DNA of 64,000 nt from a virus (lineage: Duplodnaviria > Caudoviricetes), in the IMG/VR virus record IMGVR_UViG_3300014968_000001, positions 8,496-72,495 of that record; one strand, 5' to 3'. Shown one piece after another: positions 1-64,000 of this stretch (positions within the stretch are counted from its first letter, which is position 1; each line of letters starts with the position of its first letter). Made by a program: the position numbers and the translations under genes. The notes under the pieces are model-generated. The model had not been told where the DNA came from and ran no database searches. It saw only the letters and a program-made list of their open reading frames with translations.

Positions 1-1
1 G

Positions 2-811
2 CGCGGCGATTTCCTTTTCCATTCGTTCGGATTCAATGACTGCTTCCTGTTGAGCTTTAATTTTTTGCTCAAGTTGAGCGGCTGATTCTTGCAGCATTTT
101 CTTGAGCGATTCAACCTTGGATGTCAGTGCCTTAACATCTTCGGACAAGTCGAAGGACTTTTGCTTCTGCGCCTCCACCGCCTGTTTCCGTTGCCGAACC
201 GAACTGTTCTTCTGCTTCGCCTCACCCAGTTGCAGGGCCAACTTGGAAATGTCCAACGGCTCTTTCGGCAGAGACGGATTGAACTGATGCGCGTTCAGTT
301 TTGCCTTGGCGGCTTCGAGTTCGCGGTTGCGGATGGTGCGTTCCTGATACATCTGCGCTTTTACGGCGTTGACTTCGGTGAAGTCGAGGCCGACCAGTTC
401 CGCCAGCAACTTGGTTTGCGGCTCTTTTTTCAGGCGCACGAAGGTCAGGGGGTCGAAACCGATTTCTCCGATAACGGCATCCAACAATGCCTGTGGAGAT
501 TTTTGCGGGACGCCATCGGCATTCCGGATTTCGAGGACGGTGCCGGACGGATTGAAGCGACGTTCGATAATGCAAACGTTGTTCAGTTCCTCGGACAATT
601 TGATGCGGACTTTTCCGGATTTTTGACCGTGCCGCAAAGGTTCCTCGCAGATTTCGCGTTCACCCATAAAAGCTGAGGCGATGGCGTCAAGGGTGGAGGT
701 CTTGCCGGAATCATTCTGCCCTGACAAAACCACAGTGTTGTCGGACGGAACGATTTGGAGGGCTTTGATGCGTTTGAAGTTTTCGACGTGGAGTTCGATG
801 ATGGTTGCCAT
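2..811 (-). CDS. SMC/Rad50(SbcC)-like ATPase, 3' end beyond the window edge (absent from ORF track)
   Basis: Manual translation from ATG at 811: MATIIELHVENFKRIKALQIVPSDNTVVLSGQNDSGKTSTLDAI (Walker A GQNDSGKT after the typical ENFK strand), then coiled coil; frame open to the edge. Confidence 0.85.
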   Translation of the reverse strand, partial: MATIIELHVENFKRIKALQIVPSDNTVVLSGQNDSGKTSTLDAIASAFMGEREICEEPLRHGQKSGKVRIKLSEELNNVCIIERRFNPSGTVLEIRNADGVPQKSPQALLDAVIGEIGFDPLTFVRLKKEPQTKLLAELVGLDFTEVNAVKAQMYQERTIRNRELEAAKAKLNAHQFNPSLPKEPLDISKLALQLGEAKQKNSSVRQRKQAVEAQKQKSFDLSEDVKALTSKVESLKKMLQESAAQLEQKIKAQQEAVIESERMEKEIAA

Positions 812-829
812 AATGAGTGATGAGTGGGG

Positions 830-1024
830 TTATTTGTTAGTGGTCAGATGATACCAGCCGCATTTGCATTTGTAGGCGCTCATGGATTTGCAGGACGGGT
901 CAAGGTGGCGACCAGTGGCCAAAATCTTTCCGGCTTCAATCAATGCGCCACGATGGCTTGGATAGCAAAACTTTTGAGACTTCGGACATAGTTTGTGCTT
1001 AGGCTTACCCATTTCAAGCGCCAT
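830..1024 (-). CDS. Small Cys/His-rich hypothetical protein
   Basis: 64-aa ORF in operon, ends YKCKCGWYHLT (possible Zn site). Confidence 0.6.
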   Translation of the reverse strand: MALEMGKPKHKLCPKSQKFCYPSHRGALIEAGKILATGRHLDPSCKSMSAYKCKCGWYHLTTNK

Positions 1025-1032
1025 TCAGAGAT

Positions 1033-2022
1033 TTATTTCCTGCCGCCTTTCACCCAACCTTCAACCGTGCGAATGAAGCCTTTGGGATTCTTGAGAATTT
1101 TACCGGCGTAAACCTGGTCGATCTCGGAAAGCCCTTTGCCTTTCGGCAGCATTCCTTTGAACACGCAATAGCCGATGCAATCCTTGTTTTCGGAGAATAT
1201 GAGTTCCAGTTCGTCCGCCACTTTCAATCGGGCCTGGGTGTCGTTTTCCGGTTGCGGCGCCGGTTCTTCAAACGGCAGTTCTTCGGGCGGTGCAGATGAA
1301 ACAGCCGCCGCTTCGTCACTTGCGGGTGCTTTTACGTCCGCTGGCGCAACCTTGGCGGGCTGCGATACTGGCGCAACGGGAGTGGCGGCTGTAGATTCTT
1401 TGGGCGGCTCAGGCACTACTTCCGCGTCGATTGACGTTTCTTTTTCGCCGGCGGTGAGACTCTTGTTGAAGTTCGCGGCGAGGTCTTGCGCGGTTTCAAT
1501 TTCGGACACGGCGGCGGATTGTTCCTTGCGTTCGTGCGGATCAATGTCGTCCAGAAGTCCGAGGCCGCAGATGGACAGGGTGACACGGCGTTTCGCTTTG
1601 GTTTCACTTTTCATGAGCGCAATGGCGGCGGCTTCACCTTTCACGTTTTCATTGAAAGCAACGGCGCCAATGGCTTCATCAGTCCTGCCGTGCTTATCGA
1701 CCGCCCTGCAATGAACCACCATGCAGCCATGCTCCAAAGAGCGGGCGGTGATGGTCAGTGATACTCCGTGGATTTTCCGCAACTGTTCCGCACACCCTTT
1801 GTTCGGGTAAAGGACGAGCTTTCCCTGGAACGTTAGCCAATCGAACGGCTTGGTCAACGGGTTGAGTCCGGTGAATTCGCAGACTGCTCCGTAGAACTTG
1901 AGGCGTTCGGGTTGCGTGAGCTTTGACAGGTCGCCCGCGAGCGCGAGTTCCATTGAGGAAGCGTCAGGGTTGGCGGGGACAACGGCGGTTTGTTTTTCAG
2001 TGGTTTGTAGGTCGGTTGACAT
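1033..2022 (-). CDS. Probable single-strand annealing protein (Red-beta/RecT-like)
   Basis: GDLSKLT..ERLKFYGAVCEFTGLNPLTKPF..LVLYPNK and ALMKSETKAKRRVTLSICGLG resemble Bet/RecT cores; disordered linker plus small C-terminal domain; next to a RecE-like nuclease. Confidence 0.65.
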   Translation of the reverse strand: MSTDLQTTEKQTAVVPANPDASSMELALAGDLSKLTQPERLKFYGAVCEFTGLNPLTKPFDWLTFQGKLVLYPNKGCAEQLRKIHGVSLTITARSLEHGCMVVHCRAVDKHGRTDEAIGAVAFNENVKGEAAAIALMKSETKAKRRVTLSICGLGLLDDIDPHERKEQSAAVSEIETAQDLAANFNKSLTAGEKETSIDAEVVPEPPKESTAATPVAPVSQPAKVAPADVKAPASDEAAAVSSAPPEELPFEEPAPQPENDTQARLKVADELELIFSENKDCIGYCVFKGMLPKGKGLSEIDQVYAGKILKNPKGFIRTVEGWVKGGRK

Positions 2023-2023
2023 A

Positions 2024-2413
2024 TTATTTTTTTCGTGATTGTTTCTTTAAATATTTTTCGACAAGTTTTGCGTGACCCACATTTGCGTCAGCGGCAAAAT
2101 TGTATCCTTCGCATTCAATTTCACTTCCCCCAATTTCAGGAAGTCCGCAATTGCAGCCTTCTGCTGAACAGGGCTTGCCAGCGAGGAAAACCATCGTTTC
2201 GTATTTCCTGCCGAAGCCAATATCTTCGCCGGGATAATTTTTGGCGAGCCATTCCATTTCCGCTTTTTCACTGCCGCCCGAATGACGGGGATGAACGTAT
2301 TCGCCGACGGTCGAAACAAGGAATTTTCCGACTTGTGTGCAAAGGTGAAACCGACACCAGCGGCCACAGATGAAATGACCGACTGATCCAAAATGAGCTA
2401 TTTTAATCTTCAT
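2024..2413 (-). CDS. Hypothetical phage protein
   Basis: 129-aa ORF tightly packed in the operon. Confidence 0.7.
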   Translation of the reverse strand: MKIKIAHFGSVGHFICGRWCRFHLCTQVGKFLVSTVGEYVHPRHSGGSEKAEMEWLAKNYPGEDIGFGRKYETMVFLAGKPCSAEGCNCGLPEIGGSEIECEGYNFAADANVGHAKLVEKYLKKQSRKK

Positions 2414-3275
2414 TGCGCCTATTGATTGCGTAATTCGGCATCCGAATCACATTGAGTTGGTCGGGGTATCCAGGCCATTTGCCGGTCTTCAAACATTCCG
2501 CGTAACGGTCAAGCATCTGGCGATACTTGGCATCGCCGGTCGCCTGAGATTCATCGTCCAGCATGTGTTCCTGCGCGTCAAATGGCGGTTCGGATTCAGC
2601 GCACAAAAAGACATGCGCGGGGCGTTCGCCCGTGATGGCAACCACGCCGGAGCGATAGCACGCGGCTTGGGCGTCGTAATGGAACGAGTCGATGTCCTTG
2701 GCGAACGACCAGTCGGAAGCGCACCGAGTCTTTTTGAGTTCAATTATGAGCGGACGTTTGAAGGGATCGAACATCGGGCAGTAACGATCCATCCGCCCTT
2801 TGCACAGCAGTCCCGTCACAGAATCTTTCCAGAGCATCGACACTTCGTTTTGCGCCGTGGCTGTCAGGAATGATTGCGCCGTTTTCCGTGAGCGAATCGA
2901 CTCCGCCATACCGCGCAGACTCTCGATTTCGGCGATGCTGTTGTCATCCTTGCCCGAGCGCAACAAGGCTTTTCCATTGGCAGCGATTTGCGCGTCGGCG
3001 ATGATTTTCTTGCCTTCACTGGTTCGTCCATCGGCAGGCGGACAGATGTGAAACATGCCATCGAATCGGGCCGGCTCAAGGGTGGCGACGTGCAGAGCCG
3101 AGCCGAGAATCATGGCGGGTGTGGCAACTTTGGGATGGTCCATTTCCCATTTGCACTTGGATGCCGTGTGATAGATGGCTTTGAGTTTCGAGAAGTTGAT
3201 GGCTGGCCATGCGGTGTAATCCTCGAAGGAGACGCCGTAATGGATGCCGGGGGCGGGGAGGGGGATGGGGTTCAT
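2403..3275 (-). CDS. RecE/exonuclease VIII-like PD-(D/E)XK nuclease (DUF3799-like)
   Basis: INFSKLK, MILGSALHVATLEP, CKGRMDR...IIELKKT, FHYDAQAACY motifs. Confidence 0.85.
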   Translation of the reverse strand: MNPIPLPAPGIHYGVSFEDYTAWPAINFSKLKAIYHTASKCKWEMDHPKVATPAMILGSALHVATLEPARFDGMFHICPPADGRTSEGKKIIADAQIAANGKALLRSGKDDNSIAEIESLRGMAESIRSRKTAQSFLTATAQNEVSMLWKDSVTGLLCKGRMDRYCPMFDPFKRPLIIELKKTRCASDWSFAKDIDSFHYDAQAACYRSGVVAITGERPAHVFLCAESEPPFDAQEHMLDDESQATGDAKYRQMLDRYAECLKTGKWPGYPDQLNVIRMPNYAINRRNED

Positions 3276-3279
3276 ACAA

Positions 3280-4935
3280 TTATTGAAACAGATCGGGATT
3301 TAGGGTTATCGGGCGACCGCGAGTGATGACTTCAAGGGTTCGTAAACGACCCAGGGAATTGTTAAAACCGCCGCTGGTAGGTGCGTAGCCGGTTGCTTCA
3401 CCCAACTCATCAGGGTTCATTCCGTTTGGGTAAACTTCCAACAGCTTGGAGATGATAGTCGCCTCACAACGTCCGCTGCGTTTAATCCATCGCTCCACCA
3501 ATTCCCTTCCTTCAGGCAGGGGGTCCCATTCACCCAAAGCAGCAGCACCTTCCGTTGTAATTTGAATGGGCTGTCCGCGCGTGATGTAACCGGCGGATCG
3601 AAGCTTCCCGAGTGAATTATTAAATCCACCAGATGACGCGGAATATTCAGAAAGCAGGGCAACTTGAATGGCGGTTCTCCCTTTTGGGTATTGCGCCAAC
3701 GCAGTCAGAATGGCCCGCTCGCAGCGCCCAAGGTCGCCGTTGCTTTGTGCAGTCGGCGTGAGTGTCCTCATTTTGGCCGGCGGGTTTTGAAACTGTCTTG
3801 GCAGTTGGGCGGGGTGGCGCGACCACGACGATAAAACTTTATCCATTATCGGCAGAAGCTTTTGCCCCCATTTGACGACATGTTCGTGCGCCTCTTTGAT
3901 GGTAAGAATAAGGGCACGATCCTCGTTCGTGAGAACCGAAACCTCGACAATCTCTTGAGTCACCTGCTTAACGGCTGGCAGCTTCACCGCCAGTTCTTTT
4001 TCCATCTCCCGAATCTTTTTCTTCAATTCGGCGGGATCGTTGGCTTTGGTTTCCTCTATGACAGCGGCCATTTTCTCTTTTACCTCGTCAAGATTTACGT
4101 CCGCCCAACCGGCGGTGACGATTTTCTTTTGCAATTGCGGCGGGGCGAACGAATCGAACGTGCCGAACATGGGAAAGGTAACTCGCTTCGGCCCGAAACC
4201 AATTTCTGGCGACCAGACATAAGCCTCGCCGCGCGCCATCCCCGCCAGGTTGTCCAGCACTTCCCGTCCTTGCGCCATATCGCCGCATCCGTCAATCCAC
4301 TCCTTAACAGCACCACGGTCAGCAGCATGGATAACCCGCATGGCGACCAGCGTTTCGCAGCAGGTCAAAGTGTCATTGTGAACTTTCTGCGGACGCTGGC
4401 TGGCGATTAAACAGACCAACCCGTAGCCACGTCCCTCACTCATTAGTCGGTTCGACCAGTGAAGGCATTTACCAGCCTCCGGGTCCATGATTTTGCCTTT
4501 CGGTGCAAAGTTATGGAATTCATCTCCGACCAGATAAAGCTCGCCGCTATTTGCGTTGAACAGCGTGGAAGCGAAGTCGATCCAGAATTTGACCATGTGC
4601 GAAGTAATCCAACCCCGAAAGCCGATGATGCACGGGCGGTTTCCGCTGGTGATTAATTCCGCAACGTGCTTACCGGACTGCGCGTTGATCGGCACATCCT
4701 GGGCTTTCGGTTCCTTGAAATCTCCAAACGCAATGACCGGATACCCTGCGGATTTTCCGTCGGCAGATGACTTCAGCCCCCACCAATCACCCTTGGGGTC
4801 AATGATACAAACTCGTTTTCCCTGATTGAGCAAATATTCGACGACGTGACGCATGGCGGAGGATTTTCCTGCGCCGGTCTTACCCAAAAAGGCCATGTGC
4901 TGCTTTAAAATCTCAACCGGAAATATTAGTTTCAT
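3280..4935 (-). CDS. HerA/FtsK-superfamily ATPase with two C-terminal winged-helix-like repeats
   Basis: Walker A GKTGAGKS, IIDPKGDW, Walker B LVGDEFH, SEGRGYG, SQRPQ; duplicated SGGFNNSLG(K/R)LR..ITRG. Start moved to ATG 4935. Confidence 0.85.
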   Translation of the reverse strand: MKLIFPVEILKQHMAFLGKTGAGKSSAMRHVVEYLLNQGKRVCIIDPKGDWWGLKSSADGKSAGYPVIAFGDFKEPKAQDVPINAQSGKHVAELITSGNRPCIIGFRGWITSHMVKFWIDFASTLFNANSGELYLVGDEFHNFAPKGKIMDPEAGKCLHWSNRLMSEGRGYGLVCLIASQRPQKVHNDTLTCCETLVAMRVIHAADRGAVKEWIDGCGDMAQGREVLDNLAGMARGEAYVWSPEIGFGPKRVTFPMFGTFDSFAPPQLQKKIVTAGWADVNLDEVKEKMAAVIEETKANDPAELKKKIREMEKELAVKLPAVKQVTQEIVEVSVLTNEDRALILTIKEAHEHVVKWGQKLLPIMDKVLSSWSRHPAQLPRQFQNPPAKMRTLTPTAQSNGDLGRCERAILTALAQYPKGRTAIQVALLSEYSASSGGFNNSLGKLRSAGYITRGQPIQITTEGAAALGEWDPLPEGRELVERWIKRSGRCEATIISKLLEVYPNGMNPDELGEATGYAPTSGGFNNSLGRLRTLEVITRGRPITLNPDLFQ

Positions 4936-4942
4936 AATGAGT

Positions 4943-5119
4943 TTAAGCCACCCGCCAGACGTTGAATCCGCCTTTAGGCAGAACCTTTTGGGTGGTGATG
5001 GTGATGCCCGCACGCTCCGCAGTTTTGTAAGCCATCAGGCGTTCTTCTTCATTTGGGATGAAGATGCGCTGGCCAATGGCCATTTTGGAGATGCGTCGGG
5101 TGATTGGTTTTGCTTTCAA
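4943..5119 (-). CDS. Small basic hypothetical protein (start uncertain: TTG 5119 or ATG 5083)
   Basis: First ORF after the leftward promoter candidate; the ORF-track start at 5137 overlaps that promoter. Confidence 0.55.
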   Translation of the reverse strand: MKAKPITRRISKMAIGQRIFIPNEEERLMAYKTAERAGITITTQKVLPKGGFNVWRVA

Positions 5120-5127
5120 CGGATGGC

Positions 5128-5169
5128 AAGATTCCAAAAATCTTGGGTCGTGTCAAACTTTATTTGACA
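5128..5169. promoter_or_regulatory. Back-to-back TTGACA (-35) elements at a divergent transcription switch
   Basis: TGTCAAA-CTTTA-TTTGACA palindrome at 5151-5169; leftward copy has AATCTT after a 17-nt spacer; gene orientation flips here. Confidence 0.5.
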
Positions 5170-5228
5170 AAAACTTTCAATCGGGATTTTTATTGCTAAA
5201 ACCACAAGGCAGGGTGTATTTATTGCAC

Positions 5229-5414
5229 ATGGCCGGTCCTTTAAAGCCGCAGCAATTGACAGCATCGCAGCAGGCGCAACTGTTTAAGACGGCTGTGTTC
5301 CCGCCGTATCCCGATTCTTTAAAAAAGAGATTCCCCGAAATGGCGGCTCACGAAGAAGCGGTTAAAGAATGGCTCGCAAAATTTGTTTTTAACATTCAGA
5401 ATTTGGGACAGTAA
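5229..5414 (+). CDS. Small hypothetical protein heading the ejection-protein operon
   Basis: MAGPLKPQQLTAS..., 61 aa, ATG 5229, stop 5 nt before the next gene. Confidence 0.65.
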   Translation: MAGPLKPQQLTASQQAQLFKTAVFPPYPDSLKKRFPEMAAHEEAVKEWLAKFVFNIQNLGQ

Positions 5415-5419
5415 AATTT

Positions 5420-6964
5420 ATGGCAGCACTAGCTCCAATCTATAATGCTTCCGGATTGATTTCGGGGTACCAAGGCCAAAAGCCCAAGATGCCACTGAGC
5501 TTGCAGCCGCGGTATTCCCCTTCGGGCCTGCTCACCGGTTATTCGCCCGGGACCGTGACCGGCGCGCCACCGGTTGCCCCTGAATATTCCGGCGGTTTAA
5601 CCACACCGGCAAACACAGCCAGCGGTAAACTTTTGAGCGGAGGGGCGAAAGGCGCTCAAACGCCAGGTCAAGCCGCCGCCGCCGATTTGCTGAATAACAG
5701 CGCCGTTGTGGCTCTCCCCAAAAATCCAGCGATTACCACCGCAACCGCGAATCTGTTGGGAGACAGCCAGCACGTTGCCGACGCGGCGACCAAGACTTTT
5801 GACGATTATTTGAATGAGGCGAAATCCACCACGGCGGGGATCAAGACTCAGGTGGCGACCGACACGGCGAACCTGAACGCCATTCCGGCAGCAACACAGG
5901 CTCGGATAGATGCCATCAATCAAAATTACTCGAACACCACGGGGAACATTGCCGATCAGTATGCGAACCTGAACCGTCAGAACGCGGCAACGGTGGCGGG
6001 TGACATTTCCAAGTTGGGCACGATAGACAGCAATTACGCGACGGCAGCGCAGGCGGTGGCCGACCGTGCGGTGCAATATGCTGGTGGTCAGATTTCCAAG
6101 TATCAAGGCGGGTCCGGGACGCCGACCAGTAATAGTTCGGATTTGGAGAACCGCTATCAGCAGGCGTACACGGACATCAATTTGCCGGTGCAAAAGGAGA
6201 TTTACGCCAATAACCGGGCTGACCTGCAAAACTATGTGACTCCGTTGCAACAGCAGTTGTATGGGGAGAACGTGGCCGCAGACGTGAATTACGGAACGAC
6301 ACGAGCGAATCAGATTGCCTCGATGCAGACGGGCAGTGCGGAGCAGATTGCGGCGTTGAAACAGGCGGTGGCCGGTCGCGGGGTGAATGAAGCGATGGCT
6401 TACATGCAGAGCATCGGCATCCCGATTTCGGTGGCGCAAAGCGTGTTGAGCGGTCCGACGAGCAACCTGGCGACGTTGACGGGCGTGGACAACAGCAACA
6501 CGAATTATGGGATCGCTAGCGCCTATTCGCCGGCAGTAACGAGCTTGCCGACCTATCCCGCACCACAACAGCGCCAGCCATCACCTCAATTGGGCGGGTA
6601 TGGGAATGGCCCGGTGACGACAGGAGCGCAACCGATGGGGGCAACGGCAGCGCCGAGTTACGCGGTGGACGCGAGCGGGCAGCCAATCACCAATGGAAAT
6701 GGTCAACCGATTGTTGCGGGCAGTCCGGAATTTTATCAGCAAGTGCAATATGGTAATCCGAACAGCCCGTCGTGGCAGAAATTTTCTCCGGGGAACGGGA
6801 TGAATCAGTATCAGGCGGCACTGGCCATGTATCAGGCTGGCTATTCACCGACTCCACCGAATCCGGCTGACTATGGATTGACTGGAACGGCGGCGACTAA
6901 TCCAGCCACATCAAACCAAGTGGCGGATGCGTATGCGTCCATGCCGGATGCAATTAATCCTTAA
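5420..6964 (+). CDS. Putative internal virion/ejection protein
   Basis: 514 aa, A/T/Q/N/G-rich with amphipathic helical segments; position before two further ejection-type genes. Confidence 0.6.
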   Translation: MAALAPIYNASGLISGYQGQKPKMPLSLQPRYSPSGLLTGYSPGTVTGAPPVAPEYSGGLTTPANTASGKLLSGGAKGAQTPGQAAAADLLNNSAVVALPKNPAITTATANLLGDSQHVADAATKTFDDYLNEAKSTTAGIKTQVATDTANLNAIPAATQARIDAINQNYSNTTGNIADQYANLNRQNAATVAGDISKLGTIDSNYATAAQAVADRAVQYAGGQISKYQGGSGTPTSNSSDLENRYQQAYTDINLPVQKEIYANNRADLQNYVTPLQQQLYGENVAADVNYGTTRANQIASMQTGSAEQIAALKQAVAGRGVNEAMAYMQSIGIPISVAQSVLSGPTSNLATLTGVDNSNTNYGIASAYSPAVTSLPTYPAPQQRQPSPQLGGYGNGPVTTGAQPMGATAAPSYAVDASGQPITNGNGQPIVAGSPEFYQQVQYGNPNSPSWQKFSPGNGMNQYQAALAMYQAGYSPTPPNPADYGLTGTAATNPATSNQVADAYASMPDAINP

Positions 6965-6966
6965 CT

Positions 6967-7890
6967 ATGGCATACATTTTTGCAGGAAATCTGGACAGTC
7001 TAGCGGCGCAAAGGAACCGGTATGACGACCTGAACCTGCGTGTCGCCGAGAACGCGCAATCGGCGTATCAGCGGGCGCAAGCCGACCAGACCGAAGCCGA
7101 CCGCTTTGGCATCCGTCAAAACGAGGAAGATCGTCGGCAACAGCAAGCGCAGCAATATCAATTTTTCCAAGCCAACCAAGCCGCGGCAGACCGGGCTCAG
7201 GAACGTGCGCAGCAACAATATCAGTTTGGCGCAACCGAAGCAGACCGGGCAGCAGCGCGCGGCGATGAGGCGTATCGGTTCAACGCGAATTTGCAGGCGA
7301 CCAAAGAGCAGAATGCCTTGGCTGTGACCCAAAAGAAAAACGCGGAAGATTACGCAGAAGCGCAGAATTTGGTGATGAGCGGAGCGTATGACGATAACCC
7401 GGAGAAAATCATCAAGGATTACCCGGGGCTGCAACCGCATCAATTGGCGACGCTGAACACGGTTTGGGACACGCGCAACAAAGGCGCATTGGCGAAGTTC
7501 ACGAATTTGCAGGGTGAAGCGGCATCCGAATCCGCCGTGGCGCCGACGGTTCAATCGAAGGCGTTGCCAGCATACGTGGCCGGTCTGGAAAAGCGCGGAC
7601 TGCGTTATCAGGCATCGCCACAGGGAACGAACGTCGTCGTGGGAGTGCCGCCACCGTATCAGCGCATATCGACCAACAGCGCGCCGCTAGGACCGCCCGG
7701 ACCAGCACCATCGCCGTATAATTTCACGGGTGCAGGAATACCGGACAAAAGCCGGGTGATAGCGCCGCCAGCGCCATCCGCCCAATCCGGTTTGGTTGTT
7801 GGCAAAACCTATAAAAATGCCAAGGGCGAAATCGCGCAATACCTGGGTGGAGACATCAGCGATCCCGCAAGTTGGCAGGCGGCACAATGA
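6967..7890 (+). CDS. Putative internal virion/ejection protein
   Basis: 307 aa, Q/A/R coiled coil, Pro-rich linker, small C-terminal domain; typical position for podovirus DNA-transfer proteins. Confidence 0.55.
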   Translation: MAYIFAGNLDSLAAQRNRYDDLNLRVAENAQSAYQRAQADQTEADRFGIRQNEEDRRQQQAQQYQFFQANQAAADRAQERAQQQYQFGATEADRAAARGDEAYRFNANLQATKEQNALAVTQKKNAEDYAEAQNLVMSGAYDDNPEKIIKDYPGLQPHQLATLNTVWDTRNKGALAKFTNLQGEAASESAVAPTVQSKALPAYVAGLEKRGLRYQASPQGTNVVVGVPPPYQRISTNSAPLGPPGPAPSPYNFTGAGIPDKSRVIAPPAPSAQSGLVVGKTYKNAKGEIAQYLGGDISDPASWQAAQ

Positions 7891-7893
7891 TAA

Positions 7894-10800
7894 ATGCCAT
7901 TTACCCCGCCCAATTCCATTGATGAACTGATTGCTGACGATTCTCCGCCGCCAGCAAAATATAATTTTACCCCGCCGCAATCCGCCGATGACGTGACGGA
8001 TATTTCAGCACCGCCGGATTCCAGTTTCAGACCGCCCGATGCCAGCAAAGGCATAAAAGAGGACAGCAAATTAGCACAGAGAGCCAAAGAGTTGGCCGAT
8101 GTACAGGAACAAAAATCGGAACCGACCACGCCGTTGGGGGCGGGGACAAAGGAATTTGTCCGGGGCATTCCCGCGTTCGCGCATCGTGGCGGGGCGGTAA
8201 CATTGGCGGCGATGTCGGACGCGGCGGCTAAAGCCTACAACTTCGTTAATCCCGACAATCCGTTGCCGGATACCAGCGTGAGTCAATTTTCACAGAATCC
8301 AACTGCACCATTACCCGCCGAGGAAGGCGCGGAAGAAATGCGAGGTATTGGACGGTTCGGTCAGAAAGCGTTGCAGGGCGCAATCAAGGTCGCGCCGGCG
8401 ATTGGCGCAAGCGCGGGGATTGGCGCGGTGGGCGTGGCCCCTGAGATTGCCGGTGCTATTCCATTTGCTTTTGATGCCAATGGAAAACCCGATCCCGTGA
8501 GCGCAGGGCTGATGCTGGCGTTGCCCGGTATTGGAAAATTGGGAGAGAAAGGCGTGGCGAAGTGGCTGGACAGCACGGCGGGTTACGATACTGCGGAGAA
8601 AATCGCTGGCGTAATCAAAGATGCCACGGGCAAACCGGTATCGAAAGACACAGTGGCGGCATGGCTTAAGGCGGGGGGGAATCAAGTCGCGGCAAACGCA
8701 GCTTTGATGGCGTCCCAAATTCCGGACATCGCCAAGTCCGAAAATCCGAAGCAGGCATTTTTAGACGCATTGGCGGGAAACCTTGCTCCGTCGTTACTGG
8801 CTTTCATGGGGCACGAGCAGGAGCCGGGAAGTCCTGATGCCCAAAAGACCGCCGCATTGAATTCCGGCAAGTGGGTAGTGCCAGGAACCGAGCGGCGATT
8901 GATTGGAACAGAAGAAAAACGCAACATTCAACCACCAACAGAAGGAGGGCCAAGTGCCAGTGGAATACGAGAAGATACGGGACAGCCTGCGGAAGCGGGG
9001 AAAACCATTGAAGGAAGCAAAACGGATAGCGGCAATGACGTGGAACAAACGCCATCCGGACAATCCGAATCCGTGGCGGAACGAAAAGAAGTCCCGCCGG
9101 AAACGCCGCAACCGCCTTCGGGAAATGTCCCACTGACACCAGCCGTTGACAGGGCTCAACGCCTCGAAGATTTGCGCAAGATTCCAAACCGAACCCCGGA
9201 ACAGGAGCAGGAATTTCAGGCGTTAGTAGCCGAATCCGGTTCGGTTCAACAGAAGATGGCGGCGGAGATTGCGAAGGTTAAAGCCAATGAAAAACCAACA
9301 CCCGCAGTTCCACCCCAAGAAACGCCGCCGCCAAAGCCGCCTGATACTCCTGCTGTTGCGCTGACTGAAATGCCGAGTTTGGCCCTGCATGTGGAGGGAG
9401 AAAAGACCGTTCGCCAGGTTAAGAACATGGAGGAAGCGGCGGCACTGGTTGACCAGTTGCGCGAGGCGTCAGACATGGGTAGCAGTGAATTTCCGCAGAT
9501 GACCATTGTTGACACCAAGACCGGAAAGCCCGTGGCACGGGTCAGTTACAATGGACGAATTTGGGGATTGGACGGGAAGGAAATTGAAAGGGCAGACAAC
9601 CGTGGATATGGCAAACCTGATGCGATTGACGTTTCAAAAGAGACGCCCAAACAGCCCATTTTTAAACCCGCAAAAATCGAACGCCCTTGGGACATCATCG
9701 ACGAAATCGAAAGCAAACACGGCACGATTTTAAACAAGAAATCCAGCAAGCCGGGGCACGAGGATTATTACAACACGGAAGGTTACACCCGCGCGGCGAG
9801 CGGTGCGGGCAAGCGGTTGTTCTCTGCAAAAGGCAGTGGGCCGGATAAAATATTGCAGGCGTTGATTGATTCAGGTGCGATGCACCCGGACGCGACCGTG
9901 GACGATTTATGGGAGGCGATTGACCGGGCCAGCAAAGCGCGGGGCGCACATTATCGCGGAGAATTGCCGGAGCAAAAGGCGAACAAATTCTACGCGGCGA
10001 TGGACAAGGCGTTGAAGGATAAAAAGTCGCAGAAATTGACTGTGGGCGAATTGCAGGTTGGCGACCAGTTCACTTTGGGTAAGGAAAAGTTCACAGTCAA
10101 ATTCATCGACCCCGATACAGGCGAAGTGACGGTTCAGGATGGCAAGAAGTTTGGGACGCAGACGATACCGGACGGGGCGGATATTGCCGTGGATGCTGGA
10201 AGCTATAAGGCGGCAAAGCCGGAGACAGCATCGGAAGACCCGTTTGCTGTGGAAAACACCAAGACACCACCAAAACTCCGTCCCGGCGAAAAAGTCGGTG
10301 AAATGTTTCAAGGCGGCGACCAGCCGTTCAATTTGTCCGGCGAAACCACCAAGGACATCGAGCGCATTCAGAAGGAGAAAGAGGCGGCAGAAAAAGCCGC
10401 AGCGGAAGCGAAAGCGTTGCAGGAAAAGCAGCAGTTGGGATTGCCGGGGACGGAGACTAAATCGACTGGCCCACAAAAATATCGTATCGGCAAAAACCCG
10501 TCCACCTACGAAATCGTCGAACGCTTGCCCGCCAGCGATGTTGAAAAAGAGAACGGCGAACAACCGGTCAAAATCAAGAACGACCGGACGGGCGAAGTCA
10601 GCACGGTTTTGGAACAGGATTTGACGGCGGTGCAGAGTCATGCGGGCGAGGAAAAGGCGGCGAAAGGACCATCGCTGGACGACCAGTTGAAGGCTTACGG
10701 CATGGACCCGGGCGGTTTCCAGAATGCCGCGCAGAAACGCGAGGCAATAAAGCGGGCGAAGGCGAAGGGGGATAAACCTAAATTCTCCGTTCAAGCCGAT

Positions 10801-13800
10801 CCCAACGCACCGCCAATTCAGCAAGGCGCAGCAACCGGCGTTGAAGGCATCGGCCAATTGCTCAGGCAGGCGGGTTACGACGAAAAGACCGTCGCCGTGG
10901 CGCAACGGATATTGGATAGGCTGGATAAAACCGGCGCATTGGATTTTAGCAAGTTGACCCTGCAATTGAAGCAGCAATTGGAATATGGCGCGGCTGGTCT
11001 GGCGCATGTGAGCCACGACCTGATTCAATTGGCATCGGGCGCGAACGCCACGACGTTTCCGCATGAACTGTTTCACTTTCTATTCGAGCATCTGCCGGCG
11101 GAGCGACAGGCGGAAATCAACCAGTATAGGGTGGCGGAATTGCGGAATATTCTCGGTGACAATATTCCGAAGGAATTGGCCGATGGCACGTTGACAACCG
11201 AAGCGTTTCTCAAGGCGTATCCGGATGACGACCACCAGAGGCTTTTGTATCCGTTGATAAACAACAGCGAATTTTTGGCCAACTTTGCCGGCAAAGAGGC
11301 AGTCAGCGATTACGAAAAGGCGAACGACCCGTCCAAGTGGAACCAGTTCAAGAACACCATCAAACAACTGGCTCGGATTGTGGTGCAATCGGTTCGGGGC
11401 GCGTTGCGGTTGCGCCCGGACATGCGGCAGATATTCGACGAATTGCAGGCAGGCAAATGGCGACCGGACGCGGAGAGCGGCAAGGCGTACGAGATGGCTA
11501 GGGAAGCGCAGGCGCAAGCACCGCGCACGCTCAGGGAATATGAGAAGGAAAAGGCGTTCAACGAGCCGTTGGTGGCGGAGCGCACATTGGGGGCGTACGG
11601 CGACATTGCCGATTTGAAGAACAAATTCGCCGATCAATTGGGCATCAGTGAGCAGGCCCGTAAAAACCTGAACCTGCCGAGCCAGGATTTGTTGAGCGCC
11701 GTGGCCAGTGGAGACGCCCGATTGCCGCGGGTGGCGTTCGACAATTACAATCAGGTGCGGATTTTAACGGAACACGCGGGGCCGGGAGCGCGATGGTCGG
11801 TCATTCGGGATGCGTGGCGTGGGGCGACCGACGAGTTGAATCGGATGGCCAATACCGAGAAGAAATTCCAGCGTCAACAGGAATACATCACGAGTAAAGG
11901 GTTTCGGGACAAGATGAAGCGGGCGTTCCAACGCAAGGCAGACGCCGATATGTCGCAGCGCACGTTGACCACGTTCAAGCATCAAATTACCGAGCAAGCG
12001 GGATTAATCATCAAAGCGTTGAATGAGAAGGGAAAGACCGACGCGCAAGTGGAACAATTGCGTCAGGATTTGGCACGGGTTCAAAAGTTGGGCGAGTTCG
12101 GGGAAGCGGTAAGACAGCGGGTGCAGGACATCATTGACACCGTGGCGGCGACCGAAGGCGGTCTGGATTTGCTCTATAACGGCACGGATAAGACCGGCAC
12201 GAAGATTTACAATGCCTATTTGGATTTGAAAGAGTCCACCGCCAAGCAACCGCCATCAGCAGGATTGGCCGGGACTGTCGATGAACGGTTTTTAAGCGCC
12301 GAAGATAAGGCGCGGGTTGCTGCGAGCAAACTGCCATTGGTGAGCGAGGATCACAAACTATTCGCCAAGCTCGCCGCGCAAGTGCTGGCCGCAAACACGG
12401 ATTTGAGGCTGCAACTGGCCACCATGCAGCATTTCAATACCGATCCTGATTTCGCCGGGAAAGTCACGGCAGTCGGGGAGAAGTTTCGGAAGCAGTACGA
12501 GAAAGACCCGACGAACGCGGTGAAGCAGATGGTCAAGGCCACGGAAGGATTGACGAAGAAAGCGTTGGACGCGCAGACAGCATGGTTGCGGGTGAACGCC
12601 GATGTCACAAGGGAATTGAAGAAATATCAGGCGTTGGACGAAGCCACTACGGTTGACCGGATGGTTCGGGAATCGTCCCAGTGGAATCAGCGCATGAACC
12701 TGATTTCTCGGGATGCGGGCAGCATCGAAGTGCCGCCATCCGAGCGTGGGCGGGATACCAACCCGATTTCACCGTCGAACGTCTGGAACGAGTTCATGGG
12801 CCGGGGAACTATGGTTGGGCCGAGTGGTGCTACATACGAGATTGATTTGGGACATACTAAGGCAACCGCCGATGCCGCGCAACTTGAGACGCAGAAATAC
12901 CTGAACGACATCAACAGTTGGTTGAACGATCCGAAGAACGCCACATCGCCGTATCGGGATTATTGGCAGATGCGCTTTGACTTCGCCGATGCGTCATTGA
13001 ACGTGTCCCTGGCGTTGCGACCGCCGACGGTGGAATCGTTGTGGTGGAAGAATCCGGCCACGATCCCCGAATTCTTTTTCAAAGGGGCTTCCCTGCCGGA
13101 CGCCAAGATTTCGAGCATGGCCAGCGCGAACTACGCCCGTGCATGGGTGGTGGCTGACCAATGGTATAACGGCGCCATGCCAAAAATCATCTACGCACTC
13201 CGCAAAGGCATGGGCAGTCACGGCAAGGAGTATGACGCGAATTTCGACATCAAACGGTATCAGCGCGACGTGATGGACCGGCTGGCATCGGAATATCGCC
13301 ACGGCAAAGCGTTGGCGGCGGGCGACCGGCTGAACAACGGTGTCGTTTTGACACAGCAAGACATCAAGGCGTTGGAAACAATTGGGTTTCACGTCAATGA
13401 ACTGATGAACCTGCAACGGAACATCGGGCGCGAAAAACTGATGCCCAACACGCTGGTCATCGATGAATGGGCAAAAGGTGCGTGGGGATTGCGCGCGCCG
13501 CAGGAATTGGGAGCACGCAAGGGGACGACGTTGCCGCATGAATTCTCACAACGGGCAAAGACACTGGCGCGACTGGTGGCGGGGCCGCAGGGGTTGAAAT
13601 CGGGTGATTTGGCTGGTCTGGAACAATTGCTCGATTCACAGGACAATTTCACCGAGTTCGTCCAACGATTCATTGCCGAACGGCGGGCGGATTATTCGAC
13701 ACAGACGCCGTTCGAGGACATCTATAAAGACATCGCGCAGAAATGGCGGGACGGAGCGCCGGATGCACCGCAAACGATTCAGGAGATTGTTGACTACATC

Positions 13801-16563
13801 GACTCCAACACGACGAGCGATTACGACAAGGACAGCATCAAGGGTATTTTGTTGGGCGAGATGGACGGTCAGATTCGGAAGTTCTACAAGGATTTTGTGG
13901 AGCCGAACAAAAACTCCGCCGGGGCCACTACGGTTGAGAGCGTGCAGCGGGACACCGCTTTCAGCAAGGCGTACCAGAAAGATGTCGGAAGTTCGTTCTA
14001 TTACGATTACGGAGCGGTGACAGCTCCGGAAATCCGCAACATGGGCGTGGACTCGACCAACTTCCATTTGGTTCGACTGGTCAACACCCTGGATGCACTG
14101 GTGAAATCGTATGACACCGCCATCGCGCAGATTGAAGGCGTGTCCAAAGACGATCAGAAAGCGTTCATCAAAAAGGGCATGGTGGCGTTTCGCAGCGGTG
14201 AAGATTTTCGGAATTGGGAACGGTTGAAAGCGGAGCGTCGCATCGCCCAATATTTCAAGGAATCATTGCCGCAAGCGTACGGCAAAGACCAATCGTTGCC
14301 ACTGGAACTGTTTAGCAACGTCAAGCGGGTGACGGGCGATGCCATTTCTACGGCGTTGAGCGGGTTGGGCACGTTCCTGAATGTGTCCTTTGGTTCGCCG
14401 ATGAAGATGATGCTGACGTTGGGCGCATTGGATCGGGTGTATGGGATGACCTATTTCCGGGGCGTCCTGAACACGATGGCCAGCGTCATGCGCTACGGTT
14501 TGGTTGGAGTGCCCAAGACCGCGTATAAAATCGGCAAGATCGGGTTTGACTTGCATTCGGTCGGATTGAAAGAAAAAGCGGCGGAGTTCTGGATACGCGG
14601 ATTGCAGGAAGCGACCGAAGGATTGTTTCGCCAGTCGGAGTTCTACGACCAGCAATACAAGTATGGGTTGGGCTTTGCGAACCCGGTTGGGGAACGAATC
14701 GCCAACATCATCGCCATGCCCTACACGCACGGGATGGGTTACGAAGCGAAATTTTCCGATAACCCGCTTCTTGCCGGCGGACAGAAGTTGGGATTTCGCG
14801 CGTTGAGTCTCGCCGAAGCGCCGTTGGAACTGGTGAAGTCGTATTTCCCACAATTCGGTTACGTGGTGAGCTACGATGCTGCGGCACGGACGGCGGGACA
14901 GATTATTGACGGCATCGCAGGGCAGGCGCGGCGATCATTCGATTATCTGGAAAAGAGCGGCAAACTGGCGCAATGGGATTTGAAGGACATCAAAAGTCCG
15001 AAGAACCAACAGATACCATCGGAATACGTCATCCCGGGTTTCTTCACCAAGAAAAGTGCCACCGCACAGAATTTCGCGGCGTTATGGTGGTCACGGGCGA
15101 TTGACCAGCCGTTCCACGAGACGGTGTTGAACTACTGGAAAAAGCTCAGTGAAACCAAACCGGAAGACAGGGACAAGGTGAGCTTTCTCGCAGCGGACGT
15201 GGCTGATCCCGCGAAGGTAAAACAGGTTGAGGACGCGCGCGGCGGGGCGTTGTTGGGTGTGGCGGTCAAGGACGTGCATCATGCCAGCCCGGAGAATCGC
15301 CCGTTGGAACTGCGCAAGAACCAGTTGTTGAGCGCCATCTTCCCGTTGGCCGGTTGGTTCAGTCATTCCGCCAGGGGCGTGTTTCAAGCCGTTGGAAAAG
15401 CACCCACCGACCCATATAGCACCTACCGCCGATTGGCGGTCATCGCAGGCATCACGGCGTTGAACGTGGCGGCAATGGGCATCGTTGGCGGCGAGGTCGA
15501 GAAGGAAATCAAGCGGTTGATGTATAAACTCGTGTATCACGAGGAATTTCCCGCGAAACAGATTTGGCGCGGTGGCAGCGCAAAAGAAGTCGCGCAGATA
15601 GCGTTGATGGACGATACCAGCTTCATCCCGTTGGCGCATGATGTCGCGGCGATCCTGTTGGGCACAAAACGCGGCGGCGAAGGATTGGGCGGGACAGTGT
15701 TCGCCTTGAGCAAACTCAATTCGATACTGGATTATTTCAAAGGCGTCATCAAAACCGGACAACCGACGTATGGCGTGGCGAACCTGTTAAAGACGATGGC
15801 GCCAAGCACCAAGGTCATCATCAATCAACTCGCCAGCCAACAGGGATTGATTGCGGCTCGAAATGCCAAGACGTTGCTGGATTTGTATGGGCCGGAAGAT
15901 TTGCGCGGCAAAGGTCAGGAAGTGACGTTCCATGACCCGACACCGTTGACGCCGTATCGAAACGATTTGCGGAACGCGATATTTTCGGGCGATGCCGAAG
16001 GGGTGAAAGTGGCGGCGAAAGCGTATCTGGACAAGGCAGTGGCGATGGGCAATGAACCGGAGAAAGCGCAGTCATTGTTGCGGTCCACGATGAGCGCCTT
16101 GAACCTGATGAAGATGGGTGGGAAGAAGTTGACGGACGACCAACTCGCAGCGTTCATCGGAAACCTGACAGACGCGGAAAAGGCACAAGTCAATGCGGCC
16201 AATCAGAATTGGGTGGGGGCAGAGAAGGCGTTGGGGATGGAAGGAACGTTGACCGCGCAACCGCCGGGTGGCAGCGCAGGGCGAATCGGCGGCAGCGGTG
16301 CAGGCGTGACCAGCGCATACGACACAGGCGGTCGAACTGGGAAACTGCGACCGTTGAGCGCAGGCGGTGGCTCATTCCGACGTGCAGCGATTGGTGGTGG
16401 AACAGGTAGATTGCGTCGGATGGCCGGTGGACGCTCTACGAGTGCGCCGTCGAAGGCCACCGCCATGAAAGCACCGAAGCTGCGTCGGACGACCAGCCAT
16501 TTTCGAGGGGGCACGACGAACAGGTTGCGGAGTCATCATAAGAAGAACGCTTTGTTGGCGTAA
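7894..16563 (+). CDS. Giant (2889 aa) ejection/polyvalent-type virion protein with zincin HExxH domain
   Basis: Gly/Ala-rich hydrophobic N-terminal helices, small globular domains, TTFPHELFH (11062-11076) with downstream EFLANF, long helical C-terminal half, Arg-rich tail. Confidence 0.75.
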   Translation: MPFTPPNSIDELIADDSPPPAKYNFTPPQSADDVTDISAPPDSSFRPPDASKGIKEDSKLAQRAKELADVQEQKSEPTTPLGAGTKEFVRGIPAFAHRGGAVTLAAMSDAAAKAYNFVNPDNPLPDTSVSQFSQNPTAPLPAEEGAEEMRGIGRFGQKALQGAIKVAPAIGASAGIGAVGVAPEIAGAIPFAFDANGKPDPVSAGLMLALPGIGKLGEKGVAKWLDSTAGYDTAEKIAGVIKDATGKPVSKDTVAAWLKAGGNQVAANAALMASQIPDIAKSENPKQAFLDALAGNLAPSLLAFMGHEQEPGSPDAQKTAALNSGKWVVPGTERRLIGTEEKRNIQPPTEGGPSASGIREDTGQPAEAGKTIEGSKTDSGNDVEQTPSGQSESVAERKEVPPETPQPPSGNVPLTPAVDRAQRLEDLRKIPNRTPEQEQEFQALVAESGSVQQKMAAEIAKVKANEKPTPAVPPQETPPPKPPDTPAVALTEMPSLALHVEGEKTVRQVKNMEEAAALVDQLREASDMGSSEFPQMTIVDTKTGKPVARVSYNGRIWGLDGKEIERADNRGYGKPDAIDVSKETPKQPIFKPAKIERPWDIIDEIESKHGTILNKKSSKPGHEDYYNTEGYTRAASGAGKRLFSAKGSGPDKILQALIDSGAMHPDATVDDLWEAIDRASKARGAHYRGELPEQKANKFYAAMDKALKDKKSQKLTVGELQVGDQFTLGKEKFTVKFIDPDTGEVTVQDGKKFGTQTIPDGADIAVDAGSYKAAKPETASEDPFAVENTKTPPKLRPGEKVGEMFQGGDQPFNLSGETTKDIERIQKEKEAAEKAAAEAKALQEKQQLGLPGTETKSTGPQKYRIGKNPSTYEIVERLPASDVEKENGEQPVKIKNDRTGEVSTVLEQDLTAVQSHAGEEKAAKGPSLDDQLKAYGMDPGGFQNAAQKREAIKRAKAKGDKPKFSVQADPNAPPIQQGAATGVEGIGQLLRQAGYDEKTVAVAQRILDRLDKTGALDFSKLTLQLKQQLEYGAAGLAHVSHDLIQLASGANATTFPHELFHFLFEHLPAERQAEINQYRVAELRNILGDNIPKELADGTLTTEAFLKAYPDDDHQRLLYPLINNSEFLANFAGKEAVSDYEKANDPSKWNQFKNTIKQLARIVVQSVRGALRLRPDMRQIFDELQAGKWRPDAESGKAYEMAREAQAQAPRTLREYEKEKAFNEPLVAERTLGAYGDIADLKNKFADQLGISEQARKNLNLPSQDLLSAVASGDARLPRVAFDNYNQVRILTEHAGPGARWSVIRDAWRGATDELNRMANTEKKFQRQQEYITSKGFRDKMKRAFQRKADADMSQRTLTTFKHQITEQAGLIIKALNEKGKTDAQVEQLRQDLARVQKLGEFGEAVRQRVQDIIDTVAATEGGLDLLYNGTDKTGTKIYNAYLDLKESTAKQPPSAGLAGTVDERFLSAEDKARVAASKLPLVSEDHKLFAKLAAQVLAANTDLRLQLATMQHFNTDPDFAGKVTAVGEKFRKQYEKDPTNAVKQMVKATEGLTKKALDAQTAWLRVNADVTRELKKYQALDEATTVDRMVRESSQWNQRMNLISRDAGSIEVPPSERGRDTNPISPSNVWNEFMGRGTMVGPSGATYEIDLGHTKATADAAQLETQKYLNDINSWLNDPKNATSPYRDYWQMRFDFADASLNVSLALRPPTVESLWWKNPATIPEFFFKGASLPDAKISSMASANYARAWVVADQWYNGAMPKIIYALRKGMGSHGKEYDANFDIKRYQRDVMDRLASEYRHGKALAAGDRLNNGVVLTQQDIKALETIGFHVNELMNLQRNIGREKLMPNTLVIDEWAKGAWGLRAPQELGARKGTTLPHEFSQRAKTLARLVAGPQGLKSGDLAGLEQLLDSQDNFTEFVQRFIAERRADYSTQTPFEDIYKDIAQKWRDGAPDAPQTIQEIVDYIDSNTTSDYDKDSIKGILLGEMDGQIRKFYKDFVEPNKNSAGATTVESVQRDTAFSKAYQKDVGSSFYYDYGAVTAPEIRNMGVDSTNFHLVRLVNTLDALVKSYDTAIAQIEGVSKDDQKAFIKKGMVAFRSGEDFRNWERLKAERRIAQYFKESLPQAYGKDQSLPLELFSNVKRVTGDAISTALSGLGTFLNVSFGSPMKMMLTLGALDRVYGMTYFRGVLNTMASVMRYGLVGVPKTAYKIGKIGFDLHSVGLKEKAAEFWIRGLQEATEGLFRQSEFYDQQYKYGLGFANPVGERIANIIAMPYTHGMGYEAKFSDNPLLAGGQKLGFRALSLAEAPLELVKSYFPQFGYVVSYDAAARTAGQIIDGIAGQARRSFDYLEKSGKLAQWDLKDIKSPKNQQIPSEYVIPGFFTKKSATAQNFAALWWSRAIDQPFHETVLNYWKKLSETKPEDRDKVSFLAADVADPAKVKQVEDARGGALLGVAVKDVHHASPENRPLELRKNQLLSAIFPLAGWFSHSARGVFQAVGKAPTDPYSTYRRLAVIAGITALNVAAMGIVGGEVEKEIKRLMYKLVYHEEFPAKQIWRGGSAKEVAQIALMDDTSFIPLAHDVAAILLGTKRGGEGLGGTVFALSKLNSILDYFKGVIKTGQPTYGVANLLKTMAPSTKVIINQLASQQGLIAARNAKTLLDLYGPEDLRGKGQEVTFHDPTPLTPYRNDLRNAIFSGDAEGVKVAAKAYLDKAVAMGNEPEKAQSLLRSTMSALNLMKMGGKKLTDDQLAAFIGNLTDAEKAQVNAANQNWVGAEKALGMEGTLTAQPPGGSAGRIGGSGAGVTSAYDTGGRTGKLRPLSAGGGSFRRAAIGGGTGRLRRMAGGRSTSAPSKATAMKAPKLRRTTSHFRGGTTNRLRSHHKKNALLA

Positions 16564-16611
16564 AATAAAGCAAAATTCTTTGTTGACAGTAACGCACGAG
16601 TGGCGTTATTG
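16564..16611 (+). promoter_or_regulatory. Candidate sigma70-type promoter with A-rich upstream element
   Basis: AATAAAGCAAAATTCTTTGTTGACA (TTGACA 16583-16588); near-identical element at 37384; -10 box unclear. Confidence 0.55.
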
Positions 16612-16624
16612 GTATTTCAAGAAT

Positions 16625-16743
16625 GAGCGTGTGCCTGAAACGTAAAACAGGAAGGAAGCCAATCATAGGGAACAGCCTATGACGCCGATAAGATACTGGG
16701 ACCTGTTATCCTTGTATTGCAGGTTCAAATCCTGCCGCGCTCA
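16625..16743 (+). ncRNA. tRNA-like RNA with a 52-nt structured insert replacing the anticodon loop
   Basis: Acceptor GAGCGTG/CGCGCTC, D stem CCTG/CAGG, T arm GCAGG-TTCAAAT-CCTGC, stem AAGGA/TCCTT enclosing 16657-16708; ends A-CTA (no encoded CCA). Confidence 0.7.
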
Positions 16744-16751
16744 CTAATTTT

Positions 16752-16829
16752 ATGCCAATCTACAAACGCTACTACCAAGGCGAATATTGGTATTCTTACG
16801 ATGGAGTCAGTTGGTATCTTTGCCGGTAA
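16752..16829 (+). CDS. Possible 25-aa aromatic-rich micropeptide
   Basis: MPIYKRYYQGEYWYSYDGVSWYLCR; fills the gap between the tRNA-like RNA and the next gene. Confidence 0.4.
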   Translation: MPIYKRYYQGEYWYSYDGVSWYLCR

Positions 16830-16834
16830 TAGCC

Positions 16835-17302
16835 ATGAACTCTCAACCCCCACCCGACGATCTCGGACCAAAAATCTCGCCTGAACTGGCCGCTAACATC
16901 AAGCGGATGGTGAAGCAGAAGATTGCGGCGATTGACCCGAAATCGGTCAAGCCAAAGGGGAAAACGGTGGTTGGGAAGCATTCGGCTATTCCATGTTACT
17001 TCTGTGGAATTTGCGACGGTTTGAGTAAAGAGAAGCATCCGATTGGTTACGAGGGGTTGCCCAAGGAAAAGGATTGCGATGAGTGCCGGTCGCATTTGGA
17101 GCAAGGTATGATTGCCGTTCGCGCTCCGGATGGGCGTTATGCGTTTGTTTACAACACGGCATTGGCGGGTGAGTTGGAGCAGACATCTAAAGATGCGGTG
17201 GCGGCAGGTAAGGCAGCAACGCCGTTGGATCGCGTGGTGATTGGAAATCAGGAATTTGATTTGCTGGTGAAGCGTTATCAGTCGGTGCAGCAGAGTAATT
17301 GA
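16835..17302 (+). CDS. Hypothetical protein with two CxxC pairs (Zn-binding?)
   Basis: CYFCGIC and CDECR; start moved to ATG 16835. Confidence 0.7.
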   Translation: MNSQPPPDDLGPKISPELAANIKRMVKQKIAAIDPKSVKPKGKTVVGKHSAIPCYFCGICDGLSKEKHPIGYEGLPKEKDCDECRSHLEQGMIAVRAPDGRYAFVYNTALAGELEQTSKDAVAAGKAATPLDRVVIGNQEFDLLVKRYQSVQQSN

Positions 17303-17305
17303 CCT

Positions 17306-17512
17306 ATGAGCGAATTCTTCCAAAAACTCAACACCACCGACCGCAGGTTGGAATGGATTCACAAAGGCAGTTGTGGCGGGGCGGTCACTGTCGGACCATC
17401 GAAGCCGAGAAATAAAGTGTTTGATTTCGGCAAGAAGCAGCCCAAGTTGATTTTGAAGCATTGTGAAAAATGCGGGAGAAATGAAGTAGAACCGGCGGAG
17501 GAAAAGGTATGA
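17306..17512 (+). CDS. Small hypothetical protein
   Basis: 68 aa, HKGSCG...CEKCG, operon-coupled. Confidence 0.6.
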   Translation: MSEFFQKLNTTDRRLEWIHKGSCGGAVTVGPSKPRNKVFDFGKKQPKLILKHCEKCGRNEVEPAEEKV

Positions 17513-17823
17513 TCGAATACACTGTTGATTATTTTATCGAGAAGTTTGAGGCGATTCCAGAGGGCAAGTGGTGCACACATGACCTTTTAAATTCACACGG
17601 GCAGCGCTGCGCTCAGGGCCACTGTATGCCGGAAGTTGGAAATGGCGAGTTTCTTTGGTCGATTATTCAAGCCGGAAAAGACACTAAAGAAAGACAAGCT
17701 TTGGAGAAAATTCTTCCAGAGGTTTGCGATATAAACAACGGTCGGTCTAAAGAATATCCCCAACCCACATGCAAGGCACGTATTCTGGCTGCGTTGAGGG
17801 ATGTGAAGGAGAAGGCGAAATGA
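17509..17823 (+). CDS. Hypothetical protein
   Basis: 104 aa, ATGA-coupled; CAQGHC and INNG motifs. Confidence 0.65.
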   Translation: MIEYTVDYFIEKFEAIPEGKWCTHDLLNSHGQRCAQGHCMPEVGNGEFLWSIIQAGKDTKERQALEKILPEVCDINNGRSKEYPQPTCKARILAALRDVKEKAK

Positions 17824-18005
17824 AATCCCCCGCCATCCAAACCGCCGACCAAGCCATTCGCATGTATTCCGCGATTGAAGCCTTGCTAAACCAGTTCAAA
17901 AGCGAGAACCGCAAACGCCGTCAGAAATGCGCGAACTGCGGTGCGCCGATCCTGAAAGGCGATACCAGTTGCGTGGCTTGTGGCGCGACGGATTTTGAGA
18001 CATGA
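17820..18005 (+). CDS. Small Zn-ribbon protein
   Basis: CANCG...CVACG; ATGA overlaps at both ends. Confidence 0.6.
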   Translation: MKSPAIQTADQAIRMYSAIEALLNQFKSENRKRRQKCANCGAPILKGDTSCVACGATDFET

Positions 18006-18607
18006 GCGAACTCACCCACAAAGATTTGCATTGGTTCCATCTGGCGAATGCCTGTCCGGTATTCGACTTTTACGAATTCAAGGATCGCTTTCTGCGCCGG
18101 TTCGGAACGCCTGATGGATGGGATTTGCAAATTATTGAGTATAGCTGCTGGACGTGCAACGGTACTGGAATGTATTCGCCTGATAACATCTGCCGATCCT
18201 GCGGTGGCGACGGAATTTATCGCACGGCACGGATTTGGTTGGAGCGAATTATCATCGGCGAACGGGCGTATCACATTCCCTACAAAGGCCCGTATGTGAA
18301 TCCCGAAATCAATCTTGAGCCGAGAAATGTCATCGAAGGCAAAATTAAGAAAGGCATCCGCAAGCCCCACCCATTGACGCCATTGTTTGAGGACATCATC
18401 GAAGAAGTCCCGTTCAATGTTGGATGGCGCTCGTATCGCCGACTGCTGCTGCGCCATGAGCCGATGCGGTATTACTGGATAGTCATGGATGGCATGAAAG
18501 GAAAGATTTCCAGGCATCGCGCCAAGTTGGAATTTTGCCTCATCAAACTCCGCAACAAACTGGATTTGTTCAAGAGCGTTCCTGAACACGACGAAGTGCC
18601 GTTTTAA
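18002..18607 (+). CDS. Hypothetical protein with DnaJ-type CxxCxGxG zinc finger
   Basis: CWTCNGTG...CRSCGGDG. Confidence 0.65.
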   Translation: MSELTHKDLHWFHLANACPVFDFYEFKDRFLRRFGTPDGWDLQIIEYSCWTCNGTGMYSPDNICRSCGGDGIYRTARIWLERIIIGERAYHIPYKGPYVNPEINLEPRNVIEGKIKKGIRKPHPLTPLFEDIIEEVPFNVGWRSYRRLLLRHEPMRYYWIVMDGMKGKISRHRAKLEFCLIKLRNKLDLFKSVPEHDEVPF

Positions 18608-18628
18608 CCCTCAACCCAAAAACTCATT

Positions 18629-19171
18629 ATGCCGACATTCAAACGGTGTCCGAAAGAAGTCAACAAACTGGCGAACGAAATCCTCAACGAATTCGAGACG
18701 CACAAACCCCTGCGCGATTGCAAAGCCATCGTGGATTTGGTGTTCGCCTATCCCGATTACGATGAAGCCACCGGAGAGCCGTTAAACGATGCGCTGTCCA
18801 AGAACGGTTGCAAAGCATTGGGCATCGCCCGCAAGTTGCCGCCGAAAGACCGCGCAATGGGTCGTGGTGACGCCGAGATTGCGCTGGATGGTCATTGGTG
18901 GGAACGCGCCAGCGATGCGGAACAGAAAGCGTTGCTCGACCATGAACTGCATCATTTGATGCCGAAGATCGACAAGCGCGGGTTGGTGTTGGACGATTCC
19001 AACCGACCGGTGATTGTTCTGCGACCGCACGATTTCGAGGTTGGCTGGTTTCATATCATCGCCGCACGGCATGGGGACGCGAGCCAGGAACGGCAGCAGG
19101 CGAAGGCACTCGTCGATAAGGCAGGGCAGTATTATTGGCCGGGGTTGCAACTCACGAACGGCAAGAAATAA
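18629..19171 (+). CDS. Phage putative metallopeptidase
   Basis: W...SDAEQKALLDHELHH followed by PHDFE, the pattern of the small phage metallopeptidase-like family. Confidence 0.75.
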   Translation: MPTFKRCPKEVNKLANEILNEFETHKPLRDCKAIVDLVFAYPDYDEATGEPLNDALSKNGCKALGIARKLPPKDRAMGRGDAEIALDGHWWERASDAEQKALLDHELHHLMPKIDKRGLVLDDSNRPVIVLRPHDFEVGWFHIIAARHGDASQERQQAKALVDKAGQYYWPGLQLTNGKK

Positions 19172-19579
19172 ATGCCCAGTAAACTCTCCAAACGCCTAGA
19201 TCGTTTCCCACCGTTCCTGTGCTACGCACTTTGCACGGTCAGGCTTCCACAATATACAAGGAAGCCGACCAGCAAATGGCAAGGCAGGCGAAATTGGCGG
19301 CGAATCAACCGTTATGAACTTTCCAAGCGAACCGGAATTCCAGTGAGGTCAGTTGAGCGTTACGTCCAACGGATCAGTTGGGAAAATTTCTTGGTCGGGG
19401 ACATGCTTCGTTTTTTGGACGCTTGCGGAATTGACCCCTTGAACATAGAACTGTCAACCTTGAAAATAAAAAGGCGCATGAAAGGGTTGAAAAACAAAAA
19501 ATTCCAGTATTTGACAACCGTGCAGTGGGATTTGTTGATGCGGAAGTTTCGGGAGTGGAAGGGGAGGAACGGGCAATGA
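19172..19579 (+). CDS. Putative HTH DNA-binding protein
   Basis: INRYELSKRTGIPVRSVERY resembles a Cro-like HTH. Confidence 0.55.
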   Translation: MPSKLSKRLDRFPPFLCYALCTVRLPQYTRKPTSKWQGRRNWRRINRYELSKRTGIPVRSVERYVQRISWENFLVGDMLRFLDACGIDPLNIELSTLKIKRRMKGLKNKKFQYLTTVQWDLLMRKFREWKGRNGQ

Positions 19580-19779
19580 ATCCGTGCCGCCATCCAAAAA
19601 GTAAACTTTGGAAAGACGTTGTTTACGGGGATTTGGTTGTTGTCTGCGATTGCGGAGCGTGGGCTTACGTGAACACAAATGACGACTTTAAAGACCATGA
19701 CAAATTGAAACGCGCGCTCAACAGCACCATACTTACCGAGCGACCGAAGACACGCACTAAAACTCAGGTGAAGCTATGA
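19576..19779 (+). CDS. Small hypothetical protein
   Basis: ATGA-coupled 67-aa ORF, CRH...CDCG. Confidence 0.55.
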   Translation: MNPCRHPKSKLWKDVVYGDLVVVCDCGAWAYVNTNDDFKDHDKLKRALNSTILTERPKTRTKTQVKL

Positions 19780-20012
19780 ACCGCGACACAAAAATAAACA
19801 AGCTCGCCCGCGCCATCAAAGATTATCGCGGCAAGTTTATCCCCAATCCCGATGGATCGATAAACAAATGGATGGTGGGCCCGAAACCGGACGCCTTAAA
19901 ACGAGTGGCTCGGTGGTGTTCGGAATTGAAACTGCCCGTGCAGGAAACATTAACGAAGGTGGATGAATTCAAAAACTACGCGCAGTTTGAGGCGTGGATT
20001 AAGGGGATATGA
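19776..20012 (+). CDS. Small hypothetical protein
   Basis: 78-aa coupled ORF. Confidence 0.6.
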   Translation: MNRDTKINKLARAIKDYRGKFIPNPDGSINKWMVGPKPDALKRVARWCSELKLPVQETLTKVDEFKNYAQFEAWIKGI

Positions 20013-20110
20013 AAATGGATTCTGAAATGTTTGGTTGCGGTTGGATAATTATTTGCCTTGGAATCTTTGTGCTTTGCATGGGTGGATGCGAACACTTCAT
20101 ATCTCACTAA
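20009..20110 (+). CDS. 33-aa membrane peptide (below ORF-track cutoff)
   Basis: MKMDSEMFGCGWIIICLGIFVLCMGGCEHFISH; ATGA overlap with the preceding stop. Confidence 0.45.
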   Translation: MKMDSEMFGCGWIIICLGIFVLCMGGCEHFISH

Positions 20111-20112
20111 GT

Positions 20113-20436
20113 ATGATGCCGTTTTTGAAACTGACTCCGGCAGTGGCACACAGGATTTGGATGCGTTCGCCATTTGCGAATTGGTGGATTAAGAAATGGA
20201 TAGACACTCCCATTACGCCCGAGACTTCTCCGTTCTGGTTTGAGTCTATGTATCCGATGTTCCTAAGAGACGATGATGGGAACATGGTAAAATTGGACTA
20301 TTCACCGAAATTCAAGAAATGGTTGGAGTTTTGCGTTACGAAATACCAGCCGTCGCCAAACGAATCTGAGTCTCTATCCGGCTCAAGCAACAATCCCCGC
20401 CAATCGCCGGACTGCCATCGGTCGCTTGGATGGTAA
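20113..20436 (+). CDS. Hypothetical protein, 3' end overlapping the nozzle gene
   Basis: ATG 2 nt after the upstream stop; Trp/Phe-rich. Confidence 0.5.
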   Translation: MMPFLKLTPAVAHRIWMRSPFANWWIKKWIDTPITPETSPFWFESMYPMFLRDDDGNMVKLDYSPKFKKWLEFCVTKYQPSPNESESLSGSSNNPRQSPDCHRSLGW

Positions 20437-22192
20437 TTTCAAAGTAGATGAACCGGCCCGATTGCAGCATCGGCCATTCAAACGGCGGGATCGGTTTCAA
20501 CAGCGCCGCCGCCAGTTGTGGTGAAGTTTGTGTTGAATTACACGCCATCGGCTTGTCCGGTTGCGGATACCACAACACGGAACACACGCCATCCGGAAGG
20601 TTCGGGTCGGCTTCACTCTCCGATGTGCCAATCCGCAGGTGAACCACGTTGTTGATGGACGAATCTGACGGGGTGCATTCCAGCAGAAAATTGCGGATGA
20701 ACTTTTCCCGGTCATAATTCTGCAAAGGCAACAACGCCCGCAGGATACGGTAATACCCTTCATACGAGTATTGGCCGGTGAACGGGATGTATTTGCCATC
20801 CACGGTCGTTCCTTTGCCCGTGGCTGCGTTGGTGCAAATCGCGCGCGAGAACACATTCCCGATTTCCTTCAGGCACAGGTCAGGGCAACCGGCGCCGAGA
20901 AAGAGTTGCGCGGATTGGCAGGCTTCGGGATCGGCGGTGGACGGACGGAAATTGACGAACGCGGAAAACCCGTAATCCAGCACGTCCGGCGATTTGTATT
21001 GGTAGTCGAAGATGAACGTTGAGGAATTGACACAGCCACCGTCGCCGTTCGCCGCCGCTTGAGGCCATGACAACCAGATTTCGGTGGTGTCCGGATGCAG
21101 TATCATTACAGGACTTTGGCAGCAGGACGGGTCGAGGGCGGTCAGGTTATCGTTAAACACCATCGCAGAACCCCGATACAACCATTCGGTGCGTTCAGGT
21201 TCGGGGATGTACGGACTGAAAAAGTAGATGCCATCCGAGCCGCAATACCAGCAGGAATTTCCGGCGGAAACCAGCGTGTTCGGATAGGCAAGGCATTTGT
21301 TCTGGTTCAACGGTTCGGAATAGACTTTGGCAAAGCTGAACGTGGGCGATCCCGATTGAGTGCTGTTATTGACGAAGATGACCCAGATGGCTTGCGTGGT
21401 GAACACGTAAAGGCTCCCGGCCATCGGTATGGCGTTGAGGATGCGTTCGCCGTAATCTAGGTCTTGGAATCCCGCGAGCGTAGAGTTGCCCGAGCAATCC
21501 ATTGTGCCAGGTGCATCCTGCCAGCTTAAAGGGCAGTTGATGGACGACCAGCGGATTCGGCTGGAAATGCGTTTGCCGCCTTCCACGAGGTCCATCAGGA
21601 AGATGAATCCGTTCCATGACACCGTGACACCCGCCTTGGTGACTTGCATCGTAACGAGGTCAGGGATGGTCGAGGCGGCATTGGAACCTATGTTGGTGTG
21701 ATGCGGGGGATCGACGTTATTGGTGAACACCAGTTCATTTTGCAGGAGCGACATGCGGAACCGCGTCTGGGGCAGGGACGTTTCGGGAGTGCCACCGAGA
21801 TTGGTGATAACGGTCTGCCAATAACCGCTCACGGTGTTGAGGTATTTTATCCAGCTTTGAGAACCGGCATAGAGGGTGGTGTTGCCGGTGTTATCGAGGG
21901 CGGAAAAGAGCAGGGTGATGAATTCACGACCGGCGGTGGAGGGAACGTCGAATTGATCGTGAAGATCGAAATTACTATAAGCCGGTGGTATCAGAGAACC
22001 ATTGACGAACGAGGCGAAGGCGCGGTCGAAGTTGGGGCGGATGCACAATTTATTCCCGCCGCGCAGTTGCCAGTTCTGTTTGAATCTCCATGCGCCGAGC
22101 GGGACATCTTCGACTTCGCTGCGCGTATCCAAAACGCCAGTCAAAGGGCGAATGCTCACAGTCTGCCACGTCTCACCGCGTCGTCGTGCCAT
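20336..22192 (-). CDS. Tail nozzle / DNA stabilization protein (P22 gp10 / T7 gp12-like)
   Basis: 618 aa beta-rich; N-terminal GVLDTRSEVEDVPLGAWRFKQN and IRWSSINCPLSW patterns typical of podovirus nozzle propellers. Confidence 0.7.
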   Translation of the reverse strand: MARRRGETWQTVSIRPLTGVLDTRSEVEDVPLGAWRFKQNWQLRGGNKLCIRPNFDRAFASFVNGSLIPPAYSNFDLHDQFDVPSTAGREFITLLFSALDNTGNTTLYAGSQSWIKYLNTVSGYWQTVITNLGGTPETSLPQTRFRMSLLQNELVFTNNVDPPHHTNIGSNAASTIPDLVTMQVTKAGVTVSWNGFIFLMDLVEGGKRISSRIRWSSINCPLSWQDAPGTMDCSGNSTLAGFQDLDYGERILNAIPMAGSLYVFTTQAIWVIFVNNSTQSGSPTFSFAKVYSEPLNQNKCLAYPNTLVSAGNSCWYCGSDGIYFFSPYIPEPERTEWLYRGSAMVFNDNLTALDPSCCQSPVMILHPDTTEIWLSWPQAAANGDGGCVNSSTFIFDYQYKSPDVLDYGFSAFVNFRPSTADPEACQSAQLFLGAGCPDLCLKEIGNVFSRAICTNAATGKGTTVDGKYIPFTGQYSYEGYYRILRALLPLQNYDREKFIRNFLLECTPSDSSINNVVHLRIGTSESEADPNLPDGVCSVLWYPQPDKPMACNSTQTSPQLAAALLKPIPPFEWPMLQSGRFIYFEITIQATDGSPAIGGDCCLSRIETQIRLATAGIS

Positions 22193-22195
22193 AAA

Positions 22196-23116
22196 TTATG
22201 GGCAAGATAGCCCGAAATGGGAAAGATACCATTCAAAACTGCGAACGAAAATCGACTGGTTATAGGCCCGTTCGGAAAGCAGGGTGTTCCATTCCGCGTT
22301 GACCTGGCGTTTTGACAGCGTCAAATCCTCGGAATTTTGCAGCGTGGCGATGAGGGCGGCAGCGCGTTCCCGAGGTAAACAGGTGTGGGCGAGCGCGAGC
22401 TTATTGAAAGTAACCTTCCACTGGTCAGTCTTATACGTCGTGGACTGACGAAACTGATGCCCGATCCTTACGGTTTTCAGCATCCGAATATCCCCACCCG
22501 CCAGCCACCATTTGAGCGACAAAAACGGCTCGTCCAAACCCCACCCCTTCAAAAGCTTCAACCCGCCAACGTGAAAATAAAAGTCAGTCGGCATGACGTA
22601 ACCAGCGCCCATGATGCAGGACAACGGGTAATCATCTTCGCCAGGCCGTTCCTTCGCCCATTTGCCTTCGAGCGTCTGCATCCTGCCGCCGTCGTTTTGG
22701 TCAGGGCCGTAAAAGTGAATGTAAGCCCCGTGATAATCGCCGCGCGCCTGAGACATGTCCATCATCCCCGGAACGAGTTGAACGCACAGCAGGTTATGCA
22801 GGGTCGTTGGTCGGTCTTTGATGCGATCCATCAAGGTTTCGTACCAGCCGTTTTCAAAGCGTACATGGCTGTCGGTGAGCAGAAGAAAATCTCCCGTGGC
22901 GCGCAATGCACCAATGTGCCGAGAGGCGGCGACCCCGGCCCTTTCATCATTGCGGATAAGATGGCACTTTTTGTCCTCCAAAGAGAGCGGGACTTGGCTC
23001 GCATCATCTATGACAATTACCTCCGGTTTGTCGCCAGCGGTGTCGCGGATGCTTTTGATGGTGGCTTGGCATTCCAAATAGTCGTTGAGGCAGGGTATGA
23101 TGATGCTGAGTCTCAT
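22196..23116 (-). CDS. GT-A glycosyltransferase resembling the polypeptide GalNAc-transferase catalytic domain
   Basis: SIIIP, VIVIDDAS, GVAASRHIGA..ATGDFLLLTDSH (DxH), GWGLDEPFLSLKWWLAGG, IGHQFR. Confidence 0.85.
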   Translation of the reverse strand: MRLSIIIPCLNDYLECQATIKSIRDTAGDKPEVIVIDDASQVPLSLEDKKCHLIRNDERAGVAASRHIGALRATGDFLLLTDSHVRFENGWYETLMDRIKDRPTTLHNLLCVQLVPGMMDMSQARGDYHGAYIHFYGPDQNDGGRMQTLEGKWAKERPGEDDYPLSCIMGAGYVMPTDFYFHVGGLKLLKGWGLDEPFLSLKWWLAGGDIRMLKTVRIGHQFRQSTTYKTDQWKVTFNKLALAHTCLPRERAAALIATLQNSEDLTLSKRQVNAEWNTLLSERAYNQSIFVRSFEWYLSHFGLSCP

Positions 23117-23421
23117 TTAATTTCTCCGTTGGTAATGAATCCGTGCCATTCGTTGTATTTTGAGAAATCAAGCGAGGGAGTCAATGTGAGAGTTTCAAAT
23201 GTGTCACCAGTGCGTTGCCAACGGTGCATCCCACCATAAAGTTCTGGATTGTCCGCAGGGTCGGATAACCAGCCAAGATTGAGAGGGTCAATCGGGTTTT
23301 TGAAAAGGCATCCAAGATGCTGTCCGGTGCCCAACGGCGACAGGAACGAAACCCCAACAACAAGTTTATTCCACGGCTGGCCATAGCCAAGCCACGAAGG
23401 TTCAAGGTAGGTCAGTCTCAC
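23113..23421 (-). CDS. DUF6527-like small protein
   Basis: C-terminal W.RTGDTFETLTLTPSL...WHGFITNGEI. Confidence 0.55.
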   Translation of the reverse strand: MRLTYLEPSWLGYGQPWNKLVVGVSFLSPLGTGQHLGCLFKNPIDPLNLGWLSDPADNPELYGGMHRWQRTGDTFETLTLTPSLDFSKYNEWHGFITNGEIK

Positions 23422-24935
23422 AACGGTAATGGTGTATACCCACTCTCCCCCGGTTTGCCAACATTCATTCCTTCGGTCGGTCGAATCAGTTCATCGACGC
23501 ATTCGCTGGAAACCAAGTAGCTCGCGGCGTCGTAAACGTGCTTTAGCGGGCTAAGTTTATTAATGGCAATGTTGCCCTTCCCCTTTTTGATGCCCTGAAA
23601 GGATTCAATGAGATGGGGGCATTTCGAGCGTGAGATGAAGATGCGATTCTCGAAGAACAGACGTTTCAACAGGTCAACCCGTTGGCCGACCGACCCAGGG
23701 CCTTTGTTGACGGCGGTGAGTATAATCTTGCCGCCGCTTTCCTGACGGATGAACTCATGCGGCAGGATGGCCGACATGCTGCCTTGAACATCGAACACAT
23801 TTCGGTCAGACCAATTCCGCCACATTAACGGATGGCCGCAGTGTTCCTCCCAAAACTCGATTTTCTCAAGCACCTCAGCGACGAAATCTGAAAACAGAAT
23901 CTTTTCCCCGACATAAACCACTTCATCCAGGAATTTGAAAATACTGATGGGTTTGGCGGAGCGTTCAATCGTGATCTTCTCAGCGATGACCATTGCATGA
24001 TTTACGTCGCCGGGGTCCCAGCCCGTTATCAGTTCGGAACAATTTTCTTCGGGGATGAGGCAGTCTGGTTCGGGATTGGAACGGGTTTCCGGGTCGCCGA
24101 CGATATGCACGTTGGGACGAAACTGTTCGTGGAACACGGAATTTCCGGATGCCTTCACCCATTTACCGTAATAATAGCGAGCCAACAAATCTTCGGAATG
24201 TTCGTACTTGGCTTTTTGGGACAGGTGCCACGATTCATCTTTGAAAATGTTGTCCGATACGTTGAACTCCATCAACGCAAGGCATTCGGCGAACATCGCC
24301 ATGCCCTTGTTATCGCCCCAGTCCAGAACTCGGTCTTCATACCACAGCTTCCAAATCCACGAATCTGTGCCTTCCTCGGACGGATTAGTGTCGCCAATGA
24401 AGATGTGCTGCCATTCCTGCCATTGACCGCGTAGACATTCCCGCCAGCAATCGAAGGTTGCGCGGCTTTTGTAATTGGACAATTCGGACACGTAAATGCC
24501 ACTATACGACTTACCTTTGAACCGTTCCTCGACATCATCCTCGTGCTTGAGGGAATCCAGGTGAACGCGCGACATCGTGCCGTATTTGTTTTTTACCTCA
24601 CAATACAGCTTCTTGGTCGTGCCCTTCTGGCGCGGCGTGGTGATCCATTCCATGCCGAAATCGCCCCCGATCCATTCAGGGAGCGTCTTTTCGGTCAGTT
24701 CAGTCCACATACCGGAATCATCGCCGGCGGTGACGGTAGGGCAGACCACGGCGAACCGGGCGTCTTTCACTTCCCACAGGTGTTCGGCGATGGCGGCCAT
24801 GCAACCCGTGGACTTGGTGGACATGCGCGGTCCACTGACGAGGATGTATTTCTTGGGGTTTTCGGGGAAGCGATGGCACAGGCGGAGCAACTCCATCTGC
24901 CTGGGGCTTAATGAGGGATGGAACGGGTCTGACAT
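23418..24935 (-). CDS. terL: Terminase large subunit
   Basis: LSPRQ, SGPRMSTKS (variant Walker A), GIYVSE (variant Walker B), GDTNP, RYYYGKW, nuclease GWDPG and HVYDAASY. Start ATG 24935; the ORF-track extension is antisense to the next gene. Confidence 0.9.
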   Translation of the reverse strand: MSDPFHPSLSPRQMELLRLCHRFPENPKKYILVSGPRMSTKSTGCMAAIAEHLWEVKDARFAVVCPTVTAGDDSGMWTELTEKTLPEWIGGDFGMEWITTPRQKGTTKKLYCEVKNKYGTMSRVHLDSLKHEDDVEERFKGKSYSGIYVSELSNYKSRATFDCWRECLRGQWQEWQHIFIGDTNPSEEGTDSWIWKLWYEDRVLDWGDNKGMAMFAECLALMEFNVSDNIFKDESWHLSQKAKYEHSEDLLARYYYGKWVKASGNSVFHEQFRPNVHIVGDPETRSNPEPDCLIPEENCSELITGWDPGDVNHAMVIAEKITIERSAKPISIFKFLDEVVYVGEKILFSDFVAEVLEKIEFWEEHCGHPLMWRNWSDRNVFDVQGSMSAILPHEFIRQESGGKIILTAVNKGPGSVGQRVDLLKRLFFENRIFISRSKCPHLIESFQGIKKGKGNIAINKLSPLKHVYDAASYLVSSECVDELIRPTEGMNVGKPGESGYTPLPL

Positions 24936-25035
24936 TTTGTTCTTGCCAGTACTACCTAAAAGTCTTAGATGATGCAATAACAGAGTCACCAAACAATCCA
25001 AGGCGACTCGAACAATGTTTGAAAAGGCTAACTTT

Positions 25036-25383
25036 ATGGCAAACAAACCGTACCAACCGATGAACGATCCCGCCGATGGTGAAACCGACGCCCCCGATAG
25101 CGGCGAATCCCCGGCACAAGTGACGCTGGACAAGAGCAACCCTGACATTGCCGAGGCGTTCGCCGAGTGCAAGGAAGGCGACATGTACAAGGTCGTCAAG
25201 GATGACGAGAACGAGATTGTTTTGGAGAAACAGCCGGACATGGCGGCAGGCGGCGAGGAAGAAAACGCCGGGGAAAACATGAACGAAGGCGGTCAGGAGG
25301 AATCCGGCGGCGAGGATGATGGCAGTTTCAAATCCGACAAGCCGGGGATTGCGCTGTTGATCGCCAAGAAGCGGAAGCAGTAA
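25036..25383 (+). CDS. Acidic hypothetical protein with basic C-terminus
   Basis: D/E-rich, 115 aa, ends AKKRKQ. Confidence 0.7.
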   Translation: MANKPYQPMNDPADGETDAPDSGESPAQVTLDKSNPDIAEAFAECKEGDMYKVVKDDENEIVLEKQPDMAAGGEEENAGENMNEGGQEESGGEDDGSFKSDKPGIALLIAKKRKQ

Positions 25384-25388
25384 TTTTG

Positions 25389-25467
25389 TCCTGCGAGTGG
25401 TGGTGAAAAGGCGTGAGCCTACTAGGACGCTGGATTGCTTGAGAACATCCCACCACCACTCGCAGGA
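25389..25467 (+). ncRNA. Structured intergenic element: 17-bp perfect inverted repeat enclosing two inner hairpins
   Basis: TCCTGCGAGTGGTGGTG / CACCACCACTCGCAGGA; inner GCGT..ACGC and GGAT..ATCC. Confidence 0.5.
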
Positions 25468-25484
25468 TTTATAGAAAACTTAAA

Positions 25485-25658
25485 ATGAATATTTTTTTAT
25501 CATTGATATTGGTTGCGTGCTTGACCGGCGGATGTGCGGCCTATTCTAAAACCGGAAAAGCGTTTCCAGACAGTTTTAACCTCACCGATTATCACGTTCT
25601 CGGCACTCAATTCAAAGGCGACACTGTTGCTGCCGGATTTAGTTGGACTCTCAAATAA
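25485..25658 (+). CDS. Small putative lipoprotein (57 aa, not in ORF track)
   Basis: MNIFLSLILVACLTGGC..: hydrophobic leader with lipobox-like cysteines. Confidence 0.6.
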   Translation: MNIFLSLILVACLTGGCAAYSKTGKAFPDSFNLTDYHVLGTQFKGDTVAAGFSWTLK

Positions 25659-25659
25659 A

Positions 25660-26094
25660 ATGAACGGCACTCCATTAATTCTCGCCATCATCGGCCACCT
25701 AGTTGGGGACTATCTACTTCAAAATGACTGGATGGCTACGAACAAAAAGAAGCATTCGTTTCCATGTGCGGTTCATTGCCTTCTGTGGACTTGCTCGGTG
25801 ATGTTTTTCGCTGGCTGGATGTGGATTGAAAAGCCTCACTTTTTATGGATCAAACCTTGGGTGTTTTCAGCATTGTTTTTAACACACTTTATCCAAGATC
25901 GAACGCAAATTATAATCTGGTGGATGAAGTTGAAGTGGAAAGACCAAAGCAAATTCATGGAGTGTGACTCACTCCTGTTAAAACACGAATACGAACCCAC
26001 TATTAAGGTTGGACTGGGGCCGTGGTCAATCATCGTCGTGGATAACGTGTGGCACATCGTTGAAATTTGGGCCGTTTGGAGGTTTCTCACTTAA
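25660..26094 (+). CDS. DUF3307-like membrane protein
   Basis: IIGHLVGDYLLQNDWMA..K, AVHC, THFIQD, VDNVWH. Confidence 0.75.
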   Translation: MNGTPLILAIIGHLVGDYLLQNDWMATNKKKHSFPCAVHCLLWTCSVMFFAGWMWIEKPHFLWIKPWVFSALFLTHFIQDRTQIIIWWMKLKWKDQSKFMECDSLLLKHEYEPTIKVGLGPWSIIVVDNVWHIVEIWAVWRFLT

Positions 26095-28463
26095 TGCCCG
26101 TCTCCCCAAAAGTTCTCAAAGCGCATGGCTGCACACCGGCTGATTGGAAGCCTCTGTTCACCGCCAAAGGCAATTACAGCGGGAAATCCAAGTCCGGCAA
26201 GTTGCCGCAGATAAAGCGGCTGGAAACACTCATCGCCAATCGCATCAATGACGGTCGGTTGAAGAACCTCCAGGATTACCGCGTGTTCGCCGCCATCGAC
26301 ATGGCGTATGACGCTCCGTTCGATCAGACCACACCGACACTCATTCAAAGTTTTCTCGGTCAGGACTGGTCAAATCTCAAGCAGGAAGATGTGCTGGCGA
26401 AATTGCAGCAATGGGGGTTGAAGCCCGATGACCTCCTGCTGAAAACCACCCGCCCGGATGGCAGTTGTGTTTACACGCCGAACCCGCCGACGTTCTACAA
26501 AATTCTCGTTCCGTTGGTGAAAGCGTATGTCACCATTCGCCGCGGAAAACTGTTTAATGACCGTAACAAAGTCCCGTTGCTCGATTATGAGCCGATTGAA
26601 TGGAATTCCGAGACGCGGATTTTGTGTGAGATTTTAAATCACACGGTCCAAGTCATCAGTGGCGAGTTGGGGTATCCGCGCGACCTTGACCAGACCATTC
26701 TGCAAACTCTGCAATACGCCACCACACTGGTGTTCCCCCGCGAAGTTTGGTACACGGAATATCAGATGGAGATGGTGGATGGCAAAGAAAAGAAGGTGCT
26801 CCAAAAGGAAGGCATCCGTTATTGCCAACCGCACCCGACCCGCATGTTTTGGGATCAGCATTATAGCATCTCAAGTTTCAATACGGATTCCGGGTGCGAA
26901 TTTGCGGGTTATTGGAAAGTGGTTTCTTACGGCGACATTCTCGACAACCAAAATTATTGGAATCGCAAGGCGGTGGGTTTCGGCAGCACGGTGGATTGGT
27001 TTAGCCCTGAAATCAGCAGTAATTTTTTCAGTGAAGTTTACCCGTGCCAGATGGCGTTCCCCAATTTCACGTACGGCGAAAAGAGCAGCCGTGAATCGTC
27101 GGCGATTTATTACGCAACCAGTCAACGGGACATGGCGGTGTTCCAGACCGACGTGTTTATGAAGCTCACGCCGGCGAAGTGGAAGCTCGGCACCTATAAG
27201 TATCCGATTTGGGTGCGGTTCATCGTCGCCAATGACAACTCGATTTTGTATGCGGAGCCAGTTGCCTATTCTCCCGTCCTGTTTTGCGGGTATGACACCG
27301 ACCAGTTACGGGCCAAGAACGCCAGCATGGCGCTGGAAGTATTGCCGTTTCAGGATCACATCGGCAACACGCTGTCCCAGATTGTCCTGACCATCAAACA
27401 AAACCTGGCGAACATTTATTTTTACGAGAAGAACGTGTTGAACCGCGAGGACATAGACGCGGTGAAGAACGCGGGTGAGATGCAGTATCGCACCATCAAC
27501 ATGGTGCCGTACGACAGTTTCAAGAATGCGCGCGCAGGTCTGGACGTGAAGGGAGGCATCATACCGGTTCATTTTGATTACAAGGACGTGACGCCGATGT
27601 TCCAGTCCATGAACACGATGTTGTCCATGCTGGAACGGTTGCTGCAACTGAGCGCGCAGGAGAGCGGAGCGGCGGCGAGCCATCAGCAGAGCAAGGAAGA
27701 AATTCAGGTCATCAGCGGGAACACGTCCAACCGCGTGCAATTCACCGGGTCATTCATCGACGACTTCATTGACGCATGGAAACGGCAGCAGTACGACGCG
27801 ATTCAGGCGTATGCAGATGATGAACTGACGGCGATGGTCCCGGGAGATATTCCCGACATCGAAGAACATTTGGAAGCGTTGGGATTCAAGAAGTCCGGCA
27901 CGGTGCAGGGCGAAGGCAAATTGATTGTCAAAGGCAGCAAGCGCGGATTGCTGAAACTCCAGGATTTTGCGGTGACAGGCAAAGGGCCCGACCGAAAGAA
28001 CGACACGCAAACCGCCCAGATAATGATGCAGGCAGCGCAGGCGGTGTCGAACAGTCAGGTTCTCGCGCAAGCCATCGGCGCCAAACCGTTGCTCAAGATT
28101 ATTGAGCGGGCCGCAATTATGGCCGGGGCCGACAAAGATTTCAAACTGCGACCGGACGACAAGGCGCAGGCGAATGCCTTGCAGCAGATGGCGCAGGAAA
28201 TCATGCAGGCGATGATGAAGAAGGTGAATGAAACTGTCACTAAGCCTGCCGCCGAAGAAATGAAGAAGATTCAGGATGAAATTGTCCAGTTACAACAGGT
28301 CGTGGCGAAGGCATTGAAATTGCAACCGCCCGATCCCCGGAATGTCCCGGTGCAGTCGCCAGCACAACCGCAACCTCAACCCCCAACACCCGATGCTCAA
28401 GTTCAGCCGCAACCCGCTCCCGGAAGTGGAGAACCAGGAACTCCGCAAGCTCCCGTCGCATAA
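26094..28463 (+). CDS. Portal protein (P22-like, with C-terminal coiled coil)
   Basis: ~789 aa directly before scaffold and capsid; helical barrel and Pro/Gln-rich tail. Confidence 0.8.
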   Translation: MPVSPKVLKAHGCTPADWKPLFTAKGNYSGKSKSGKLPQIKRLETLIANRINDGRLKNLQDYRVFAAIDMAYDAPFDQTTPTLIQSFLGQDWSNLKQEDVLAKLQQWGLKPDDLLLKTTRPDGSCVYTPNPPTFYKILVPLVKAYVTIRRGKLFNDRNKVPLLDYEPIEWNSETRILCEILNHTVQVISGELGYPRDLDQTILQTLQYATTLVFPREVWYTEYQMEMVDGKEKKVLQKEGIRYCQPHPTRMFWDQHYSISSFNTDSGCEFAGYWKVVSYGDILDNQNYWNRKAVGFGSTVDWFSPEISSNFFSEVYPCQMAFPNFTYGEKSSRESSAIYYATSQRDMAVFQTDVFMKLTPAKWKLGTYKYPIWVRFIVANDNSILYAEPVAYSPVLFCGYDTDQLRAKNASMALEVLPFQDHIGNTLSQIVLTIKQNLANIYFYEKNVLNREDIDAVKNAGEMQYRTINMVPYDSFKNARAGLDVKGGIIPVHFDYKDVTPMFQSMNTMLSMLERLLQLSAQESGAAASHQQSKEEIQVISGNTSNRVQFTGSFIDDFIDAWKRQQYDAIQAYADDELTAMVPGDIPDIEEHLEALGFKKSGTVQGEGKLIVKGSKRGLLKLQDFAVTGKGPDRKNDTQTAQIMMQAAQAVSNSQVLAQAIGAKPLLKIIERAAIMAGADKDFKLRPDDKAQANALQQMAQEIMQAMMKKVNETVTKPAAEEMKKIQDEIVQLQQVVAKALKLQPPDPRNVPVQSPAQPQPQPPTPDAQVQPQPAPGSGEPGTPQAPVA

Positions 28464-28689
28464 CGGTTATCAACTGTTGAAGCGGGTCATTGCCGCGCGC
28501 GCCGACGAGAATGCCGTGGAATCGGCAAACGCGATTCTGGCCGCAGCGAAGTTTGAGTCGATGAACGCAAAGGCGTTAAAGACTGCGGATGACGCGGGGC
28601 GCTACCAGAACGCTTTGGACGTACTAAAAGAGTTAGAGTCGGAAATGAATCACTACACCGGCGACATCGCCAGCAACCTCAACCCATAA
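28393..28689 (+). CDS. Small helical protein between portal and scaffold
   Basis: 98 aa; conserved position in podovirus head modules. Confidence 0.55.
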   Translation: MLKFSRNPLPEVENQELRKLPSHNGYQLLKRVIAARADENAVESANAILAAAKFESMNAKALKTADDAGRYQNALDVLKELESEMNHYTGDIASNLNP

Positions 28690-28696
28690 AAACATC

Positions 28697-30160
28697 ATGG
28701 CAACCGAACCACAAAAAACAGAAGAACAATTGGCCGCAGAAAAAACGGCGGCAGACACAGAGGCAATCAAGACCAACGCAGATGGCATCGACCAATTTCT
28801 TGGGGAAATCCTCCAAAAAGAAACGCCGGACGAGAAGGCGGCGAAAGCCAAGGCGGACGCGGCGGCAAAAACGGCCAAAGAAGGGGAGAAATCCGAGTTG
28901 CAGCGCAAGGCGGATTTGGCGAAGGAGCGGAAGGAAAAGGCCAAGCAGGAACGGGAAGCCAAAGCGAAGGAAATCGCCAGCAAACCCATTGATGCCGATG
29001 CCATCGCCGAAGCGGCAGCGCGGGGCACGGTGAGCGCCCTCGAAAAAAGCCGGGAAGAAGCGGCACGCAAGGCGGCGGAGGATGCTGAGAAGGGTAAAGG
29101 CGATCAATATTCCCATTTGGACGAGGATCAAAAGGCGGATTTGCCGATCCTGCAACAGATGGAGAAGGCCAACCCGACGAAATACAAGGGATTGTCCGAT
29201 AAATACGCCAAGAGCGTCAAAGCCCTGGCGGAATATCGTGAGGCGTGGGAAAAGGCCAACCCGGACAAGGAATTCAACGGGGAAGACGACGAACACAACG
29301 AATTTTTCGCCAAGAACGAAGTCGGCTGGAAAGACCGGGATTACGCCGAAGCCATCGCGGACCTGAAATTGGAGAAGATGCAGGCCAATCTCAAGCAGGA
29401 GAACGACAAAGCCATCGGCGAACTCAAAGGCAAGGAACGTGCGCGCGAATTGGAGCCGTTGGCCGTCACCGAGGCGAAGCGAGGGGCGCGGGAATTGTTC
29501 AAATCGCTCGGGGGCGAGTTTGAAAAGGTCGTGGACGAGAACGGATTGGTCAACGGTGAGGCGGTGAAGAAACTGCACGCCGAAGATGACCGTGCTGGAA
29601 TGGCGTTCGCCGCGGCAACTCACCTTGAAAACCTGTGCGCGGAGAATTATCGCCTGTTCAACGGCATCAAACCATTCGACGCGAATAATCCGGTTCACAA
29701 ACAACTGGCGGATTACGCCTTGGCGCAGGAGACAGATATGTTGAATCTGCCGCCGCAAGACCAGATTGATGACAAGGGCAGGCAATTCGCTCCGAACGCT
29801 GATTATTGGAAGATGACCAAGGCGCAGCGCGAACGGCATTGGACGTTTAATATGACAGATTTGAACACGCTTTTGGCGGCGGATGTGGCCACAAATCTCA
29901 AAAATCAGATAACCGCGCGAGAGAAGGAGATGTCTGCTTGGGCGGAAAAACGCGGATATAAACGCGCCGCAGGCGACGGCGAACCGGAACGCAAGAATGG
30001 TGAGGAACACCACGAGGAACAGGGCAAGGAAGAAGAAGTCGAGCAAGTGGAAAAGCCGAGGGCGGTGACATCCATTCCCGACTCACAGGTGGCGCAGTAT
30101 CGAACGGCGAAATTAACCGGAAAACAAAATGGCGTGAGCCGCTTCTTTTCTGACTTCTGA
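28697..30160 (+). CDS. Capsid scaffolding protein
   Basis: 487 aa, highly charged E/K/A helices, immediately upstream of the capsid gene. Confidence 0.7.
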   Translation: MATEPQKTEEQLAAEKTAADTEAIKTNADGIDQFLGEILQKETPDEKAAKAKADAAAKTAKEGEKSELQRKADLAKERKEKAKQEREAKAKEIASKPIDADAIAEAAARGTVSALEKSREEAARKAAEDAEKGKGDQYSHLDEDQKADLPILQQMEKANPTKYKGLSDKYAKSVKALAEYREAWEKANPDKEFNGEDDEHNEFFAKNEVGWKDRDYAEAIADLKLEKMQANLKQENDKAIGELKGKERARELEPLAVTEAKRGARELFKSLGGEFEKVVDENGLVNGEAVKKLHAEDDRAGMAFAAATHLENLCAENYRLFNGIKPFDANNPVHKQLADYALAQETDMLNLPPQDQIDDKGRQFAPNADYWKMTKAQRERHWTFNMTDLNTLLAADVATNLKNQITAREKEMSAWAEKRGYKRAAGDGEPERKNGEEHHEEQGKEEEVEQVEKPRAVTSIPDSQVAQYRTAKLTGKQNGVSRFFSDF

Positions 30161-30215
30161 TGTCGCAAAGTAGTTTGAGCGCACGGGAACCATAAAGGTT
30201 CCCCGCGAACAAACT

Positions 30216-32150
30216 ATGGCGAATACGACGAATAACAATCTGCTCCTGGCACCGAACGCATTCTCGAAGTGCGCCCCGAACCTTTCCACCAACATCAAGC
30301 AATGCGGCACGGTGACGTTGTGCAACGCCATCCCCATGACGCCTGCCGACCTGAGTACCGCGTTCACGTCCGGCGGCAATTATCGCGTGATGTCGTCCCT
30401 GCTGAAGCACGACATGGAAATCAAGATGTGCTCGGCCAAGCAGAATGGCCTGTACGACTTCCTGATGGCCAACAAGGTGTCGATGGGCCACAAAATCCGC
30501 ACGGAGAAAATCAATTCCGGCCTTATCCGCATCGCCCCCTACGTTCTCGCCCGTCAGTACACGAACATCAACAACGAATACTGGCAGGTATCCAACGGCG
30601 CGACCAACGGCGCCTACTGGCAGGTCGATGTTACCAGCCCGACTGGGATTCCGGCCAATGAACGCTCTTTCGGTCCCGGCAATCGCGTGTTCATCGACGG
30701 TGTGACCGGCGGCGGCACGGCTACCCACACGGAATGGCTGATTATTTCCTCGACTGTCACCGGCAACACGGTGGTCCTGATTTTGCAGGCGGCGCAAGCC
30801 GGTTCCTACCTGGCGGCTTCCAGTTTGACCAGCCCGACGGTCGGCATTATGACCCGCGGCACGGCGAACGTAAACGATTACGAGAAGTATTGCGATGAGC
30901 CGGCGGCTTACCTGAACTGGAACAACGTTCCGTTCTGGACGGAAACGATGCGAACCACGGTTTGCACGTCCGAACAATATCAGCTCTGGCGCAAGCTTCT
31001 GCTGGCCGACAACCCGCTCTACGCTGAATACGGCGACCTCGACGAGATCGAGAAGAACCGCCAGTTGGGTGCCGATTGGCAGAAGCGCATGGTGGCTCAG
31101 ATGTTCTGGGGTAAGGCGACCAATGCCAACCAGACCCTCGCGCTCTATCCGAACCTGCCGCAAATCGAAACCTATCCGGGTGGAAATTTCGACGTTGGCG
31201 GCGCGCAATGCGTCGGTGTTCGCGCCGACATGATCGGGCTTTACGAGCAGATGGCGCAATGCGGTCGGATCGTTGACCTGCAAGGCGCGGCGCTGAACCT
31301 GATTTCCCTGTTCAATGCGCTCTATCAGATGATGCGCGTGCGGGAAGGTTCCACGGGTCAAAACGTTAAGTCGTTCGATTTGTTCACGGACAATCAGACC
31401 GCCGAAGCCATCAATTACGCGATGGTGACGCAGTATTACCAGAGCAAGAGCAACAACCAGTTGCGCTTGAACTACGACGTGAACGCCAGCGGGAATGCTC
31501 CGCAATCGGCCAATTTCGGGTTCAACTTCCGGTCTTACAACCTGTTCTACCCGAACGTGCGTATCAATGTCGTGACGCATTATTACTTTGACGATTACGT
31601 GACCGCGCAGGCGGCAGTCGGAAACAACAACGGACGCTTCCTGTGGTGCCTGGATTTCACGGGCATCTATCCCGGCATCATGGCGACCAACCGCAAGGTG
31701 CTGAACACGGGCGACCTCAAGACGCTCGCGGCGATTGATTCCTCATGGGGCTGCGTCATGGAAGTGTTCACCAAACAGACCACGGCGACGAGTGTTACCG
31801 GGACGATGGTGGTGGAATGTCCGGCGGCGAACCTGATGATCGAAAACTTCCCGTTGACCGGCATCATCGGCAGCAATGTGTCGCCGAACCCGACCACGCC
31901 GCCCGTGTATCCGCCGTCGGCGACCAGCACGACCACGACGACCACCTTGGGCACGTTGTATTACAATACGCTTCAATCGTTCACGGCGACGTGTCCGGTG
32001 GGTTACGAGGGTGCTCCGGTGACTGTGAGCAGCGCGGCGAATTCGTTTGTGTCGAGCATCTCGCAGGCGGACGCCAATGCGAAAGCGTTGAGCGCGGCGA
32101 CCTTGGCAGCGCAACAGCAATTGGTCTGCACGCCAATCAATAATCCGTAA
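30216..32150 (+). CDS. Major capsid protein with C-terminal Thr-rich linker and DUF5977-like domain
   Basis: Follows portal and scaffold; spine-helix-like EKNRQLGADWQKRMVAQMFWG; terminator follows; extension after PNPTTPPVYPPSATSTTTTTT. Confidence 0.8.
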   Translation: MANTTNNNLLLAPNAFSKCAPNLSTNIKQCGTVTLCNAIPMTPADLSTAFTSGGNYRVMSSLLKHDMEIKMCSAKQNGLYDFLMANKVSMGHKIRTEKINSGLIRIAPYVLARQYTNINNEYWQVSNGATNGAYWQVDVTSPTGIPANERSFGPGNRVFIDGVTGGGTATHTEWLIISSTVTGNTVVLILQAAQAGSYLAASSLTSPTVGIMTRGTANVNDYEKYCDEPAAYLNWNNVPFWTETMRTTVCTSEQYQLWRKLLLADNPLYAEYGDLDEIEKNRQLGADWQKRMVAQMFWGKATNANQTLALYPNLPQIETYPGGNFDVGGAQCVGVRADMIGLYEQMAQCGRIVDLQGAALNLISLFNALYQMMRVREGSTGQNVKSFDLFTDNQTAEAINYAMVTQYYQSKSNNQLRLNYDVNASGNAPQSANFGFNFRSYNLFYPNVRINVVTHYYFDDYVTAQAAVGNNNGRFLWCLDFTGIYPGIMATNRKVLNTGDLKTLAAIDSSWGCVMEVFTKQTTATSVTGTMVVECPAANLMIENFPLTGIIGSNVSPNPTTPPVYPPSATSTTTTTTLGTLYYNTLQSFTATCPVGYEGAPVTVSSAANSFVSSISQADANAKALSAATLAAQQQLVCTPINNP

Positions 32151-32202
32151 TGACATCTTCCGGCGATAATGAGCGCCGGGGGTTTAGGTTGCTGAGTGAT
32201 AG

Positions 32203-32241
32203 GCGCGGCCCTGGTGAACTTTCACACTGGGGCCGCGTTTT
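32203..32241 (+). terminator. Rho-independent terminator after the capsid gene
   Basis: GCGCGGCCCTGGTGAA-CT-TTCACACTGGGGCCGCG-TTTT. Confidence 0.7.
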
Positions 32242-32301
32242 CCACTTTACGGACGGAACAGTATTGGCTAAGAATGTTTGGACAGACTAACTCACATCAC
32301 T

Positions 32302-32877
32302 ATGACCAAAATATACTTCATCAAGGAACACGTTGTTAAACCCGCCACCGACAGCCAAGGGAGAGTCCTGCAATGGGTACCGCTCGGCGGTGACTATGGC
32401 TATGCTGAATTCGACGCGGAAGACCCAGCGGATGCGGCGAAGATCGAGGAACTGAAAGCCTTGTGCGGTCGGTTTGGGATTTATCAGGGAACCGAGGCCG
32501 AAGTGGAAGCAAAAAAAAAATTGCCGGTGTGGACGCCGCCCGCCTCGCCATTCGGGCCGCTGCGAGTCCTGCAAACGGCGCAAGACAACATCAACCCGCT
32601 CCCATCAAACGGCCAACCTGCTGCGGAGGTTAGCGCCGCCAGCCTGCAAGCGCAGCACAAGGCCGCGCAGAGCGAACTCAGCCGCGGCACTACCGGCATT
32701 CCCCAGGTGAAGTTGCCTTCGATGCCGCGTGAGACGCCGCAACCTATCCCGCAAATGAATCCGCCGGGGCCAGCTGGCGAACCGAAGCCGGTTTTGCCGC
32801 CAACATTTAAGCCGAAGGTGGGTAGAGCGCGCAAGGCGGCTGTGGAAACGCCGGCAAATCCGCCAGTGCCCGTCTAA
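32302..32877 (+). CDS. Hypothetical protein (small N-terminal domain plus Pro-rich tail)
   Basis: MTKIYFIKEH...; A10 run at 32511-32520 at the domain boundary. Confidence 0.65.
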   Translation: MTKIYFIKEHVVKPATDSQGRVLQWVPLGGDYGYAEFDAEDPADAAKIEELKALCGRFGIYQGTEAEVEAKKKLPVWTPPASPFGPLRVLQTAQDNINPLPSNGQPAAEVSAASLQAQHKAAQSELSRGTTGIPQVKLPSMPRETPQPIPQMNPPGPAGEPKPVLPPTFKPKVGRARKAAVETPANPPVPV

Positions 32878-32883
32878 TGACTA

Positions 32884-34590
32884 ATGGCCACAGTTTACAC
32901 ATTTGGCGACCTGCAAACGGAGCTTAAGCAGAGTTTGTTTCCGACCGGATTGCCTGTCAATTTGGTCGTTCCAGTTCGCCTGATGTTCGTCGAGGCCATG
33001 TTGGATTTGCAGAAGTTCGTCGAGTGCCTGCAAATCAATAACGTCCAAGTCATTCCTCAATGCAATACCTTCTTCAAATGCGGGTACACCGTGACCGATG
33101 CTCCGAGGGGAAGAATCACAAGGGTGTACACCATCGACAAAATCAATCAGGAAACGGGATTGGAAGACCCGACCGTGGCTTTGGATTGGTGTTCAGTGGT
33201 GGAATTGAGGCAGGCGAATTACGATGACCTTGACCGTTACGTTTCCACGACTTTGGCGGGATCGTTGGGGGAAGGATTCTGGCCGTGGCTGATTGGTTTT
33301 GGATTGCAGGGCGTCGTGGCATTTCCCTCGACGTGCCTGAACTGGTGGTATGACAAATACGCTTACCCGCCACCCGATGATACGCCGTTCGCCAAGTCGC
33401 CACCGTTGCCGTTGGGTTTTCATTACCCGCAATCCGCCACCGACAATCCTGCTGGCCGTTCGCAATGGGGTTTGTGGGCGTTGAAAGGTGGTCAGATATA
33501 CGTGGCGCCGTGGATTCAAAGCACGGAGACGCTGGTGATAGAATGGAACGGGCTGAAGCGGGATTGGCAGGACTCGGACCTCGTGGACAACGATCCGATG
33601 TTGAAACAGGCGGTTGAAGCGTATGTGTCCAAGGAATACGCCCGGAAGTACGACCGGGATTACGATGCCGAAGCGTCATTCGCGGCAAGGTTCAATGAAG
33701 CCCGGGCGATTTTGATGGATGAATGCCGGCGCGAGACGGAAATCAGGGATTCAGGCGAAGGCGCGGCGGCGCGCGGAGCGGCGTTGATAGTGCCGACGTT
33801 CGTGAATGACGCGCAGACAGCCACGGCGCAATGCCCTACTGGCACTACCGGAGCATCCGTGAGTTACACCGTGCCTCAAGGATTCGTGGTTTCAACGGTG
33901 TCAGTTGCCGATGCCAACGCGCGCGCTCTAAGCCTTGCATTGCAGACGGCGGGTCAGCAATTGACTTGCACGGTTACGCCACCCACATTTTTCAATACGC
34001 CACAGAGTTTCACGGCCAATTGCGGCACGGGCACTGGCAGCCCTGTGACAGTGAACATCGCCGCCGGTCAATTCTCGTCCATTATCAGTCAAGCCGATGC
34101 TGACGCTCAGGCTTTAGCAGCGGCGACGGCAGCGGCGGAATCGCAGATACATTGTACGTTCTTGAATACGCAGCAGCAATATACAGCCACATGCCCACAG
34201 GGAACCACCGGAACACCAGTGACCAAGACCGTTGCGGCAGGGGCCTACACGTCTACTATTTCGCAGAGTGATGCCGATCAGAAGGCGTTGACCGATGCCA
34301 CGAATCAGGCGAATGCCGCGTTGACGTGCAATGTGCCGCCAACGGTGTTTTGGAACACGGAACAAACCGTTACCAATAACCGTGTGTGTTTTGGCCGGGT
34401 TGGCTGCACGCCAAAGACGTTTACGGAGAGTTATACCGTTCCTGCGCATACCATTTCATCAATCGGCTCTCAAGGTGCGGCAAACCTGGCGGCGATAAAT
34501 TTGGGGCAAAACATTGTGAACTCGCTGCTGAGTGCTGACTGCGCTAATTATGCGGTCACATGCTCAGGCGGCCCGGGAGGTGGATTGTGA
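32884..34590 (+). CDS. Head-tail adaptor (P22 gp4 / T7 gp11-like) fused to four DUF5977-like repeats
   Basis: N-terminal TFGDLQTELKQSL helix, beta insert, MLKQAVEAYV helix; repeats at 33799-34540. Confidence 0.7.
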   Translation: MATVYTFGDLQTELKQSLFPTGLPVNLVVPVRLMFVEAMLDLQKFVECLQINNVQVIPQCNTFFKCGYTVTDAPRGRITRVYTIDKINQETGLEDPTVALDWCSVVELRQANYDDLDRYVSTTLAGSLGEGFWPWLIGFGLQGVVAFPSTCLNWWYDKYAYPPPDDTPFAKSPPLPLGFHYPQSATDNPAGRSQWGLWALKGGQIYVAPWIQSTETLVIEWNGLKRDWQDSDLVDNDPMLKQAVEAYVSKEYARKYDRDYDAEASFAARFNEARAILMDECRRETEIRDSGEGAAARGAALIVPTFVNDAQTATAQCPTGTTGASVSYTVPQGFVVSTVSVADANARALSLALQTAGQQLTCTVTPPTFFNTPQSFTANCGTGTGSPVTVNIAAGQFSSIISQADADAQALAAATAAAESQIHCTFLNTQQQYTATCPQGTTGTPVTKTVAAGAYTSTISQSDADQKALTDATNQANAALTCNVPPTVFWNTEQTVTNNRVCFGRVGCTPKTFTESYTVPAHTISSIGSQGAANLAAINLGQNIVNSLLSADCANYAVTCSGGPGGGL

Positions 34591-37385
34591 GCAATTTTCC
34601 CAACATCATCAACACGCCGTGCATACCCACGACGCCGCCGCCGCCAGACCCGCGTTGTGCTGACAAGGCGTTCGCCCTGGCAAATCCCGGAATTTGTTCC
34701 ACGACGCCGGTTCTGATTCTCAAGCCGGGTGTGCTGCTGACGTGCGCCCTTGGTTCGGTGCAGTTCAAAACCTTCCTCGATTTGGCAGGTGTCGAAACCG
34801 AGGTGAAGGATGGCGTCGTATATTCCTCGTCGAATTCGACGGTGGCGCTCATCGGCGCAAGCACGGGGAACGCCACGGGCATTGCTTCGGGTGAAGTCAC
34901 CATTTCAGCCACGTATCAGGGACAGACCGCCACAGCGTCACTGACGGTCATTGGAAACGCCAGCGGGGGCGGTTGCTGCGGTGGAACCACCGTGGCGACC
35001 ATGCTCGTGGTGGACGTGAGTAAATCCATGTCGCTCAATTTCGGTAGTGGTTTTGCCACCAAACTGGACTACGCAAAGTCAGTTGCCACCACTTACGCGA
35101 ATCAGACGAATACCCAGAAGGACGTTATCGGTCTGGTATCGTTCGATTCCACGGCAACCACGGTGGTTACTCCAACGAGCAACATCGCCAGTGTCACCGC
35201 AGCGATTGCAGGACTGACGAATCAACCGAGCAAGACTAGCATTGGGATTGCGTTGCAGGCTGCGATAGATGCTTTGGCCGCGGTCACGGCTGACATAAAG
35301 GTGATCGTCCTGATTTCAGACGGTGAAAATGAGGACACGGATGCTGCGAATGATCCCATCACCATCTCCGAAGGTTGGCAGTCGCCGGAAAGCGTGGTCA
35401 TTTGTTTTGGCGTCCGGGCATCTGCCACAGCCAACGGATTCAATTTGCTCAACGGACTGGCGACAGGGGGCTTCTTCGTCAATTCATACCCGTCAATTGC
35501 CGCAACTGCTCCGGTCACGCTCGACGGATTGAAGGGATATATCTGCGCCGGCAATTGCACGCCGCCAGGGAACATCTACGAGGCAGAAGGGGCGCTGAAT
35601 TACACTGGGTTTGCCAATTGGAACGTCACGTACGGCGAAGTGGATTTGTTTGGCAACGGTTTCTTCGATGTCCTGCCGGGGAACGGGCTGTATGTGAACA
35701 TGAGTTCCATCCTCGTGCCTGCCGGAATCAAGAGCAAGTTGACCAGCAAAACGGCATTCAATTTTGTCACCGGCAAGACGTATCGGTTGAGCATTTCCGT
35801 GGCTGGAAATCAGACCGTGGCGGGAACATTCGGGTTGGCGGTGGCAATTACCAATGGAGTCCTGAACCAGACCGTCACCATCACGGATTACACGCAGGAT
35901 TTTAATTCTTATTCGTTCAACTTCACCGTGCCAGCGAATGTCAGTGGCAACATCACCCTGAACGAGTCGTCGAATCTGGACAATGTTCTGATTGATAATG
36001 TCGCGCTGATTGATGTGACGGATTTGGTGACGATGTTCTCGGACAATTTCGATACCGAGAACATTCAGTATGTGCCGCCTGCTTGCGGGGTGGGAAATCA
36101 ATATGTCGTGATTGGCCGGGACACGACGCGGGTTGTTTTGTCGGGAGGCGGATTTTCGGACGGAAACCAAACCTACACGAAATCTTCTGATACGATTTAC
36201 GGTGGCGACGGGGGCGTTTCCATCCTATTCGTTTCGGTGGACAACGCATGGGAAGTCACAGACATGTTCGCGGTGGTGCATTACACATGCAGTCCGGCAA
36301 ACTTCCCGGTCGGCCCGTGGAATGTAATTAATGGCGAGCCTCCCGGTCCGACAGGGGCGTACCTGCCGATGTACGGTTACGCATACGGCTACAATTGCTA
36401 CGGGTACGGTTGTCTCGACACGCCGCCAGGGGATCAGTTGCCCGACCCGAATCCGTTGCCCGACATTGAGGCTGGATTTGTCCCGCCAATACCATACACG
36501 ACCACCCAGAGCGTTACGGTCTATTGCCCGCAAGGAACGGTTCAGGACGATGGTGGGAACACCGGCGCGACGGGCACTGCGACATACACGAGCTACATTT
36601 CGATGCAGGACGCCATCAACAATGCGCTGGCTCTGGCGACCGCGAATGCCAACGCGAATCTTGGGGCGATAGGTTGCAAGACTCAATACACGTCCACCCA
36701 GACTTATACCGCGACGTGTCCAGTCGGTCAATTTGGGCCACCTGTGACCAAGAGCGCGACGGCGACCAGCTTCTTATCTCAGGCCGATGCAGACGCACAA
36801 GCTTTGGCGGCGGCGACAACAGCAGCTAATGCGGCGCTGTCCTGCAACGGATCGAACAACAACCTTCCCATAACAGCCATTGGCCCTTCGACCGGCGGGG
36901 CGACACCGTATCCGAGTGTTCAAGCGGTCAGTGGAATGACTGGGCTGATTACCAAAGTCACGGTCAACATCAATCAGTTCATTCACGCATATTGCACACA
37001 AGTTTGTGTGATGCTGCGCAGTCCTTCGGGCAGAACTGCCGTGATATTTTCCGGCATGGGTGGGCCGCATGTGTTGCTCACCCCAATCAATTTGGTATTC
37101 GATGATTCAGCGGGTGGCGTGCTTCCGGATTTCAACACGCCAACGGCAGGAACGTATCGCTGCTCGCCATACGACATTGCGGCAGTGCCGAATACTGACC
37201 CCTCCACTCCGTACACGCAGATAGCCTATTGGCCCGCCCCCGCACCACAGCCGAATTACGGATTAAATCTCGCAACTTTTATTGGTGATAATCCGAACGG
37301 TTCTTGGAGCCTTTGGGTCGCCTCAGCCTTGAATCGGGACACCGGTTCCATCGGTTCTTGGTCGGTGAATATTACCTCCGCATAA
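34587..37385 (+). CDS. Multidomain tail adhesin: Ig-like, vWA, CBM-like beta-sandwich, 2x DUF5977-like, proprotein-convertase P-domain
   Basis: YSSSNSTVA..GEVTISATY (Big_2-like); VVDVSKSM/TSIGIAL/LISDGE (MIDAS); TKVTVNI..H..MLRSPSG..NGSWSLWV...GSIGSWSVNI (P-domain). GTG start overlaps the adaptor stop. Confidence 0.75.
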   Translation: MSNFPNIINTPCIPTTPPPPDPRCADKAFALANPGICSTTPVLILKPGVLLTCALGSVQFKTFLDLAGVETEVKDGVVYSSSNSTVALIGASTGNATGIASGEVTISATYQGQTATASLTVIGNASGGGCCGGTTVATMLVVDVSKSMSLNFGSGFATKLDYAKSVATTYANQTNTQKDVIGLVSFDSTATTVVTPTSNIASVTAAIAGLTNQPSKTSIGIALQAAIDALAAVTADIKVIVLISDGENEDTDAANDPITISEGWQSPESVVICFGVRASATANGFNLLNGLATGGFFVNSYPSIAATAPVTLDGLKGYICAGNCTPPGNIYEAEGALNYTGFANWNVTYGEVDLFGNGFFDVLPGNGLYVNMSSILVPAGIKSKLTSKTAFNFVTGKTYRLSISVAGNQTVAGTFGLAVAITNGVLNQTVTITDYTQDFNSYSFNFTVPANVSGNITLNESSNLDNVLIDNVALIDVTDLVTMFSDNFDTENIQYVPPACGVGNQYVVIGRDTTRVVLSGGGFSDGNQTYTKSSDTIYGGDGGVSILFVSVDNAWEVTDMFAVVHYTCSPANFPVGPWNVINGEPPGPTGAYLPMYGYAYGYNCYGYGCLDTPPGDQLPDPNPLPDIEAGFVPPIPYTTTQSVTVYCPQGTVQDDGGNTGATGTATYTSYISMQDAINNALALATANANANLGAIGCKTQYTSTQTYTATCPVGQFGPPVTKSATATSFLSQADADAQALAAATTAANAALSCNGSNNNLPITAIGPSTGGATPYPSVQAVSGMTGLITKVTVNINQFIHAYCTQVCVMLRSPSGRTAVIFSGMGGPHVLLTPINLVFDDSAGGVLPDFNTPTAGTYRCSPYDIAAVPNTDPSTPYTQIAYWPAPAPQPNYGLNLATFIGDNPNGSWSLWVASALNRDTGSIGSWSVNITSA

Positions 37386-37431
37386 TAAAGCAAAAAACTT
37401 GCTTGACAATAAAGCAACCGCGTAGGATTGT
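37384..37431 (+). promoter_or_regulatory. Candidate promoter, paralogue of the 16564 element
   Basis: AATAAAGCAAAAAACTTGCTTGACA (TTGACA 37403-37408), 21/25 identical to 16564-16588. Confidence 0.55.
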
Positions 37432-37440
37432 GTCCGCACT

Positions 37441-37641
37441 ATGGCACAAATACGAATGCGGGAAGAAGAAGATGGAAAGCAGGTTAAGACCCAGGCGGTG
37501 ACGCTTTATCTTCACGAGAAGGCGCACGAGAGGGCGCGGAAGATTGCCTTTGAGCGGACGACGCCAGAACGCACCATATCAGTTTCGGAAGTGTTGGTTG
37601 GGATTTTGGAGGGGGAGTTGATACCGAGGAAGGGCGTATGA
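37441..37641 (+). CDS. Ribbon-helix-helix-like DNA-binding protein
   Basis: AVTLYL strand, EKAHERARKIA helix, SVSEVLVGILE helix; first gene after the promoter. Confidence 0.6.
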   Translation: MAQIRMREEEDGKQVKTQAVTLYLHEKAHERARKIAFERTTPERTISVSEVLVGILEGELIPRKGV

Positions 37642-37886
37642 GTAAGACCAATACATCATCACCGGCGTTTCCAAGCGATTTCCGAAAGCACGGCGCTGAC
37701 TCGGACTACTGCGACTTTGGCCTCACCAAGCGTGAATATTTCGCGGCGATGGCGATGGGCGCTATATTTCATTCCTGCATTGTCGGTAAACAATTGGACG
37801 GAACGCCACATACGCCTCAAACCATTGCCATCGAATGCGTGAAAACTGCCGACGCCCTGCTCGCCGAACTGGAAAAGAAGCCATGA
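37638..37886 (+). CDS. Conserved small phage protein
   Basis: PAFP...GLTKREYFAAMAM...ADALLAE, a widespread lambdoid-type small-protein pattern. Confidence 0.7.
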   Translation: MSKTNTSSPAFPSDFRKHGADSDYCDFGLTKREYFAAMAMGAIFHSCIVGKQLDGTPHTPQTIAIECVKTADALLAELEKKP

Positions 37887-38074
37887 CATCCTCCACCTTA
37901 AACCTCTCCGACCTTCCCCCGCTCTGGAAATCCACGCGCGTAACGTGTTCCAAGTTCTCGCGGCATGAATTTGACGCGAACGGGATTTGCCCGTGCGGCC
38001 ACAAGAACGCTGAACGGCGGAAGCGGGATGAACGGGCACGGACGGATAGGGTGCGGGAGTTTATACGGCAATGA
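37883..38074 (+). CDS. Small hypothetical protein
   Basis: ATGA-coupled, 63 aa, C..H...CPCG. Confidence 0.55.
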   Translation: MTSSTLNLSDLPPLWKSTRVTCSKFSRHEFDANGICPCGHKNAERRKRDERARTDRVREFIRQ

Positions 38075-38367
38075 AATCACCATTCAAAGTTCCGCCGTTT
38101 GACCGCAAGCCGCCTGTTGATCCGGTTCATTATTACTGGTGGTCGTGGCATCCCAATTACCCACGCTGGTCACAATCGTGTTGGGGCGGAAAGACTAAAG
38201 CTGAAGCGTTGAAGGCGTTAAAAAAACCAACGGCTTCCAGTTTGAGTGTTTATCACAACAAATTAATTCGGCACGGTGACGGGAAATACACCGAAGTTGC
38301 GGATGTTCCGTGTAAAGAAATGGATGTTTGGGAAAGAATTTACGCACAGCGAAAAGCCAACTCATGA
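38071..38367 (+). CDS. Hypothetical protein
   Basis: 98-aa coupled ORF. Confidence 0.6.
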   Translation: MKSPFKVPPFDRKPPVDPVHYYWWSWHPNYPRWSQSCWGGKTKAEALKALKKPTASSLSVYHNKLIRHGDGKYTEVADVPCKEMDVWERIYAQRKANS

Positions 38368-39869
38368 CCCCAACCTTTTCATTACTCCTGTCCACCGCGC
38401 GCCAGCATTTGATCCCCGAAACCATGCGGCGTTGGTTCAATTCCGCGACGGCTCGTTGGGGCGTTGAGTTCGTCATCTGCACCGATGGAGGCAACTGGCG
38501 CGGGGAATGGGACGGGACGCTCAACAAGATGTGTCGTGAACTGAAAATTCGCCGGTCACAGGTCAAAATCGGAGCCATCAAAGTGCCTCCGTTTTCGTCT
38601 AATCGTTGCTGGAACCTGGCGGCGAAGATTTGCACGGGAAACATTTTGGTAATGGTGGCGGATGATTTGATGCCGCAACAGGGATGGGACTCGGTTATCG
38701 CCAATAGCACGCGGAGCTTTGACAGCGAATCTTGGGTATTATGGGCCGACGACGGAACCGAGGACCAAAAGCTGACTCACCCGATAATGTCTCGGAAACG
38801 ATACGAGGAACAGGGTTGCTTCCTGTTCCCGCTTTACAACTCAATGTACGATGACACGGATTTGTGGCGGCAGGCACAGCGGGACGGGGTAGTGATAGAT
38901 GCTCGTGACGTGCTGACCATCGAGCATCAGCATCATTATTTCGGTAAGCGCGAGGAAGATGCCGTGGACAAGGTTCAGGCCAGCCCGGAACGCTATGCCG
39001 AAAGTGAGCGGTTATACCTGTGGCGGAAGCAGCGCGGATTTCCTAAATATTCAGGACTCGTTCCAAAATCGAAGTCCGATTACGCAGTTTACATGCAGGT
39101 AATAAAAGATGACTTCTTTCTCTACGAGATTTTGGAGCGGCTGGTTTATGAGGGGGTGACGAAGTTCTTTTTCAGCATCCCGCTATTCTCGTGGGATGGG
39201 AAGCAAGTATATTCGGAAGATGTCACCGCGATTCTTGATGCTAGCATAAAATTAAAGCACAAATACGGCTGCAAGATTAAATGCGATTACAACTGGTGTC
39301 ACGAGGAACGACTCTCCCGCATCGAACGCGAGACTCGGGTGCGGAACATCGCCTTAAACGCAATGCGTGAGGAAGGCTGGCCCTTCGCCCTAATCGTGGA
39401 CTCGGACGAACTGTGGGTGCCAGGAACGCTGGACAAAGTTCATGCACTCGCCAGTGAGGGCGTGCAGGCGATCCGCGTCAAAATGACCACCGTGGCTGGG
39501 ATGCCCAAGGCGTACCCGATTGACGGCAAAGATTACGCCAATGTCTATATCGGGCCGGATGTCGAATTCGATTATTGCCGGAATCCCGTTGCGCCGATGC
39601 ACGCGATTGATGAGGTTGGCGTTTATCATTTCTCTGCCGTGCGTCGGACGAAGGAGTTGCTGGTTGAAAAAATGAAGTCGAGTGGGCATTACGGCGAAGC
39701 GGGATATGATTTTGATAAGTGGCTGTCCACGACATTGCCGGCGATAAAGCTCGGAGCGGAGAATGTGCATATGGCGCACAAGGGGAAACTGTGGCCGTTG
39801 GTGAGAGAGTGGGAACAGAAAGACATCGAAGTGTTGCCTGAAACCATTAAGCAATTTTTACAATTATGA
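38364..39869 (+). CDS. Two-domain GT-A (GT2-like) glycosyltransferase
   Basis: Domain 1: CWNLAAKICTGNILVMVADD, YNSMYDDTDL; domain 2: RVRNIALNA..LIVDSDELW, YHFS. Confidence 0.8.
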   Translation: MTPTFSLLLSTARQHLIPETMRRWFNSATARWGVEFVICTDGGNWRGEWDGTLNKMCRELKIRRSQVKIGAIKVPPFSSNRCWNLAAKICTGNILVMVADDLMPQQGWDSVIANSTRSFDSESWVLWADDGTEDQKLTHPIMSRKRYEEQGCFLFPLYNSMYDDTDLWRQAQRDGVVIDARDVLTIEHQHHYFGKREEDAVDKVQASPERYAESERLYLWRKQRGFPKYSGLVPKSKSDYAVYMQVIKDDFFLYEILERLVYEGVTKFFFSIPLFSWDGKQVYSEDVTAILDASIKLKHKYGCKIKCDYNWCHEERLSRIERETRVRNIALNAMREEGWPFALIVDSDELWVPGTLDKVHALASEGVQAIRVKMTTVAGMPKAYPIDGKDYANVYIGPDVEFDYCRNPVAPMHAIDEVGVYHFSAVRRTKELLVEKMKSSGHYGEAGYDFDKWLSTTLPAIKLGAENVHMAHKGKLWPLVREWEQKDIEVLPETIKQFLQL

Positions 39870-40393
39870 CCGACTCCATGCTCTGCCAAAATCGAAGGAA
39901 TGCCATAAAAATGGCCGTGAGGGCTACCCGTCATTTGGGCGGTGACATGGCTGAGTTCGGCGTGTTTTTGGGTAATACGGCAAAGATATTGATTCGGGAT
40001 AAGGCGTCACACCAAACCGTGCTTTTATTCGATTCATTTCAGGGCGTGCCAGAAACCGGAGACTGTAAATGCACGATGGAGCAGTTTGACGAGAACATGC
40101 AGGAGTTCAGCTTTCTTGATTTTCGGGTTTGGGTTGGCCTTTTTTCGGGCACTGTTCCGGGGTTTCGAGTGCCGCTCGCCTTTGCTCACATTGACTGCGA
40201 TAACCAAGACGGCACAAAGCTCGTCCTGAACCACATAAAGCCCCTCATGGTCGAAGGCGGGTTGATTATCGTGGACGATTACCATGCTGAGTTCCCCGGC
40301 GTAATGAAGGCGGTGGACGAAAACAGCGATGGTTGGAACAAGGTCGTTATTGCTGGCACACCGCATAATTCCGTGATGTTATTTAAGCTATGA
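39866..40393 (+). CDS. TylF/MycF-family sugar O-methyltransferase
   Basis: AEFGVFLG, LFDSFQG, GLFSGT, FAHIDCD, GGLIIVDDY, GVMKAVDE. Confidence 0.85.
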   Translation: MTDSMLCQNRRNAIKMAVRATRHLGGDMAEFGVFLGNTAKILIRDKASHQTVLLFDSFQGVPETGDCKCTMEQFDENMQEFSFLDFRVWVGLFSGTVPGFRVPLAFAHIDCDNQDGTKLVLNHIKPLMVEGGLIIVDDYHAEFPGVMKAVDENSDGWNKVVIAGTPHNSVMLFKL

Positions 40394-41715
40394 GCGAAGA
40401 TCACAACCGCATGGCGGATCACAAAGTTCTATTCATGGTTGATGGCGGCATGAACATCGCCTTCGCCGAGGCCATGGCCGCATCCGGTTATTATGACCGC
40501 GTGCTGTACTTCTGTCCGTGGGTATCAGCTTTCGCCGACCCGAACCTGGCCTACATCGGCACGGGCCTGAAAGGCGTCGAGCGAGTGCTGTATTTCTGGG
40601 AATCCAAACACGAATTCGACAATGACAAGGCGAGCGTCGTCTTTTTCTTCGCGGACGTGAACTTTGCCGATTGGCAATGGGAATTGAAACGGCAGGGGTT
40701 TTCCATTTGGGGCAGTATGTCGGCGGATGACATGGAATTGTATCGGTGGGACGCCAAACAGATGATGAAGAAGGTCGGGTTGGCATCCGCGAAATCCATG
40801 CTGATAACCGGCATCCCCGATTTGCGGGAATACCTGCAAGACCATGACAATGTGTTCGTCAAAGTCAGCCAGTTTCGCGGCATCACAGAGACATTTGAAT
40901 CGGCCAGTTATGAGCTAGTGAAGAATCGCATTGACCGACTGGAATCGGAGTTGGGACCGCTCGCCGAGGATCAGGAATTCATCGTGGAACATTGCATCGA
41001 AACCAAGATTGAAACGGGTGGTGACGAATACTGTATCGACGGCAAATATCCGAAGGACGCCGCGTTTGGGTTTGAAATCAAGGACACGCTGTACGTCATC
41101 ACTGCCCTGGAACGCAAGAAATTGCCGGAATCAGTCAGGCACGTTCACGAGGCGTTGTCGCCGATATTCAAGCAGTACGGGATGCGCGGGTTTTTCTCAT
41201 CGGAAATCCGGCGGGGAACAGACGGCAAAGATTATCCGATTGACCTGACGCTGCGCAATGCGCTGCCGCCAAGCGACATTATGAGCATCTGGATGACGAA
41301 CATGCCGGAAATCATCTGGCGCGGGGCGCACGGCGAACTGGTGGACTTCGTGGTGGATTACAAGTATGCGTTCGAGTTCATTCTGTATTCGGAAGAAGCG
41401 GCGGAAAATCCGTTGGCGGTGAAGTATCCGAAGGAAATCTCCAAGTTCGTCCGGCTGTATAACAAGTATCAGGATAAGCACGGGATGGCGTGGGTGTTGC
41501 CGACGGCGGCGAAGTTGGTTCAGATTGGATCGGTGTTGGGTTTTGGAGACACGATACAGGCGGCGCACGATCATGCGTTGCAGAACGCGGAACAGGTGGA
41601 GGCGGACAAGTTGGAGATACGCAAGGATGCGGTCGGGAAACTGTTTGAAGAATTGCGCGAGGCGAAGAAGAAGGGGATTTATTTTGGGGACTCGCCATTG
41701 CCACAAATATCATGA
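40390..41715 (+). CDS. PurD-like ATP-grasp ligase of unknown substrate
   Basis: GGMNIAFAEAM, ELYRWDAKQMMKKVGL, VFVKV, FIVEHCI, GFFSSE, YPIDLTLR align by eye to PurD/ATP-grasp motifs. Confidence 0.75.
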   Translation: MSEDHNRMADHKVLFMVDGGMNIAFAEAMAASGYYDRVLYFCPWVSAFADPNLAYIGTGLKGVERVLYFWESKHEFDNDKASVVFFFADVNFADWQWELKRQGFSIWGSMSADDMELYRWDAKQMMKKVGLASAKSMLITGIPDLREYLQDHDNVFVKVSQFRGITETFESASYELVKNRIDRLESELGPLAEDQEFIVEHCIETKIETGGDEYCIDGKYPKDAAFGFEIKDTLYVITALERKKLPESVRHVHEALSPIFKQYGMRGFFSSEIRRGTDGKDYPIDLTLRNALPPSDIMSIWMTNMPEIIWRGAHGELVDFVVDYKYAFEFILYSEEAAENPLAVKYPKEISKFVRLYNKYQDKHGMAWVLPTAAKLVQIGSVLGFGDTIQAAHDHALQNAEQVEADKLEIRKDAVGKLFEELREAKKKGIYFGDSPLPQIS

Positions 41716-41924
41716 AATCAAAAAAGCACATTGACCGTAAAACCAAGATTGAGCATACACTAACCGAGGCCAGAAAGATTTGTGACAACAATAACGAGGT
41801 GCGGCAGTGTTGGTTTAGGCTAATGAGAGAGCTTGAGTTTATGGCTGACGCCGAAGCACCTATGCCGCGATTCAATCAATTGCTACACGCAATCTGGATT
41901 GCCGCAACTGACGACCAGTCCTAG
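41712..41924 (+). CDS. Small hypothetical protein
   Basis: 70-aa coupled ORF. Confidence 0.55.
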   Translation: MKSKKHIDRKTKIEHTLTEARKICDNNNEVRQCWFRLMRELEFMADAEAPMPRFNQLLHAIWIAATDDQS

Positions 41925-41934
41925 TCATTCATGA

Positions 41935-42114
41935 ATGAAACTCCTATGGAACCCATGCCCAATCTGCGGAGCGAAGTGCGATGTGCAAAGTCTCAAGTTG
42001 CCGAAAGGCAGGATGATCGTCGCCATTTGCTCGAAATTCGGTTGTCGGGATGTCAGTGCGAAAACGAGGCGGGATGCGAATAAACTTTGGAACGAACCTT
42101 TGAAGTGGTTATGA
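41935..42114 (+). CDS. Lar-like zinc-ribbon protein (59 aa, not in ORF track)
   Basis: MKLLWNPCPICGAKC...ICSKFGC...TRRDANKLWN matches the Lar pattern PCPxCG..C..C..A...WN. Confidence 0.6.
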   Translation: MKLLWNPCPICGAKCDVQSLKLPKGRMIVAICSKFGCRDVSAKTRRDANKLWNEPLKWL

Positions 42115-42218
42115 AATAAAAAAATGAAACGAGCCACGGCATATATGTCAAATAGCGGTCTGTGCAACCTGCCGTCGAGTCCTCTGGCACAGCAGAAGGA
42201 TTCACGCTCAAAACAATT

Positions 42219-42596
42219 ATGAAAACTGTCATCGAAACCATCCCGCACAAAAATCAGCGGTACGAAACTTGCGGAGATTACTTCACCGATCCCGACGGCA
42301 CAACCCAAGTGCGCGTATCTGACATGGGCAACGAGGATTACGCCTTTCTGGTGAGCATCCATGAACAGATTGAGGAATATCTGACGCGGAAGCGCGGCAT
42401 CGATGAGACGGACATCAAAGTGTTCGATGAATTGTTCGAGAAGAACCGTCAACCAGGTAACGACGATGAGCCCGGTGACCAGCTGGAAGCGCCATATCAC
42501 AAGGAGCATGTTTTCGCCGAATGCTTGGAACGGCTGCTGGCGCGGGAACTCGGCGTGGATTGGGCGGAGTATGGGAAAGCGGTGATGGCGTTATGA
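42219..42596 (+). CDS. Conserved phage protein with HExxE / HxxA metal-site-like motifs
   Basis: QRYETCGDY, VSIHEQIEEYL, EPGD..APYHKEHVFAE. Confidence 0.7.
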   Translation: MKTVIETIPHKNQRYETCGDYFTDPDGTTQVRVSDMGNEDYAFLVSIHEQIEEYLTRKRGIDETDIKVFDELFEKNRQPGNDDEPGDQLEAPYHKEHVFAECLERLLARELGVDWAEYGKAVMAL

Positions 42597-42778
42597 GCAT
42601 CCACATTACTAAAAATAGAATCAGGGCTACGGGCGCGGATGCCAATGCGTTGCTTATCTCAATGGCTCCCGACGAGCAGCTTTTGAAATGGGATAAAGAA
42701 AAGTTTGGCTCTGATGATTTTCAACGAATTGTAAAAGAGGCAATGGCGAAACGCCGCCTTGTTCACCCGCAACAATGA
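42593..42778 (+). CDS. Small hypothetical protein
   Basis: ATGA-coupled, 61 aa. Confidence 0.55.
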   Translation: MSIHITKNRIRATGADANALLISMAPDEQLLKWDKEKFGSDDFQRIVKEAMAKRRLVHPQQ

Positions 42779-45075
42779 CAACTCTCACCTGTATCTGCGT
42801 CAGCTACGCCCGCCCCGCCTGCGTCAATGAGGCAGTCCAACTGTTCCTCAACCAATCGTTTGCGAGGCCAAAGGAGTTGATTCTGCTGAACACATTCCCA
42901 AAGCAGCAATTCAAATTTGACCATCCGAACGTGGTGGTCGTGAATCTGCCCGAACGCCCGAAGTCTCTGGGCGAAGCTCGGAACATGGCGATTACTTTGG
43001 CGACGGAAGATTCGCTGATAATTACGTGGGATGACGATGATTTTTTCACGTCGTGGCATCTGGCAAATTACGCCGAGAACTTGGAACCGGATTGCGATTG
43101 GTATTGGCTCTCCGCCGAATATTATAGCGAGAATCGACGCATCAAATCCGTGGCGATGGGCACACCTAACCTGTTCGCTTTTACCAAGCGCGCATGGAAA
43201 TCCGTTGGGGGCTACCCTGCGTTGACAGTTGGGGAAGACCGGGCACTTATGGGCAAAATTTCCCCCAAATTCAAAGGCAAAAAAATCACGCTAGCGACCA
43301 ACCGAATTTCTTTTATACGTGGGTGGGGCTGCGACGAGCTTTATCACACGTCGGGCCTTGGCGATGACCGCACTGGACGACAATCGTCCCATGAACGAGT
43401 GGCGGAACATGCTGAGGACTTGATTCGGCGCGGATTGCTGGCGACCGGCGAAATTCAAATCGTGCCCAAAGCCAACGCGGATTACGACAAACTCGCCTTG
43501 GACTTCTCGGGCGCCATCTGCCGTGTGCAAGACCAGAAATGGGGCAAAGTCTGCGTGTTGGAGTTGGGCCGATACGGTGACATTCTCAACATCCTGCCGG
43601 TGTGCAAATACATCGCGGAGCATTACGAGAAGCCGTTGCTGGCTGTGTCCAAGGAGTTCGCCTCGCTGTTGGATGGCGTGTCTTACGTGACGCCGTTGCC
43701 GCTGGATTTGCCTTACGACAAGGTGAACCAGGCGATGACCATTTGCCGGCAGAAGGCAGAAATGGTGATTTGCGCTCAAGTCTATGGGGAATCCTATAAT
43801 CCCGAAAAGCTGCGCCCCTGTTATTCGTGGGATTCATGGCAGCAATCGGGTTTCGGTGAACTGTACATGGATAAGTGGACGCATCCGCTGGTGATTGACC
43901 GGCGGGATCGGTTGCGCGAGGACAATTTTACTCGGTCAAAGCTGTCGTCGAAACCGACGATTTTGCTGAACATTAGCCGCGGCATTTCTTCGCCTTACAC
44001 TGACCACGCAAAGTTCACGGAATTGTTGCGGACGAATTGGAGCGAGAAATATCACATCTTGGACATCGGCCAAGCAAACGCGCAGCAGATTTACGACCTG
44101 TTGGGCATGTATGACAAGGCGGCGTTGCTGATAACCAGTGACACAGCCACGCTGCACCTGGCGGCAGCGAGTGACATCCCGGTAATCGCCTTGGTGAATG
44201 ACATTGATTGGCTGGCGACGATCCCGCGTTGCAACTGTGTGTATCGGGTGCGTTATTGCGATGCCGTCCAGAATTTCGCCGTGGTGAACATGACGATTGA
44301 TAGTTTGGCGAAAGTAAAGCGGTGTCCAGTGAGGCCGCCAAAGCCGTTTGTGAAGCCGAAGCGGAGAATTGTTCACGCTGTCGAGTGGCACCCTGAATTA
44401 GCGGACGATCCTCGGAAATCCAAAGCGCGGGAGTCGTGGAAGGCATTGTATGCTCAGGGCGTGATTCAAACACCTTACGCAGTATATAAGAGGAATTCGG
44501 GACAATTGGGTTGTCGGCGCAGCCTTCCGTTCCTCAAAGATGTTCTTGCGCACGGACTGGCAAGTGCAGACGACCCCAACGACATCGTTTTTTGGACTAA
44601 CGATGACAACATCCTGCATCCCCGTCTGCCGCAAGCCTTGGAAATGCACCTGTCCATCTTCGACGCCTGCACGTCTCAACGGCGCGAGTTCTCCAAACCG
44701 TATCCGACAACATCAGTGACCCCCGACGAAGTGGTGGCGATGAGCGAAGACCATTTGGGCAGGGATTTGTTCGCGGCGACCGCTGGCTGGCTTCGGCGGT
44801 ACTGGGACGAAATACCGGACTTCCTGCTTGGCGTGCCCGTGTTCGACCTATGTCTTGCCGCGATGGTGCGGAGCAAGCGCGGGTTTAAGACCGACCGCAA
44901 CAATATCGCCACGAATTATGCGCCGTGCGAATTGCGTTTGGGGTACGTGTCGCATGAGCGGCACCCATCGTTTTGGAATACGTTGCCAGCGAGCGATCCG
45001 GCTACGCAACATAATCACCGCCTGTTCGCCGAATGGGCTAGCAAACACGCCCCCGACATGCGCCTACCCTTATGA
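42775..45075 (+). CDS. Three-domain glycosyltransferase (GT2-like + GT9/heptosyltransferase-like + GT-A-like)
   Basis: SLGEARN..ITWDDDD, VGGYP..GED; ELGRYGDILNILP..LLITSDTATLHLAAA; DIVFWTNDDNIL..GRDLF. Confidence 0.85.
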   Translation: MTTLTCICVSYARPACVNEAVQLFLNQSFARPKELILLNTFPKQQFKFDHPNVVVVNLPERPKSLGEARNMAITLATEDSLIITWDDDDFFTSWHLANYAENLEPDCDWYWLSAEYYSENRRIKSVAMGTPNLFAFTKRAWKSVGGYPALTVGEDRALMGKISPKFKGKKITLATNRISFIRGWGCDELYHTSGLGDDRTGRQSSHERVAEHAEDLIRRGLLATGEIQIVPKANADYDKLALDFSGAICRVQDQKWGKVCVLELGRYGDILNILPVCKYIAEHYEKPLLAVSKEFASLLDGVSYVTPLPLDLPYDKVNQAMTICRQKAEMVICAQVYGESYNPEKLRPCYSWDSWQQSGFGELYMDKWTHPLVIDRRDRLREDNFTRSKLSSKPTILLNISRGISSPYTDHAKFTELLRTNWSEKYHILDIGQANAQQIYDLLGMYDKAALLITSDTATLHLAAASDIPVIALVNDIDWLATIPRCNCVYRVRYCDAVQNFAVVNMTIDSLAKVKRCPVRPPKPFVKPKRRIVHAVEWHPELADDPRKSKARESWKALYAQGVIQTPYAVYKRNSGQLGCRRSLPFLKDVLAHGLASADDPNDIVFWTNDDNILHPRLPQALEMHLSIFDACTSQRREFSKPYPTTSVTPDEVVAMSEDHLGRDLFAATAGWLRRYWDEIPDFLLGVPVFDLCLAAMVRSKRGFKTDRNNIATNYAPCELRLGYVSHERHPSFWNTLPASDPATQHNHRLFAEWASKHAPDMRLPL

Positions 45076-45311
45076 GCAACGTTGAAATAATAATCGTGTC
45101 CTTCTATGTGTTCGGGTATCTCGTAATGCTCGGCATTATTCTGGACTCGGTTGAATCATTTGAGACGTACAAAAAAGACCCAAGGCCGGTTTTAGCCTTT
45201 GCACTCGGTTTAATTTTAGCAATCTTCTGGCCAGTTTGGATTGGCGTTCAAATATCAGACTGGATTCAAAAAATCGACAAGATTATGGATGATAAAATTA
45301 AAAAGCTATGA
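45072..45311 (+). CDS. Small membrane protein
   Basis: Two hydrophobic segments, ..AIFWP. Confidence 0.6.
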   Translation: MSNVEIIIVSFYVFGYLVMLGIILDSVESFETYKKDPRPVLAFALGLILAIFWPVWIGVQISDWIQKIDKIMDDKIKKL

Positions 45312-45967
45312 TTTGCACCATCACAACCAGCCGCCGCCCCAAACTATTCAAACGCACTATCGAGAGCGCCCGCGCGAACATGCGGGATTTCAGTTTCATT
45401 CAAGAGATGGCTATTTTCGACGATGGCAGTCCGCCCGAAGACTTGGACGCGATGAAAGCCGTGGCGCCGCAGTTCGCCACTTGGGAGCATTGCGATGAAC
45501 CGCAGGGGCATGTGGCGAGTTTGAATCGGGCGTTGGAATATCTAAGGCGGTCAGGGCAGGAGTTTGCGTTGATGGCAGAGGACGATTGGCTATTCACGCG
45601 GTTTTCGTGTCCCCTGCTCGCCAGCCTTGATGTGCTGATAAACAATCCGAAGGTGGGCCAGGTCTGCCTTGGTAGAATTGACATGCGCTTTGGCTGGCGC
45701 GGCTTCACCGAGACGGGGACGATGTTCACGATCCGCGACAAACATTTCGGGCCGGACAATTACCCCGCGTTCACTTTGAATCCATCCGTTGTCCGCATCG
45801 AGGCATTGCTGGCAGTGGGCGAGTTCAAGGCGGTAGAAGGCTTCGAGCGGGAGTATGGGGAGCGTTGGCTGGCGGCGGGATGGGACACATCAGATTTATT
45901 TTCGCCTCACTTGGTTCATATTGGCGACGGGCAGAGTGCGTATGATCTTAATGGATTTTTAAGATAG
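45308..45967 (+). CDS. GT2-like glycosyltransferase
   Basis: ITTSRRP, IFDDGS, GHVASLNRA, LMAEDDWLF, FTLNPS, HIG. Confidence 0.8.
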   Translation: MICTITTSRRPKLFKRTIESARANMRDFSFIQEMAIFDDGSPPEDLDAMKAVAPQFATWEHCDEPQGHVASLNRALEYLRRSGQEFALMAEDDWLFTRFSCPLLASLDVLINNPKVGQVCLGRIDMRFGWRGFTETGTMFTIRDKHFGPDNYPAFTLNPSVVRIEALLAVGEFKAVEGFEREYGERWLAAGWDTSDLFSPHLVHIGDGQSAYDLNGFLR

Positions 45968-46037
45968 ACATGAATTTATTTTTTATTATTATTTTGTTGT
46001 TCGGCGTGATACCCGATGAAACAACAAAACCAAATCT

Positions 46038-46100
46038 GCACCCCGTCGCAAAAGACAACGCTTCCTCGGCGTTGTGTATCACCTTTTGCGGCGCGGGTGC
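46038..46100 (+). promoter_or_regulatory. Long hairpin directly upstream of the HNH gene start
   Basis: GCACCC-CGTCGCAAAAG / CTTTTGCGGCG-C-GGGTGC with inner ACAACGC/GCGTTGT; followed by GGAG and ATG. Confidence 0.45.
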
Positions 46101-46113
46101 TTTGGAGATGTAT

Positions 46114-46812
46114 ATGCCAGAGATAAAATCAATTTCGTTTGATGCGCTTCCCAAAAGGAAAGGGAGAACCGACCTTTCCGGCTCTCGGTTCACGAGGTGG
46201 CAGGTTGTGGGCCCTTATGGAATGATAGGCCCAAAATTGCATTGGGTGGTAAAATGTGATTGTGGCAATTTCTCGGTGGTTATGACTTCCAATTTGAATC
46301 AAGGGTTAAGCCGATCCTGTGGATGCCTTCAAAAAGAAACAGCCAGCAAAACCATGCTTGTTCACGGTCAGGGAACTTTCGGTAAAACAAAAACTAGAGA
46401 AAATAGAATTTGGGTTAGTATGATAGCCAGATGCACTAATCCTAACTCCGCAGGCTGGAAAAATTATGGAGGGAGGGGGATTTCTGTTTGCGACAGGTGG
46501 AGGCATTCTTTTCTAGCGTTCTTTGAAGATATGGGAAAATGCGCTGATGGCTATTCGTTGGAACGTCGGGAAAATAATGGTAACTACTGTAAGGAAAATT
46601 GTTATTGGGCGACTCGCAAGCAACAAAATAACAACAAGCGAAGCAATGTGATTTTGCAGCACGAAGGTATTTCGCTAACAATATCTCAATGGAGCGAAAA
46701 AGCTGGAATCAATTATGGCACCTTACGCTCCCGCCTGCGAGACGGATGCAGTGTCGCAGAGGCACTAACTAATCCGGTGGCTCATAAATCCAGCAAGCGG
46801 AAAGATGTGTGA
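46114..46812 (+). CDS. HNH-type homing endonuclease-like protein
   Basis: DLSGSRF, W..KCDCG, SRSCGC, W.SM..RC, YGGRGI.VC.RW, SLERRENNGNY...NCYWAT...NN; visibly AT-richer than flanks. Confidence 0.85.
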   Translation: MPEIKSISFDALPKRKGRTDLSGSRFTRWQVVGPYGMIGPKLHWVVKCDCGNFSVVMTSNLNQGLSRSCGCLQKETASKTMLVHGQGTFGKTKTRENRIWVSMIARCTNPNSAGWKNYGGRGISVCDRWRHSFLAFFEDMGKCADGYSLERRENNGNYCKENCYWATRKQQNNNKRSNVILQHEGISLTISQWSEKAGINYGTLRSRLRDGCSVAEALTNPVAHKSSKRKDV

Positions 46813-46826
46813 CGCGACCATAAATT

Positions 46827-47288
46827 ATGGACGAATTAAAAATACAGTTTGGCGCGGGTGGAAATTTGCTCGAAGGCTGGCGGAACCACGATCTTGAATC
46901 CGATGGTGTGGACATCCGTGAGCCGTTGCCTTACGCGGACGACACCGTGGACTTCATCCTCGCGGAGCATGTTATGGAGCATGTGACCGGGCCGGAAGCG
47001 TTGCGGTTTTTGGATGAGTGCCATCGGATTTTGAAGCCGGGTGGGACGTTGCGCGTTTGTTGCCCGGTATTGGACGAATTGAGCATTTCCGACGCGCGAG
47101 ACATCATCTTGAATCATGGGCATCTTATTTTTCTGTCGAGGGATTCGATGAGCGAACTTTTTCGGGCGAGCAAATTCAGATTCGGAGACTTTGGTGAGAC
47201 TGAAATCGCAGAGTGCGACGGCCACTGGAAAGTCATCGGCCAAGAAAAAGACCACATTGAAACCTGCCGCATCGAGGCAACGAAATGA
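46827..47288 (+). CDS. Class I SAM methyltransferase (Methyltransf_11-like)
   Basis: FGAGGN...W.N.D, LPYADDTVD.I.AEHVMEH, ECHRILKPGG. Confidence 0.85.
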   Translation: MDELKIQFGAGGNLLEGWRNHDLESDGVDIREPLPYADDTVDFILAEHVMEHVTGPEALRFLDECHRILKPGGTLRVCCPVLDELSISDARDIILNHGHLIFLSRDSMSELFRASKFRFGDFGETEIAECDGHWKVIGQEKDHIETCRIEATK

Positions 47289-47842
47289 ACGGCTTCGAGA
47301 TAACCAAAACCGGCATCTGGAAATGCGAGACTGTCGAGCCGCATTATTTTGACGAGCCGTTGGCGGCGGCAATCCACGATTATCTGCCGGCGGGCAATGT
47401 GCTGGACTTGGGGTGCGGGGATGGTCGTTATTCCATCTTTTTCAATCAGCGCGGCAGGATGTCCTTGGGGGTCGATGGCAACCCGCATTTGCAGCCGGAA
47501 GGTGTCACCATCATTCACGCTGATTTGACGCAGCCGTTCCTTGCGCTTTCCGATTTCGTGGTCTGCCTTGAAGTGGGCGAACATATCCCCGCCGAGTTTG
47601 AAAGCGTGTTCCTGGACAACGTGACGCGCAACGCGCGCAAGGGAATCGTTCTTAGCTGGTTTCCGCGTGATGGCGAGGGCATCGGACATGTGAATCCACG
47701 ATCAAACGAATGGGTCAATGCGGAGATGTTGAGGCGCGGGTGGGTACGACTTGATTTGCCTACGGCAACCCTACGAAATGAATCCACGCTTCATTGGTTC
47801 AAGGAATCGCTGGCGGTTTATTTTAAGGCTCCAAATGAGTAA
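47285..47842 (+). CDS. Class I SAM methyltransferase
   Basis: VLDLGCGDG, GVDG, DLT, CLEVGEHI, GHVN. Confidence 0.85.
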   Translation: MNGFEITKTGIWKCETVEPHYFDEPLAAAIHDYLPAGNVLDLGCGDGRYSIFFNQRGRMSLGVDGNPHLQPEGVTIIHADLTQPFLALSDFVVCLEVGEHIPAEFESVFLDNVTRNARKGIVLSWFPRDGEGIGHVNPRSNEWVNAEMLRRGWVRLDLPTATLRNESTLHWFKESLAVYFKAPNE

Positions 47843-48500
47843 TCATCGTTACACGATTGGCACTGGGTTTGTTTCCGGAAAAGACGAGGGATTTTCTTTT
47901 CAAATTTGGATGGCCAATAGTTTGAAGTTTTCCAAGCCAGAAAAGGTAATTGTTTTGGCGGTTGGAGGAAGGCCAAATTTTAATATTTTAGGAGATGATC
48001 CAATGATTGCTTGGGTTGAAGGCAACCTCGGCCACATCGGCGACCTGCTGGATAAGCGCAAGCCTCACAAGTTTTGCGGTTGGTCAATGGGTATGATGAC
48101 GCTGGCATTGCTGGCCTATCAGAACGAGACGGACTTTATTTACAAGGAACAGGATTGTCTCGCGTTCGGTCCCTGGGTGGAGCGCCTCTACGCTGAGTGC
48201 GGCGATAAGAAGGTGTGCTTCGGAAAGAACGGGCTGATGACCTGCGCTCAAAGTCTGTTTCTTGTGAAGCATGATTTCATCCCGGAATTCGTTCGCAGCT
48301 ATTTGGGCACTGGGCCGGACGCAGCGACAATGCCGGAAACCAAATTCTCGAACATGGCTAAGGTGAATCAGCCGAATTGGACGCAGTTTGGGTTTGGGGT
48401 GGATCGTGACCGGCCAATTCCTTGGGATGATGAAGTTTGGTATGCGCAACATTTTACTCAGAAAGAACTCGCAGAATTAACCCGCAGAAATCTCATATGA
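47835..48500 (+). CDS. Putative GT-A fold glycosyltransferase
   Basis: FIYKEQDCLAFG (ExD variant of DxD); cluster context. Confidence 0.5.
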   Translation: MSNHRYTIGTGFVSGKDEGFSFQIWMANSLKFSKPEKVIVLAVGGRPNFNILGDDPMIAWVEGNLGHIGDLLDKRKPHKFCGWSMGMMTLALLAYQNETDFIYKEQDCLAFGPWVERLYAECGDKKVCFGKNGLMTCAQSLFLVKHDFIPEFVRSYLGTGPDAATMPETKFSNMAKVNQPNWTQFGFGVDRDRPIPWDDEVWYAQHFTQKELAELTRRNLI

Positions 48501-49297
48501 AATTGCACTTCATCACCCTCGCGCTGGACGCCCAACCTTACATCGCGCATCACATCAATCAATTCAATCAACTGCCTTTCGACTGGGACTGGTCAATTAC
48601 AGAAGGCGTGGCGAAGCCGTTCAAAGATACGGGATGGTGTAAGGACATTCCCGCACGGTTGTCGAATGATGGAACACACAACTATTTGAGAGAGCTTTCG
48701 AGCTATCACCCAAAAGTCGCCTTCCATTGGCGAGACGAATGGCCCGGGAAAACCGCCATGCTCAATTACGCCCTGCAATTCCTGAAAGGCGACGGTTTGC
48801 TCATGCAGATCGACGCGGATGAACTGTGGACAACGGAACAACTGGTCAAAATCTATCAGATGTTTAAGCACAGCCCGAGGTTTCAATGGGCGGAGTTTTA
48901 TTGCCGGTATCTGTTAGGTGCGAATGTCGAGGCCATCACGCCCGGATGTTACGGGAATAATCCCGGCGAGTGGAAAAGGGTTTGGCGCTGGCGTGAAGGG
49001 CAGATGTTTGACCGCCACGAACCTCCAATTTTGGAAGACATCAATTATCAGACGATGCCTGGATTCGACCGTGACTGCACGAAGCAGTTTGGACTGGTAT
49101 TCTGGCATCCAGCATATGCGCTGGAAAAAACTTTGGCCTTCAAGGGAGCTTACTACGGCTATACCGATGCTTTGGCGCAATGGAAGCGCCTTCAAAAAGA
49201 CGCAGCCGATCCCGCCGTGAAGTTTCCCCGGCCTGTTTCGGAATATTTGAAATGGGTCACAGACGGCGCGATGTGTGATCGGGTGGTGAATATATGA
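48497..49297 (+). CDS. GT2-like glycosyltransferase
   Basis: W.ITEGVA, SNDGT..YL, KT.MLN, LMQIDADELW, FWH. Confidence 0.75.
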   Translation: MKLHFITLALDAQPYIAHHINQFNQLPFDWDWSITEGVAKPFKDTGWCKDIPARLSNDGTHNYLRELSSYHPKVAFHWRDEWPGKTAMLNYALQFLKGDGLLMQIDADELWTTEQLVKIYQMFKHSPRFQWAEFYCRYLLGANVEAITPGCYGNNPGEWKRVWRWREGQMFDRHEPPILEDINYQTMPGFDRDCTKQFGLVFWHPAYALEKTLAFKGAYYGYTDALAQWKRLQKDAADPAVKFPRPVSEYLKWVTDGAMCDRVVNI

Positions 49298-49476
49298 CAA
49301 CCCTCGAACAAAAATCCCTCACCGAAACCATGCGCCTAATCGCGTGCGCAAAAATGGACATAGTATCCGGCCAGAACATCACCGATGCAAAGCGCAGAAG
49401 GAAGGTTTTGGAGGATGGGAATGGGAAGCTTACTCAGGCGTATTCTTGGCTTGAAGCTTTGAAAGGGGAGAAATGA
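49294..49476 (+). CDS. Small hypothetical protein
   Basis: 60-aa coupled ORF. Confidence 0.5.
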   Translation: MTTLEQKSLTETMRLIACAKMDIVSGQNITDAKRRRKVLEDGNGKLTQAYSWLEALKGEK

Positions 49477-49709
49477 AAGAACCTAAAGAGCCGATATTTC
49501 ATCTATTAGTGCCAAAGCAGTTTCGCACATGGTGTATTGCCTCTAAGCCTCCAAGTGCAGCGATGAATACGACAATCCTTGTATCGAAGTGCAATTGTGT
49601 GAACTGCCTTACAAAATACCGCCGCTCCATTGGGAGGCCCACACAGTTTAGAAAGAAGTGGACTAACCGCGCCGAATGGCGAGAACAAACACCAGAATTG
49701 GAGGAATGA
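49473..49709 (+). CDS. Small hypothetical protein
   Basis: 78 aa, WC...CNCVNC. Confidence 0.5.
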   Translation: MKEPKEPIFHLLVPKQFRTWCIASKPPSAAMNTTILVSKCNCVNCLTKYRRSIGRPTQFRKKWTNRAEWREQTPELEE

Positions 49710-49960
49710 TGACTAAAGGACTCATGGGCAGAATCGGCAAAGGGTCGCACGGCTGGACAAGCCGCGATTACAATATTGATGTGCCATGTAAACGCATCAC
49801 TTGCCCCGCCAACTCTGGCGTAAAGATGCCTTCAAGTTCATGCCTTATCTGCATGATGCCGTCTGCGATTAAGATTGGCGCAAACGGTATTTGTGAGACA
49901 GGGCAGAAGCTTATTGACGAGCAGCCGCCTGAAAAACCAAAGAAACCGGACGGAGACTGA
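49706..49960 (+). CDS. Small Cys-rich hypothetical protein
   Basis: ATGA-coupled; C..ITCPAN..C.IC...C. Confidence 0.5.
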   Translation: MMTKGLMGRIGKGSHGWTSRDYNIDVPCKRITCPANSGVKMPSSSCLICMMPSAIKIGANGICETGQKLIDEQPPEKPKKPDGD

Positions 49961-50013
49961 CCTATGACCTCAAACCCCGAAACATCAGTGTGTGCTAATT
50001 GAAGGATACCGTT

Positions 50014-50388
50014 ATGCCAAAACCCGGATGCCAGCAATCGAAATATCTCTCGCAAATCGAACCAACCGAGCAACAGATTGAGCGGTTTAAAACTCGCATC
50101 ACGAAACCAGACGGTGAATCGGGATGCCATATTTTCAGAGGCTCTTATGCTGGCCGCAAGGACATGAAATACGGGGTGTTCACTGTCCAGCATTTCCTTA
50201 TTCGCGCCCACCGATTTGCTTATTGTGCTTTCAGGGGGAAGATTAAGGGCGGTCTTTTTGTTCTTCATACTTGCGACACGCCAATGTGCGTAAATCCATC
50301 GCATTTATTTCTTGGAACGGCGGCTGAAAACACAGCAGATATGTGCCGAAAAGGAAGAAGCACAAAAGGAAAAAGGAGGAAGCCATGA
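50014..50388 (+). CDS. HNH (His-Me finger) endonuclease
   Basis: GCHIF.G...YG...RAHRFAY..VLHTCDTPMCVNPSHLFLGT..EN..DM. Confidence 0.85.
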   Translation: MPKPGCQQSKYLSQIEPTEQQIERFKTRITKPDGESGCHIFRGSYAGRKDMKYGVFTVQHFLIRAHRFAYCAFRGKIKGGLFVLHTCDTPMCVNPSHLFLGTAAENTADMCRKGRSTKGKRRKP

Positions 50389-50645
50389 GCGACCAGAGTA
50401 AGGGCGAAGATTTTCCGTCAAGCGTTATGGACTTGCATCAAGCGCGCTCTGTAATCGCTTCTCTATCACAGAAACTCGCCATAAAAGACCAACAACTCCA
50501 ATCCCTAACGCGAAAGTTGGAAACGGCTAGGGAGGCTTTGAAACAAATAGAGCTGGGCTGTCCATCCAGCAATCCAGAAGTAATACACAAAAGAGCAACA
50601 ATGCTTGCAACCAAAGCTCTCCGCGAGCTAGACGGAAAGGAATGA
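50385..50645 (+). CDS. Small coiled-coil protein
   Basis: Heptad-rich, ..AREALKQI..A.KAL. Confidence 0.6.
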   Translation: MSDQSKGEDFPSSVMDLHQARSVIASLSQKLAIKDQQLQSLTRKLETAREALKQIELGCPSSNPEVIHKRATMLATKALRELDGKE

Positions 50646-50648
50646 TTT

Positions 50649-50780
50649 ATGGATGGAATTGACATAATTTTAGTTTGTTGCGGTCTAATGGCGATGATTT
50701 TAGTTGTCGCCATAAACCAAGCCAAAAACGAAATCCTCGCCGCCATAAACCAAACCAAAAAGAAAGACTCTGACGAATGA
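50649..50780 (+). CDS. 43-aa membrane peptide (not in ORF track)
   Basis: MDGIDIILVCCGLMAMILVVAINQAKNEILAAINQ...; coupled to the next ATG. Confidence 0.5.
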   Translation: MDGIDIILVCCGLMAMILVVAINQAKNEILAAINQTKKKDSDE

Positions 50781-51151
50781 AACCAGAACAAATGCATAGG
50801 GCAATAGCATCTCATTGCGGCTGGAAAGATGTAACCTTGGTTACTGGTAAAGAAGATTGGTTTTGGATGTTCGGAACATTCAAGGACGAATGGATAGGTA
50901 AATTAGTTGGATGGAAAGACAGCGACTGCGCCGAAGAGATTCCCAACTATCCCGAATGCCTCAACGCCATGCACGAGGCGGAAAAATCTTTGAGTGACGA
51001 CCAATTGGTGAGTTACAGGCTAAGATTGTGCGACAATTCAGACGGGCCGAATGCACGCTACAGAACCGTCGAGGCGGCTATGTGTCACGCAACAGCAGAT
51101 GAGCGCGCGGAGTCATTCGTCCACACGATTAAGAAATGGAGCGACGAATGA
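50777..51151 (+). CDS. Hypothetical phage protein
   Basis: AIA.HCGW...PNY..CLNAMHEAE...ATA.ERAESF. Confidence 0.65.
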   Translation: MKPEQMHRAIASHCGWKDVTLVTGKEDWFWMFGTFKDEWIGKLVGWKDSDCAEEIPNYPECLNAMHEAEKSLSDDQLVSYRLRLCDNSDGPNARYRTVEAAMCHATADERAESFVHTIKKWSDE

Positions 51152-51215
51152 CTCTGATTTTCCTTCTCCTACTCGCGTGTGCGCCGTTGGGGGTGATGGC
51201 CGCTCAAAATGTTTT

Positions 51216-51563
51216 ATGAATATTACCACATATCAACTCCACATCCTGAGACATTCGCTTGGTCTGGACGATAACGGTCACGGCAATCAATACCGCAATT
51301 ACTTTTGCTCTGGAAAGGATTGCGACGGGTTTGATGATTTGCTTGCGCTTTGTCGAATGAAACTTATGCGACCCCTAGGACATCAAGGGGCGAACGAATA
51401 TTTTGCCGTCACGGATGAAGGAATAAAAGCCGCGCTGAAAGACGTTGTTTATCCGAAGCTAACGCGCTCGCAGATTCGCTATCAAAGATTCCTAAATGCA
51501 GACCTTGGAATATCATTTGGAGAGTTTCTAAAAACCTACGACCGATTAAAACCCACCCACTGA
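51216..51563 (+). CDS. Hypothetical phage protein (winged-helix-like)
   Basis: HILRHSLGL...YRNYF...F.VT.EG; start moved to ATG 51216. Confidence 0.6.
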   Translation: MNITTYQLHILRHSLGLDDNGHGNQYRNYFCSGKDCDGFDDLLALCRMKLMRPLGHQGANEYFAVTDEGIKAALKDVVYPKLTRSQIRYQRFLNADLGISFGEFLKTYDRLKPTH

Positions 51564-51572
51564 CACCAAAGG

Positions 51573-52085
51573 ATGATGAAAACTAAATTTCCATTTCCAA
51601 CCGTCGAAGGACTTTTGAGCGAGAAGGACAAAGAGGCGTTGCGATCCTTGTCGGCGAAGTGCCGTCATCTTCCGGGGGTGTACGTCGAGATTGGCAGTTT
51701 CAAAGGGTTGAGTGCGTTGTGCATTTCCGAAGGGTTTGACCGGGTGCGGACTCTTTTCTGCTACGACTTCTTTGAACCGGAAAAAATGTCGGAGTTCATC
51801 CAAAACACGGACGATGGCGAAATCGTCGTGGCTCCGGTCGAGGGAGATTTTAAAAAGACGTTCGCGCTGTCCACCGTCTGCTTTGCGTTCGTGGATCATT
51901 CTCACACGTTGGAGGATACGAAGGCAGCTTGGGAACTGCTTTGGCCGCGCATAGTGAAAGGCGGGTTGCTGGTGTTTCACGATTACCGGCATCCGATGTA
52001 TTTGCCAGCGTCGGAGTTTCTGGATTCGTTGCCGGAGGAAAGCACGGCGCCGGAAGGAACGGGTTTGGTTTATTTTAAAAAATGA
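51573..52085 (+). CDS. Class I SAM methyltransferase (Methyltransf_24-like)
   Basis: VEIGSFKGLS, FAFVDHSH, IVKGGLLVFHDY. Confidence 0.8.
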   Translation: MMKTKFPFPTVEGLLSEKDKEALRSLSAKCRHLPGVYVEIGSFKGLSALCISEGFDRVRTLFCYDFFEPEKMSEFIQNTDDGEIVVAPVEGDFKKTFALSTVCFAFVDHSHTLEDTKAAWELLWPRIVKGGLLVFHDYRHPMYLPASEFLDSLPEESTAPEGTGLVYFKK

Positions 52086-52408
52086 TTGGCTTCCTCAAAG
52101 CAGCATTCGTGGCGATCCGGTTCGGCGACCAGCGCTGGTGGCGCGCCAAAGGGTTTGCCCTGTTGCTGTGGCGCTCCGTGTTCGCTGGTCGGGCCGACGT
52201 TGAAACGCGGAAACGGCGCATGGCGTTTTGCCGTCAGTGCCCGATATTCTATAAGCCGTTGCAGACCTGCGGAAGTCCGTTGACCGCGGATAAAGACCTT
52301 GGCTGCTACTGTTACCAGCCATTCAAAGCAAGGTTGCGCGCGGCCCGGTGCTGGTTGTATGATGAAACCGCTGGCCGAATGGGTTGGCCGAAAGATTTAA
52401 ATGGCTGA
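52082..52408 (+). CDS. Cys-rich small protein (DUF6171-like)
   Basis: RRMAFCRQCP...TC...GCYC..KAR....C. Confidence 0.55.
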   Translation: MIGFLKAAFVAIRFGDQRWWRAKGFALLLWRSVFAGRADVETRKRRMAFCRQCPIFYKPLQTCGSPLTADKDLGCYCYQPFKARLRAARCWLYDETAGRMGWPKDLNG

Positions 52409-52898
52409 TGACCCGAAACTTATTGAGATGGAAAAGAAAGCCGATGCCTTGATCGAAAAGCTCGGCTCGGATATGCCCATTGAACAGGCCATCGCCGAGT
52501 TGAACCTGGCGGGGTTGGAAGTCGAGAAGATGGCGGCGATGAAGGTGTTCGCCGATTACATGGAGACAACCGGGGTGGAACGGCCACTGATGACCTTCGG
52601 GCTGCACACCATCCACGCGCAGCAAGAGGCGATGAAAGATGCTTTGGCGGCGTCCAAGGTGTGCGCGGACCCGAAAGAAAAGGCGAGTTTGCTCAATGTG
52701 GTGATTCAGGCGGCGAAGGTGTTTCCGGATTTGAGCGATCAGATTACCGAGTTGCAGGAGCAGGTTCGCAAGAAGGAAAAGAGGCCGACTGTCGGTAAAA
52801 ACGCTCCGCCGAATGTCATGCAGGTGGTGATAAACACCGACAGGGCACAGGTGCAATCAGCGAAGGCCGCAATTGAGAACGATGCCAATGATGAGTAG
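52401..52898 (+). CDS. Helical protein, possible terminase small subunit
   Basis: Helical body with a C-terminal NVMQVVIN strand as in TerS proteins; no direct motif proof. Confidence 0.3.
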   Translation: MADDPKLIEMEKKADALIEKLGSDMPIEQAIAELNLAGLEVEKMAAMKVFADYMETTGVERPLMTFGLHTIHAQQEAMKDALAASKVCADPKEKASLLNVVIQAAKVFPDLSDQITELQEQVRKKEKRPTVGKNAPPNVMQVVINTDRAQVQSAKAAIENDANDE

Positions 52899-52981
52899 GT
52901 AACAGTTCAGATCAATCGGTTGACAGCGAAACAGGGGAGTCGGGTTACAATCCAATATTGGGTCAGGTATGCTGATGGCGC

Positions 52982-53365
52982 ATGGCTGAGTCAATCGTCG
53001 ATTCCTTTGGCAATTATACGCCGTTACCCAACGGCTCGCTCGTTCCTGGCGTTTCCGCCGTGGCTGGCGGGGATGTGCTGTACGGAGCGGGCAATCCCAA
53101 TACCCTCGGCGTCATTGCCACGCCTGGGACGCTGTTTTTCAATACGGCAGACAGCACTATTTGGACGACCACGAACGGAACGACTTGGACACAGTTTACA
53201 GGTGGCGGGTCTGGAACTCTTACGACTTTGAGCGGTACAGGAAGTCCGGAAGGTGCGGTTGTTGGCTCGCCCGGATGGACATTCACCCAGACCGATACCG
53301 GCTCTTTCTGGGTTAAGAAAACTGGTACAGCCACGAATACGGGATGGATCGAAATAGTGGCCTGA
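52982..53365 (+). CDS. Small tail spike/fibre-associated beta protein
   Basis: Two copies of G.G.P...G....T.....W..W, including GTGSPEGAVVGSPG..FWVKKTGTATNTGW, a motif common at tailspike termini. Confidence 0.6.
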   Translation: MAESIVDSFGNYTPLPNGSLVPGVSAVAGGDVLYGAGNPNTLGVIATPGTLFFNTADSTIWTTTNGTTWTQFTGGGSGTLTTLSGTGSPEGAVVGSPGWTFTQTDTGSFWVKKTGTATNTGWIEIVA

Positions 53366-53369
53366 TTTT

Positions 53370-55316
53370 ATGAAGAAATTACTTACGGGCATTTTTTTGC
53401 TCTGCTCACTAACGCTGTTTGCTCAACCGCCAGTCCTTCGCACGCGGTGGACAACTAACACGGACGGGGCAGCAATTGACGCGGGGACTGTTACGAATGT
53501 GGGCGCGCTGAAGCCCGGACTCACAATTACGAACCCTGTTGTTTCTGGAACAATTACTGGGAATGGGTCGGGGCTTACAAATATTCCCGTCGCTTCGGTT
53601 GCCACTTATCCAACGTACGAAATGTTCAACAATCGTTTTATTCGCGCCACGACCCCGCCGGCTGGCACGGTCTATTACGGTGGCAACATCACCAACAACC
53701 CGTACTATTCTTTCAACGGTTCGATGTTCATCGAGACTTCGCCGGATGGTCTGAACTGGACGGGTGTAACACCGAATGGCGCGCCGGTTTACTCGAACAC
53801 CACGGGCATCCACGATTCCACGCTTTTTCATAATCCTGTCGATGGATTTTGGTATGCATTCTGCACTCATCAACCGGCAGACTTTTCCGTTCCCGCGAAC
53901 GACTTTCTGGTGCTTCGGACAACTAACCAAGTTCCAAATGCCGGGTGGGTTCAATGGGCAACGCCGGCGATGACCAATGACGGCACGTCGGTAATATGGG
54001 TGCCGCGCCCTCTCCGATACAACGGGACGAACTACGTTTATTTTTCCATCGGGCCGACCATCACGCCGCGCTTTTTGTGGATCACTACCTGCAATTCCAA
54101 CTTCACGACATTTTCCACGCCATCACTTTTCGTTACCAACGAAAGTACTTCGGCGGCAAATGCCGTGAACGATCCCTTCTTTTTGGGGACGACCAACGGA
54201 AGCAATTATCTGATTGCTCAGGAGCTTGGTGGAAATAACCACTACGACCTCTACGGCGCGCCGACCAACACTTTTCCGACTCAACTTCACCTCGTTACTA
54301 CCAACGTGGTGCAGTTTAACTGCGAGGCGGGGGGCGTTTGCCAAGTGCAACCTGGACTGTATCAATTCTACGGGTGCAGCCTTGATTCGCTTGGTGAGCC
54401 GGTAACAGCGTATTCGACCAGCTTCCTTGGCCCATGGAGTACGGCTATATTTGCCACCAACGAATACCCTTTTGTGACATTCCCCCACGGGTCAAGCGTG
54501 CAGGCGTTTAATCCGGTTCACGTTATTCCAGACAATACGCTTTCAACGAACGTGCCATTGCTGAATGCAAACAACAATGTATTTGGGCCAATTATTACCA
54601 CATTATCCGCGTCAGGATTTGGGCCAAACTTCCGACTGACTACGGGCGGTGCCGGACACGACTATTACCTTGGGTCAGCGCTAGGCAGCGACACCATAGG
54701 GGTGGGCAAGCTGTTCATATACGACAACACTTACTCTCGGTTCGTTACCAAGTGGGACACGAACGGCAATATCGTTAACCTTGGAGGATATACGGCGACC
54801 ACTGGAGACTTGGTGGCATCCGCGGGCGGTCTGACAATTTCAGGAAACGCAACCATGGGGGCGAACGCGAACACATTCGCGGCTGCTTCTGGTTTTGGAC
54901 CGAACTTCCGATTGACCACAGATGGTGGTGGCCACTCTTATTACATTGGAACTGCGGGTGCGAGCGATGGTTTTGGCCTGGGAAGGTTTTTCATCTACGA
55001 TGCCACGGCGAGTAGGGTTGTCCTTCAAATAACCACGAATACTGCCGGTCCAGTTCTTATCGAAAGTGGGTTATCCACCCAAAACACCAACCAATTCGCC
55101 GTCGCAGCAACCGGATGGACGAACACGAACGCATTCAACTGCGTCATGTATATCACTGCGGCTACAGCGGCCACATTCACTTATAGCGATGGAACGAACA
55201 CCATTTTCACCGATACTGGATTGACGTTCACAACGGCGGAATCTTTCATTATGCACCCGTCGTATAAAGTCGTGGTATCGAGTGGAACAATTACCGGGGT
55301 TGCCATTGTTCAATAA
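53370..55316 (+). CDS. Signal-peptide-bearing spike/depolymerase-like protein with GH43/GH32-like propeller and a duplicated fibre-like motif
   Basis: MKKLLTGIFLLCSLTLFA|Q leader; SPDGLNW, HDSTLF, IWVPRP, NDPFF, EAGGV, GPW; repeat ASGFGPNFRLTT at 54609 and 54885. Confidence 0.55.
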   Translation: MKKLLTGIFLLCSLTLFAQPPVLRTRWTTNTDGAAIDAGTVTNVGALKPGLTITNPVVSGTITGNGSGLTNIPVASVATYPTYEMFNNRFIRATTPPAGTVYYGGNITNNPYYSFNGSMFIETSPDGLNWTGVTPNGAPVYSNTTGIHDSTLFHNPVDGFWYAFCTHQPADFSVPANDFLVLRTTNQVPNAGWVQWATPAMTNDGTSVIWVPRPLRYNGTNYVYFSIGPTITPRFLWITTCNSNFTTFSTPSLFVTNESTSAANAVNDPFFLGTTNGSNYLIAQELGGNNHYDLYGAPTNTFPTQLHLVTTNVVQFNCEAGGVCQVQPGLYQFYGCSLDSLGEPVTAYSTSFLGPWSTAIFATNEYPFVTFPHGSSVQAFNPVHVIPDNTLSTNVPLLNANNNVFGPIITTLSASGFGPNFRLTTGGAGHDYYLGSALGSDTIGVGKLFIYDNTYSRFVTKWDTNGNIVNLGGYTATTGDLVASAGGLTISGNATMGANANTFAAASGFGPNFRLTTDGGGHSYYIGTAGASDGFGLGRFFIYDATASRVVLQITTNTAGPVLIESGLSTQNTNQFAVAATGWTNTNAFNCVMYITAATAATFTYSDGTNTIFTDTGLTFTTAESFIMHPSYKVVVSSGTITGVAIVQ

Positions 55317-55321
55317 ATGAG

Positions 55322-55759
55322 ATGGCCTACAACGAATCAGAATTGCAGCAGCAGATGGCGACGTTGGCAGTTTACGTCAAGTCCCTGGTTCGCACGCCCG
55401 TCCTGCTCGTGGTCGAGGACAACGAAGATGACCTGTTGTTTTTCAACCGGCAATTGAATGAGTTAGACCAGAAGTTTCAAGTGGTGTCCACGTTGAGTGG
55501 TGAACGCGCCTTGGATAATTTGAAGGCGACAAAGTTTGACCTGATATTTTTGGATTTGCGATTGGGTGAAGGAATGGATGGGGTGGAAGTGATCCGGCGC
55601 ATGAATGAACTGGGAATCAAAACGCCAGTAGTCGCGGTGTCGGGAACGGCCAATGGCCCGATAGTGGCGATGGCTTTGGGTCTTGGGGCAGTGCTGCATT
55701 TACAGAAGCCAGTCACGGTGTCACATTTAAGGAAAATCTTCACCGTCACAAAAACATGA
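55322..55759 (+). CDS. Stand-alone CheY-like response regulator receiver
   Basis: LVVEDNEDD, FDLIFLDLRLGEGMDG (phospho-acceptor Asp), VSG, LQKP. Confidence 0.9.
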   Translation: MAYNESELQQQMATLAVYVKSLVRTPVLLVVEDNEDDLLFFNRQLNELDQKFQVVSTLSGERALDNLKATKFDLIFLDLRLGEGMDGVEVIRRMNELGIKTPVVAVSGTANGPIVAMALGLGAVLHLQKPVTVSHLRKIFTVTKT

Positions 55760-56082
55760 GCGATGAACATAAGGAAATTCACGACCTCGCTGAAATCAGA
55801 AAGCGTGTTTTGGAGCATGAGATAATTCTGGTGGGTGATAACCGCGCATTTCCGCCGATTGATGGCATGATGCAGATTCTTAAAAACGTGTCCACCATAG
55901 TAAAGGATTTGAAGGATGAACTGCGCACGGTTCAGACCAAGCAGCAAAACATGGAGACGCAGGACGTGCGGAGGCTTTCGTTCCTCAACGGCGCAAAATG
56001 GGTCACTGTGATACTTTGGACGGTGGGGGGCGCGGCGGTCGGCTTTGCTATTGCGGTAATGACGATGCTGAAAGCCCATTAA
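55756..56082 (+). CDS. Coiled-coil protein with C-terminal TM helix (holin/XhlA-like)
   Basis: ..VKDLKDELRTV.. then WVTVILWTVGGAAVGFAIAVMTML. Confidence 0.55.
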   Translation: MSDEHKEIHDLAEIRKRVLEHEIILVGDNRAFPPIDGMMQILKNVSTIVKDLKDELRTVQTKQQNMETQDVRRLSFLNGAKWVTVILWTVGGAAVGFAIAVMTMLKAH

Positions 56083-56122
56083 AAATCCTTGCACTATGCA
56101 CGGAAATCACTAAATTACGGCT

Positions 56123-56497
56123 ATGAATCGCTTCTCAAAGGTCGCAATCGTTCTCGTGGTTATTTCCCTGGTTTGCCTGGCGGTTCATGGGCAGACCAAT
56201 ACGAATGCCCCGACCGGCCATACGAATACCACCACGATTCAAACGACTGAGATTGTGACGGGCGATCCCATGGTTGACCAGACAGCGAACCAGTTTTCAA
56301 AGATGTTCCCACAGTATGCGTCCTACATCACCCTGGCAGCGTTGCTGATTGGGATTTTGGGGCGCGTTTATCACGCGTACCAGCTTGGCGTTGGTCCGAC
56401 AGGCGCTATTGCCGGACTGGTCAAAGGAGACGCGCAAGCCAAAGAATCTGTTGCTCAATCGCCCGATAACAAATCACCAAAACCGAATACCCCATGA
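56123..56497 (+). CDS. Signal peptide plus TM protein (holin-like)
   Basis: MNRFSKVAIVLVVISLVCLAVHG leader; ITLAALLIGILGR TM; GGI-like GAIAGL. Confidence 0.5.
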   Translation: MNRFSKVAIVLVVISLVCLAVHGQTNTNAPTGHTNTTTIQTTEIVTGDPMVDQTANQFSKMFPQYASYITLAALLIGILGRVYHAYQLGVGPTGAIAGLVKGDAQAKESVAQSPDNKSPKPNTP

Positions 56498-56847
56498 AAA
56501 ATTCAACCTTTGCTCGTTACTTTGCGCCTGTGATGGTGGCAATCTGCCTCGCCCTTGTCATTGTGGCGTGCACATCCACTCAGCAAGGAGTTGTGCTCAA
56601 TTCGCTTTCAACATTGGAACAGACCGCGACGGCCACTTATGACGGCTATTTGGCGCTCGTGGTAAAAGGGACGGTCCCGACCAATGACGTTCCAAAGGTT
56701 AGCAAATTGTTCAATACCTTTCAGTCTGACATGGTGTTGGCGGTTGTGGCGGTACAGGGAAATACCAATGCCGTTGCCCCGCAGAACGTGATTGACGATT
56801 CCACGGCTCTGATAAACCAAATCACCACTTCCAAAGGAGGAAAATAA
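56494..56847 (+). CDS. Lipoprotein (possible spanin-type)
   Basis: Lipobox LVIVAC after a hydrophobic leader. Confidence 0.65.
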   Translation: MKNSTFARYFAPVMVAICLALVIVACTSTQQGVVLNSLSTLEQTATATYDGYLALVVKGTVPTNDVPKVSKLFNTFQSDMVLAVVAVQGNTNAVAPQNVIDDSTALINQITTSKGGK

Positions 56848-56848
56848 T

Positions 56849-57076
56849 ATGGGATGGCCTGAAATCATATCCATCATCGCGCAGTATGGAGTTCCCCTCG
56901 CCGAATCACTCTTTCAAAAGTGGTCGTCTGGCACTCCACCAACTGCCGCAGACTTTGCCGCACTCACGGCCTTAGCCAACCAGAAAGCATCCGACCAGAT
57001 GTTGAAGGTGCTGGCCGCGCAAGGCATCGACCCTAAAAGTCCTCAAGGCTTGGCCCTGCTCGCGCTAGTGTCGTAG
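56849..57076 (+). CDS. Small amphipathic protein
   Basis: 75 aa in the lysis-like cluster. Confidence 0.55.
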   Translation: MGWPEIISIIAQYGVPLAESLFQKWSSGTPPTAADFAALTALANQKASDQMLKVLAAQGIDPKSPQGLALLALVS

Positions 57077-57078
57077 GT

Positions 57079-57291
57079 ATGCCCGAAACCTATCCCAACA
57101 TCACTTGGGAGGTTGAGTCCGCGAAACCGTTCTCCGGTAGCGACTATCAGAAAGGTTCATACGACACGCTCCTTTCGTTCAAGTCCGAGTTGGACTTGCG
57201 TAAAGCCGTGTTACCGCCGGTTCATTACAATCAGATGGTGCAATGGCTGGCGAGTTGCCTGTATTCGTGCAACATGAACAATTTTAAATGA
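57079..57291 (+). CDS. Small hypothetical protein
   Basis: 70-aa ORF in operon. Confidence 0.5.
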   Translation: MPETYPNITWEVESAKPFSGSDYQKGSYDTLLSFKSELDLRKAVLPPVHYNQMVQWLASCLYSCNMNNFK

Positions 57292-57806
57292 AAACCGCCC
57301 TGCCATCGCCGCTCTCACTAATCATCGCCGGCGCAATCGCGCTATTTGCTTGCCTGTCGGTTAGGGGGGCAAGTATTGACCCGACCAAGGTCACGCCCGC
57401 CCCGCCACTGCCCGTCAAGACCAACGCTCCCACCATTATCACTTACGCCAGGGTTGGACTCGGCGAGGGTCGAATGAGGGTATTGAAACCGGACCGGACA
57501 CCCGTTGTCATTGGACAGCCTTTTAATTCAACTCCGCCCACCGCCCCAAGCCCCGCCGTTGCGTCACAAGCTGCGCTGGCCCCTGCCGCCGTGCAACCCA
57601 CCCCCAATGCGTGGCAACTCACTTGGACGCCCAAGACGAACGAGGTTTACGGTATATTCTCGGCGGCAGTTCTTGCCGTTCCTACCCACTGGGAAGAAGT
57701 GGGGATCACCACGACGAATAGCGGCAGTGTGACCATCGGCATGAAGCGGACGAGCGGATTGCCAGTCACGAATATGTTTTTCAAGGTTTTAGCTCTCTCG
57801 CAATAA
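57288..57806 (+). CDS. Secreted protein: signal peptide, Pro-rich linker, small C-terminal beta domain
   Basis: LIIAGAIALFACLSVRGA leader; LTW...Y.I.S..L....W......FFKV terminus. Confidence 0.6.
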   Translation: MKTALPSPLSLIIAGAIALFACLSVRGASIDPTKVTPAPPLPVKTNAPTIITYARVGLGEGRMRVLKPDRTPVVIGQPFNSTPPTAPSPAVASQAALAPAAVQPTPNAWQLTWTPKTNEVYGIFSAAVLAVPTHWEEVGITTTNSGSVTIGMKRTSGLPVTNMFFKVLALSQ

Positions 57807-58120
57807 TGGACCTGCCCATTCCCGATACTCTTGAAACTCTGGTGAGCTACAAACATCAGATGGCGCGGATGGCGCACAGAATGAGGATGATTGAGGGGAT
57901 GGCGTGCGTAATTCCCAAGTCTGAATTGCCTCCTTCAAACGTAGTCCCATTTCCGGTGACAAAGGACGGAATAATCAAGCGGCATCGAAAGCGGAAGGTA
58001 ACGCTTACAAACTCTCAGGTGCATTCACTGCTCGCTGAACATGACTCACGCTATCAGGCTGGAAAAGCATCCGGCATGACCTCAAGCGCGTTTTATCGGC
58101 GGGTTAGGGCGTTGGGTTGA
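57806..58120 (+). CDS. Hypothetical protein, possible HTH
   Basis: C-terminal AGKASGMTSSAFYRRV. Confidence 0.55.
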   Translation: MDLPIPDTLETLVSYKHQMARMAHRMRMIEGMACVIPKSELPPSNVVPFPVTKDGIIKRHRKRKVTLTNSQVHSLLAEHDSRYQAGKASGMTSSAFYRRVRALG

Positions 58121-58125
58121 ACGTC

Positions 58126-58320
58126 TCACGTTTCGACCTCTTTTAGCCTTCGGCTATCTTCAAAACGTCTCAGCGACACCCCTCCGTTGAACCTGGCGGT
58201 GTATAGCGATCCTGCCCGGGTGCGGAGAAGGAAAGAGCGGCTGCGCGGGTCGTGCCACCACACGCAACCGCCGCGACCGAGCGCAACGGAGATTTGCCAC
58301 AGGCTTATTTTGCGCCACAT
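58126..58320 (-). CDS. Small basic hypothetical protein
   Basis: End of the leftward early operon. Confidence 0.4.
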   Translation of the reverse strand: MWRKISLWQISVALGRGGCVWWHDPRSRSFLLRTRAGSLYTARFNGGVSLRRFEDSRRLKEVET

Positions 58321-58619
58321 TTTATTTCCTTCCACTTTGCGGCCCATGCCGCGTCTGTCGGTTCGTTCAAAAATCCTATGGCCGTGAACATTTTTAACTG
58401 TAAGTCACGCGCTCCCCTGCACGCCATCGGTGGTTTTCCGGTTCTTCGATTGATGGCATTATTGCTGCCAGTAGAGTGACAAATTCGCGTGGCCTCAGTC
58501 ATTGCAGACTTCTCCAAATCATCTTGCAAATACGCATAAGGGCTTCCGTGTCGAAACGGGCAGGTTTTGCACATGACCGCGCAAACCGGTATTTCGGAAG
58601 TGTTTCGGACTTTGGGCAT
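58305..58619 (-). CDS. DUF6283-like Cys-rich protein
   Basis: CKTCPF...ICH...ACRG. Confidence 0.6.
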   Translation of the reverse strand: MPKVRNTSEIPVCAVMCKTCPFRHGSPYAYLQDDLEKSAMTEATRICHSTGSNNAINRRTGKPPMACRGARDLQLKMFTAIGFLNEPTDAAWAAKWKEIKCGAK

Positions 58620-58621
58620 GG

Positions 58622-58801
58622 TTACGCCCTTGCTGTCTCCCACTGCCTCAACGCTGCCCGTTCCCGCCCCTGATTCGCGTGGCGGATCGCAATCTCCACC
58701 TCGTCTTGGGGATGGAACGATACGGGCAACAGTTTCATGGCGGCTATTCGCCGCTCAAGTTTAGACAGGATTTCGCGGCGTTTTTGGTGATCAGTGGCCA
58801 T
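58622..58801 (-). CDS. 59-aa hypothetical protein (not in ORF track)
   Basis: MATDHQKRREILSKLERRIAAMK...; fills the gap between neighbours. Confidence 0.55.
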   Translation of the reverse strand: MATDHQKRREILSKLERRIAAMKLLPVSFHPQDEVEIAIRHANQGRERAALRQWETARA

Positions 58802-59267
58802 AAAACATTACCCCCAATTCTTCGGGATCGCCCACCATTGATTCCAGCAGGGCGATTGCCCATGTTGCGCGGCGATATGGCGCAGACTTATCCTCCGACG
58901 CCTTTAGTGCTTTAAGAGCGTCTTTTATTGGAACGGGGAACATCTGCGCACCGTAACAGTCCTCCGTAATGCGAGTGTTTCCATCCGTGCCGTAGAAGTA
59001 AATGACTTCCTTCTTCGCTCTCTTTTCGTCGTGGGACTTTGTCACCAAATCATTGAACGCATCTTTTTGGTATCCCCACTTGCAAAGGTCAATCTCGGCA
59101 TAAATCTGAAACCATGCTTCGGCGCGACCAGTCTCTACGTAATTGCCTTTTCCGTCTCGCTTGTAAGGAAATCCGCTCCCGTCTGAGAATGGTTTCTCCT
59201 TGTTCAATACAAGCTCTTTTCCATTTAGGCATTGCTTGCCGACCAACATTTTTATTTCGTATCCCAT
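58791..59267 (-). CDS. Hypothetical protein
   Basis: 158-aa ORF in operon. Confidence 0.7.
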   Translation of the reverse strand: MGYEIKMLVGKQCLNGKELVLNKEKPFSDGSGFPYKRDGKGNYVETGRAEAWFQIYAEIDLCKWGYQKDAFNDLVTKSHDEKRAKKEVIYFYGTDGNTRITEDCYGAQMFPVPIKDALKALKASEDKSAPYRRATWAIALLESMVGDPEELGVMFYGH

Positions 59268-59272
59268 AAGTT

Positions 59273-59950
59273 TTATGCAGCTAATTGTTTCGGGGTTAAT
59301 TGTTCCGCCAGTTCTCCGGCGATTTGACTGATGTTGACACTAAAACGCAATTGCTTTCCAAATGGCAAAGCCACTGCGTACGGATGGATGTTCAGGGCGT
59401 CCGGCCCTTTCAATGCCAGCCGTTTCTTGCTCCGGCCTCTTTCAGCCTTCGCAACCTGGCGACTGGGCAACATTTCTCCCGGCGGTTTCGATTCTCCGGT
59501 CAAGCCGTCATACAGCCCGCGGGCGAACAATCCGCCGTCTTTCGGGCAACGTTCGCAAAATTGGCGGGTGAGGGTGCGGAAGCCTTCGGCCAGGTGCAGG
59601 GCAACATGGGCCAGTCGATCCGCGTCGGCGGCAGATACCTGGGCGCATAGGTCCGCCCCTCGAAATGAGCACATGACGCGGGCGCCGTGCTCGATGCTCC
59701 ATTTGACGAAGGCAGCAAGTCCCATCTCGCCAGTGTCAAAACGGCACAGGCAACGGGCCACACTGCCCGGGCGGAATCCGCCGGCGAACAGGTCGTTTTT
59801 CTCGCCTTCATCGGGCATGGCAAAGTCGTACGCTGCTTTTAGCTTTTTCAGCCTTGCGATTGCCTGGGTTTTCTCGCCGCCGATGCCTCTTTCAGCAAGG
59901 GCAGCGAGTTTTAAGAGTAGGGCGCGCGCTTTGGGTGTAGGAGTCTTCAT
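59273..59950 (-). CDS. DUF2786-like N-terminal domain protein
   Basis: LLKLAALAERG.GGEK..A...L..L..Y. Confidence 0.6.
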   Translation of the reverse strand: MKTPTPKARALLLKLAALAERGIGGEKTQAIARLKKLKAAYDFAMPDEGEKNDLFAGGFRPGSVARCLCRFDTGEMGLAAFVKWSIEHGARVMCSFRGADLCAQVSAADADRLAHVALHLAEGFRTLTRQFCERCPKDGGLFARGLYDGLTGESKPPGEMLPSRQVAKAERGRSKKRLALKGPDALNIHPYAVALPFGKQLRFSVNISQIAGELAEQLTPKQLAA

Positions 59951-60255
59951 GCTGCGCGCCTTTCCTGCATCGCCTTGTATTCCACCCATAACCGGATCAG
60001 GGGTTTGTGGGCGCAATTCCACCAGCCTCGTTCATGGTGAAACTGTACGAGCCTCCTGTGAGTTTGTCCGCCGTGCTGCATCTCGTCAAAGTTGCGCCCG
60101 TTCATGCCGTGCCGCTCGTCTCCGATATGCGGAAAGCGCAAGTCGTACACCTGGGTTAAAAGCCACTGATACCGGGCGCCAGCGGCGAAACAGAGCGGGC
60201 CTAATGCGCCAAGTCTGGCCATTTGGTAACAGGCTTTGAAGGTGGATTTTTGCAT
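59947..60255 (-). CDS. Hypothetical protein
   Basis: 102-aa coupled ORF. Confidence 0.6.
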   Translation of the reverse strand: MQKSTFKACYQMARLGALGPLCFAAGARYQWLLTQVYDLRFPHIGDERHGMNGRNFDEMQHGGQTHRRLVQFHHERGWWNCAHKPLIRLWVEYKAMQERRAA

Positions 60256-60256
60256 T

Positions 60257-60490
60257 TTATTTGTCCTCCTTTGCGAATTGTTCCGCCTCGGCTTTAGTGC
60301 GGAATGTCCTGTTGTGATGGGATTGTGCCGGATTAGGCGATCCGTCCGACATCAGCGCCGGCCATTGAACCATGTAACGGTGGCTCGGCATGTATTCACT
60401 CGTTTCGGTTCGCTCGTTCAATTCCTGGCGCCGACTTCCGCCAGCGGGATGCTTCGCGGCCTCAAAGGTTCGGCGGATAACGGTTTTCAT
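60257..60490 (-). CDS. Hypothetical protein
   Basis: 77 aa, ..FRTKAEAEQFA. Confidence 0.55.
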   Translation of the reverse strand: MKTVIRRTFEAAKHPAGGSRRQELNERTETSEYMPSHRYMVQWPALMSDGSPNPAQSHHNRTFRTKAEAEQFAKEDK

Positions 60491-60687
60491 CGTGCGCCCT
60501 CCGTCTTGGGCTTGCCGATGATTTTAAATTCCCCTACATGGTTGCCGTTTGTGTCCCTTAAACGGCGCTCCGTCTCGCCCTGCCTCACTTTGTTAGCCAA
60601 GTCTTGCAGGATGTCTGCAAGCTCGGCGCCGTGGCTGCCGTCGGAAAATGCGGCGTTGTCCATCTGGATTTTTATTGTGGCGCGCAT
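60487..60687 (-). CDS. Conserved small phage early protein
   Basis: IKIQMDNAAF...ELADIL..LA...LRDTNGNHVG pattern. Confidence 0.65.
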   Translation of the reverse strand: MRATIKIQMDNAAFSDGSHGAELADILQDLANKVRQGETERRLRDTNGNHVGEFKIIGKPKTEGAR

Positions 60688-60691
60688 AAAT

Positions 60692-60934
60692 TTACTTTTG
60701 TTTTTTGATGGTGATTGTTGTTTTTGTCCAATTTTCCGGCCTCTCCATACCTTCTGGCAGTGGCTCAAGGCAATTCCAGGTGTTAGGGCGTTTCCACGGC
60801 GGGCAGTTCGGGCAGACATTCACCCTGCCCCATGAATACGTTTGGCCGTAATGATTCGTGGACTGTTCAACAACGTGCCCGCACTCGGCGCACGCGTACC
60901 GCTTGGAACTGATTTTGCCAATTGTTTCGCTCAT
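60692..60934 (-). CDS. Small Zn-ribbon protein
   Basis: CAECG...CPNC. Confidence 0.6.
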   Translation of the reverse strand: MSETIGKISSKRYACAECGHVVEQSTNHYGQTYSWGRVNVCPNCPPWKRPNTWNCLEPLPEGMERPENWTKTTITIKKQK

Positions 60935-60935
60935 A

Positions 60936-61364
60936 TTAATCCTCGCTGGTTAGGTCTGGCGCAATGATCCCGTATTGCGCCATATCGGTATGGAGCGCAG
61001 GCAAACGCGAAGCGTACTGCTGGTTTTGCCACTCAGGAAACCAACATCCCGGCTCATTGTCCAATTTAAGGGCGTATCCGCGCGGGTCGCGATTTACGAA
61101 AAGGCCGTGTGCCTTTATTCCGTTAGCATCCAACCCGAAAAGATTACCGGTGCGAATAAGAGCGAGCTGGCAAGCGTGGTCTAATTGGTCCTGAGTGACT
61201 CGGCCCGGCTCACACGAATAATCCATTATCACTTTTGAAATGGATGTTTCAATCCGTCGCAATTTCTTGCAGAGCGCAACTGGGTTTTTCTCTGTGCAGT
61301 TCGGGAAAGCCTTCAAAAGACTTTCGCCGTGCCGCGTGATTGCTTCTAATGTCTTTGCATTCAT
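60936..61364 (-). CDS. Hypothetical early protein
   Basis: N.DPRGYALK motif; AC-rich leader. Confidence 0.65.
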   Translation of the reverse strand: MNAKTLEAITRHGESLLKAFPNCTEKNPVALCKKLRRIETSISKVIMDYSCEPGRVTQDQLDHACQLALIRTGNLFGLDANGIKAHGLFVNRDPRGYALKLDNEPGCWFPEWQNQQYASRLPALHTDMAQYGIIAPDLTSED

Positions 61365-61396
61365 GTTGTTTTTTTGTTGTTGGTTTGGGGTTAAAT

Positions 61397-62005
61397 TCAA
61401 GCTGTCACCATCTCCGGCGTATATTTCAGGGTCCAAAGTTGCGCGGTGCCGGCCTGGTTTCGCCCGTCGTCCGTCAATGCTCCGTTAGCCTTTAACCAGC
61501 CCGCCGCAATACATTCCGCTTTCGCCTGTTCCCACTGATCCCGCGGCAACCCGCAATCATCTTCCGCCATTTGTTGCCGGTTCCTGCCGTTATACGATGA
61601 TTTGCGTTCCCGCGTGCACACCAAAACAATCCGCTGCGCAAGGGTGAGGACCGACGACACCGGCAACGCTAACCGGTTCATGTTATCCGGGGTGACTAAT
61701 ACCGTGATGCCGGCGTCCTTTCCCATCGTGATTGAGTGCCGCACTACCGCGCAATTCATCGGTAATTGCTCAATAGTCAGTATCTTCCCACCATTGGAAA
61801 ACGGAGTGCCGTTCTCGGGGATGGCAACGGTTTTAAGCGTCGCAAGGTCAATCAATACGAAATAGTCCCGGCTTCCTCCGTCCCAGTAGGAATCTAACCG
61901 GATTTGGCCCTCGATGGTATCTACTCCGTACTTCTGGCCGGCATAATTAGGAAATGCCGCACGCGCGATTTTCAAAACTTCAGGTGCTTTTGTGTATATT
62001 TTCAT
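61397..62005 (-). CDS. Hypothetical early protein
   Basis: 202 aa, SYWDGGSRDYF; AC-rich leader. Confidence 0.7.
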   Translation of the reverse strand: MKIYTKAPEVLKIARAAFPNYAGQKYGVDTIEGQIRLDSYWDGGSRDYFVLIDLATLKTVAIPENGTPFSNGGKILTIEQLPMNCAVVRHSITMGKDAGITVLVTPDNMNRLALPVSSVLTLAQRIVLVCTRERKSSYNGRNRQQMAEDDCGLPRDQWEQAKAECIAAGWLKANGALTDDGRNQAGTAQLWTLKYTPEMVTA

Positions 62006-62071
62006 GTTGTTTTATTTTTGGTGGTTTCAAATTCAGGCAGGGCGCCAAACAAGCCGCCCCGCCCTTTTACG

Positions 62072-62578
62072 TCAGGCTACGACACCGGACGAAAGTTTCC
62101 ATTTCCAAGTTTCACACTTGCCCGGTGAGCCAAACCCATACGCCGCCAATAAGCAGTCCTTCGGATACGGGTCGGTTGCTCCTTTGAACATCAAACGACC
62201 ATTGAGAAATTGCACCCATGAACGCGGCAGGACGTAATTTGCGAACCAGTTGGAACCCACCGATGCCGGCACAAGAAAAAGAATTTTGGCACCCCGGCTC
62301 GACTCATCCGCGCACTTTTGCGCCCAGGGCGCAATGTTAGAGAATTCAGGATTGAGCCAAAGCAGACCGCCTATCTTGTGCCAGTCTTGCGCAAAGGAAT
62401 CCTGCGCTTTGGTGAAATACTTCGGCGTCACATGGTTGCCAGCGTGCGCAGCCAGGTCAAACGCCAGCGGTCCGAACCGCGCCACAACCGCCGCAATAAA
62501 ATCGTCCGGCGTCGCGTAGTCCTGCTTCGATGTGGCCCGGTTGAATGATGCGCCGGTTTTTTCTGTCGTAGTTTTCAT
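62072..62578 (-). CDS. Phage DNA N6-adenine methyltransferase (phage Dam family), NPEF variant
   Basis: QDYATP, FDLAA, YFTKAQDSFAQDW, LWLNPEFS, FLVPASVGSNWF, GRL.F. Confidence 0.8.
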   Translation of the reverse strand: MKTTTEKTGASFNRATSKQDYATPDDFIAAVVARFGPLAFDLAAHAGNHVTPKYFTKAQDSFAQDWHKIGGLLWLNPEFSNIAPWAQKCADESSRGAKILFLVPASVGSNWFANYVLPRSWVQFLNGRLMFKGATDPYPKDCLLAAYGFGSPGKCETWKWKLSSGVVA

Positions 62579-62649
62579 TTTGTCGTAGCCTTTTGTTTGC
62601 AACTGCTATCCGTTGCCGATGGTTCAAAGGTGACAGAGTTATGATAGGT

Positions 62650-62674
62650 TGTCAAAAGGTTTTTTTGGTTGACA
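62650..62674. promoter_or_regulatory. Back-to-back TTGACA elements at the second divergence point
   Basis: TGTCAA (62650-62655) and TTGACA (62669-62674) in an AT-rich intergenic gap. Confidence 0.45.
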
Positions 62675-62833
62675 TGGTGACTATGGGGAAGTGACTGCTA
62701 GCAAAGGGATTGCGGGAAGATTAATTTTTTGTCATGTTGAAAATGACAGTTCTGTAATTTATGTTAGTTCTGTATTGAGTGAAATGGTTGCTTTGTTGCC
62801 TTTCTCTCTCGTTAACGTTAACGTGATGTGGCT

Positions 62834-63232
62834 ATGCAATCCGACTCCGAGAAGCATTTAAGCTCGCTTTGGACAATCCACGCCATGAACCGACCAACCC
62901 AGTTGGAGGCGTTGAGCATGGTCAAACGGATGGTAAAGAAGCTTCCCCGGGACATTGTAGCCATGGCCCTCAACGTATCAAGCGCGCGCCTGGAAGCGTG
63001 GCGCCATGCTCGCCTGCTGCCTGGCAAATTCCAAGTCGTAACGATCTGGTGGGTTCACTCCGTCATGTTCCACCCTGAGAAGGTTTCGAGCTGGTCCCAC
63101 ATTCTGACCTGGGGCAGGTACGCGAAGCCCAACGAGGCGAGACAGGCGGTGCCGGCGGTGTTTACATTGAGGAAGGGGAAATTGAAGGTTCCTAAAGGTC
63201 GGAGAAGGCGGAAAGCGAAACAAAGTCCTTGA
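62834..63232 (+). CDS. Hypothetical basic protein, possible HTH
   Basis: DIVAMALNVSSARLEAWRH; Arg/Lys-rich tail. Confidence 0.5.
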   Translation: MQSDSEKHLSSLWTIHAMNRPTQLEALSMVKRMVKKLPRDIVAMALNVSSARLEAWRHARLLPGKFQVVTIWWVHSVMFHPEKVSSWSHILTWGRYAKPNEARQAVPAVFTLRKGKLKVPKGRRRRKAKQSP

Positions 63233-63542
63233 TTTCCTGGACGAAGGCGAACCACTCCCCGCGGCGCCGGACCCGATACCGGCGGAACATCGAGTGTATT
63301 TTTTTCTCGTCCCTGTCCATATTGTCGGTTTTCAGGATGCCAACGAGCTTAAGCGGAAACGGATTGCCGGTCTGTAGCTCGATAATCCGGCTCTTAACCA
63401 GCTTGCGCGTCTGGCCAATCTTAACAAATCCTTCGCACTGTATGAAGTAAATCCACCCACCGGCACCGGGTTGGTTCTCTCGGTTGGCGCTCCATCGCAG
63501 ACTATTTGAAAGGCGGTTTTGAATCATAAGCGGTTCACCCAA
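63192..63542 (-). CDS. T5orf172/MUG113-like GIY-YIG domain protein
   Basis: WIYFIQ..FVKIG.T...RIIELQTGNP...EKKIH..F...R...GEWF. Confidence 0.8.
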   Translation of the reverse strand: MGEPLMIQNRLSNSLRWSANRENQPGAGGWIYFIQCEGFVKIGQTRKLVKSRIIELQTGNPFPLKLVGILKTDNMDRDEKKIHSMFRRYRVRRRGEWFAFVQEIKDFVSLSAFSDL

Positions 63543-63857
63543 TTAGATATAACTGCTATTTCACGCACTCAATCATACACATTATACCCAATAGAATCAA
63601 GGTATTTCTACATATTGTGGTGTCATTGGCCTAATTTCCTCAAGTGTGACAGGTTTGGACACACTACAGGTTGTGGTTGACACCCTTTCCACCCGCGGCT
63701 CCAGGCAGGACCGCCGGCAGTCTCACCCTCCCTTTTGGCCGGGGCTGTCCTTCGCTCCAGGATGGCCGCCAGCGCTCGCGGCCTAGGTCTGGCCAACGAA
63801 CGCACGGAACGACAGTACCGAAGCGCCAAAGCGAAGCCAGGCAGCAGCAGACCGGCA

Positions 63858-63916
63858 GGGAATTCCCAATGCAGACGGGAGGGGATGGTTTTTGGGGGTG
63901 GGGGTGGGGCGTCTGC
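63858..63916. other. G-tract (potential G-quadruplex) inside a hairpin, next to a 10-bp palindrome
   Basis: GGGAATTCCC (63858-63867); GCAGACG/CGTCTGC stem around GGAGGGGATGGTTTTTGGGGGTGGGGGTGGGG. Confidence 0.5.
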
Positions 63917-64000
63917 CCGTCCAATATCTGGGTCTTCTAATTCTGACAGGAAATGGGTGAAAACTTTTAAAACGGATACTGGATCAATAGGACTCCCTGA

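Follow-up and report, generated by a model that had tools for sequence, protein, structure and literature searches.

Which molecule would be decorated by the glycosyltransferases (GTs) and methyltransferases that an uncultured phage of rhizosphere or soil origin carries among its structural genes? The locus was analysed in a window of 64,000 nucleotides (G000:C1:8496-72495), taken from a virus record of 72,495 bp that is complete and has direct terminal repeats. On balance we regard it as probable that a late-expressed cytoplasmic pathway O-glycosylates the phage's own virion proteins. The features concerned are collected in Table 1.

Table 1. Features of the glycosyltransferase locus (positions in the window)
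Feature	Position	Strand	Evidence or remark
Virion structural protein, 618 aa	20336..22192	-	phrog_3287, E 1e-21; conserved direct neighbour of GT27-like gene
GT27-like (polypeptide GalNAc-transferase-like) GT, soluble, 306 aa	22196..23116	-	Proposed peptide O-GT initiator
Major capsid protein, 644 aa, HK97 fold	30216..32150	+	Follows portal and scaffold genes
Pro/Thr-rich capsid linker ending T-S-T6	31881..31946	+	Proposed O-glycan acceptor
DUF5977 module at capsid C-terminus, after Thr linker	31959..32129	+	Pfam PF19404, E 1.5e-10; custom HMM, 89 bits
Adaptor-like structural protein, four DUF5977 modules (residues 305-553)	32884..34590	+	Pfam, E 1.5e-38; custom HMM
Adhesin-like structural protein: Big_2, VWA, P-domain-like end	34560..37385	+	Pfam
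Accessory protein, ~500 aa, one GT-A-like stretch	38364..39869	+	phrog_14945 glycosyltransferase, E 2e-10, residues 95-215
TylF-type (sugar O-) methyltransferase	39866..40393	+	Pfam TylF, E 6.6e-14; Methyltransf_24
ATP-grasp protein, GAR-synthetase-like fold, T4 Y16D-like phage family	40390..41715	+	TM 0.76-0.84 to GAR synthetases
Three-domain GT (GT-A, GT9-like, GT-A), 766 aa	42775..45075	+	Core conserved cluster enzyme
Small GT2-like protein, weak	45308..45967	+	Pfam GT2, 20.8 bits (cut-off 23.3)
HNH homing endonuclease, inside cluster	45970-46812		phrog_374, E 1e-61
Two adjacent class-I SAM methyltransferase genes	46827-47288, 47285-47842	+	Pfam Methyltransf_11, _23, _25
Conserved 221-aa protein without family, within cluster	47835..48500	+	
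GT2-like GT, core conserved enzyme	48497..49297	+	Pfam GT2, 24.4 bits, at threshold
HNH homing endonuclease, inside cluster	49999-50388		
Methyltransf_24 (O-methyltransferase-type) protein	51573..52085	+	Pfam, E 2e-15

The initial annotation had counted nine GT domains, five of which are firm (one in the 22196 product, three in the 42775 product and one in the 48497 product), two weak and two without support. Two domains had been assigned to the 38364 product; one weak GT-like stretch was found there, whose language-model neighbours are GT2 and Glyco_transf_7C clusters (score 0.94), and the second had no support. This protein has no match in Pfam or the PDB, and its gene occurs in the closest relative only. 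The 45308 product matches GT2 only below the Pfam cut-off and has no homologues among the relatives. The 47835 product had been called a GT as well and matches no family in Pfam, PDB or NCBIfam; its homologues in G003, G006, G008 and G009 (37-41% identity) adjoin the GT2 gene. In the 48497 enzyme a D-x-D-E motif is conserved (D106, D108 and E109 invariant), and its homologues in seven relatives adjoin the GT27-like gene. All four SAM methyltransferases (39866, 46827, 47285 and 51573) were recovered with Pfam; homologues of the 46827 protein lie within the GT clusters of G008 and G009, those of the 51573 protein within the clusters of G003, G008 and G009. The fold of the ATP-grasp protein is as had been proposed, but its membership in the pathway is doubtful: its homologues in G009 and G010 are located away from the GT cluster, and given this lack of synteny in relatives the gene may lie outside the pathway. 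The cluster also contains two HNH homing endonuclease genes, both of which had been overlooked.

The product of 22196..23116 scores 63.9 bits against Pfam GT2. Its 16 best PDB matches (E 2e-13 to 6e-7) are polypeptide GalNAc-transferases, among them GalNAc-T2, T9, T10, T1, T4, T12 and T7, with the sole exception of one chain titled just 'Glycosyl transferase', and the next GT2 in the ranking follows at E 0.06. Its motifs D-S-H, W-G-x-D-E and G-H-x-F-R align with DxH, WGGEN and GHVFR of the GalNAc-transferases, and D82, H84, W192, G193, E196 and H220 are invariant among 27 diverse family members. Bacterial families align to the first 100 residues only. Judged by these sequence comparisons, the enzyme is specifically GalNAc-T-like rather than a generic GT2. 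No relatives of it were found in 50,697 GenBank phage records.

The second core enzyme combines three GT domains. The N-terminal domain is GT-A (Pfam; Z 19.5 to 6p61); the middle domain is GT9-like, with PF01075 detected in 6/9 homologues (best E 3.8e-6) and a further match to RfaQ. The C-terminal domain is again GT-A, with an invariant TNDD motif and a two-domain alignment over residues 1-762 to heparosan synthase 2 and K4CP. Full-length homologues with 36-40% identity are present in eight relatives, and in the metagenomic proteins P0138, P0141 and P0127 the GT27-like domain is naturally fused to the first domain of this enzyme.

The heptosyltransferase-like nature of the middle domain (GT9, RfaQ) would fit a cluster whose enzymes act from the cytoplasm during infection and remodel an envelope glycan of the host, be it LPS core, O-antigen, capsule or exopolysaccharide, for example as a superinfection block or an aid to release, with the Thr tail being unrelated. 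Homologues are labelled 'glycosyltransferase involved in cell wall biosynthesis' by JGI. As had been stated, TM helices are absent from all GTs and methyltransferases of the cluster (no 19-residue Kyte-Doolittle window reaches 1.9); GT2/GT9 enzymes with lipid-linked acceptors often lack such helices, and their absence here is compatible with enzymes that work on lipid-linked glycans of the host at the membrane's inner face. However, the initiator resembles peptide-acting GalNAc-transferases and not lipid-acting GT2s, no flippase, GtrA or Wzy gave a Pfam match in the window, in agreement with the first reading, and neither a polymerase nor a membrane protein of any kind turned up in the cluster in Pfam and hydropathy scans. 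No close homologues occur in 185,579 cellular species genomes, where the best reach 24-26% identity. In addition the cluster is embedded among the virion genes, and its presence varies together with Thr tracts of virion proteins. Envelope remodelling therefore appears unlikely.

The capsid carries the Ser/Thr linker that had been described, S-P-N-P-T-T-P-P-V-Y-P-P-S-A-T-S-T6. Its AlphaFold model is of low confidence (pLDDT 61), and the top Foldseek matches are phage capsid proteins only (VP1, phicrAss001 and P1; E down to 2e-8); at this confidence, exposure of the C-terminus is putative. The Thr run is encoded by mixed ACC and ACG codons, and the Thr runs near GT27-like genes elsewhere are likewise mixed, and the runs are therefore maintained as protein sequence. 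Nine related lineages retain both the GT27-like and the three-domain enzyme, and each has a capsid whose C-terminal end bears a poly-Thr tail; in eleven records with GTs, which represent nine lineages in addition to this phage, the run follows a conserved Y-P and is nearly the only Thr run per genome. The contrasting case is G012 (66 kb), the sole long relative without any glycosyltransferase. All structural genes are present, the capsid ends in T-Y-L-P-Q just short of the Thr tail, and neither a GT2 nor a Thr run was found anywhere in it. G012 is nested within the capsid tree and is not an outgroup; the joint loss of cluster and Thr tail is one evolutionary event.

Gene order agrees with a function in the virion. 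The GT cluster of relatives is located inside the structural gene block, and in G003 all GT and methyltransferase genes of the cluster, the GT27-like one among them, share a strand and are flanked by the genes for the adhesin and a 611-aa structural protein. This location also bears on a sugar hypermodification of phage DNA bases by the GTs, of the kind known from T4 or from C5-MT plus 5mYOX pathways. 5hmC is a known substrate of phage GT-A enzymes (bioRxiv 10.1101/2023.12.21.572611), and the replication block contains a C5-cytosine methylase-like gene (genome 2981-3919; Pfam 25.7 bits). This gene, however, is ~43 kb from the cluster, whereas DNA pathways on record are clustered, the GT genes are located among structural genes, and both a Tet/JBP dioxygenase and a thymidylate-synthase-type hydroxymethylase are absent from the complete genome. 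DNA glycosylation is unlikely, and we give this reading very little credence.

All seven DUF5977 modules that had been noted were found again with Pfam and a custom HMM: one in the capsid, four in the adaptor and two in the adhesin (residues 645-762, custom HMM). Their proposed role as a reused acceptor did not hold as stated, nor did a general co-occurrence of the GT cluster with DUF5977-bearing capsids. The capsid module is restricted to this phage, G004, L019 and L021, and most of the relatives that have retained the enzymes lack it; it is a recent add-on, and the Thr run is the conserved element. Adaptor homologues were found in all relatives.

The sugars could nevertheless be placed on another protein, be it the DUF5977 modules, the adjacent 618-aa protein or host proteins, with the Thr tail as a mere spacer. 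The GT27-like gene has a homologue of the 618-aa gene as its direct neighbour in 10 related records, as it does at most of 26 loci, L052 combines the enzyme and DUF5977 modules with no capsid Thr run, and G012 lacks DUF5977 together with the GTs, so this genome does not separate poly-Thr from DUF5977 as acceptor. On the other hand, the 618-aa protein contains no Ser/Thr-rich stretch, adaptor homologues in the GT27-like lineages L044, L054, L057 and L058 lack DUF5977, and L051 and L056 have extreme Thr tracts in its place. GalNAc-T-type (GT27) enzymes use extended Thr/Pro-rich peptides, which also counts against another target. We hold such a target to be decidedly unlikely; the likely acceptor, as far as these comparisons indicate, is the poly-Thr tract rather than the DUF5977 module as such.

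Glycosylation of Thr tracts is further favoured by phage contigs beyond the close relatives, where poly-Thr proteins are enriched ~8-fold per ORF around GT27-like genes. A Thr-run ORF lies within 10 kb in 16/26 full-length GT27-like loci and in 5/69 control phage loci (Fisher p 1e-7), an enrichment that is partly phylogenetic because most of the 26 loci come from a single broad group of phages that have the 618-aa protein in common. When loci were grouped at 60% identity, 11 of 13 lineages had a Thr-run ORF on the contig. In L051 the gene directly upstream of the GT codes for a 428-aa FN3 protein containing 78 Thr, and the adaptor homologue of L054 has T7 and T5 linkers. Conversely, none of 40 records with nine consecutive ACN (Thr-type) codons, whatever the frame, has a close GT27-like gene, so Thr runs can exist without the enzyme. 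A literature search found no paper on the pairing of GT27-like enzymes with poly-Thr in phages.

Eukaryotic polypeptide GalNAc-transferases (CAZy GT27) initiate mucin-type O-glycosylation. The phage enzyme shares with them the GT-A catalytic domain, DxH, a WGGEN-like loop, the GHxFR histidine and the best PDB sequence matches, and its putative acceptors are likewise Thr/Pro-rich runs. Unlike them it has no ricin-type lectin domain, membrane anchor or secretory pathway; it is soluble and presumably cytoplasmic, and its donor and activity are putative. Mycobacteriophages reportedly use cytoplasmic GTs, with methyltransferases nearby, for modification of their own capsid subunits at C-terminal extensions, which is said to form a glycan shield. 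The present phage resembles them in its phage-encoded cytoplasmic GTs and nearby methyltransferases, with its own capsid as the proposed target. Virion O-glycosylation in mycobacteriophages, e.g. Che8, is attributed to Freeman et al. (2023, Cell Host Microbe 31:1216) as cited in PMC11256854. In contrast to Che8-type phages, the enzymes here are not homologous, the cluster is larger, with a three-domain GT among its enzymes, the putative acceptor is a mucin-like poly-Thr tract, and the phage belongs to a soil group whose capsid fold is nearest to phicrAss001 and VP1. Chlorovirus PBCV-1 also encodes multi-domain GTs and sugar methyltransferases, A064R and partners, for glycosylation of its capsid (for reviews, see PMC9614988 and PMC5408694). 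The methylated glycan on its major capsid protein is assembled in the cytoplasm with nucleotide sugars that the host supplies, the same route as proposed here; PBCV-1 is, however, a eukaryotic virus with N-linked glycans at atypical sites of a double-jelly-roll capsid, and the likeness is at the level of description. Secreted cellulases and other modular glycoside hydrolases have O-glycosylated Pro/Thr linkers, whose glycans stiffen them and protect them from proteases. As in these, a Thr/Pro-rich linker here joins a body to a small displayed domain, although cellulases are cellular products that are secreted and receive their glycans from host machinery, and not virion proteins acted on by viral enzymes.

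Taken together, the cluster position, co-variation with the capsid Thr tail, Thr-run enrichment and domain fusions give comparative support to the earlier proposal of a ppGalNAc-T-like initiator with elongating and decorating enzymes acting on the virion, leaving out DUF5977 as reused acceptor and the ATP-grasp gene as pathway member. The enzyme families, their motifs, the arrangement of the genes and the way the cluster varies together with Thr runs are direct observations; from them we infer the donor sugar, the order of steps, sugar methylation and that a glycan is produced at all. The GT27-like enzyme would begin the glycan by moving a hexosamine-type sugar from a UDP-sugar of the host to threonines of the capsid Pro/Thr linker, or of poly-Thr linkers in adaptor or fibre proteins of related phages. 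The three-domain GT and the small GT2-like enzymes may then extend the glycan, and the TylF-type and Methyltransf_24-type methyltransferases may cap or decorate its sugars. The outcome would be a mucin-like coat and, in this phage, also a stiff, protease-resistant stalk with a DUF5977 domain on each capsid subunit.

The IMG/VR record (72,495 bp, of which the window covers bases 8496-72495) carries direct terminal repeats and is rated complete. Its DNA was nearly complete in one rhizosphere metagenome and partial in soil metagenomes, and the five sequencing runs that contained it were DNA runs from rhizosphere and soil, with no RNA run among those listed. When 50,697 GenBank phage records were searched, TerL found zero relatives and tblastn with the GT27-like protein, the proposed initiator of virion O-glycosylation, returned just two weak N-terminal GT2 matches in faecal contigs, which indicates that the group is uncultured. 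A scan of one genome per species for 185,579 prokaryote species gave no hint of a host. The gene map was based on six-frame ORFs, Pfam and PHROGs; scanning 36500-53500 for promoters and terminators gave no excess over shuffled sequences. The C-terminal 1800 residues of the 2889-aa protein match, at 30% identity, the end of a 4210-aa protein of the related phage G003, and the protein could be a virion-borne giant protein, e.g., an RNA polymerase.

Features of the phage genome, in window coordinates unless stated otherwise
Feature	Coordinates	Strand	Remarks
2889-aa protein	7894-16563		no family match
618-aa virion structural protein	20336-22192	(-)	adjoins the GT27-like gene
GT27-like glycosyltransferase	22196-23116	(-)	306 aa
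Small DUF6527 protein	23113-23421	(-)	between GT27-like gene and TerL
TerL		(-)	
Structural genes	from 26067	(+)	portal-sized, scaffold-like, 644-aa capsid, 199-aa, 568-aa adaptor-like, 941-aa adhesin-like
Capsid Thr linker	31881-31946	(+)	T-S-T6, then DUF5977 module
Glycosyltransferase/methyltransferase cluster	38364 to 52085		downstream of structural genes
513-aa protein	38364		
ATP-grasp protein	40390-41715		
Three-domain enzyme	42775-45075	(+)	766 aa
GT2-like gene	45308		
HNH homing endonuclease	45970-46812		phrog_374 (E 1e-61)
Short methyltransferase	46827-47288		153 aa
221-aa protein	47835		
GT2 gene	48497		
HNH homing endonuclease	49999-50388		Pfam HNH_3
C5-cytosine DNA methylase-like gene	genome 2981-3919	(-)	outside the window (L128)

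The GT27-like protein is a clear GT2 member by Pfam (63.9 bits). Its best 16 PDB sequences (E 2e-13 to 6e-7) were GalNAc-T1, T2, T4, T7, T9, T10 and T12 and one chain named only 'Glycosyl transferase', whereas the next match, an ordinary GT2, did not appear before E 0.06. The motifs D82-S-H84, W192-G-L-D-E196 and G219-H220-Q-F-R align with DSH, WGGEN and GHVFR of GalNAc-T2, and these catalytic sites (DxH, WGGEN-like and GHxFR) are invariant across 27 family members. Bacterial NCBIfam families cover just the first 100 residues. Pfam gave no Ricin_B match, the chain ending with the catalytic domain, and no type-II membrane anchor was detected (maximal 19-residue hydropathy 0.91). Judged by sequence, the enzyme is GalNAc-T-like in its predicted action, yet a non-canonical GT27 member: it shares the GalNAc-T-type catalytic motifs but is without the lectin domain and membrane anchor of GT27. 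In the genomes of the 185,579 prokaryote species the best matches reached 24-26% identity and close homologues were absent, which suggests that the clade is essentially viral. An exhaustive profile search for this clade yielded 966 clusters at 50% identity (E<=1e-30).

Of the roughly nine GT domains that the initial annotation had counted in total, about five are well supported and two weakly, whereas two found no support. In the three-domain enzyme the N-terminal GT-A domain has a Pfam match and resembles 6p61 (Z 19.5, rmsd 2.3 over 177 residues). The middle domain, a candidate GT9 (heptosyltransferase-like) domain, itself scores 18.5 bits for PF01075, below the cut-off of 22, and 18.7 bits for RfaQ (NCBIfam); six of nine homologues match PF01075 (best E 3.8e-6). 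In the C-terminal GT-A domain T608-N-D-D611 is invariant. Over residues 1-762 the model aligns with two enzymes that each carry a pair of GT-A domains, heparosan synthase 2 (Z 17.4) and K4CP (Z 14.8), with about 370 residues aligned and an rmsd of 14-16 over both domains. The 48497 gene has a GT2 score at the threshold and a conserved DxDE, the 45308 gene scores under the cut-off, and the 38364 gene shows a single GT-like stretch, as found by PHROG and language-model neighbours. The 221-aa protein has no family match in Pfam, NCBIfam or a profile search against PDB sequences. Searches of PDB sequences were empty for the capsid, the ATP-grasp protein and the 513-aa protein, the GT2_286 profile reached only E 0.1 there, and the NCBIfam search gave zero matches above any cut-off.

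The claims of four methyltransferases and an ATP-grasp ligase were borne out, the former by Pfam and the latter, as to its fold, by an ESM Atlas model (TM 0.76-0.84 to GARS_A families and 0.91-0.92 to phage 'biotin carboxylase family' clusters); a Pfam match at the sequence level is absent for the ATP-grasp protein. The match of the 153-aa methyltransferase to Methyltransf_11 is confined to the second half of that profile; since its homologues in the relatives G008 and G009 are equally short, it is a conserved short form and not a gene cut by HNH insertion. The two HNH genes inside the cluster, which the initial annotation had not mentioned, have partial homologues elsewhere in G008 and G009 and thus seem to be mobile insertions and not part of the pathway. 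As the initial annotation stated, the cluster proteins are without TM helices (zero 19-residue hydropathy windows >= 1.9) and Pfam finds no flippase, GtrA or Wzy-type polymerase. In this the cluster differs, by both Pfam and hydropathy, from GtrABC and Wzx-Wzy systems, which have a membrane flippase, polymerase or GtrA.

Glycosylation of DNA bases by the GTs of the cluster would be another use of such enzymes, but it is highly improbable. It requires a hydroxylated or hydroxymethylated base, and Tet/JBP (PF12851) and thymidylate-synthase-type (PF00303) enzymes are absent from the complete genome. The C5-methylase-like gene (Pfam 25.7 bits, N-terminal part only) has DnaB-like and SNF2-type helicase genes as neighbours. 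It lies about 43 kb off in the replication block, whereas known DNA pathways are tightly clustered (bioRxiv 10.1101/2023.12.21.572611). Phage clusters for sugar hypermodification of DNA hold a GT, a 5mYOX/TET enzyme or hydroxymethylase and a C5-MT together, and such clustering is absent here.

The 644-aa protein is, by structural comparison of its predicted model, an HK97-fold capsid protein. Its top 11 Foldseek PDB matches, led by VP1 and phicrAss001, were all phage capsids (E 2e-8 to 1e-3, prob 0.97-1.00), the capsid model being weak (pLDDT 61, TM 0.2-0.37). The Pro/Thr linker of the capsid is present, as are the seven DUF5977-like modules (Pfam and our own HMM); for DUF5977 (PF19404) the capsid scores 42, the adaptor 131.7 and the adhesin 26.4 bits, compared with a gathering cut-off of 25.

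Capsid-based searches of IMG/VR led to 22 related loci, and twelve related records, whole or nearly so, were compared gene by gene. Nine lineages (G001, G003, G006, G008, G009, G010, G013, G014 and G016) have both the GT27-like gene and the three-domain enzyme, with identities to this phage of 33-52% and 36-40%, respectively, and of 47-59% for the capsid. The 48497-type GT2 is present in most of the nine, and methyltransferases and the 47835-type protein recur inside the relatives' clusters. In G009 and G010 the ATP-grasp gene lies outside the cluster. Two other genes, 38364 and 45308, are lineage-specific. The GT27-like gene directly adjoins the 618-aa-type structural gene in every relative, and in G003 the entire cluster, GT27-like gene included, is on one strand between the adhesin and 611-aa structural genes. 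This gene order marks the cluster as an old and conserved component of the virion gene block; in the phage studied here the GT27-like/structural gene pair was moved beside TerL by rearrangement. The small DUF6527 protein has a counterpart in none of the relatives.

The relatives' capsids mostly do not contain DUF5977 and bear the Thr run at the C-terminus after a conserved Y-P, for example as T7-A-P-Q, T5-E-P-A, T-S-T6-Y-H or T7-P-T-T-P-Q. Among ORFs of at least 150 aa it is the sole or nearly sole Thr run per genome. Co-occurrence of the GT cluster with DUF5977-bearing capsids was not the rule among the relatives, whereas the capsids of all these GT-bearing relatives keep the Thr run.

The only GT-less relative, G012 (L100-L103; 66 kb, estimated 88% complete), has a full structural gene set and, at the syntenic site from the adhesin to the 615-aa structural gene, just one 224-aa ORF. 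It gave zero GT2 matches anywhere, compared with three or four in each of three relatives in the same search. A Thr run is absent from its ORFs of at least 150 aa, and its capsid terminates at ..T-Y-L-P-Q, the exact point where the Thr run of the other capsids starts. In the midpoint-rooted capsid tree G012, on the longest branch (0.67), is nested among GT-bearing lineages, so that the GT cluster and the Thr tail look jointly lost, in one event only. G012 also has zero DUF5977 modules, and its 833-aa adaptor and 1294-aa adhesin, encoded within 34289-43888, have other C-terminal domains. The reading that DUF5977 is unrelated to the enzymes was dropped, as the GT-less G012 is without the modules too. 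A different protein acceptor, either DUF5977 or the 618-aa protein, is less probable than the Thr run.

To follow the Thr runs beyond these relatives, a GT27-like profile was used, which gave 26 IMG/VR loci with full-length matches; two sets of phage loci matching only the generic GT2 N-terminus served as controls. A Thr-dominated run was found in 26 of 504 ORFs (>=150 aa, <=10 kb from the GT27-like gene) versus 6 of 972 control ORFs. Counted by locus, 16 of 26 GT27-like loci had a Thr-run ORF within 10 kb versus 5 of 69 control loci (Fisher p 1e-7), and when the enzymes were grouped at 60% identity, a Thr-run protein was present on the contig in 11 of 13 lineages. Most of the 26 loci belong to one broad phage group, since the 618-aa neighbour is common to them. 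Outside this group fall L051, on a jumbo-sized, apparently unrelated 204-kb contig, and L056, with a protein containing about 100 residues of Thr/Ser/Pro. Directly upstream of the GT27-like gene, L051:8414-9700 (IMGVR_UViG_3300044821_000131) encodes a 428-aa protein with an FN3-like N-terminus, a globular C-terminal domain and 78 Thr in runs of 22, 8 and 48, using all four Thr codons. As the Thr codons are mixed throughout, the runs are not products of DNA slippage. In L054 and L057 the adaptor homologue has other domains with T7 and S-T5 linkers in place of the DUF5977 region. L052 is a counter-example, in which the enzyme and DUF5977 modules are present and the capsid tail is just Y-T-P-T.

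In the reverse direction, searching for nine consecutive ACN codons turned up 80 loci, and none of the 40 searchable records had a close GT27-like gene, thus Thr runs also occur without this enzyme. On other phage contigs long Thr runs are paired with GT2 genes that are not near the GT27-like clade: L350:5696-9322 encodes a 1208-aa protein with T15 and T11, and G055 (L170, L247-L250) has six (ACN)9 stretches. Poly-Thr may be glycosylated by other enzymes too.

Metagenomic proteins of up to 1258 aa join GT27-like domains to each other or to a second GT. In P0138 and P0141 a GT27-like domain is fused to one that resembles the first domain of the three-domain enzyme (32% identity, E 1e-36), P0127 has such an arrangement twice over, and P0125 and P0126 carry GT27-like domains in tandem. 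The fusions speak for a common substrate of the proposed initiator and the first elongating domain. Remodelling of host envelope glycans, with which a GT9-like domain is consistent and the absence of TM helices compatible, would not account for a peptide-type initiator, for the cluster's place among virion genes or for the link to Thr runs, and is unlikely.

Virion glycosylation, as the initial annotation proposed, is the best reading of the cluster and somewhat more likely than not, with the poly-Thr tract, not DUF5977, as the probable acceptor. We give about even chances to the wider proposal, that a large, nearly phage-confined clade of soluble GalNAc-T-like enzymes performs cytoplasmic mucin-type O-glycosylation on the poly-Thr of capsid, adaptor and fibre proteins. 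Freeman et al. reportedly described virion O-glycosylation in mycobacteriophages in 2023, and to our knowledge phage virion glycosylation has been demonstrated in mycobacteriophages only. Our literature search found no further case, nor any account of a phage in which a GalNAc-T-like enzyme and poly-Thr virion proteins occur as a pair. The mycobacteriophage (Che8-type) system is the closest working precedent, alike in concept but with unrelated enzymes and a different acceptor, the candidate here being a C-terminal Thr run. Chlorovirus PBCV-1 offers a parallel in its multi-domain GTs and sugar methyltransferases acting on the capsid protein.

If the cluster works as inferred, virion glycosylation would extend to an unrelated soil phage group, with another family of enzymes, a eukaryote-like one, and with the threonine run as an acceptor that is simple and easy to recognise. 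This would provide a sequence rule to predict glycosylated virions from metagenomes and a compact, soluble mucin-type O-glycosylation system, possibly expressible in E. coli. It would also bear on the origin of GT27 enzymes and on the influence of glycan coats on the stability and adhesion of phages and on their recognition by hosts or immune systems. If the wider proposal holds, many uncultured tailed phages would wear a self-made 'mucin' coat, built by a type of enzyme hitherto deemed eukaryotic.

Follow-up and report, generated by a model that had tools for sequence, protein, structure and literature searches.

Two questions are raised by the locus examined here: whether a phage gene lying within a block of virion genes encodes a relative of the enzymes that start mucin-type O-glycosylation, and, if so, on what substrate its product would act. 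Polypeptide GalNAc-transferases (ppGalNAc-Ts; glycosyltransferase family GT27) use UDP-GalNAc to attach alpha-linked GalNAc to Ser/Thr residues of polypeptides, and the family is treated as a eukaryotic invention. The gene in question (positions 22196..23116, minus strand) is an uninterrupted open reading frame (ORF) with an ATG start, and its 306-aa product comprises a catalytic domain only. It was found in the genome of an uncultured phage, a 72,495-bp IMG/VR record with direct terminal repeats (DTRs) that is rated 100% complete. The stretch analyzed (64,000 nucleotides, referred to as the window) corresponds to bases 8496-72495 of that record, and all positions given below are those of the window. 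Hints that the host belongs to the Bacteroidota are limited to the presence of DUF5977 modules, the capsid fold, for which phicrAss001 is the closest match, and a relative of the enzyme in Prevotellaceae.

The initial annotation had assigned to this protein a GT27 fold, as distinct from that of ordinary GT2 enzymes with their DxD motif, on the basis of three motifs. All of them are present in the 306-aa ORF: G-x2-A-x-R...GD-x-L-x3-DSH (ending at D82-S83-H84), GWGLDE..LSLKWW..GG (residues 191-208) and IGHQFR (residues 218-223). The only Pfam domain recognized in the protein is the generic GT2 domain PF00535 (residues 4-104), and its matches among the PHROG families (GtrB-like and generic glycosyltransferases) are weak (E-value of approx. 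0.005). A phmmer search against the PDB revealed that the best 16 distinct sequences are all ppGalNAc-Ts (E-values from 2e-13 to 6e-7), while the next one has an E-value of 0.06. When a family profile built from 29 homologues (A1) was used instead, GT27 chains were matched over nearly its whole length (profile positions 3 to 283-299; E-values from 4.5e-30 to 4e-21), whereas the first non-GT27 chain, a chondroitin synthase, was matched over the first ~100 positions only (E-value 2e-9).

Structural comparison gave the same result. The AlphaFold (AF2) model of the enzyme has a pLDDT of 95.4 and a pTM of 0.92, and its top 50 PDB matches in Foldseek are all ppGalNAc-Ts. VIA-align, which was run independently of Foldseek against 48,161 representative chains, placed mouse GalNAc-T1 first (Z 29.1, rmsd 2.6 Å, 281 residues aligned) and Toxoplasma GalNAc-T3 second (Z 28.1), as opposed to Z 18.4 and below for the next family (B4GALNT1, GlfT2, K4CP, TarS etc.). 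Sequence search, profile, Foldseek and VIA-align thus agree on a GT27 fold with the GT27 set of metal motifs. The best structural match is not an LPS or cell wall GT2 enzyme, and such an identity was rejected on account of the deficit of these enzymes relative to GT27 (about 11 Z units with the enzyme model in VIA-align) and by the C-terminal half of the protein, which matches GT27 only.

The residues expected at a GT27 active site were then located in the protein: D37-D38, R59, R66, D82-x-H84, W192-G193-x-D195-E196 and H220-x-F-R223. In the alignment with GalNAc-T2 (numbered as in the full-length chain 4d0t_A), D38 corresponds to D176, R59 to R201, R66 to R208 and D82-x-H84 to D224-x-H226. 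The D-x-H metal motif is therefore present, aligned with DSH of GalNAc-T2 and with DSH/DAH of T10 and Toxoplasma T3 (TgT3), and H220, at the position of the third metal ligand, is aligned with the His of GHVFR in GalNAc-T2 (GHVFR/GHIYR in the GT27 enzymes compared). Both halves of the catalytic domain (the nucleotide-binding one with the GT1 motif and that with the Gal/GalNAc-T motif) are found as well, together with the nucleotide-binding residues, the VIA-align superposition extending over residues 1-306. D82, H84, G193, E196 and H220 are invariant in 29/29 homologues, and in a larger set (209 domain instances from 193 relatives) the proportions of non-gap cells that retain them are 195/197, 192/194, 190/196, 194/196 and 192/195, respectively. 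Because these residues are kept across homologues, the motifs are not chance matches, and the strict conservation of D82, H84, E196 and H220 indicates that the family is catalytically constrained.

In place of the WGGEN loop, which the initial annotation gives for ppGalNAc-Ts, the phage protein has a variant. W-G and an acidic residue are kept (W192-G193-L-D195-E196), but the amide position, occupied by Asn/Gln in GalNAc-T2, T10 and TgT3, is the conserved Glu, E196. The donor, mechanism and acceptor are therefore not simply transferable from GT27. In GT7 galactosyltransferases, a family of sugar-directed enzymes, the catalytic base stands at the position of E196, and for this reason neither a retaining mechanism nor UDP-GalNAc as the donor is assumed here. 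The likeness to GT7 beta-1,4-galactosyltransferases concerns the Gal/GalNAc-T motif region, in which the acidic pair following W-G-G in GT7 resembles D195-E196; on the other hand, Drosophila b4GalT7 reaches only Z 12.2 and the 306-aa protein has no match to PF02709. In addition, the (aromatic) residues of the GalNAc-T2 peptide groove do not align with conserved residues of the phage enzyme.

The closest known enzymes are thus the eukaryotic GT27 transferases (human T2, 2FFU/4D0T, and T10, 2D7I; mouse T1, 8V9Q; Toxoplasma T3, 6S22/8UHV). The likeness covers the whole catalytic domain (Z 28-29, rmsd 2.4-2.6, 277-281 of the 306 residues aligned) and includes the D-x-H motif, the His of GHxFR, the DD pair, the positions of R59 and R66 and the W-G loop. 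The differences are a sequence identity of ~20%, the loop (W-G-x-D-E vs W-G-G-E-N/Q) and the lack of a ricin-type lectin domain, stem and membrane anchor. The absence of lectin and anchor, already pointed out in the initial annotation, is borne out: the 306 residues align with residues 116-425 of mouse GalNAc-T1, i.e. the catalytic domain only, with which the protein also ends; in the AF2 model, the N-terminus already forms the first strand of the fold (a beta strand); and the Kyte-Doolittle mean of no 19-residue stretch exceeds 0.9. The phage enzyme would act in the cytoplasm, in contrast to GT27 enzymes, which act in the Golgi. Judging from sequence and model, the gene encodes a soluble GT-A glycosyltransferase of GT27 type that consists of the catalytic domain only. 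We have filed it as GT27-like and not as a member of GT27.

A HMMER scan of 1.84 billion representative proteins revealed 3,498 matches at E<=1e-3 and 147 at E<=1e-30. The members of this family are mostly stand-alone proteins of ~300-330 aa, and the nearest clusters in the protein atlas are labelled mostly viral. In the JGI annotations, relatives carry the name 'glycosyltransferase involved in cell wall biosynthesis'. Some members are fused to further glycosyltransferase (GT) domains, including the GT60-like PF11397 (phage proteins P0048 and P0049), and some relatives at ~31% identity are fused to LanC-like peptide-modifying domains, one of them in a Prevotellaceae MAG. A search for longer homologues retrieved two fused forms only. 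Lectin fusions were not found among the fused relatives, whose partners are LanC-like or other GT domains. The LanC-like and GT60-like fusions of these distant relatives fit a peptide-directed chemistry. GT60 polypeptide alpha-GlcNAc-transferases (PF11397; Dictyostelium, Trypanosoma) are likewise GT-A enzymes directed to Ser/Thr/Hyp of proteins; the protein encoded in the window differs in having no PF11397 match at E-values up to 1.

Among GenBank phages (INPHARED), no relative of the enzyme was found beyond its generic N-terminal half, and no homologue of the capsid protein described below. No loci were retrieved from viral contigs with a diverse family alignment and three single distant relatives as queries, and a single-protein query of bacterial-genome contigs yielded no related locus. 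In a literature search, neither phage GT27-like enzymes nor poly-Thr capsid tails were encountered. Pedulla and colleagues are said to have noted, in 2003, a GalNAc-transferase-like gene in phage Corndog.

The gene is part of a tightly packed operon together with the terminase gene. The order on the minus strand is: the terminase large subunit TerL (23418..25280; PHROG 2 and PF03237), a small DUF6527 protein (23113..23421), the GT27-like gene and a gene encoding a 618-aa virion structural protein (20336..22192). The DUF6527 ORF overlaps both TerL and the GT27-like gene by 4 nt, and a gap of 3 nt precedes the 618-aa virion gene. TerL probably starts near residue 116 of its listed ORF. A promoter and terminator scan performed no better than on shuffled sequences. 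The position given in the initial annotation, between a 'nozzle' gene and TerL, is as described, but the name 'nozzle' is unproven, the 618-aa protein being a match to PHROG 3287 ('virion structural protein'). A weak lead for this protein is the P22 gp10-like family PF11134, which occurs in 17% of one neighbouring cluster.

From this position, apart from the other GT genes, a coupling of the enzyme to morphogenesis had been suggested. This idea did not survive the comparison of 20 IMG/VR loci encoding a GT27-like homologue at 36-52% identity. Upstream of the GT27-like gene, 18/20 loci have other GT genes (directly abutting it in 6), while the arrangement with TerL is limited to the sub-lineage of the window (the window and locus L002). 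Since the GT27-like gene is the last gene of a GT cluster in most relatives, a positional coupling to morphogenesis is unsupported, and its separation from the other GTs is a local rearrangement and not a conserved design. The only constant neighbour is the downstream gene for the 618-aa virion protein, a homologue of which is present on the same strand in 20/20 loci. The complete genome G008 illustrates the more usual order: portal, p487, capsid, p568, p941, GT cluster, GT27-like gene, 618-aa virion gene.

In the genome studied here, the other GT genes constitute a separate cluster on the plus strand. It begins with a gene for a 513-aa GT-like protein (38328..39869; phrog_14945 glycosyltransferase, E-value 2e-10), followed by those for a TylF-type sugar O-methyltransferase (39866..40393; PF05711, E-value 6.6e-14), a multi-domain GT of 766 aa with a GT2-like N-terminus (42775..45075), a 219-aa weakly GT2-like protein (45308..45967; PF00535 with an E-value of 3.9e-4, below the Pfam cut-off), two SAM methyltransferases (46827-47288 and 47285-47842) and a 286-aa GT2-like protein (48437..49297; PF00535, E-value 3.2e-5). 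In L016, L019 and G008, homologues of the 286-aa protein adjoin the GT27-like gene.

As to the acceptor, a candidate was recognized in the product of the gene at 30216..32150 (plus strand), a 644-aa protein composed of an HK97 fold (residues ~100-550), a Thr/Pro linker and a DUF5977 module. The Pro/Thr-rich linker (31884..31946, plus strand), which ends with S-T-S-T6, is the candidate site of O-glycosylation and joins to the capsid protein the DUF5977 module (31962..32117, plus strand; PF19404, E-value 1.5e-10, residues 583-634). Although the AF2 model of this protein is of middling quality (pLDDT 63), it is matched best, in Foldseek, by the capsid proteins of phicrAss001 (E-value 9e-10) and other phages, and in VIA-align the phicrAss001 capsid scored Z 11.5, almost every other row being an HK97-fold capsid. 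Because of these matches and the place of its gene after those for the portal and p487 (a gene in scaffold position), the 644-aa protein is identified, with the model as the basis, as the HK97-fold major capsid protein. The 'capsid peptide' proposed as a test substrate in the initial annotation is located on this very protein.

The Thr tract, encoded by mixed ACG/ACC codons, is the sole Ser/Thr run of at least five residues among the real genes of this 72.5-kb genome. Among the best 120 capsid homologues (47-73% identity, the window's own protein excluded), such a run (at least five residues) is present in 107, separated by ~25-35 residues from a conserved ECP..ENF motif that precedes it. It forms the very C-terminus in 90/120 and precedes an added module in ~17/120, as in the window; P0276 and P0301 are among the homologues that have no run. 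The flanks of the run vary freely and the run itself persists, which points to selection on the threonines themselves. In T7 display and in encapsulins, the C-terminal tail of the HK97-fold capsid protein is exposed on the outside. By analogy, the C-terminus of this capsid protein would face outward.

A further class of possible acceptors was found in relatives. In 15 related loci, the GT27-like gene is directly followed by one or two paralogous genes, the products of which consist of a shared N-terminal domain, a Cys/Gly stretch and a Ser/Thr tail (e.g. 6972-7229 and 7256-8323 in L005, and 3539-3769 and 3766-4545 in L012, in coordinates of those loci). From their sequence and place, these small proteins are likely to be further acceptors in the 15 relatives. 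No gene of this kind is present in the genome from which the window derives.

The distribution of the Thr run and the GT genes was compared in 16 IMG/VR records with a completeness of 75% or more and a capsid gene of this family. Both the run and the GT27-like gene are present in 9 records (G000-G003 and G006-G010), both are absent from 7 (G011-G017) and there are no discordant records. Fragment records, left out of this count, include three further cases with both traits and, where coverage was adequate, none that is discordant. Genomes with the run carry 2-4 GT2-type genes each, while those without it have none, except for one gene outside the GT27-like family (G014) and one sub-threshold match (G012). 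In G011, the order TerL-portal-capsid-p568-p941 is kept, without the GT cluster and without the run. On the capsid tree, however, both traits change only twice (1-2 independent pairs), and a single clade of GT-bearing phages is not rejected (AU test, p 0.33), so the perfect co-occurrence may reflect one historical event. The pattern is therefore suggestive, but not proof, of a link between the enzyme and the Thr run. Outside this lineage, anecdotal cases of an enzyme paired with a Thr-rich protein were seen in L020 and L026.

Given a mucin-type-like enzyme and a conserved Thr run that is confined to related phages carrying the enzyme, the phage probably sugar-coats its own capsid. The reading to which we incline, with a confidence slightly beyond an even chance, is that the GT27-like protein is a cytoplasmic protein O-glycosyltransferase, encoded among the late genes, that starts a glycan on the capsid Thr tract, which other GTs and methyltransferases elaborate. 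According to this model, drawn from sequences and predicted structures, the enzyme would be a soluble, Mn2+-dependent GT-A glycosyltransferase acting in the host cytoplasm late in infection, and would use a host UDP-sugar (HexNAc or hexose) as the donor. It would attach the first sugar to threonines of the tract with which the major capsid protein, towards its C-terminal end, offers a poly-Thr acceptor. Other phage GTs and O-methyltransferases (the TylF-type enzyme and further methyltransferases) would then extend and cap the glycan. The outcome may be a mucin-like coat or a stiff stalk outside the capsid, in this phage also bearing the DUF5977 module.

Since the Thr run co-occurs with the entire GT cluster and not with the GT27-like gene alone, another GT could be the initiator, and the GT27-like enzyme would then extend a virion glycan started, for example, by the 766-aa protein. 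The N-terminal domain of that protein is the other GT present in nearly all related loci, being as widespread there as the GT27-like gene, and its middle part is weakly similar to GT9 heptosyltransferases (PF01075, E-value 0.0013, below the cut-off), a family whose relatives O-heptosylate autotransporters. The changed loop residue E196, at the place of the catalytic base in the sugar-directed GT7 enzymes, would also be in line with an extending role. We nevertheless consider this unlikely: a clear relative among protein-directed GTs exists for the GT27-like protein only, the other GTs of the cluster (including those of 513 and 766 aa) having no sequence relatives in the PDB, and it is the GT27-like gene that the Ser/Thr-tailed small proteins directly follow in the 15 relatives.

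A role in modifying a glycan of the host envelope (LPS, capsule or wall polymer), or in the synthesis of a free polysaccharide, in the manner of phage GtrB-type and other GT2 morons, is decidedly improbable. PF00535 as the only Pfam domain, the weak GtrB-like and generic GT matches in PHROG and the cell-wall name given to relatives by JGI would agree with such a role. However, the Pfam and PHROG matches span just the generic N-terminal half, the remainder of the protein being matched by GT27, and the fold is separated from wall/LPS GT2 enzymes by the gap described above; moreover, the protein is soluble, without a membrane segment, and its gene shares a late operon with TerL, the phage genome being bounded by DTRs.

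Glycosylation of phage DNA bases against restriction by the GT cluster, the GT27-like enzyme included, would accord with the many GTs and methyltransferases of this phage and with the existence of phage GTs that hypermodify DNA with glycans (PMC12619734, citing Pyle et al. 2024), but it was rejected as very improbable, as no thymidylate-synthase-like hydroxymethylase gene was found in the complete genome (the control search was positive in 10/14 known genomes), the fold is closest to protein-directed enzymes and the Thr tail of the capsid occurs together with the GT genes. Equally remote is a role in glycosylating a small peptide or secondary metabolite (RiPP-like) in place of a virion protein, for which the LanC-like fusions at ~31% identity (e.g. 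in the Prevotellaceae MAG) could be cited, since in this phage neither a LanC-like nor a precursor-peptide gene adjoins the enzyme and the neighbourhood consists of virion genes in 20/20 related loci.

Virion glycosylation, to which the preferred reading amounts, has counterparts in other viruses. Chloroviruses and mimivirus, which infect eukaryotic hosts, glycosylate their virion proteins with their own cytoplasmic GTs and sugar methyltransferases. Their enzymes and linkages are different, and mimivirus R699 reaches only Z 13.3 to the phage enzyme. To our knowledge, phage virion glycosylation has so far been shown only in mycobacteriophages. According to PMC12619734 and PMC11256854, both citing Freeman et al. 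2023, the capsid and tail-tube subunits of mycobacteriophages carry glycans at their C-termini. The likeness to this virion O-glycosylation (phages Che8, Rita and Myrna) consists in phage-encoded GTs, a C-terminal capsid acceptor, recognized here at the sequence level, and a virion coated with glycan, which for the present phage is the proposed outcome. The Che8-type layout (a C-terminal Ser/Thr acceptor plus phage GT genes) is represented by the 107/120 capsid homologues and the 16/16 concordant records. The phage lineage, with an uncultured host, and the type of enzyme are different. Homology to the Che8 GTs gp108-110 was rejected (hhalign probabilities of 15%, 7% and 0.2%, respectively), the similarity being confined to the generic GT-A start.

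The kinds of system concerned, a GT27-type enzyme and phage virion glycosylation, are known, and what is new is the variant of both in this phage. That a widespread, uncultured lineage of ~70-80-kb phages performs cytoplasmic mucin-type O-glycosylation of a poly-Thr capsid tail, and of some small Thr-tailed proteins, by means of a minimal GT27-like enzyme is a proposal that we regard as evenly poised. If it is true, the capsid gains a mucin-like coat, which would affect phage stability, adhesion and recognition, and virion glycosylation extends to an unrelated, abundant environmental phage lineage with a different enzyme. The family described here, found mostly in phages, keeps the whole GT27 catalytic domain without lectin and anchor; the animal family of mucin-initiating enzymes would then have radiated widely in phages and bacteria too, either earlier or in parallel. 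With just a soluble enzyme and a short peptide, a simple system would, in addition, be at hand for studies of acceptor choice and of the origin of the family.

A pair of paralogous genes in tandem lies immediately 3' of the GT27-like gene in 15 of the related viral loci, including L005 (positions 6972-7229 and 7256-8323 of that locus) and L012 (3539-3769 and 3766-4545). The products of these genes have an N-terminal domain in common, continue through a Cys/Gly stretch and end in a Ser/Thr tail. Given this common build and the position directly after the GT27-like gene, they are likely to be further acceptors. The genome that contains the window carries no such tandem Ser/Thr-tailed paralogue genes. 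Ser/Thr-rich neighbours were also found beside distant GT27-like genes (23-27% identity) in two loci, which are anecdotal cases: L026 (115-831 and 1696-4014) and L020 (6001-6948 and 12342-12851). One of these two genes lies next to a gene for a 773-aa serine-repeat protein, and near the other is encoded a protein with a Thr/Ser-rich C-terminus.

In the family of the capsid protein (window 30216-32150), 10 cysteines (C19, C30, C36, C72, C226, C250, C332, C349, C513 and C535) are invariant in 23 homologues of approx. 50% identity, which is unusual in a cytoplasmically made protein; these residues may form metal sites or disulfides of the mature capsid. The DUF5977 module, placed in the capsid protein behind the Thr linker, is common to two other proteins of the window: (i) a 568-aa protein (32884-34590), with three Pfam copies, and (ii) a 941-aa protein (34560-37385), in which it is combined with VWA, Big_2 and proprotein-convertase P domains, a predicted architecture resembling that of adhesins.

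Elsewhere in the window, a single ORF (7894-16563) encodes a 2889-aa product that could be a giant virion-packaged protein, by analogy with N4-like or crAss-like phages. A 577-aa protein (3280-5013, minus strand) matches PHROG 2666 ('terminase large subunit') and FtsK-like ATPases, and constitutes a second match of this kind despite the presence of the TerL gene at 23418-25280 (minus strand). The listed start of the latter lies approx. 115 codons 5' of the terminase-matching part. This leader has low complexity and is rich in Ser, and the gene therefore probably begins within the listed ORF.

Among the protein relatives of the GT27-like enzyme, two (P0048 and P0049; 643-741 aa) contain a GT60-like (PF11397) stretch and a GT27-like domain, and thus, by their domain matches, each joins two eukaryote-type protein glycosyltransferase families in one chain. 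Four others from the search of representative proteins (P0152, P0172, P0184 and P0193) combine a LanC-like (lanthionine cyclase-like) domain with the GT27-like domain in one protein. One of these fusions belongs to a Prevotellaceae MAG, a hint that peptides are glycosylated in bacteria.
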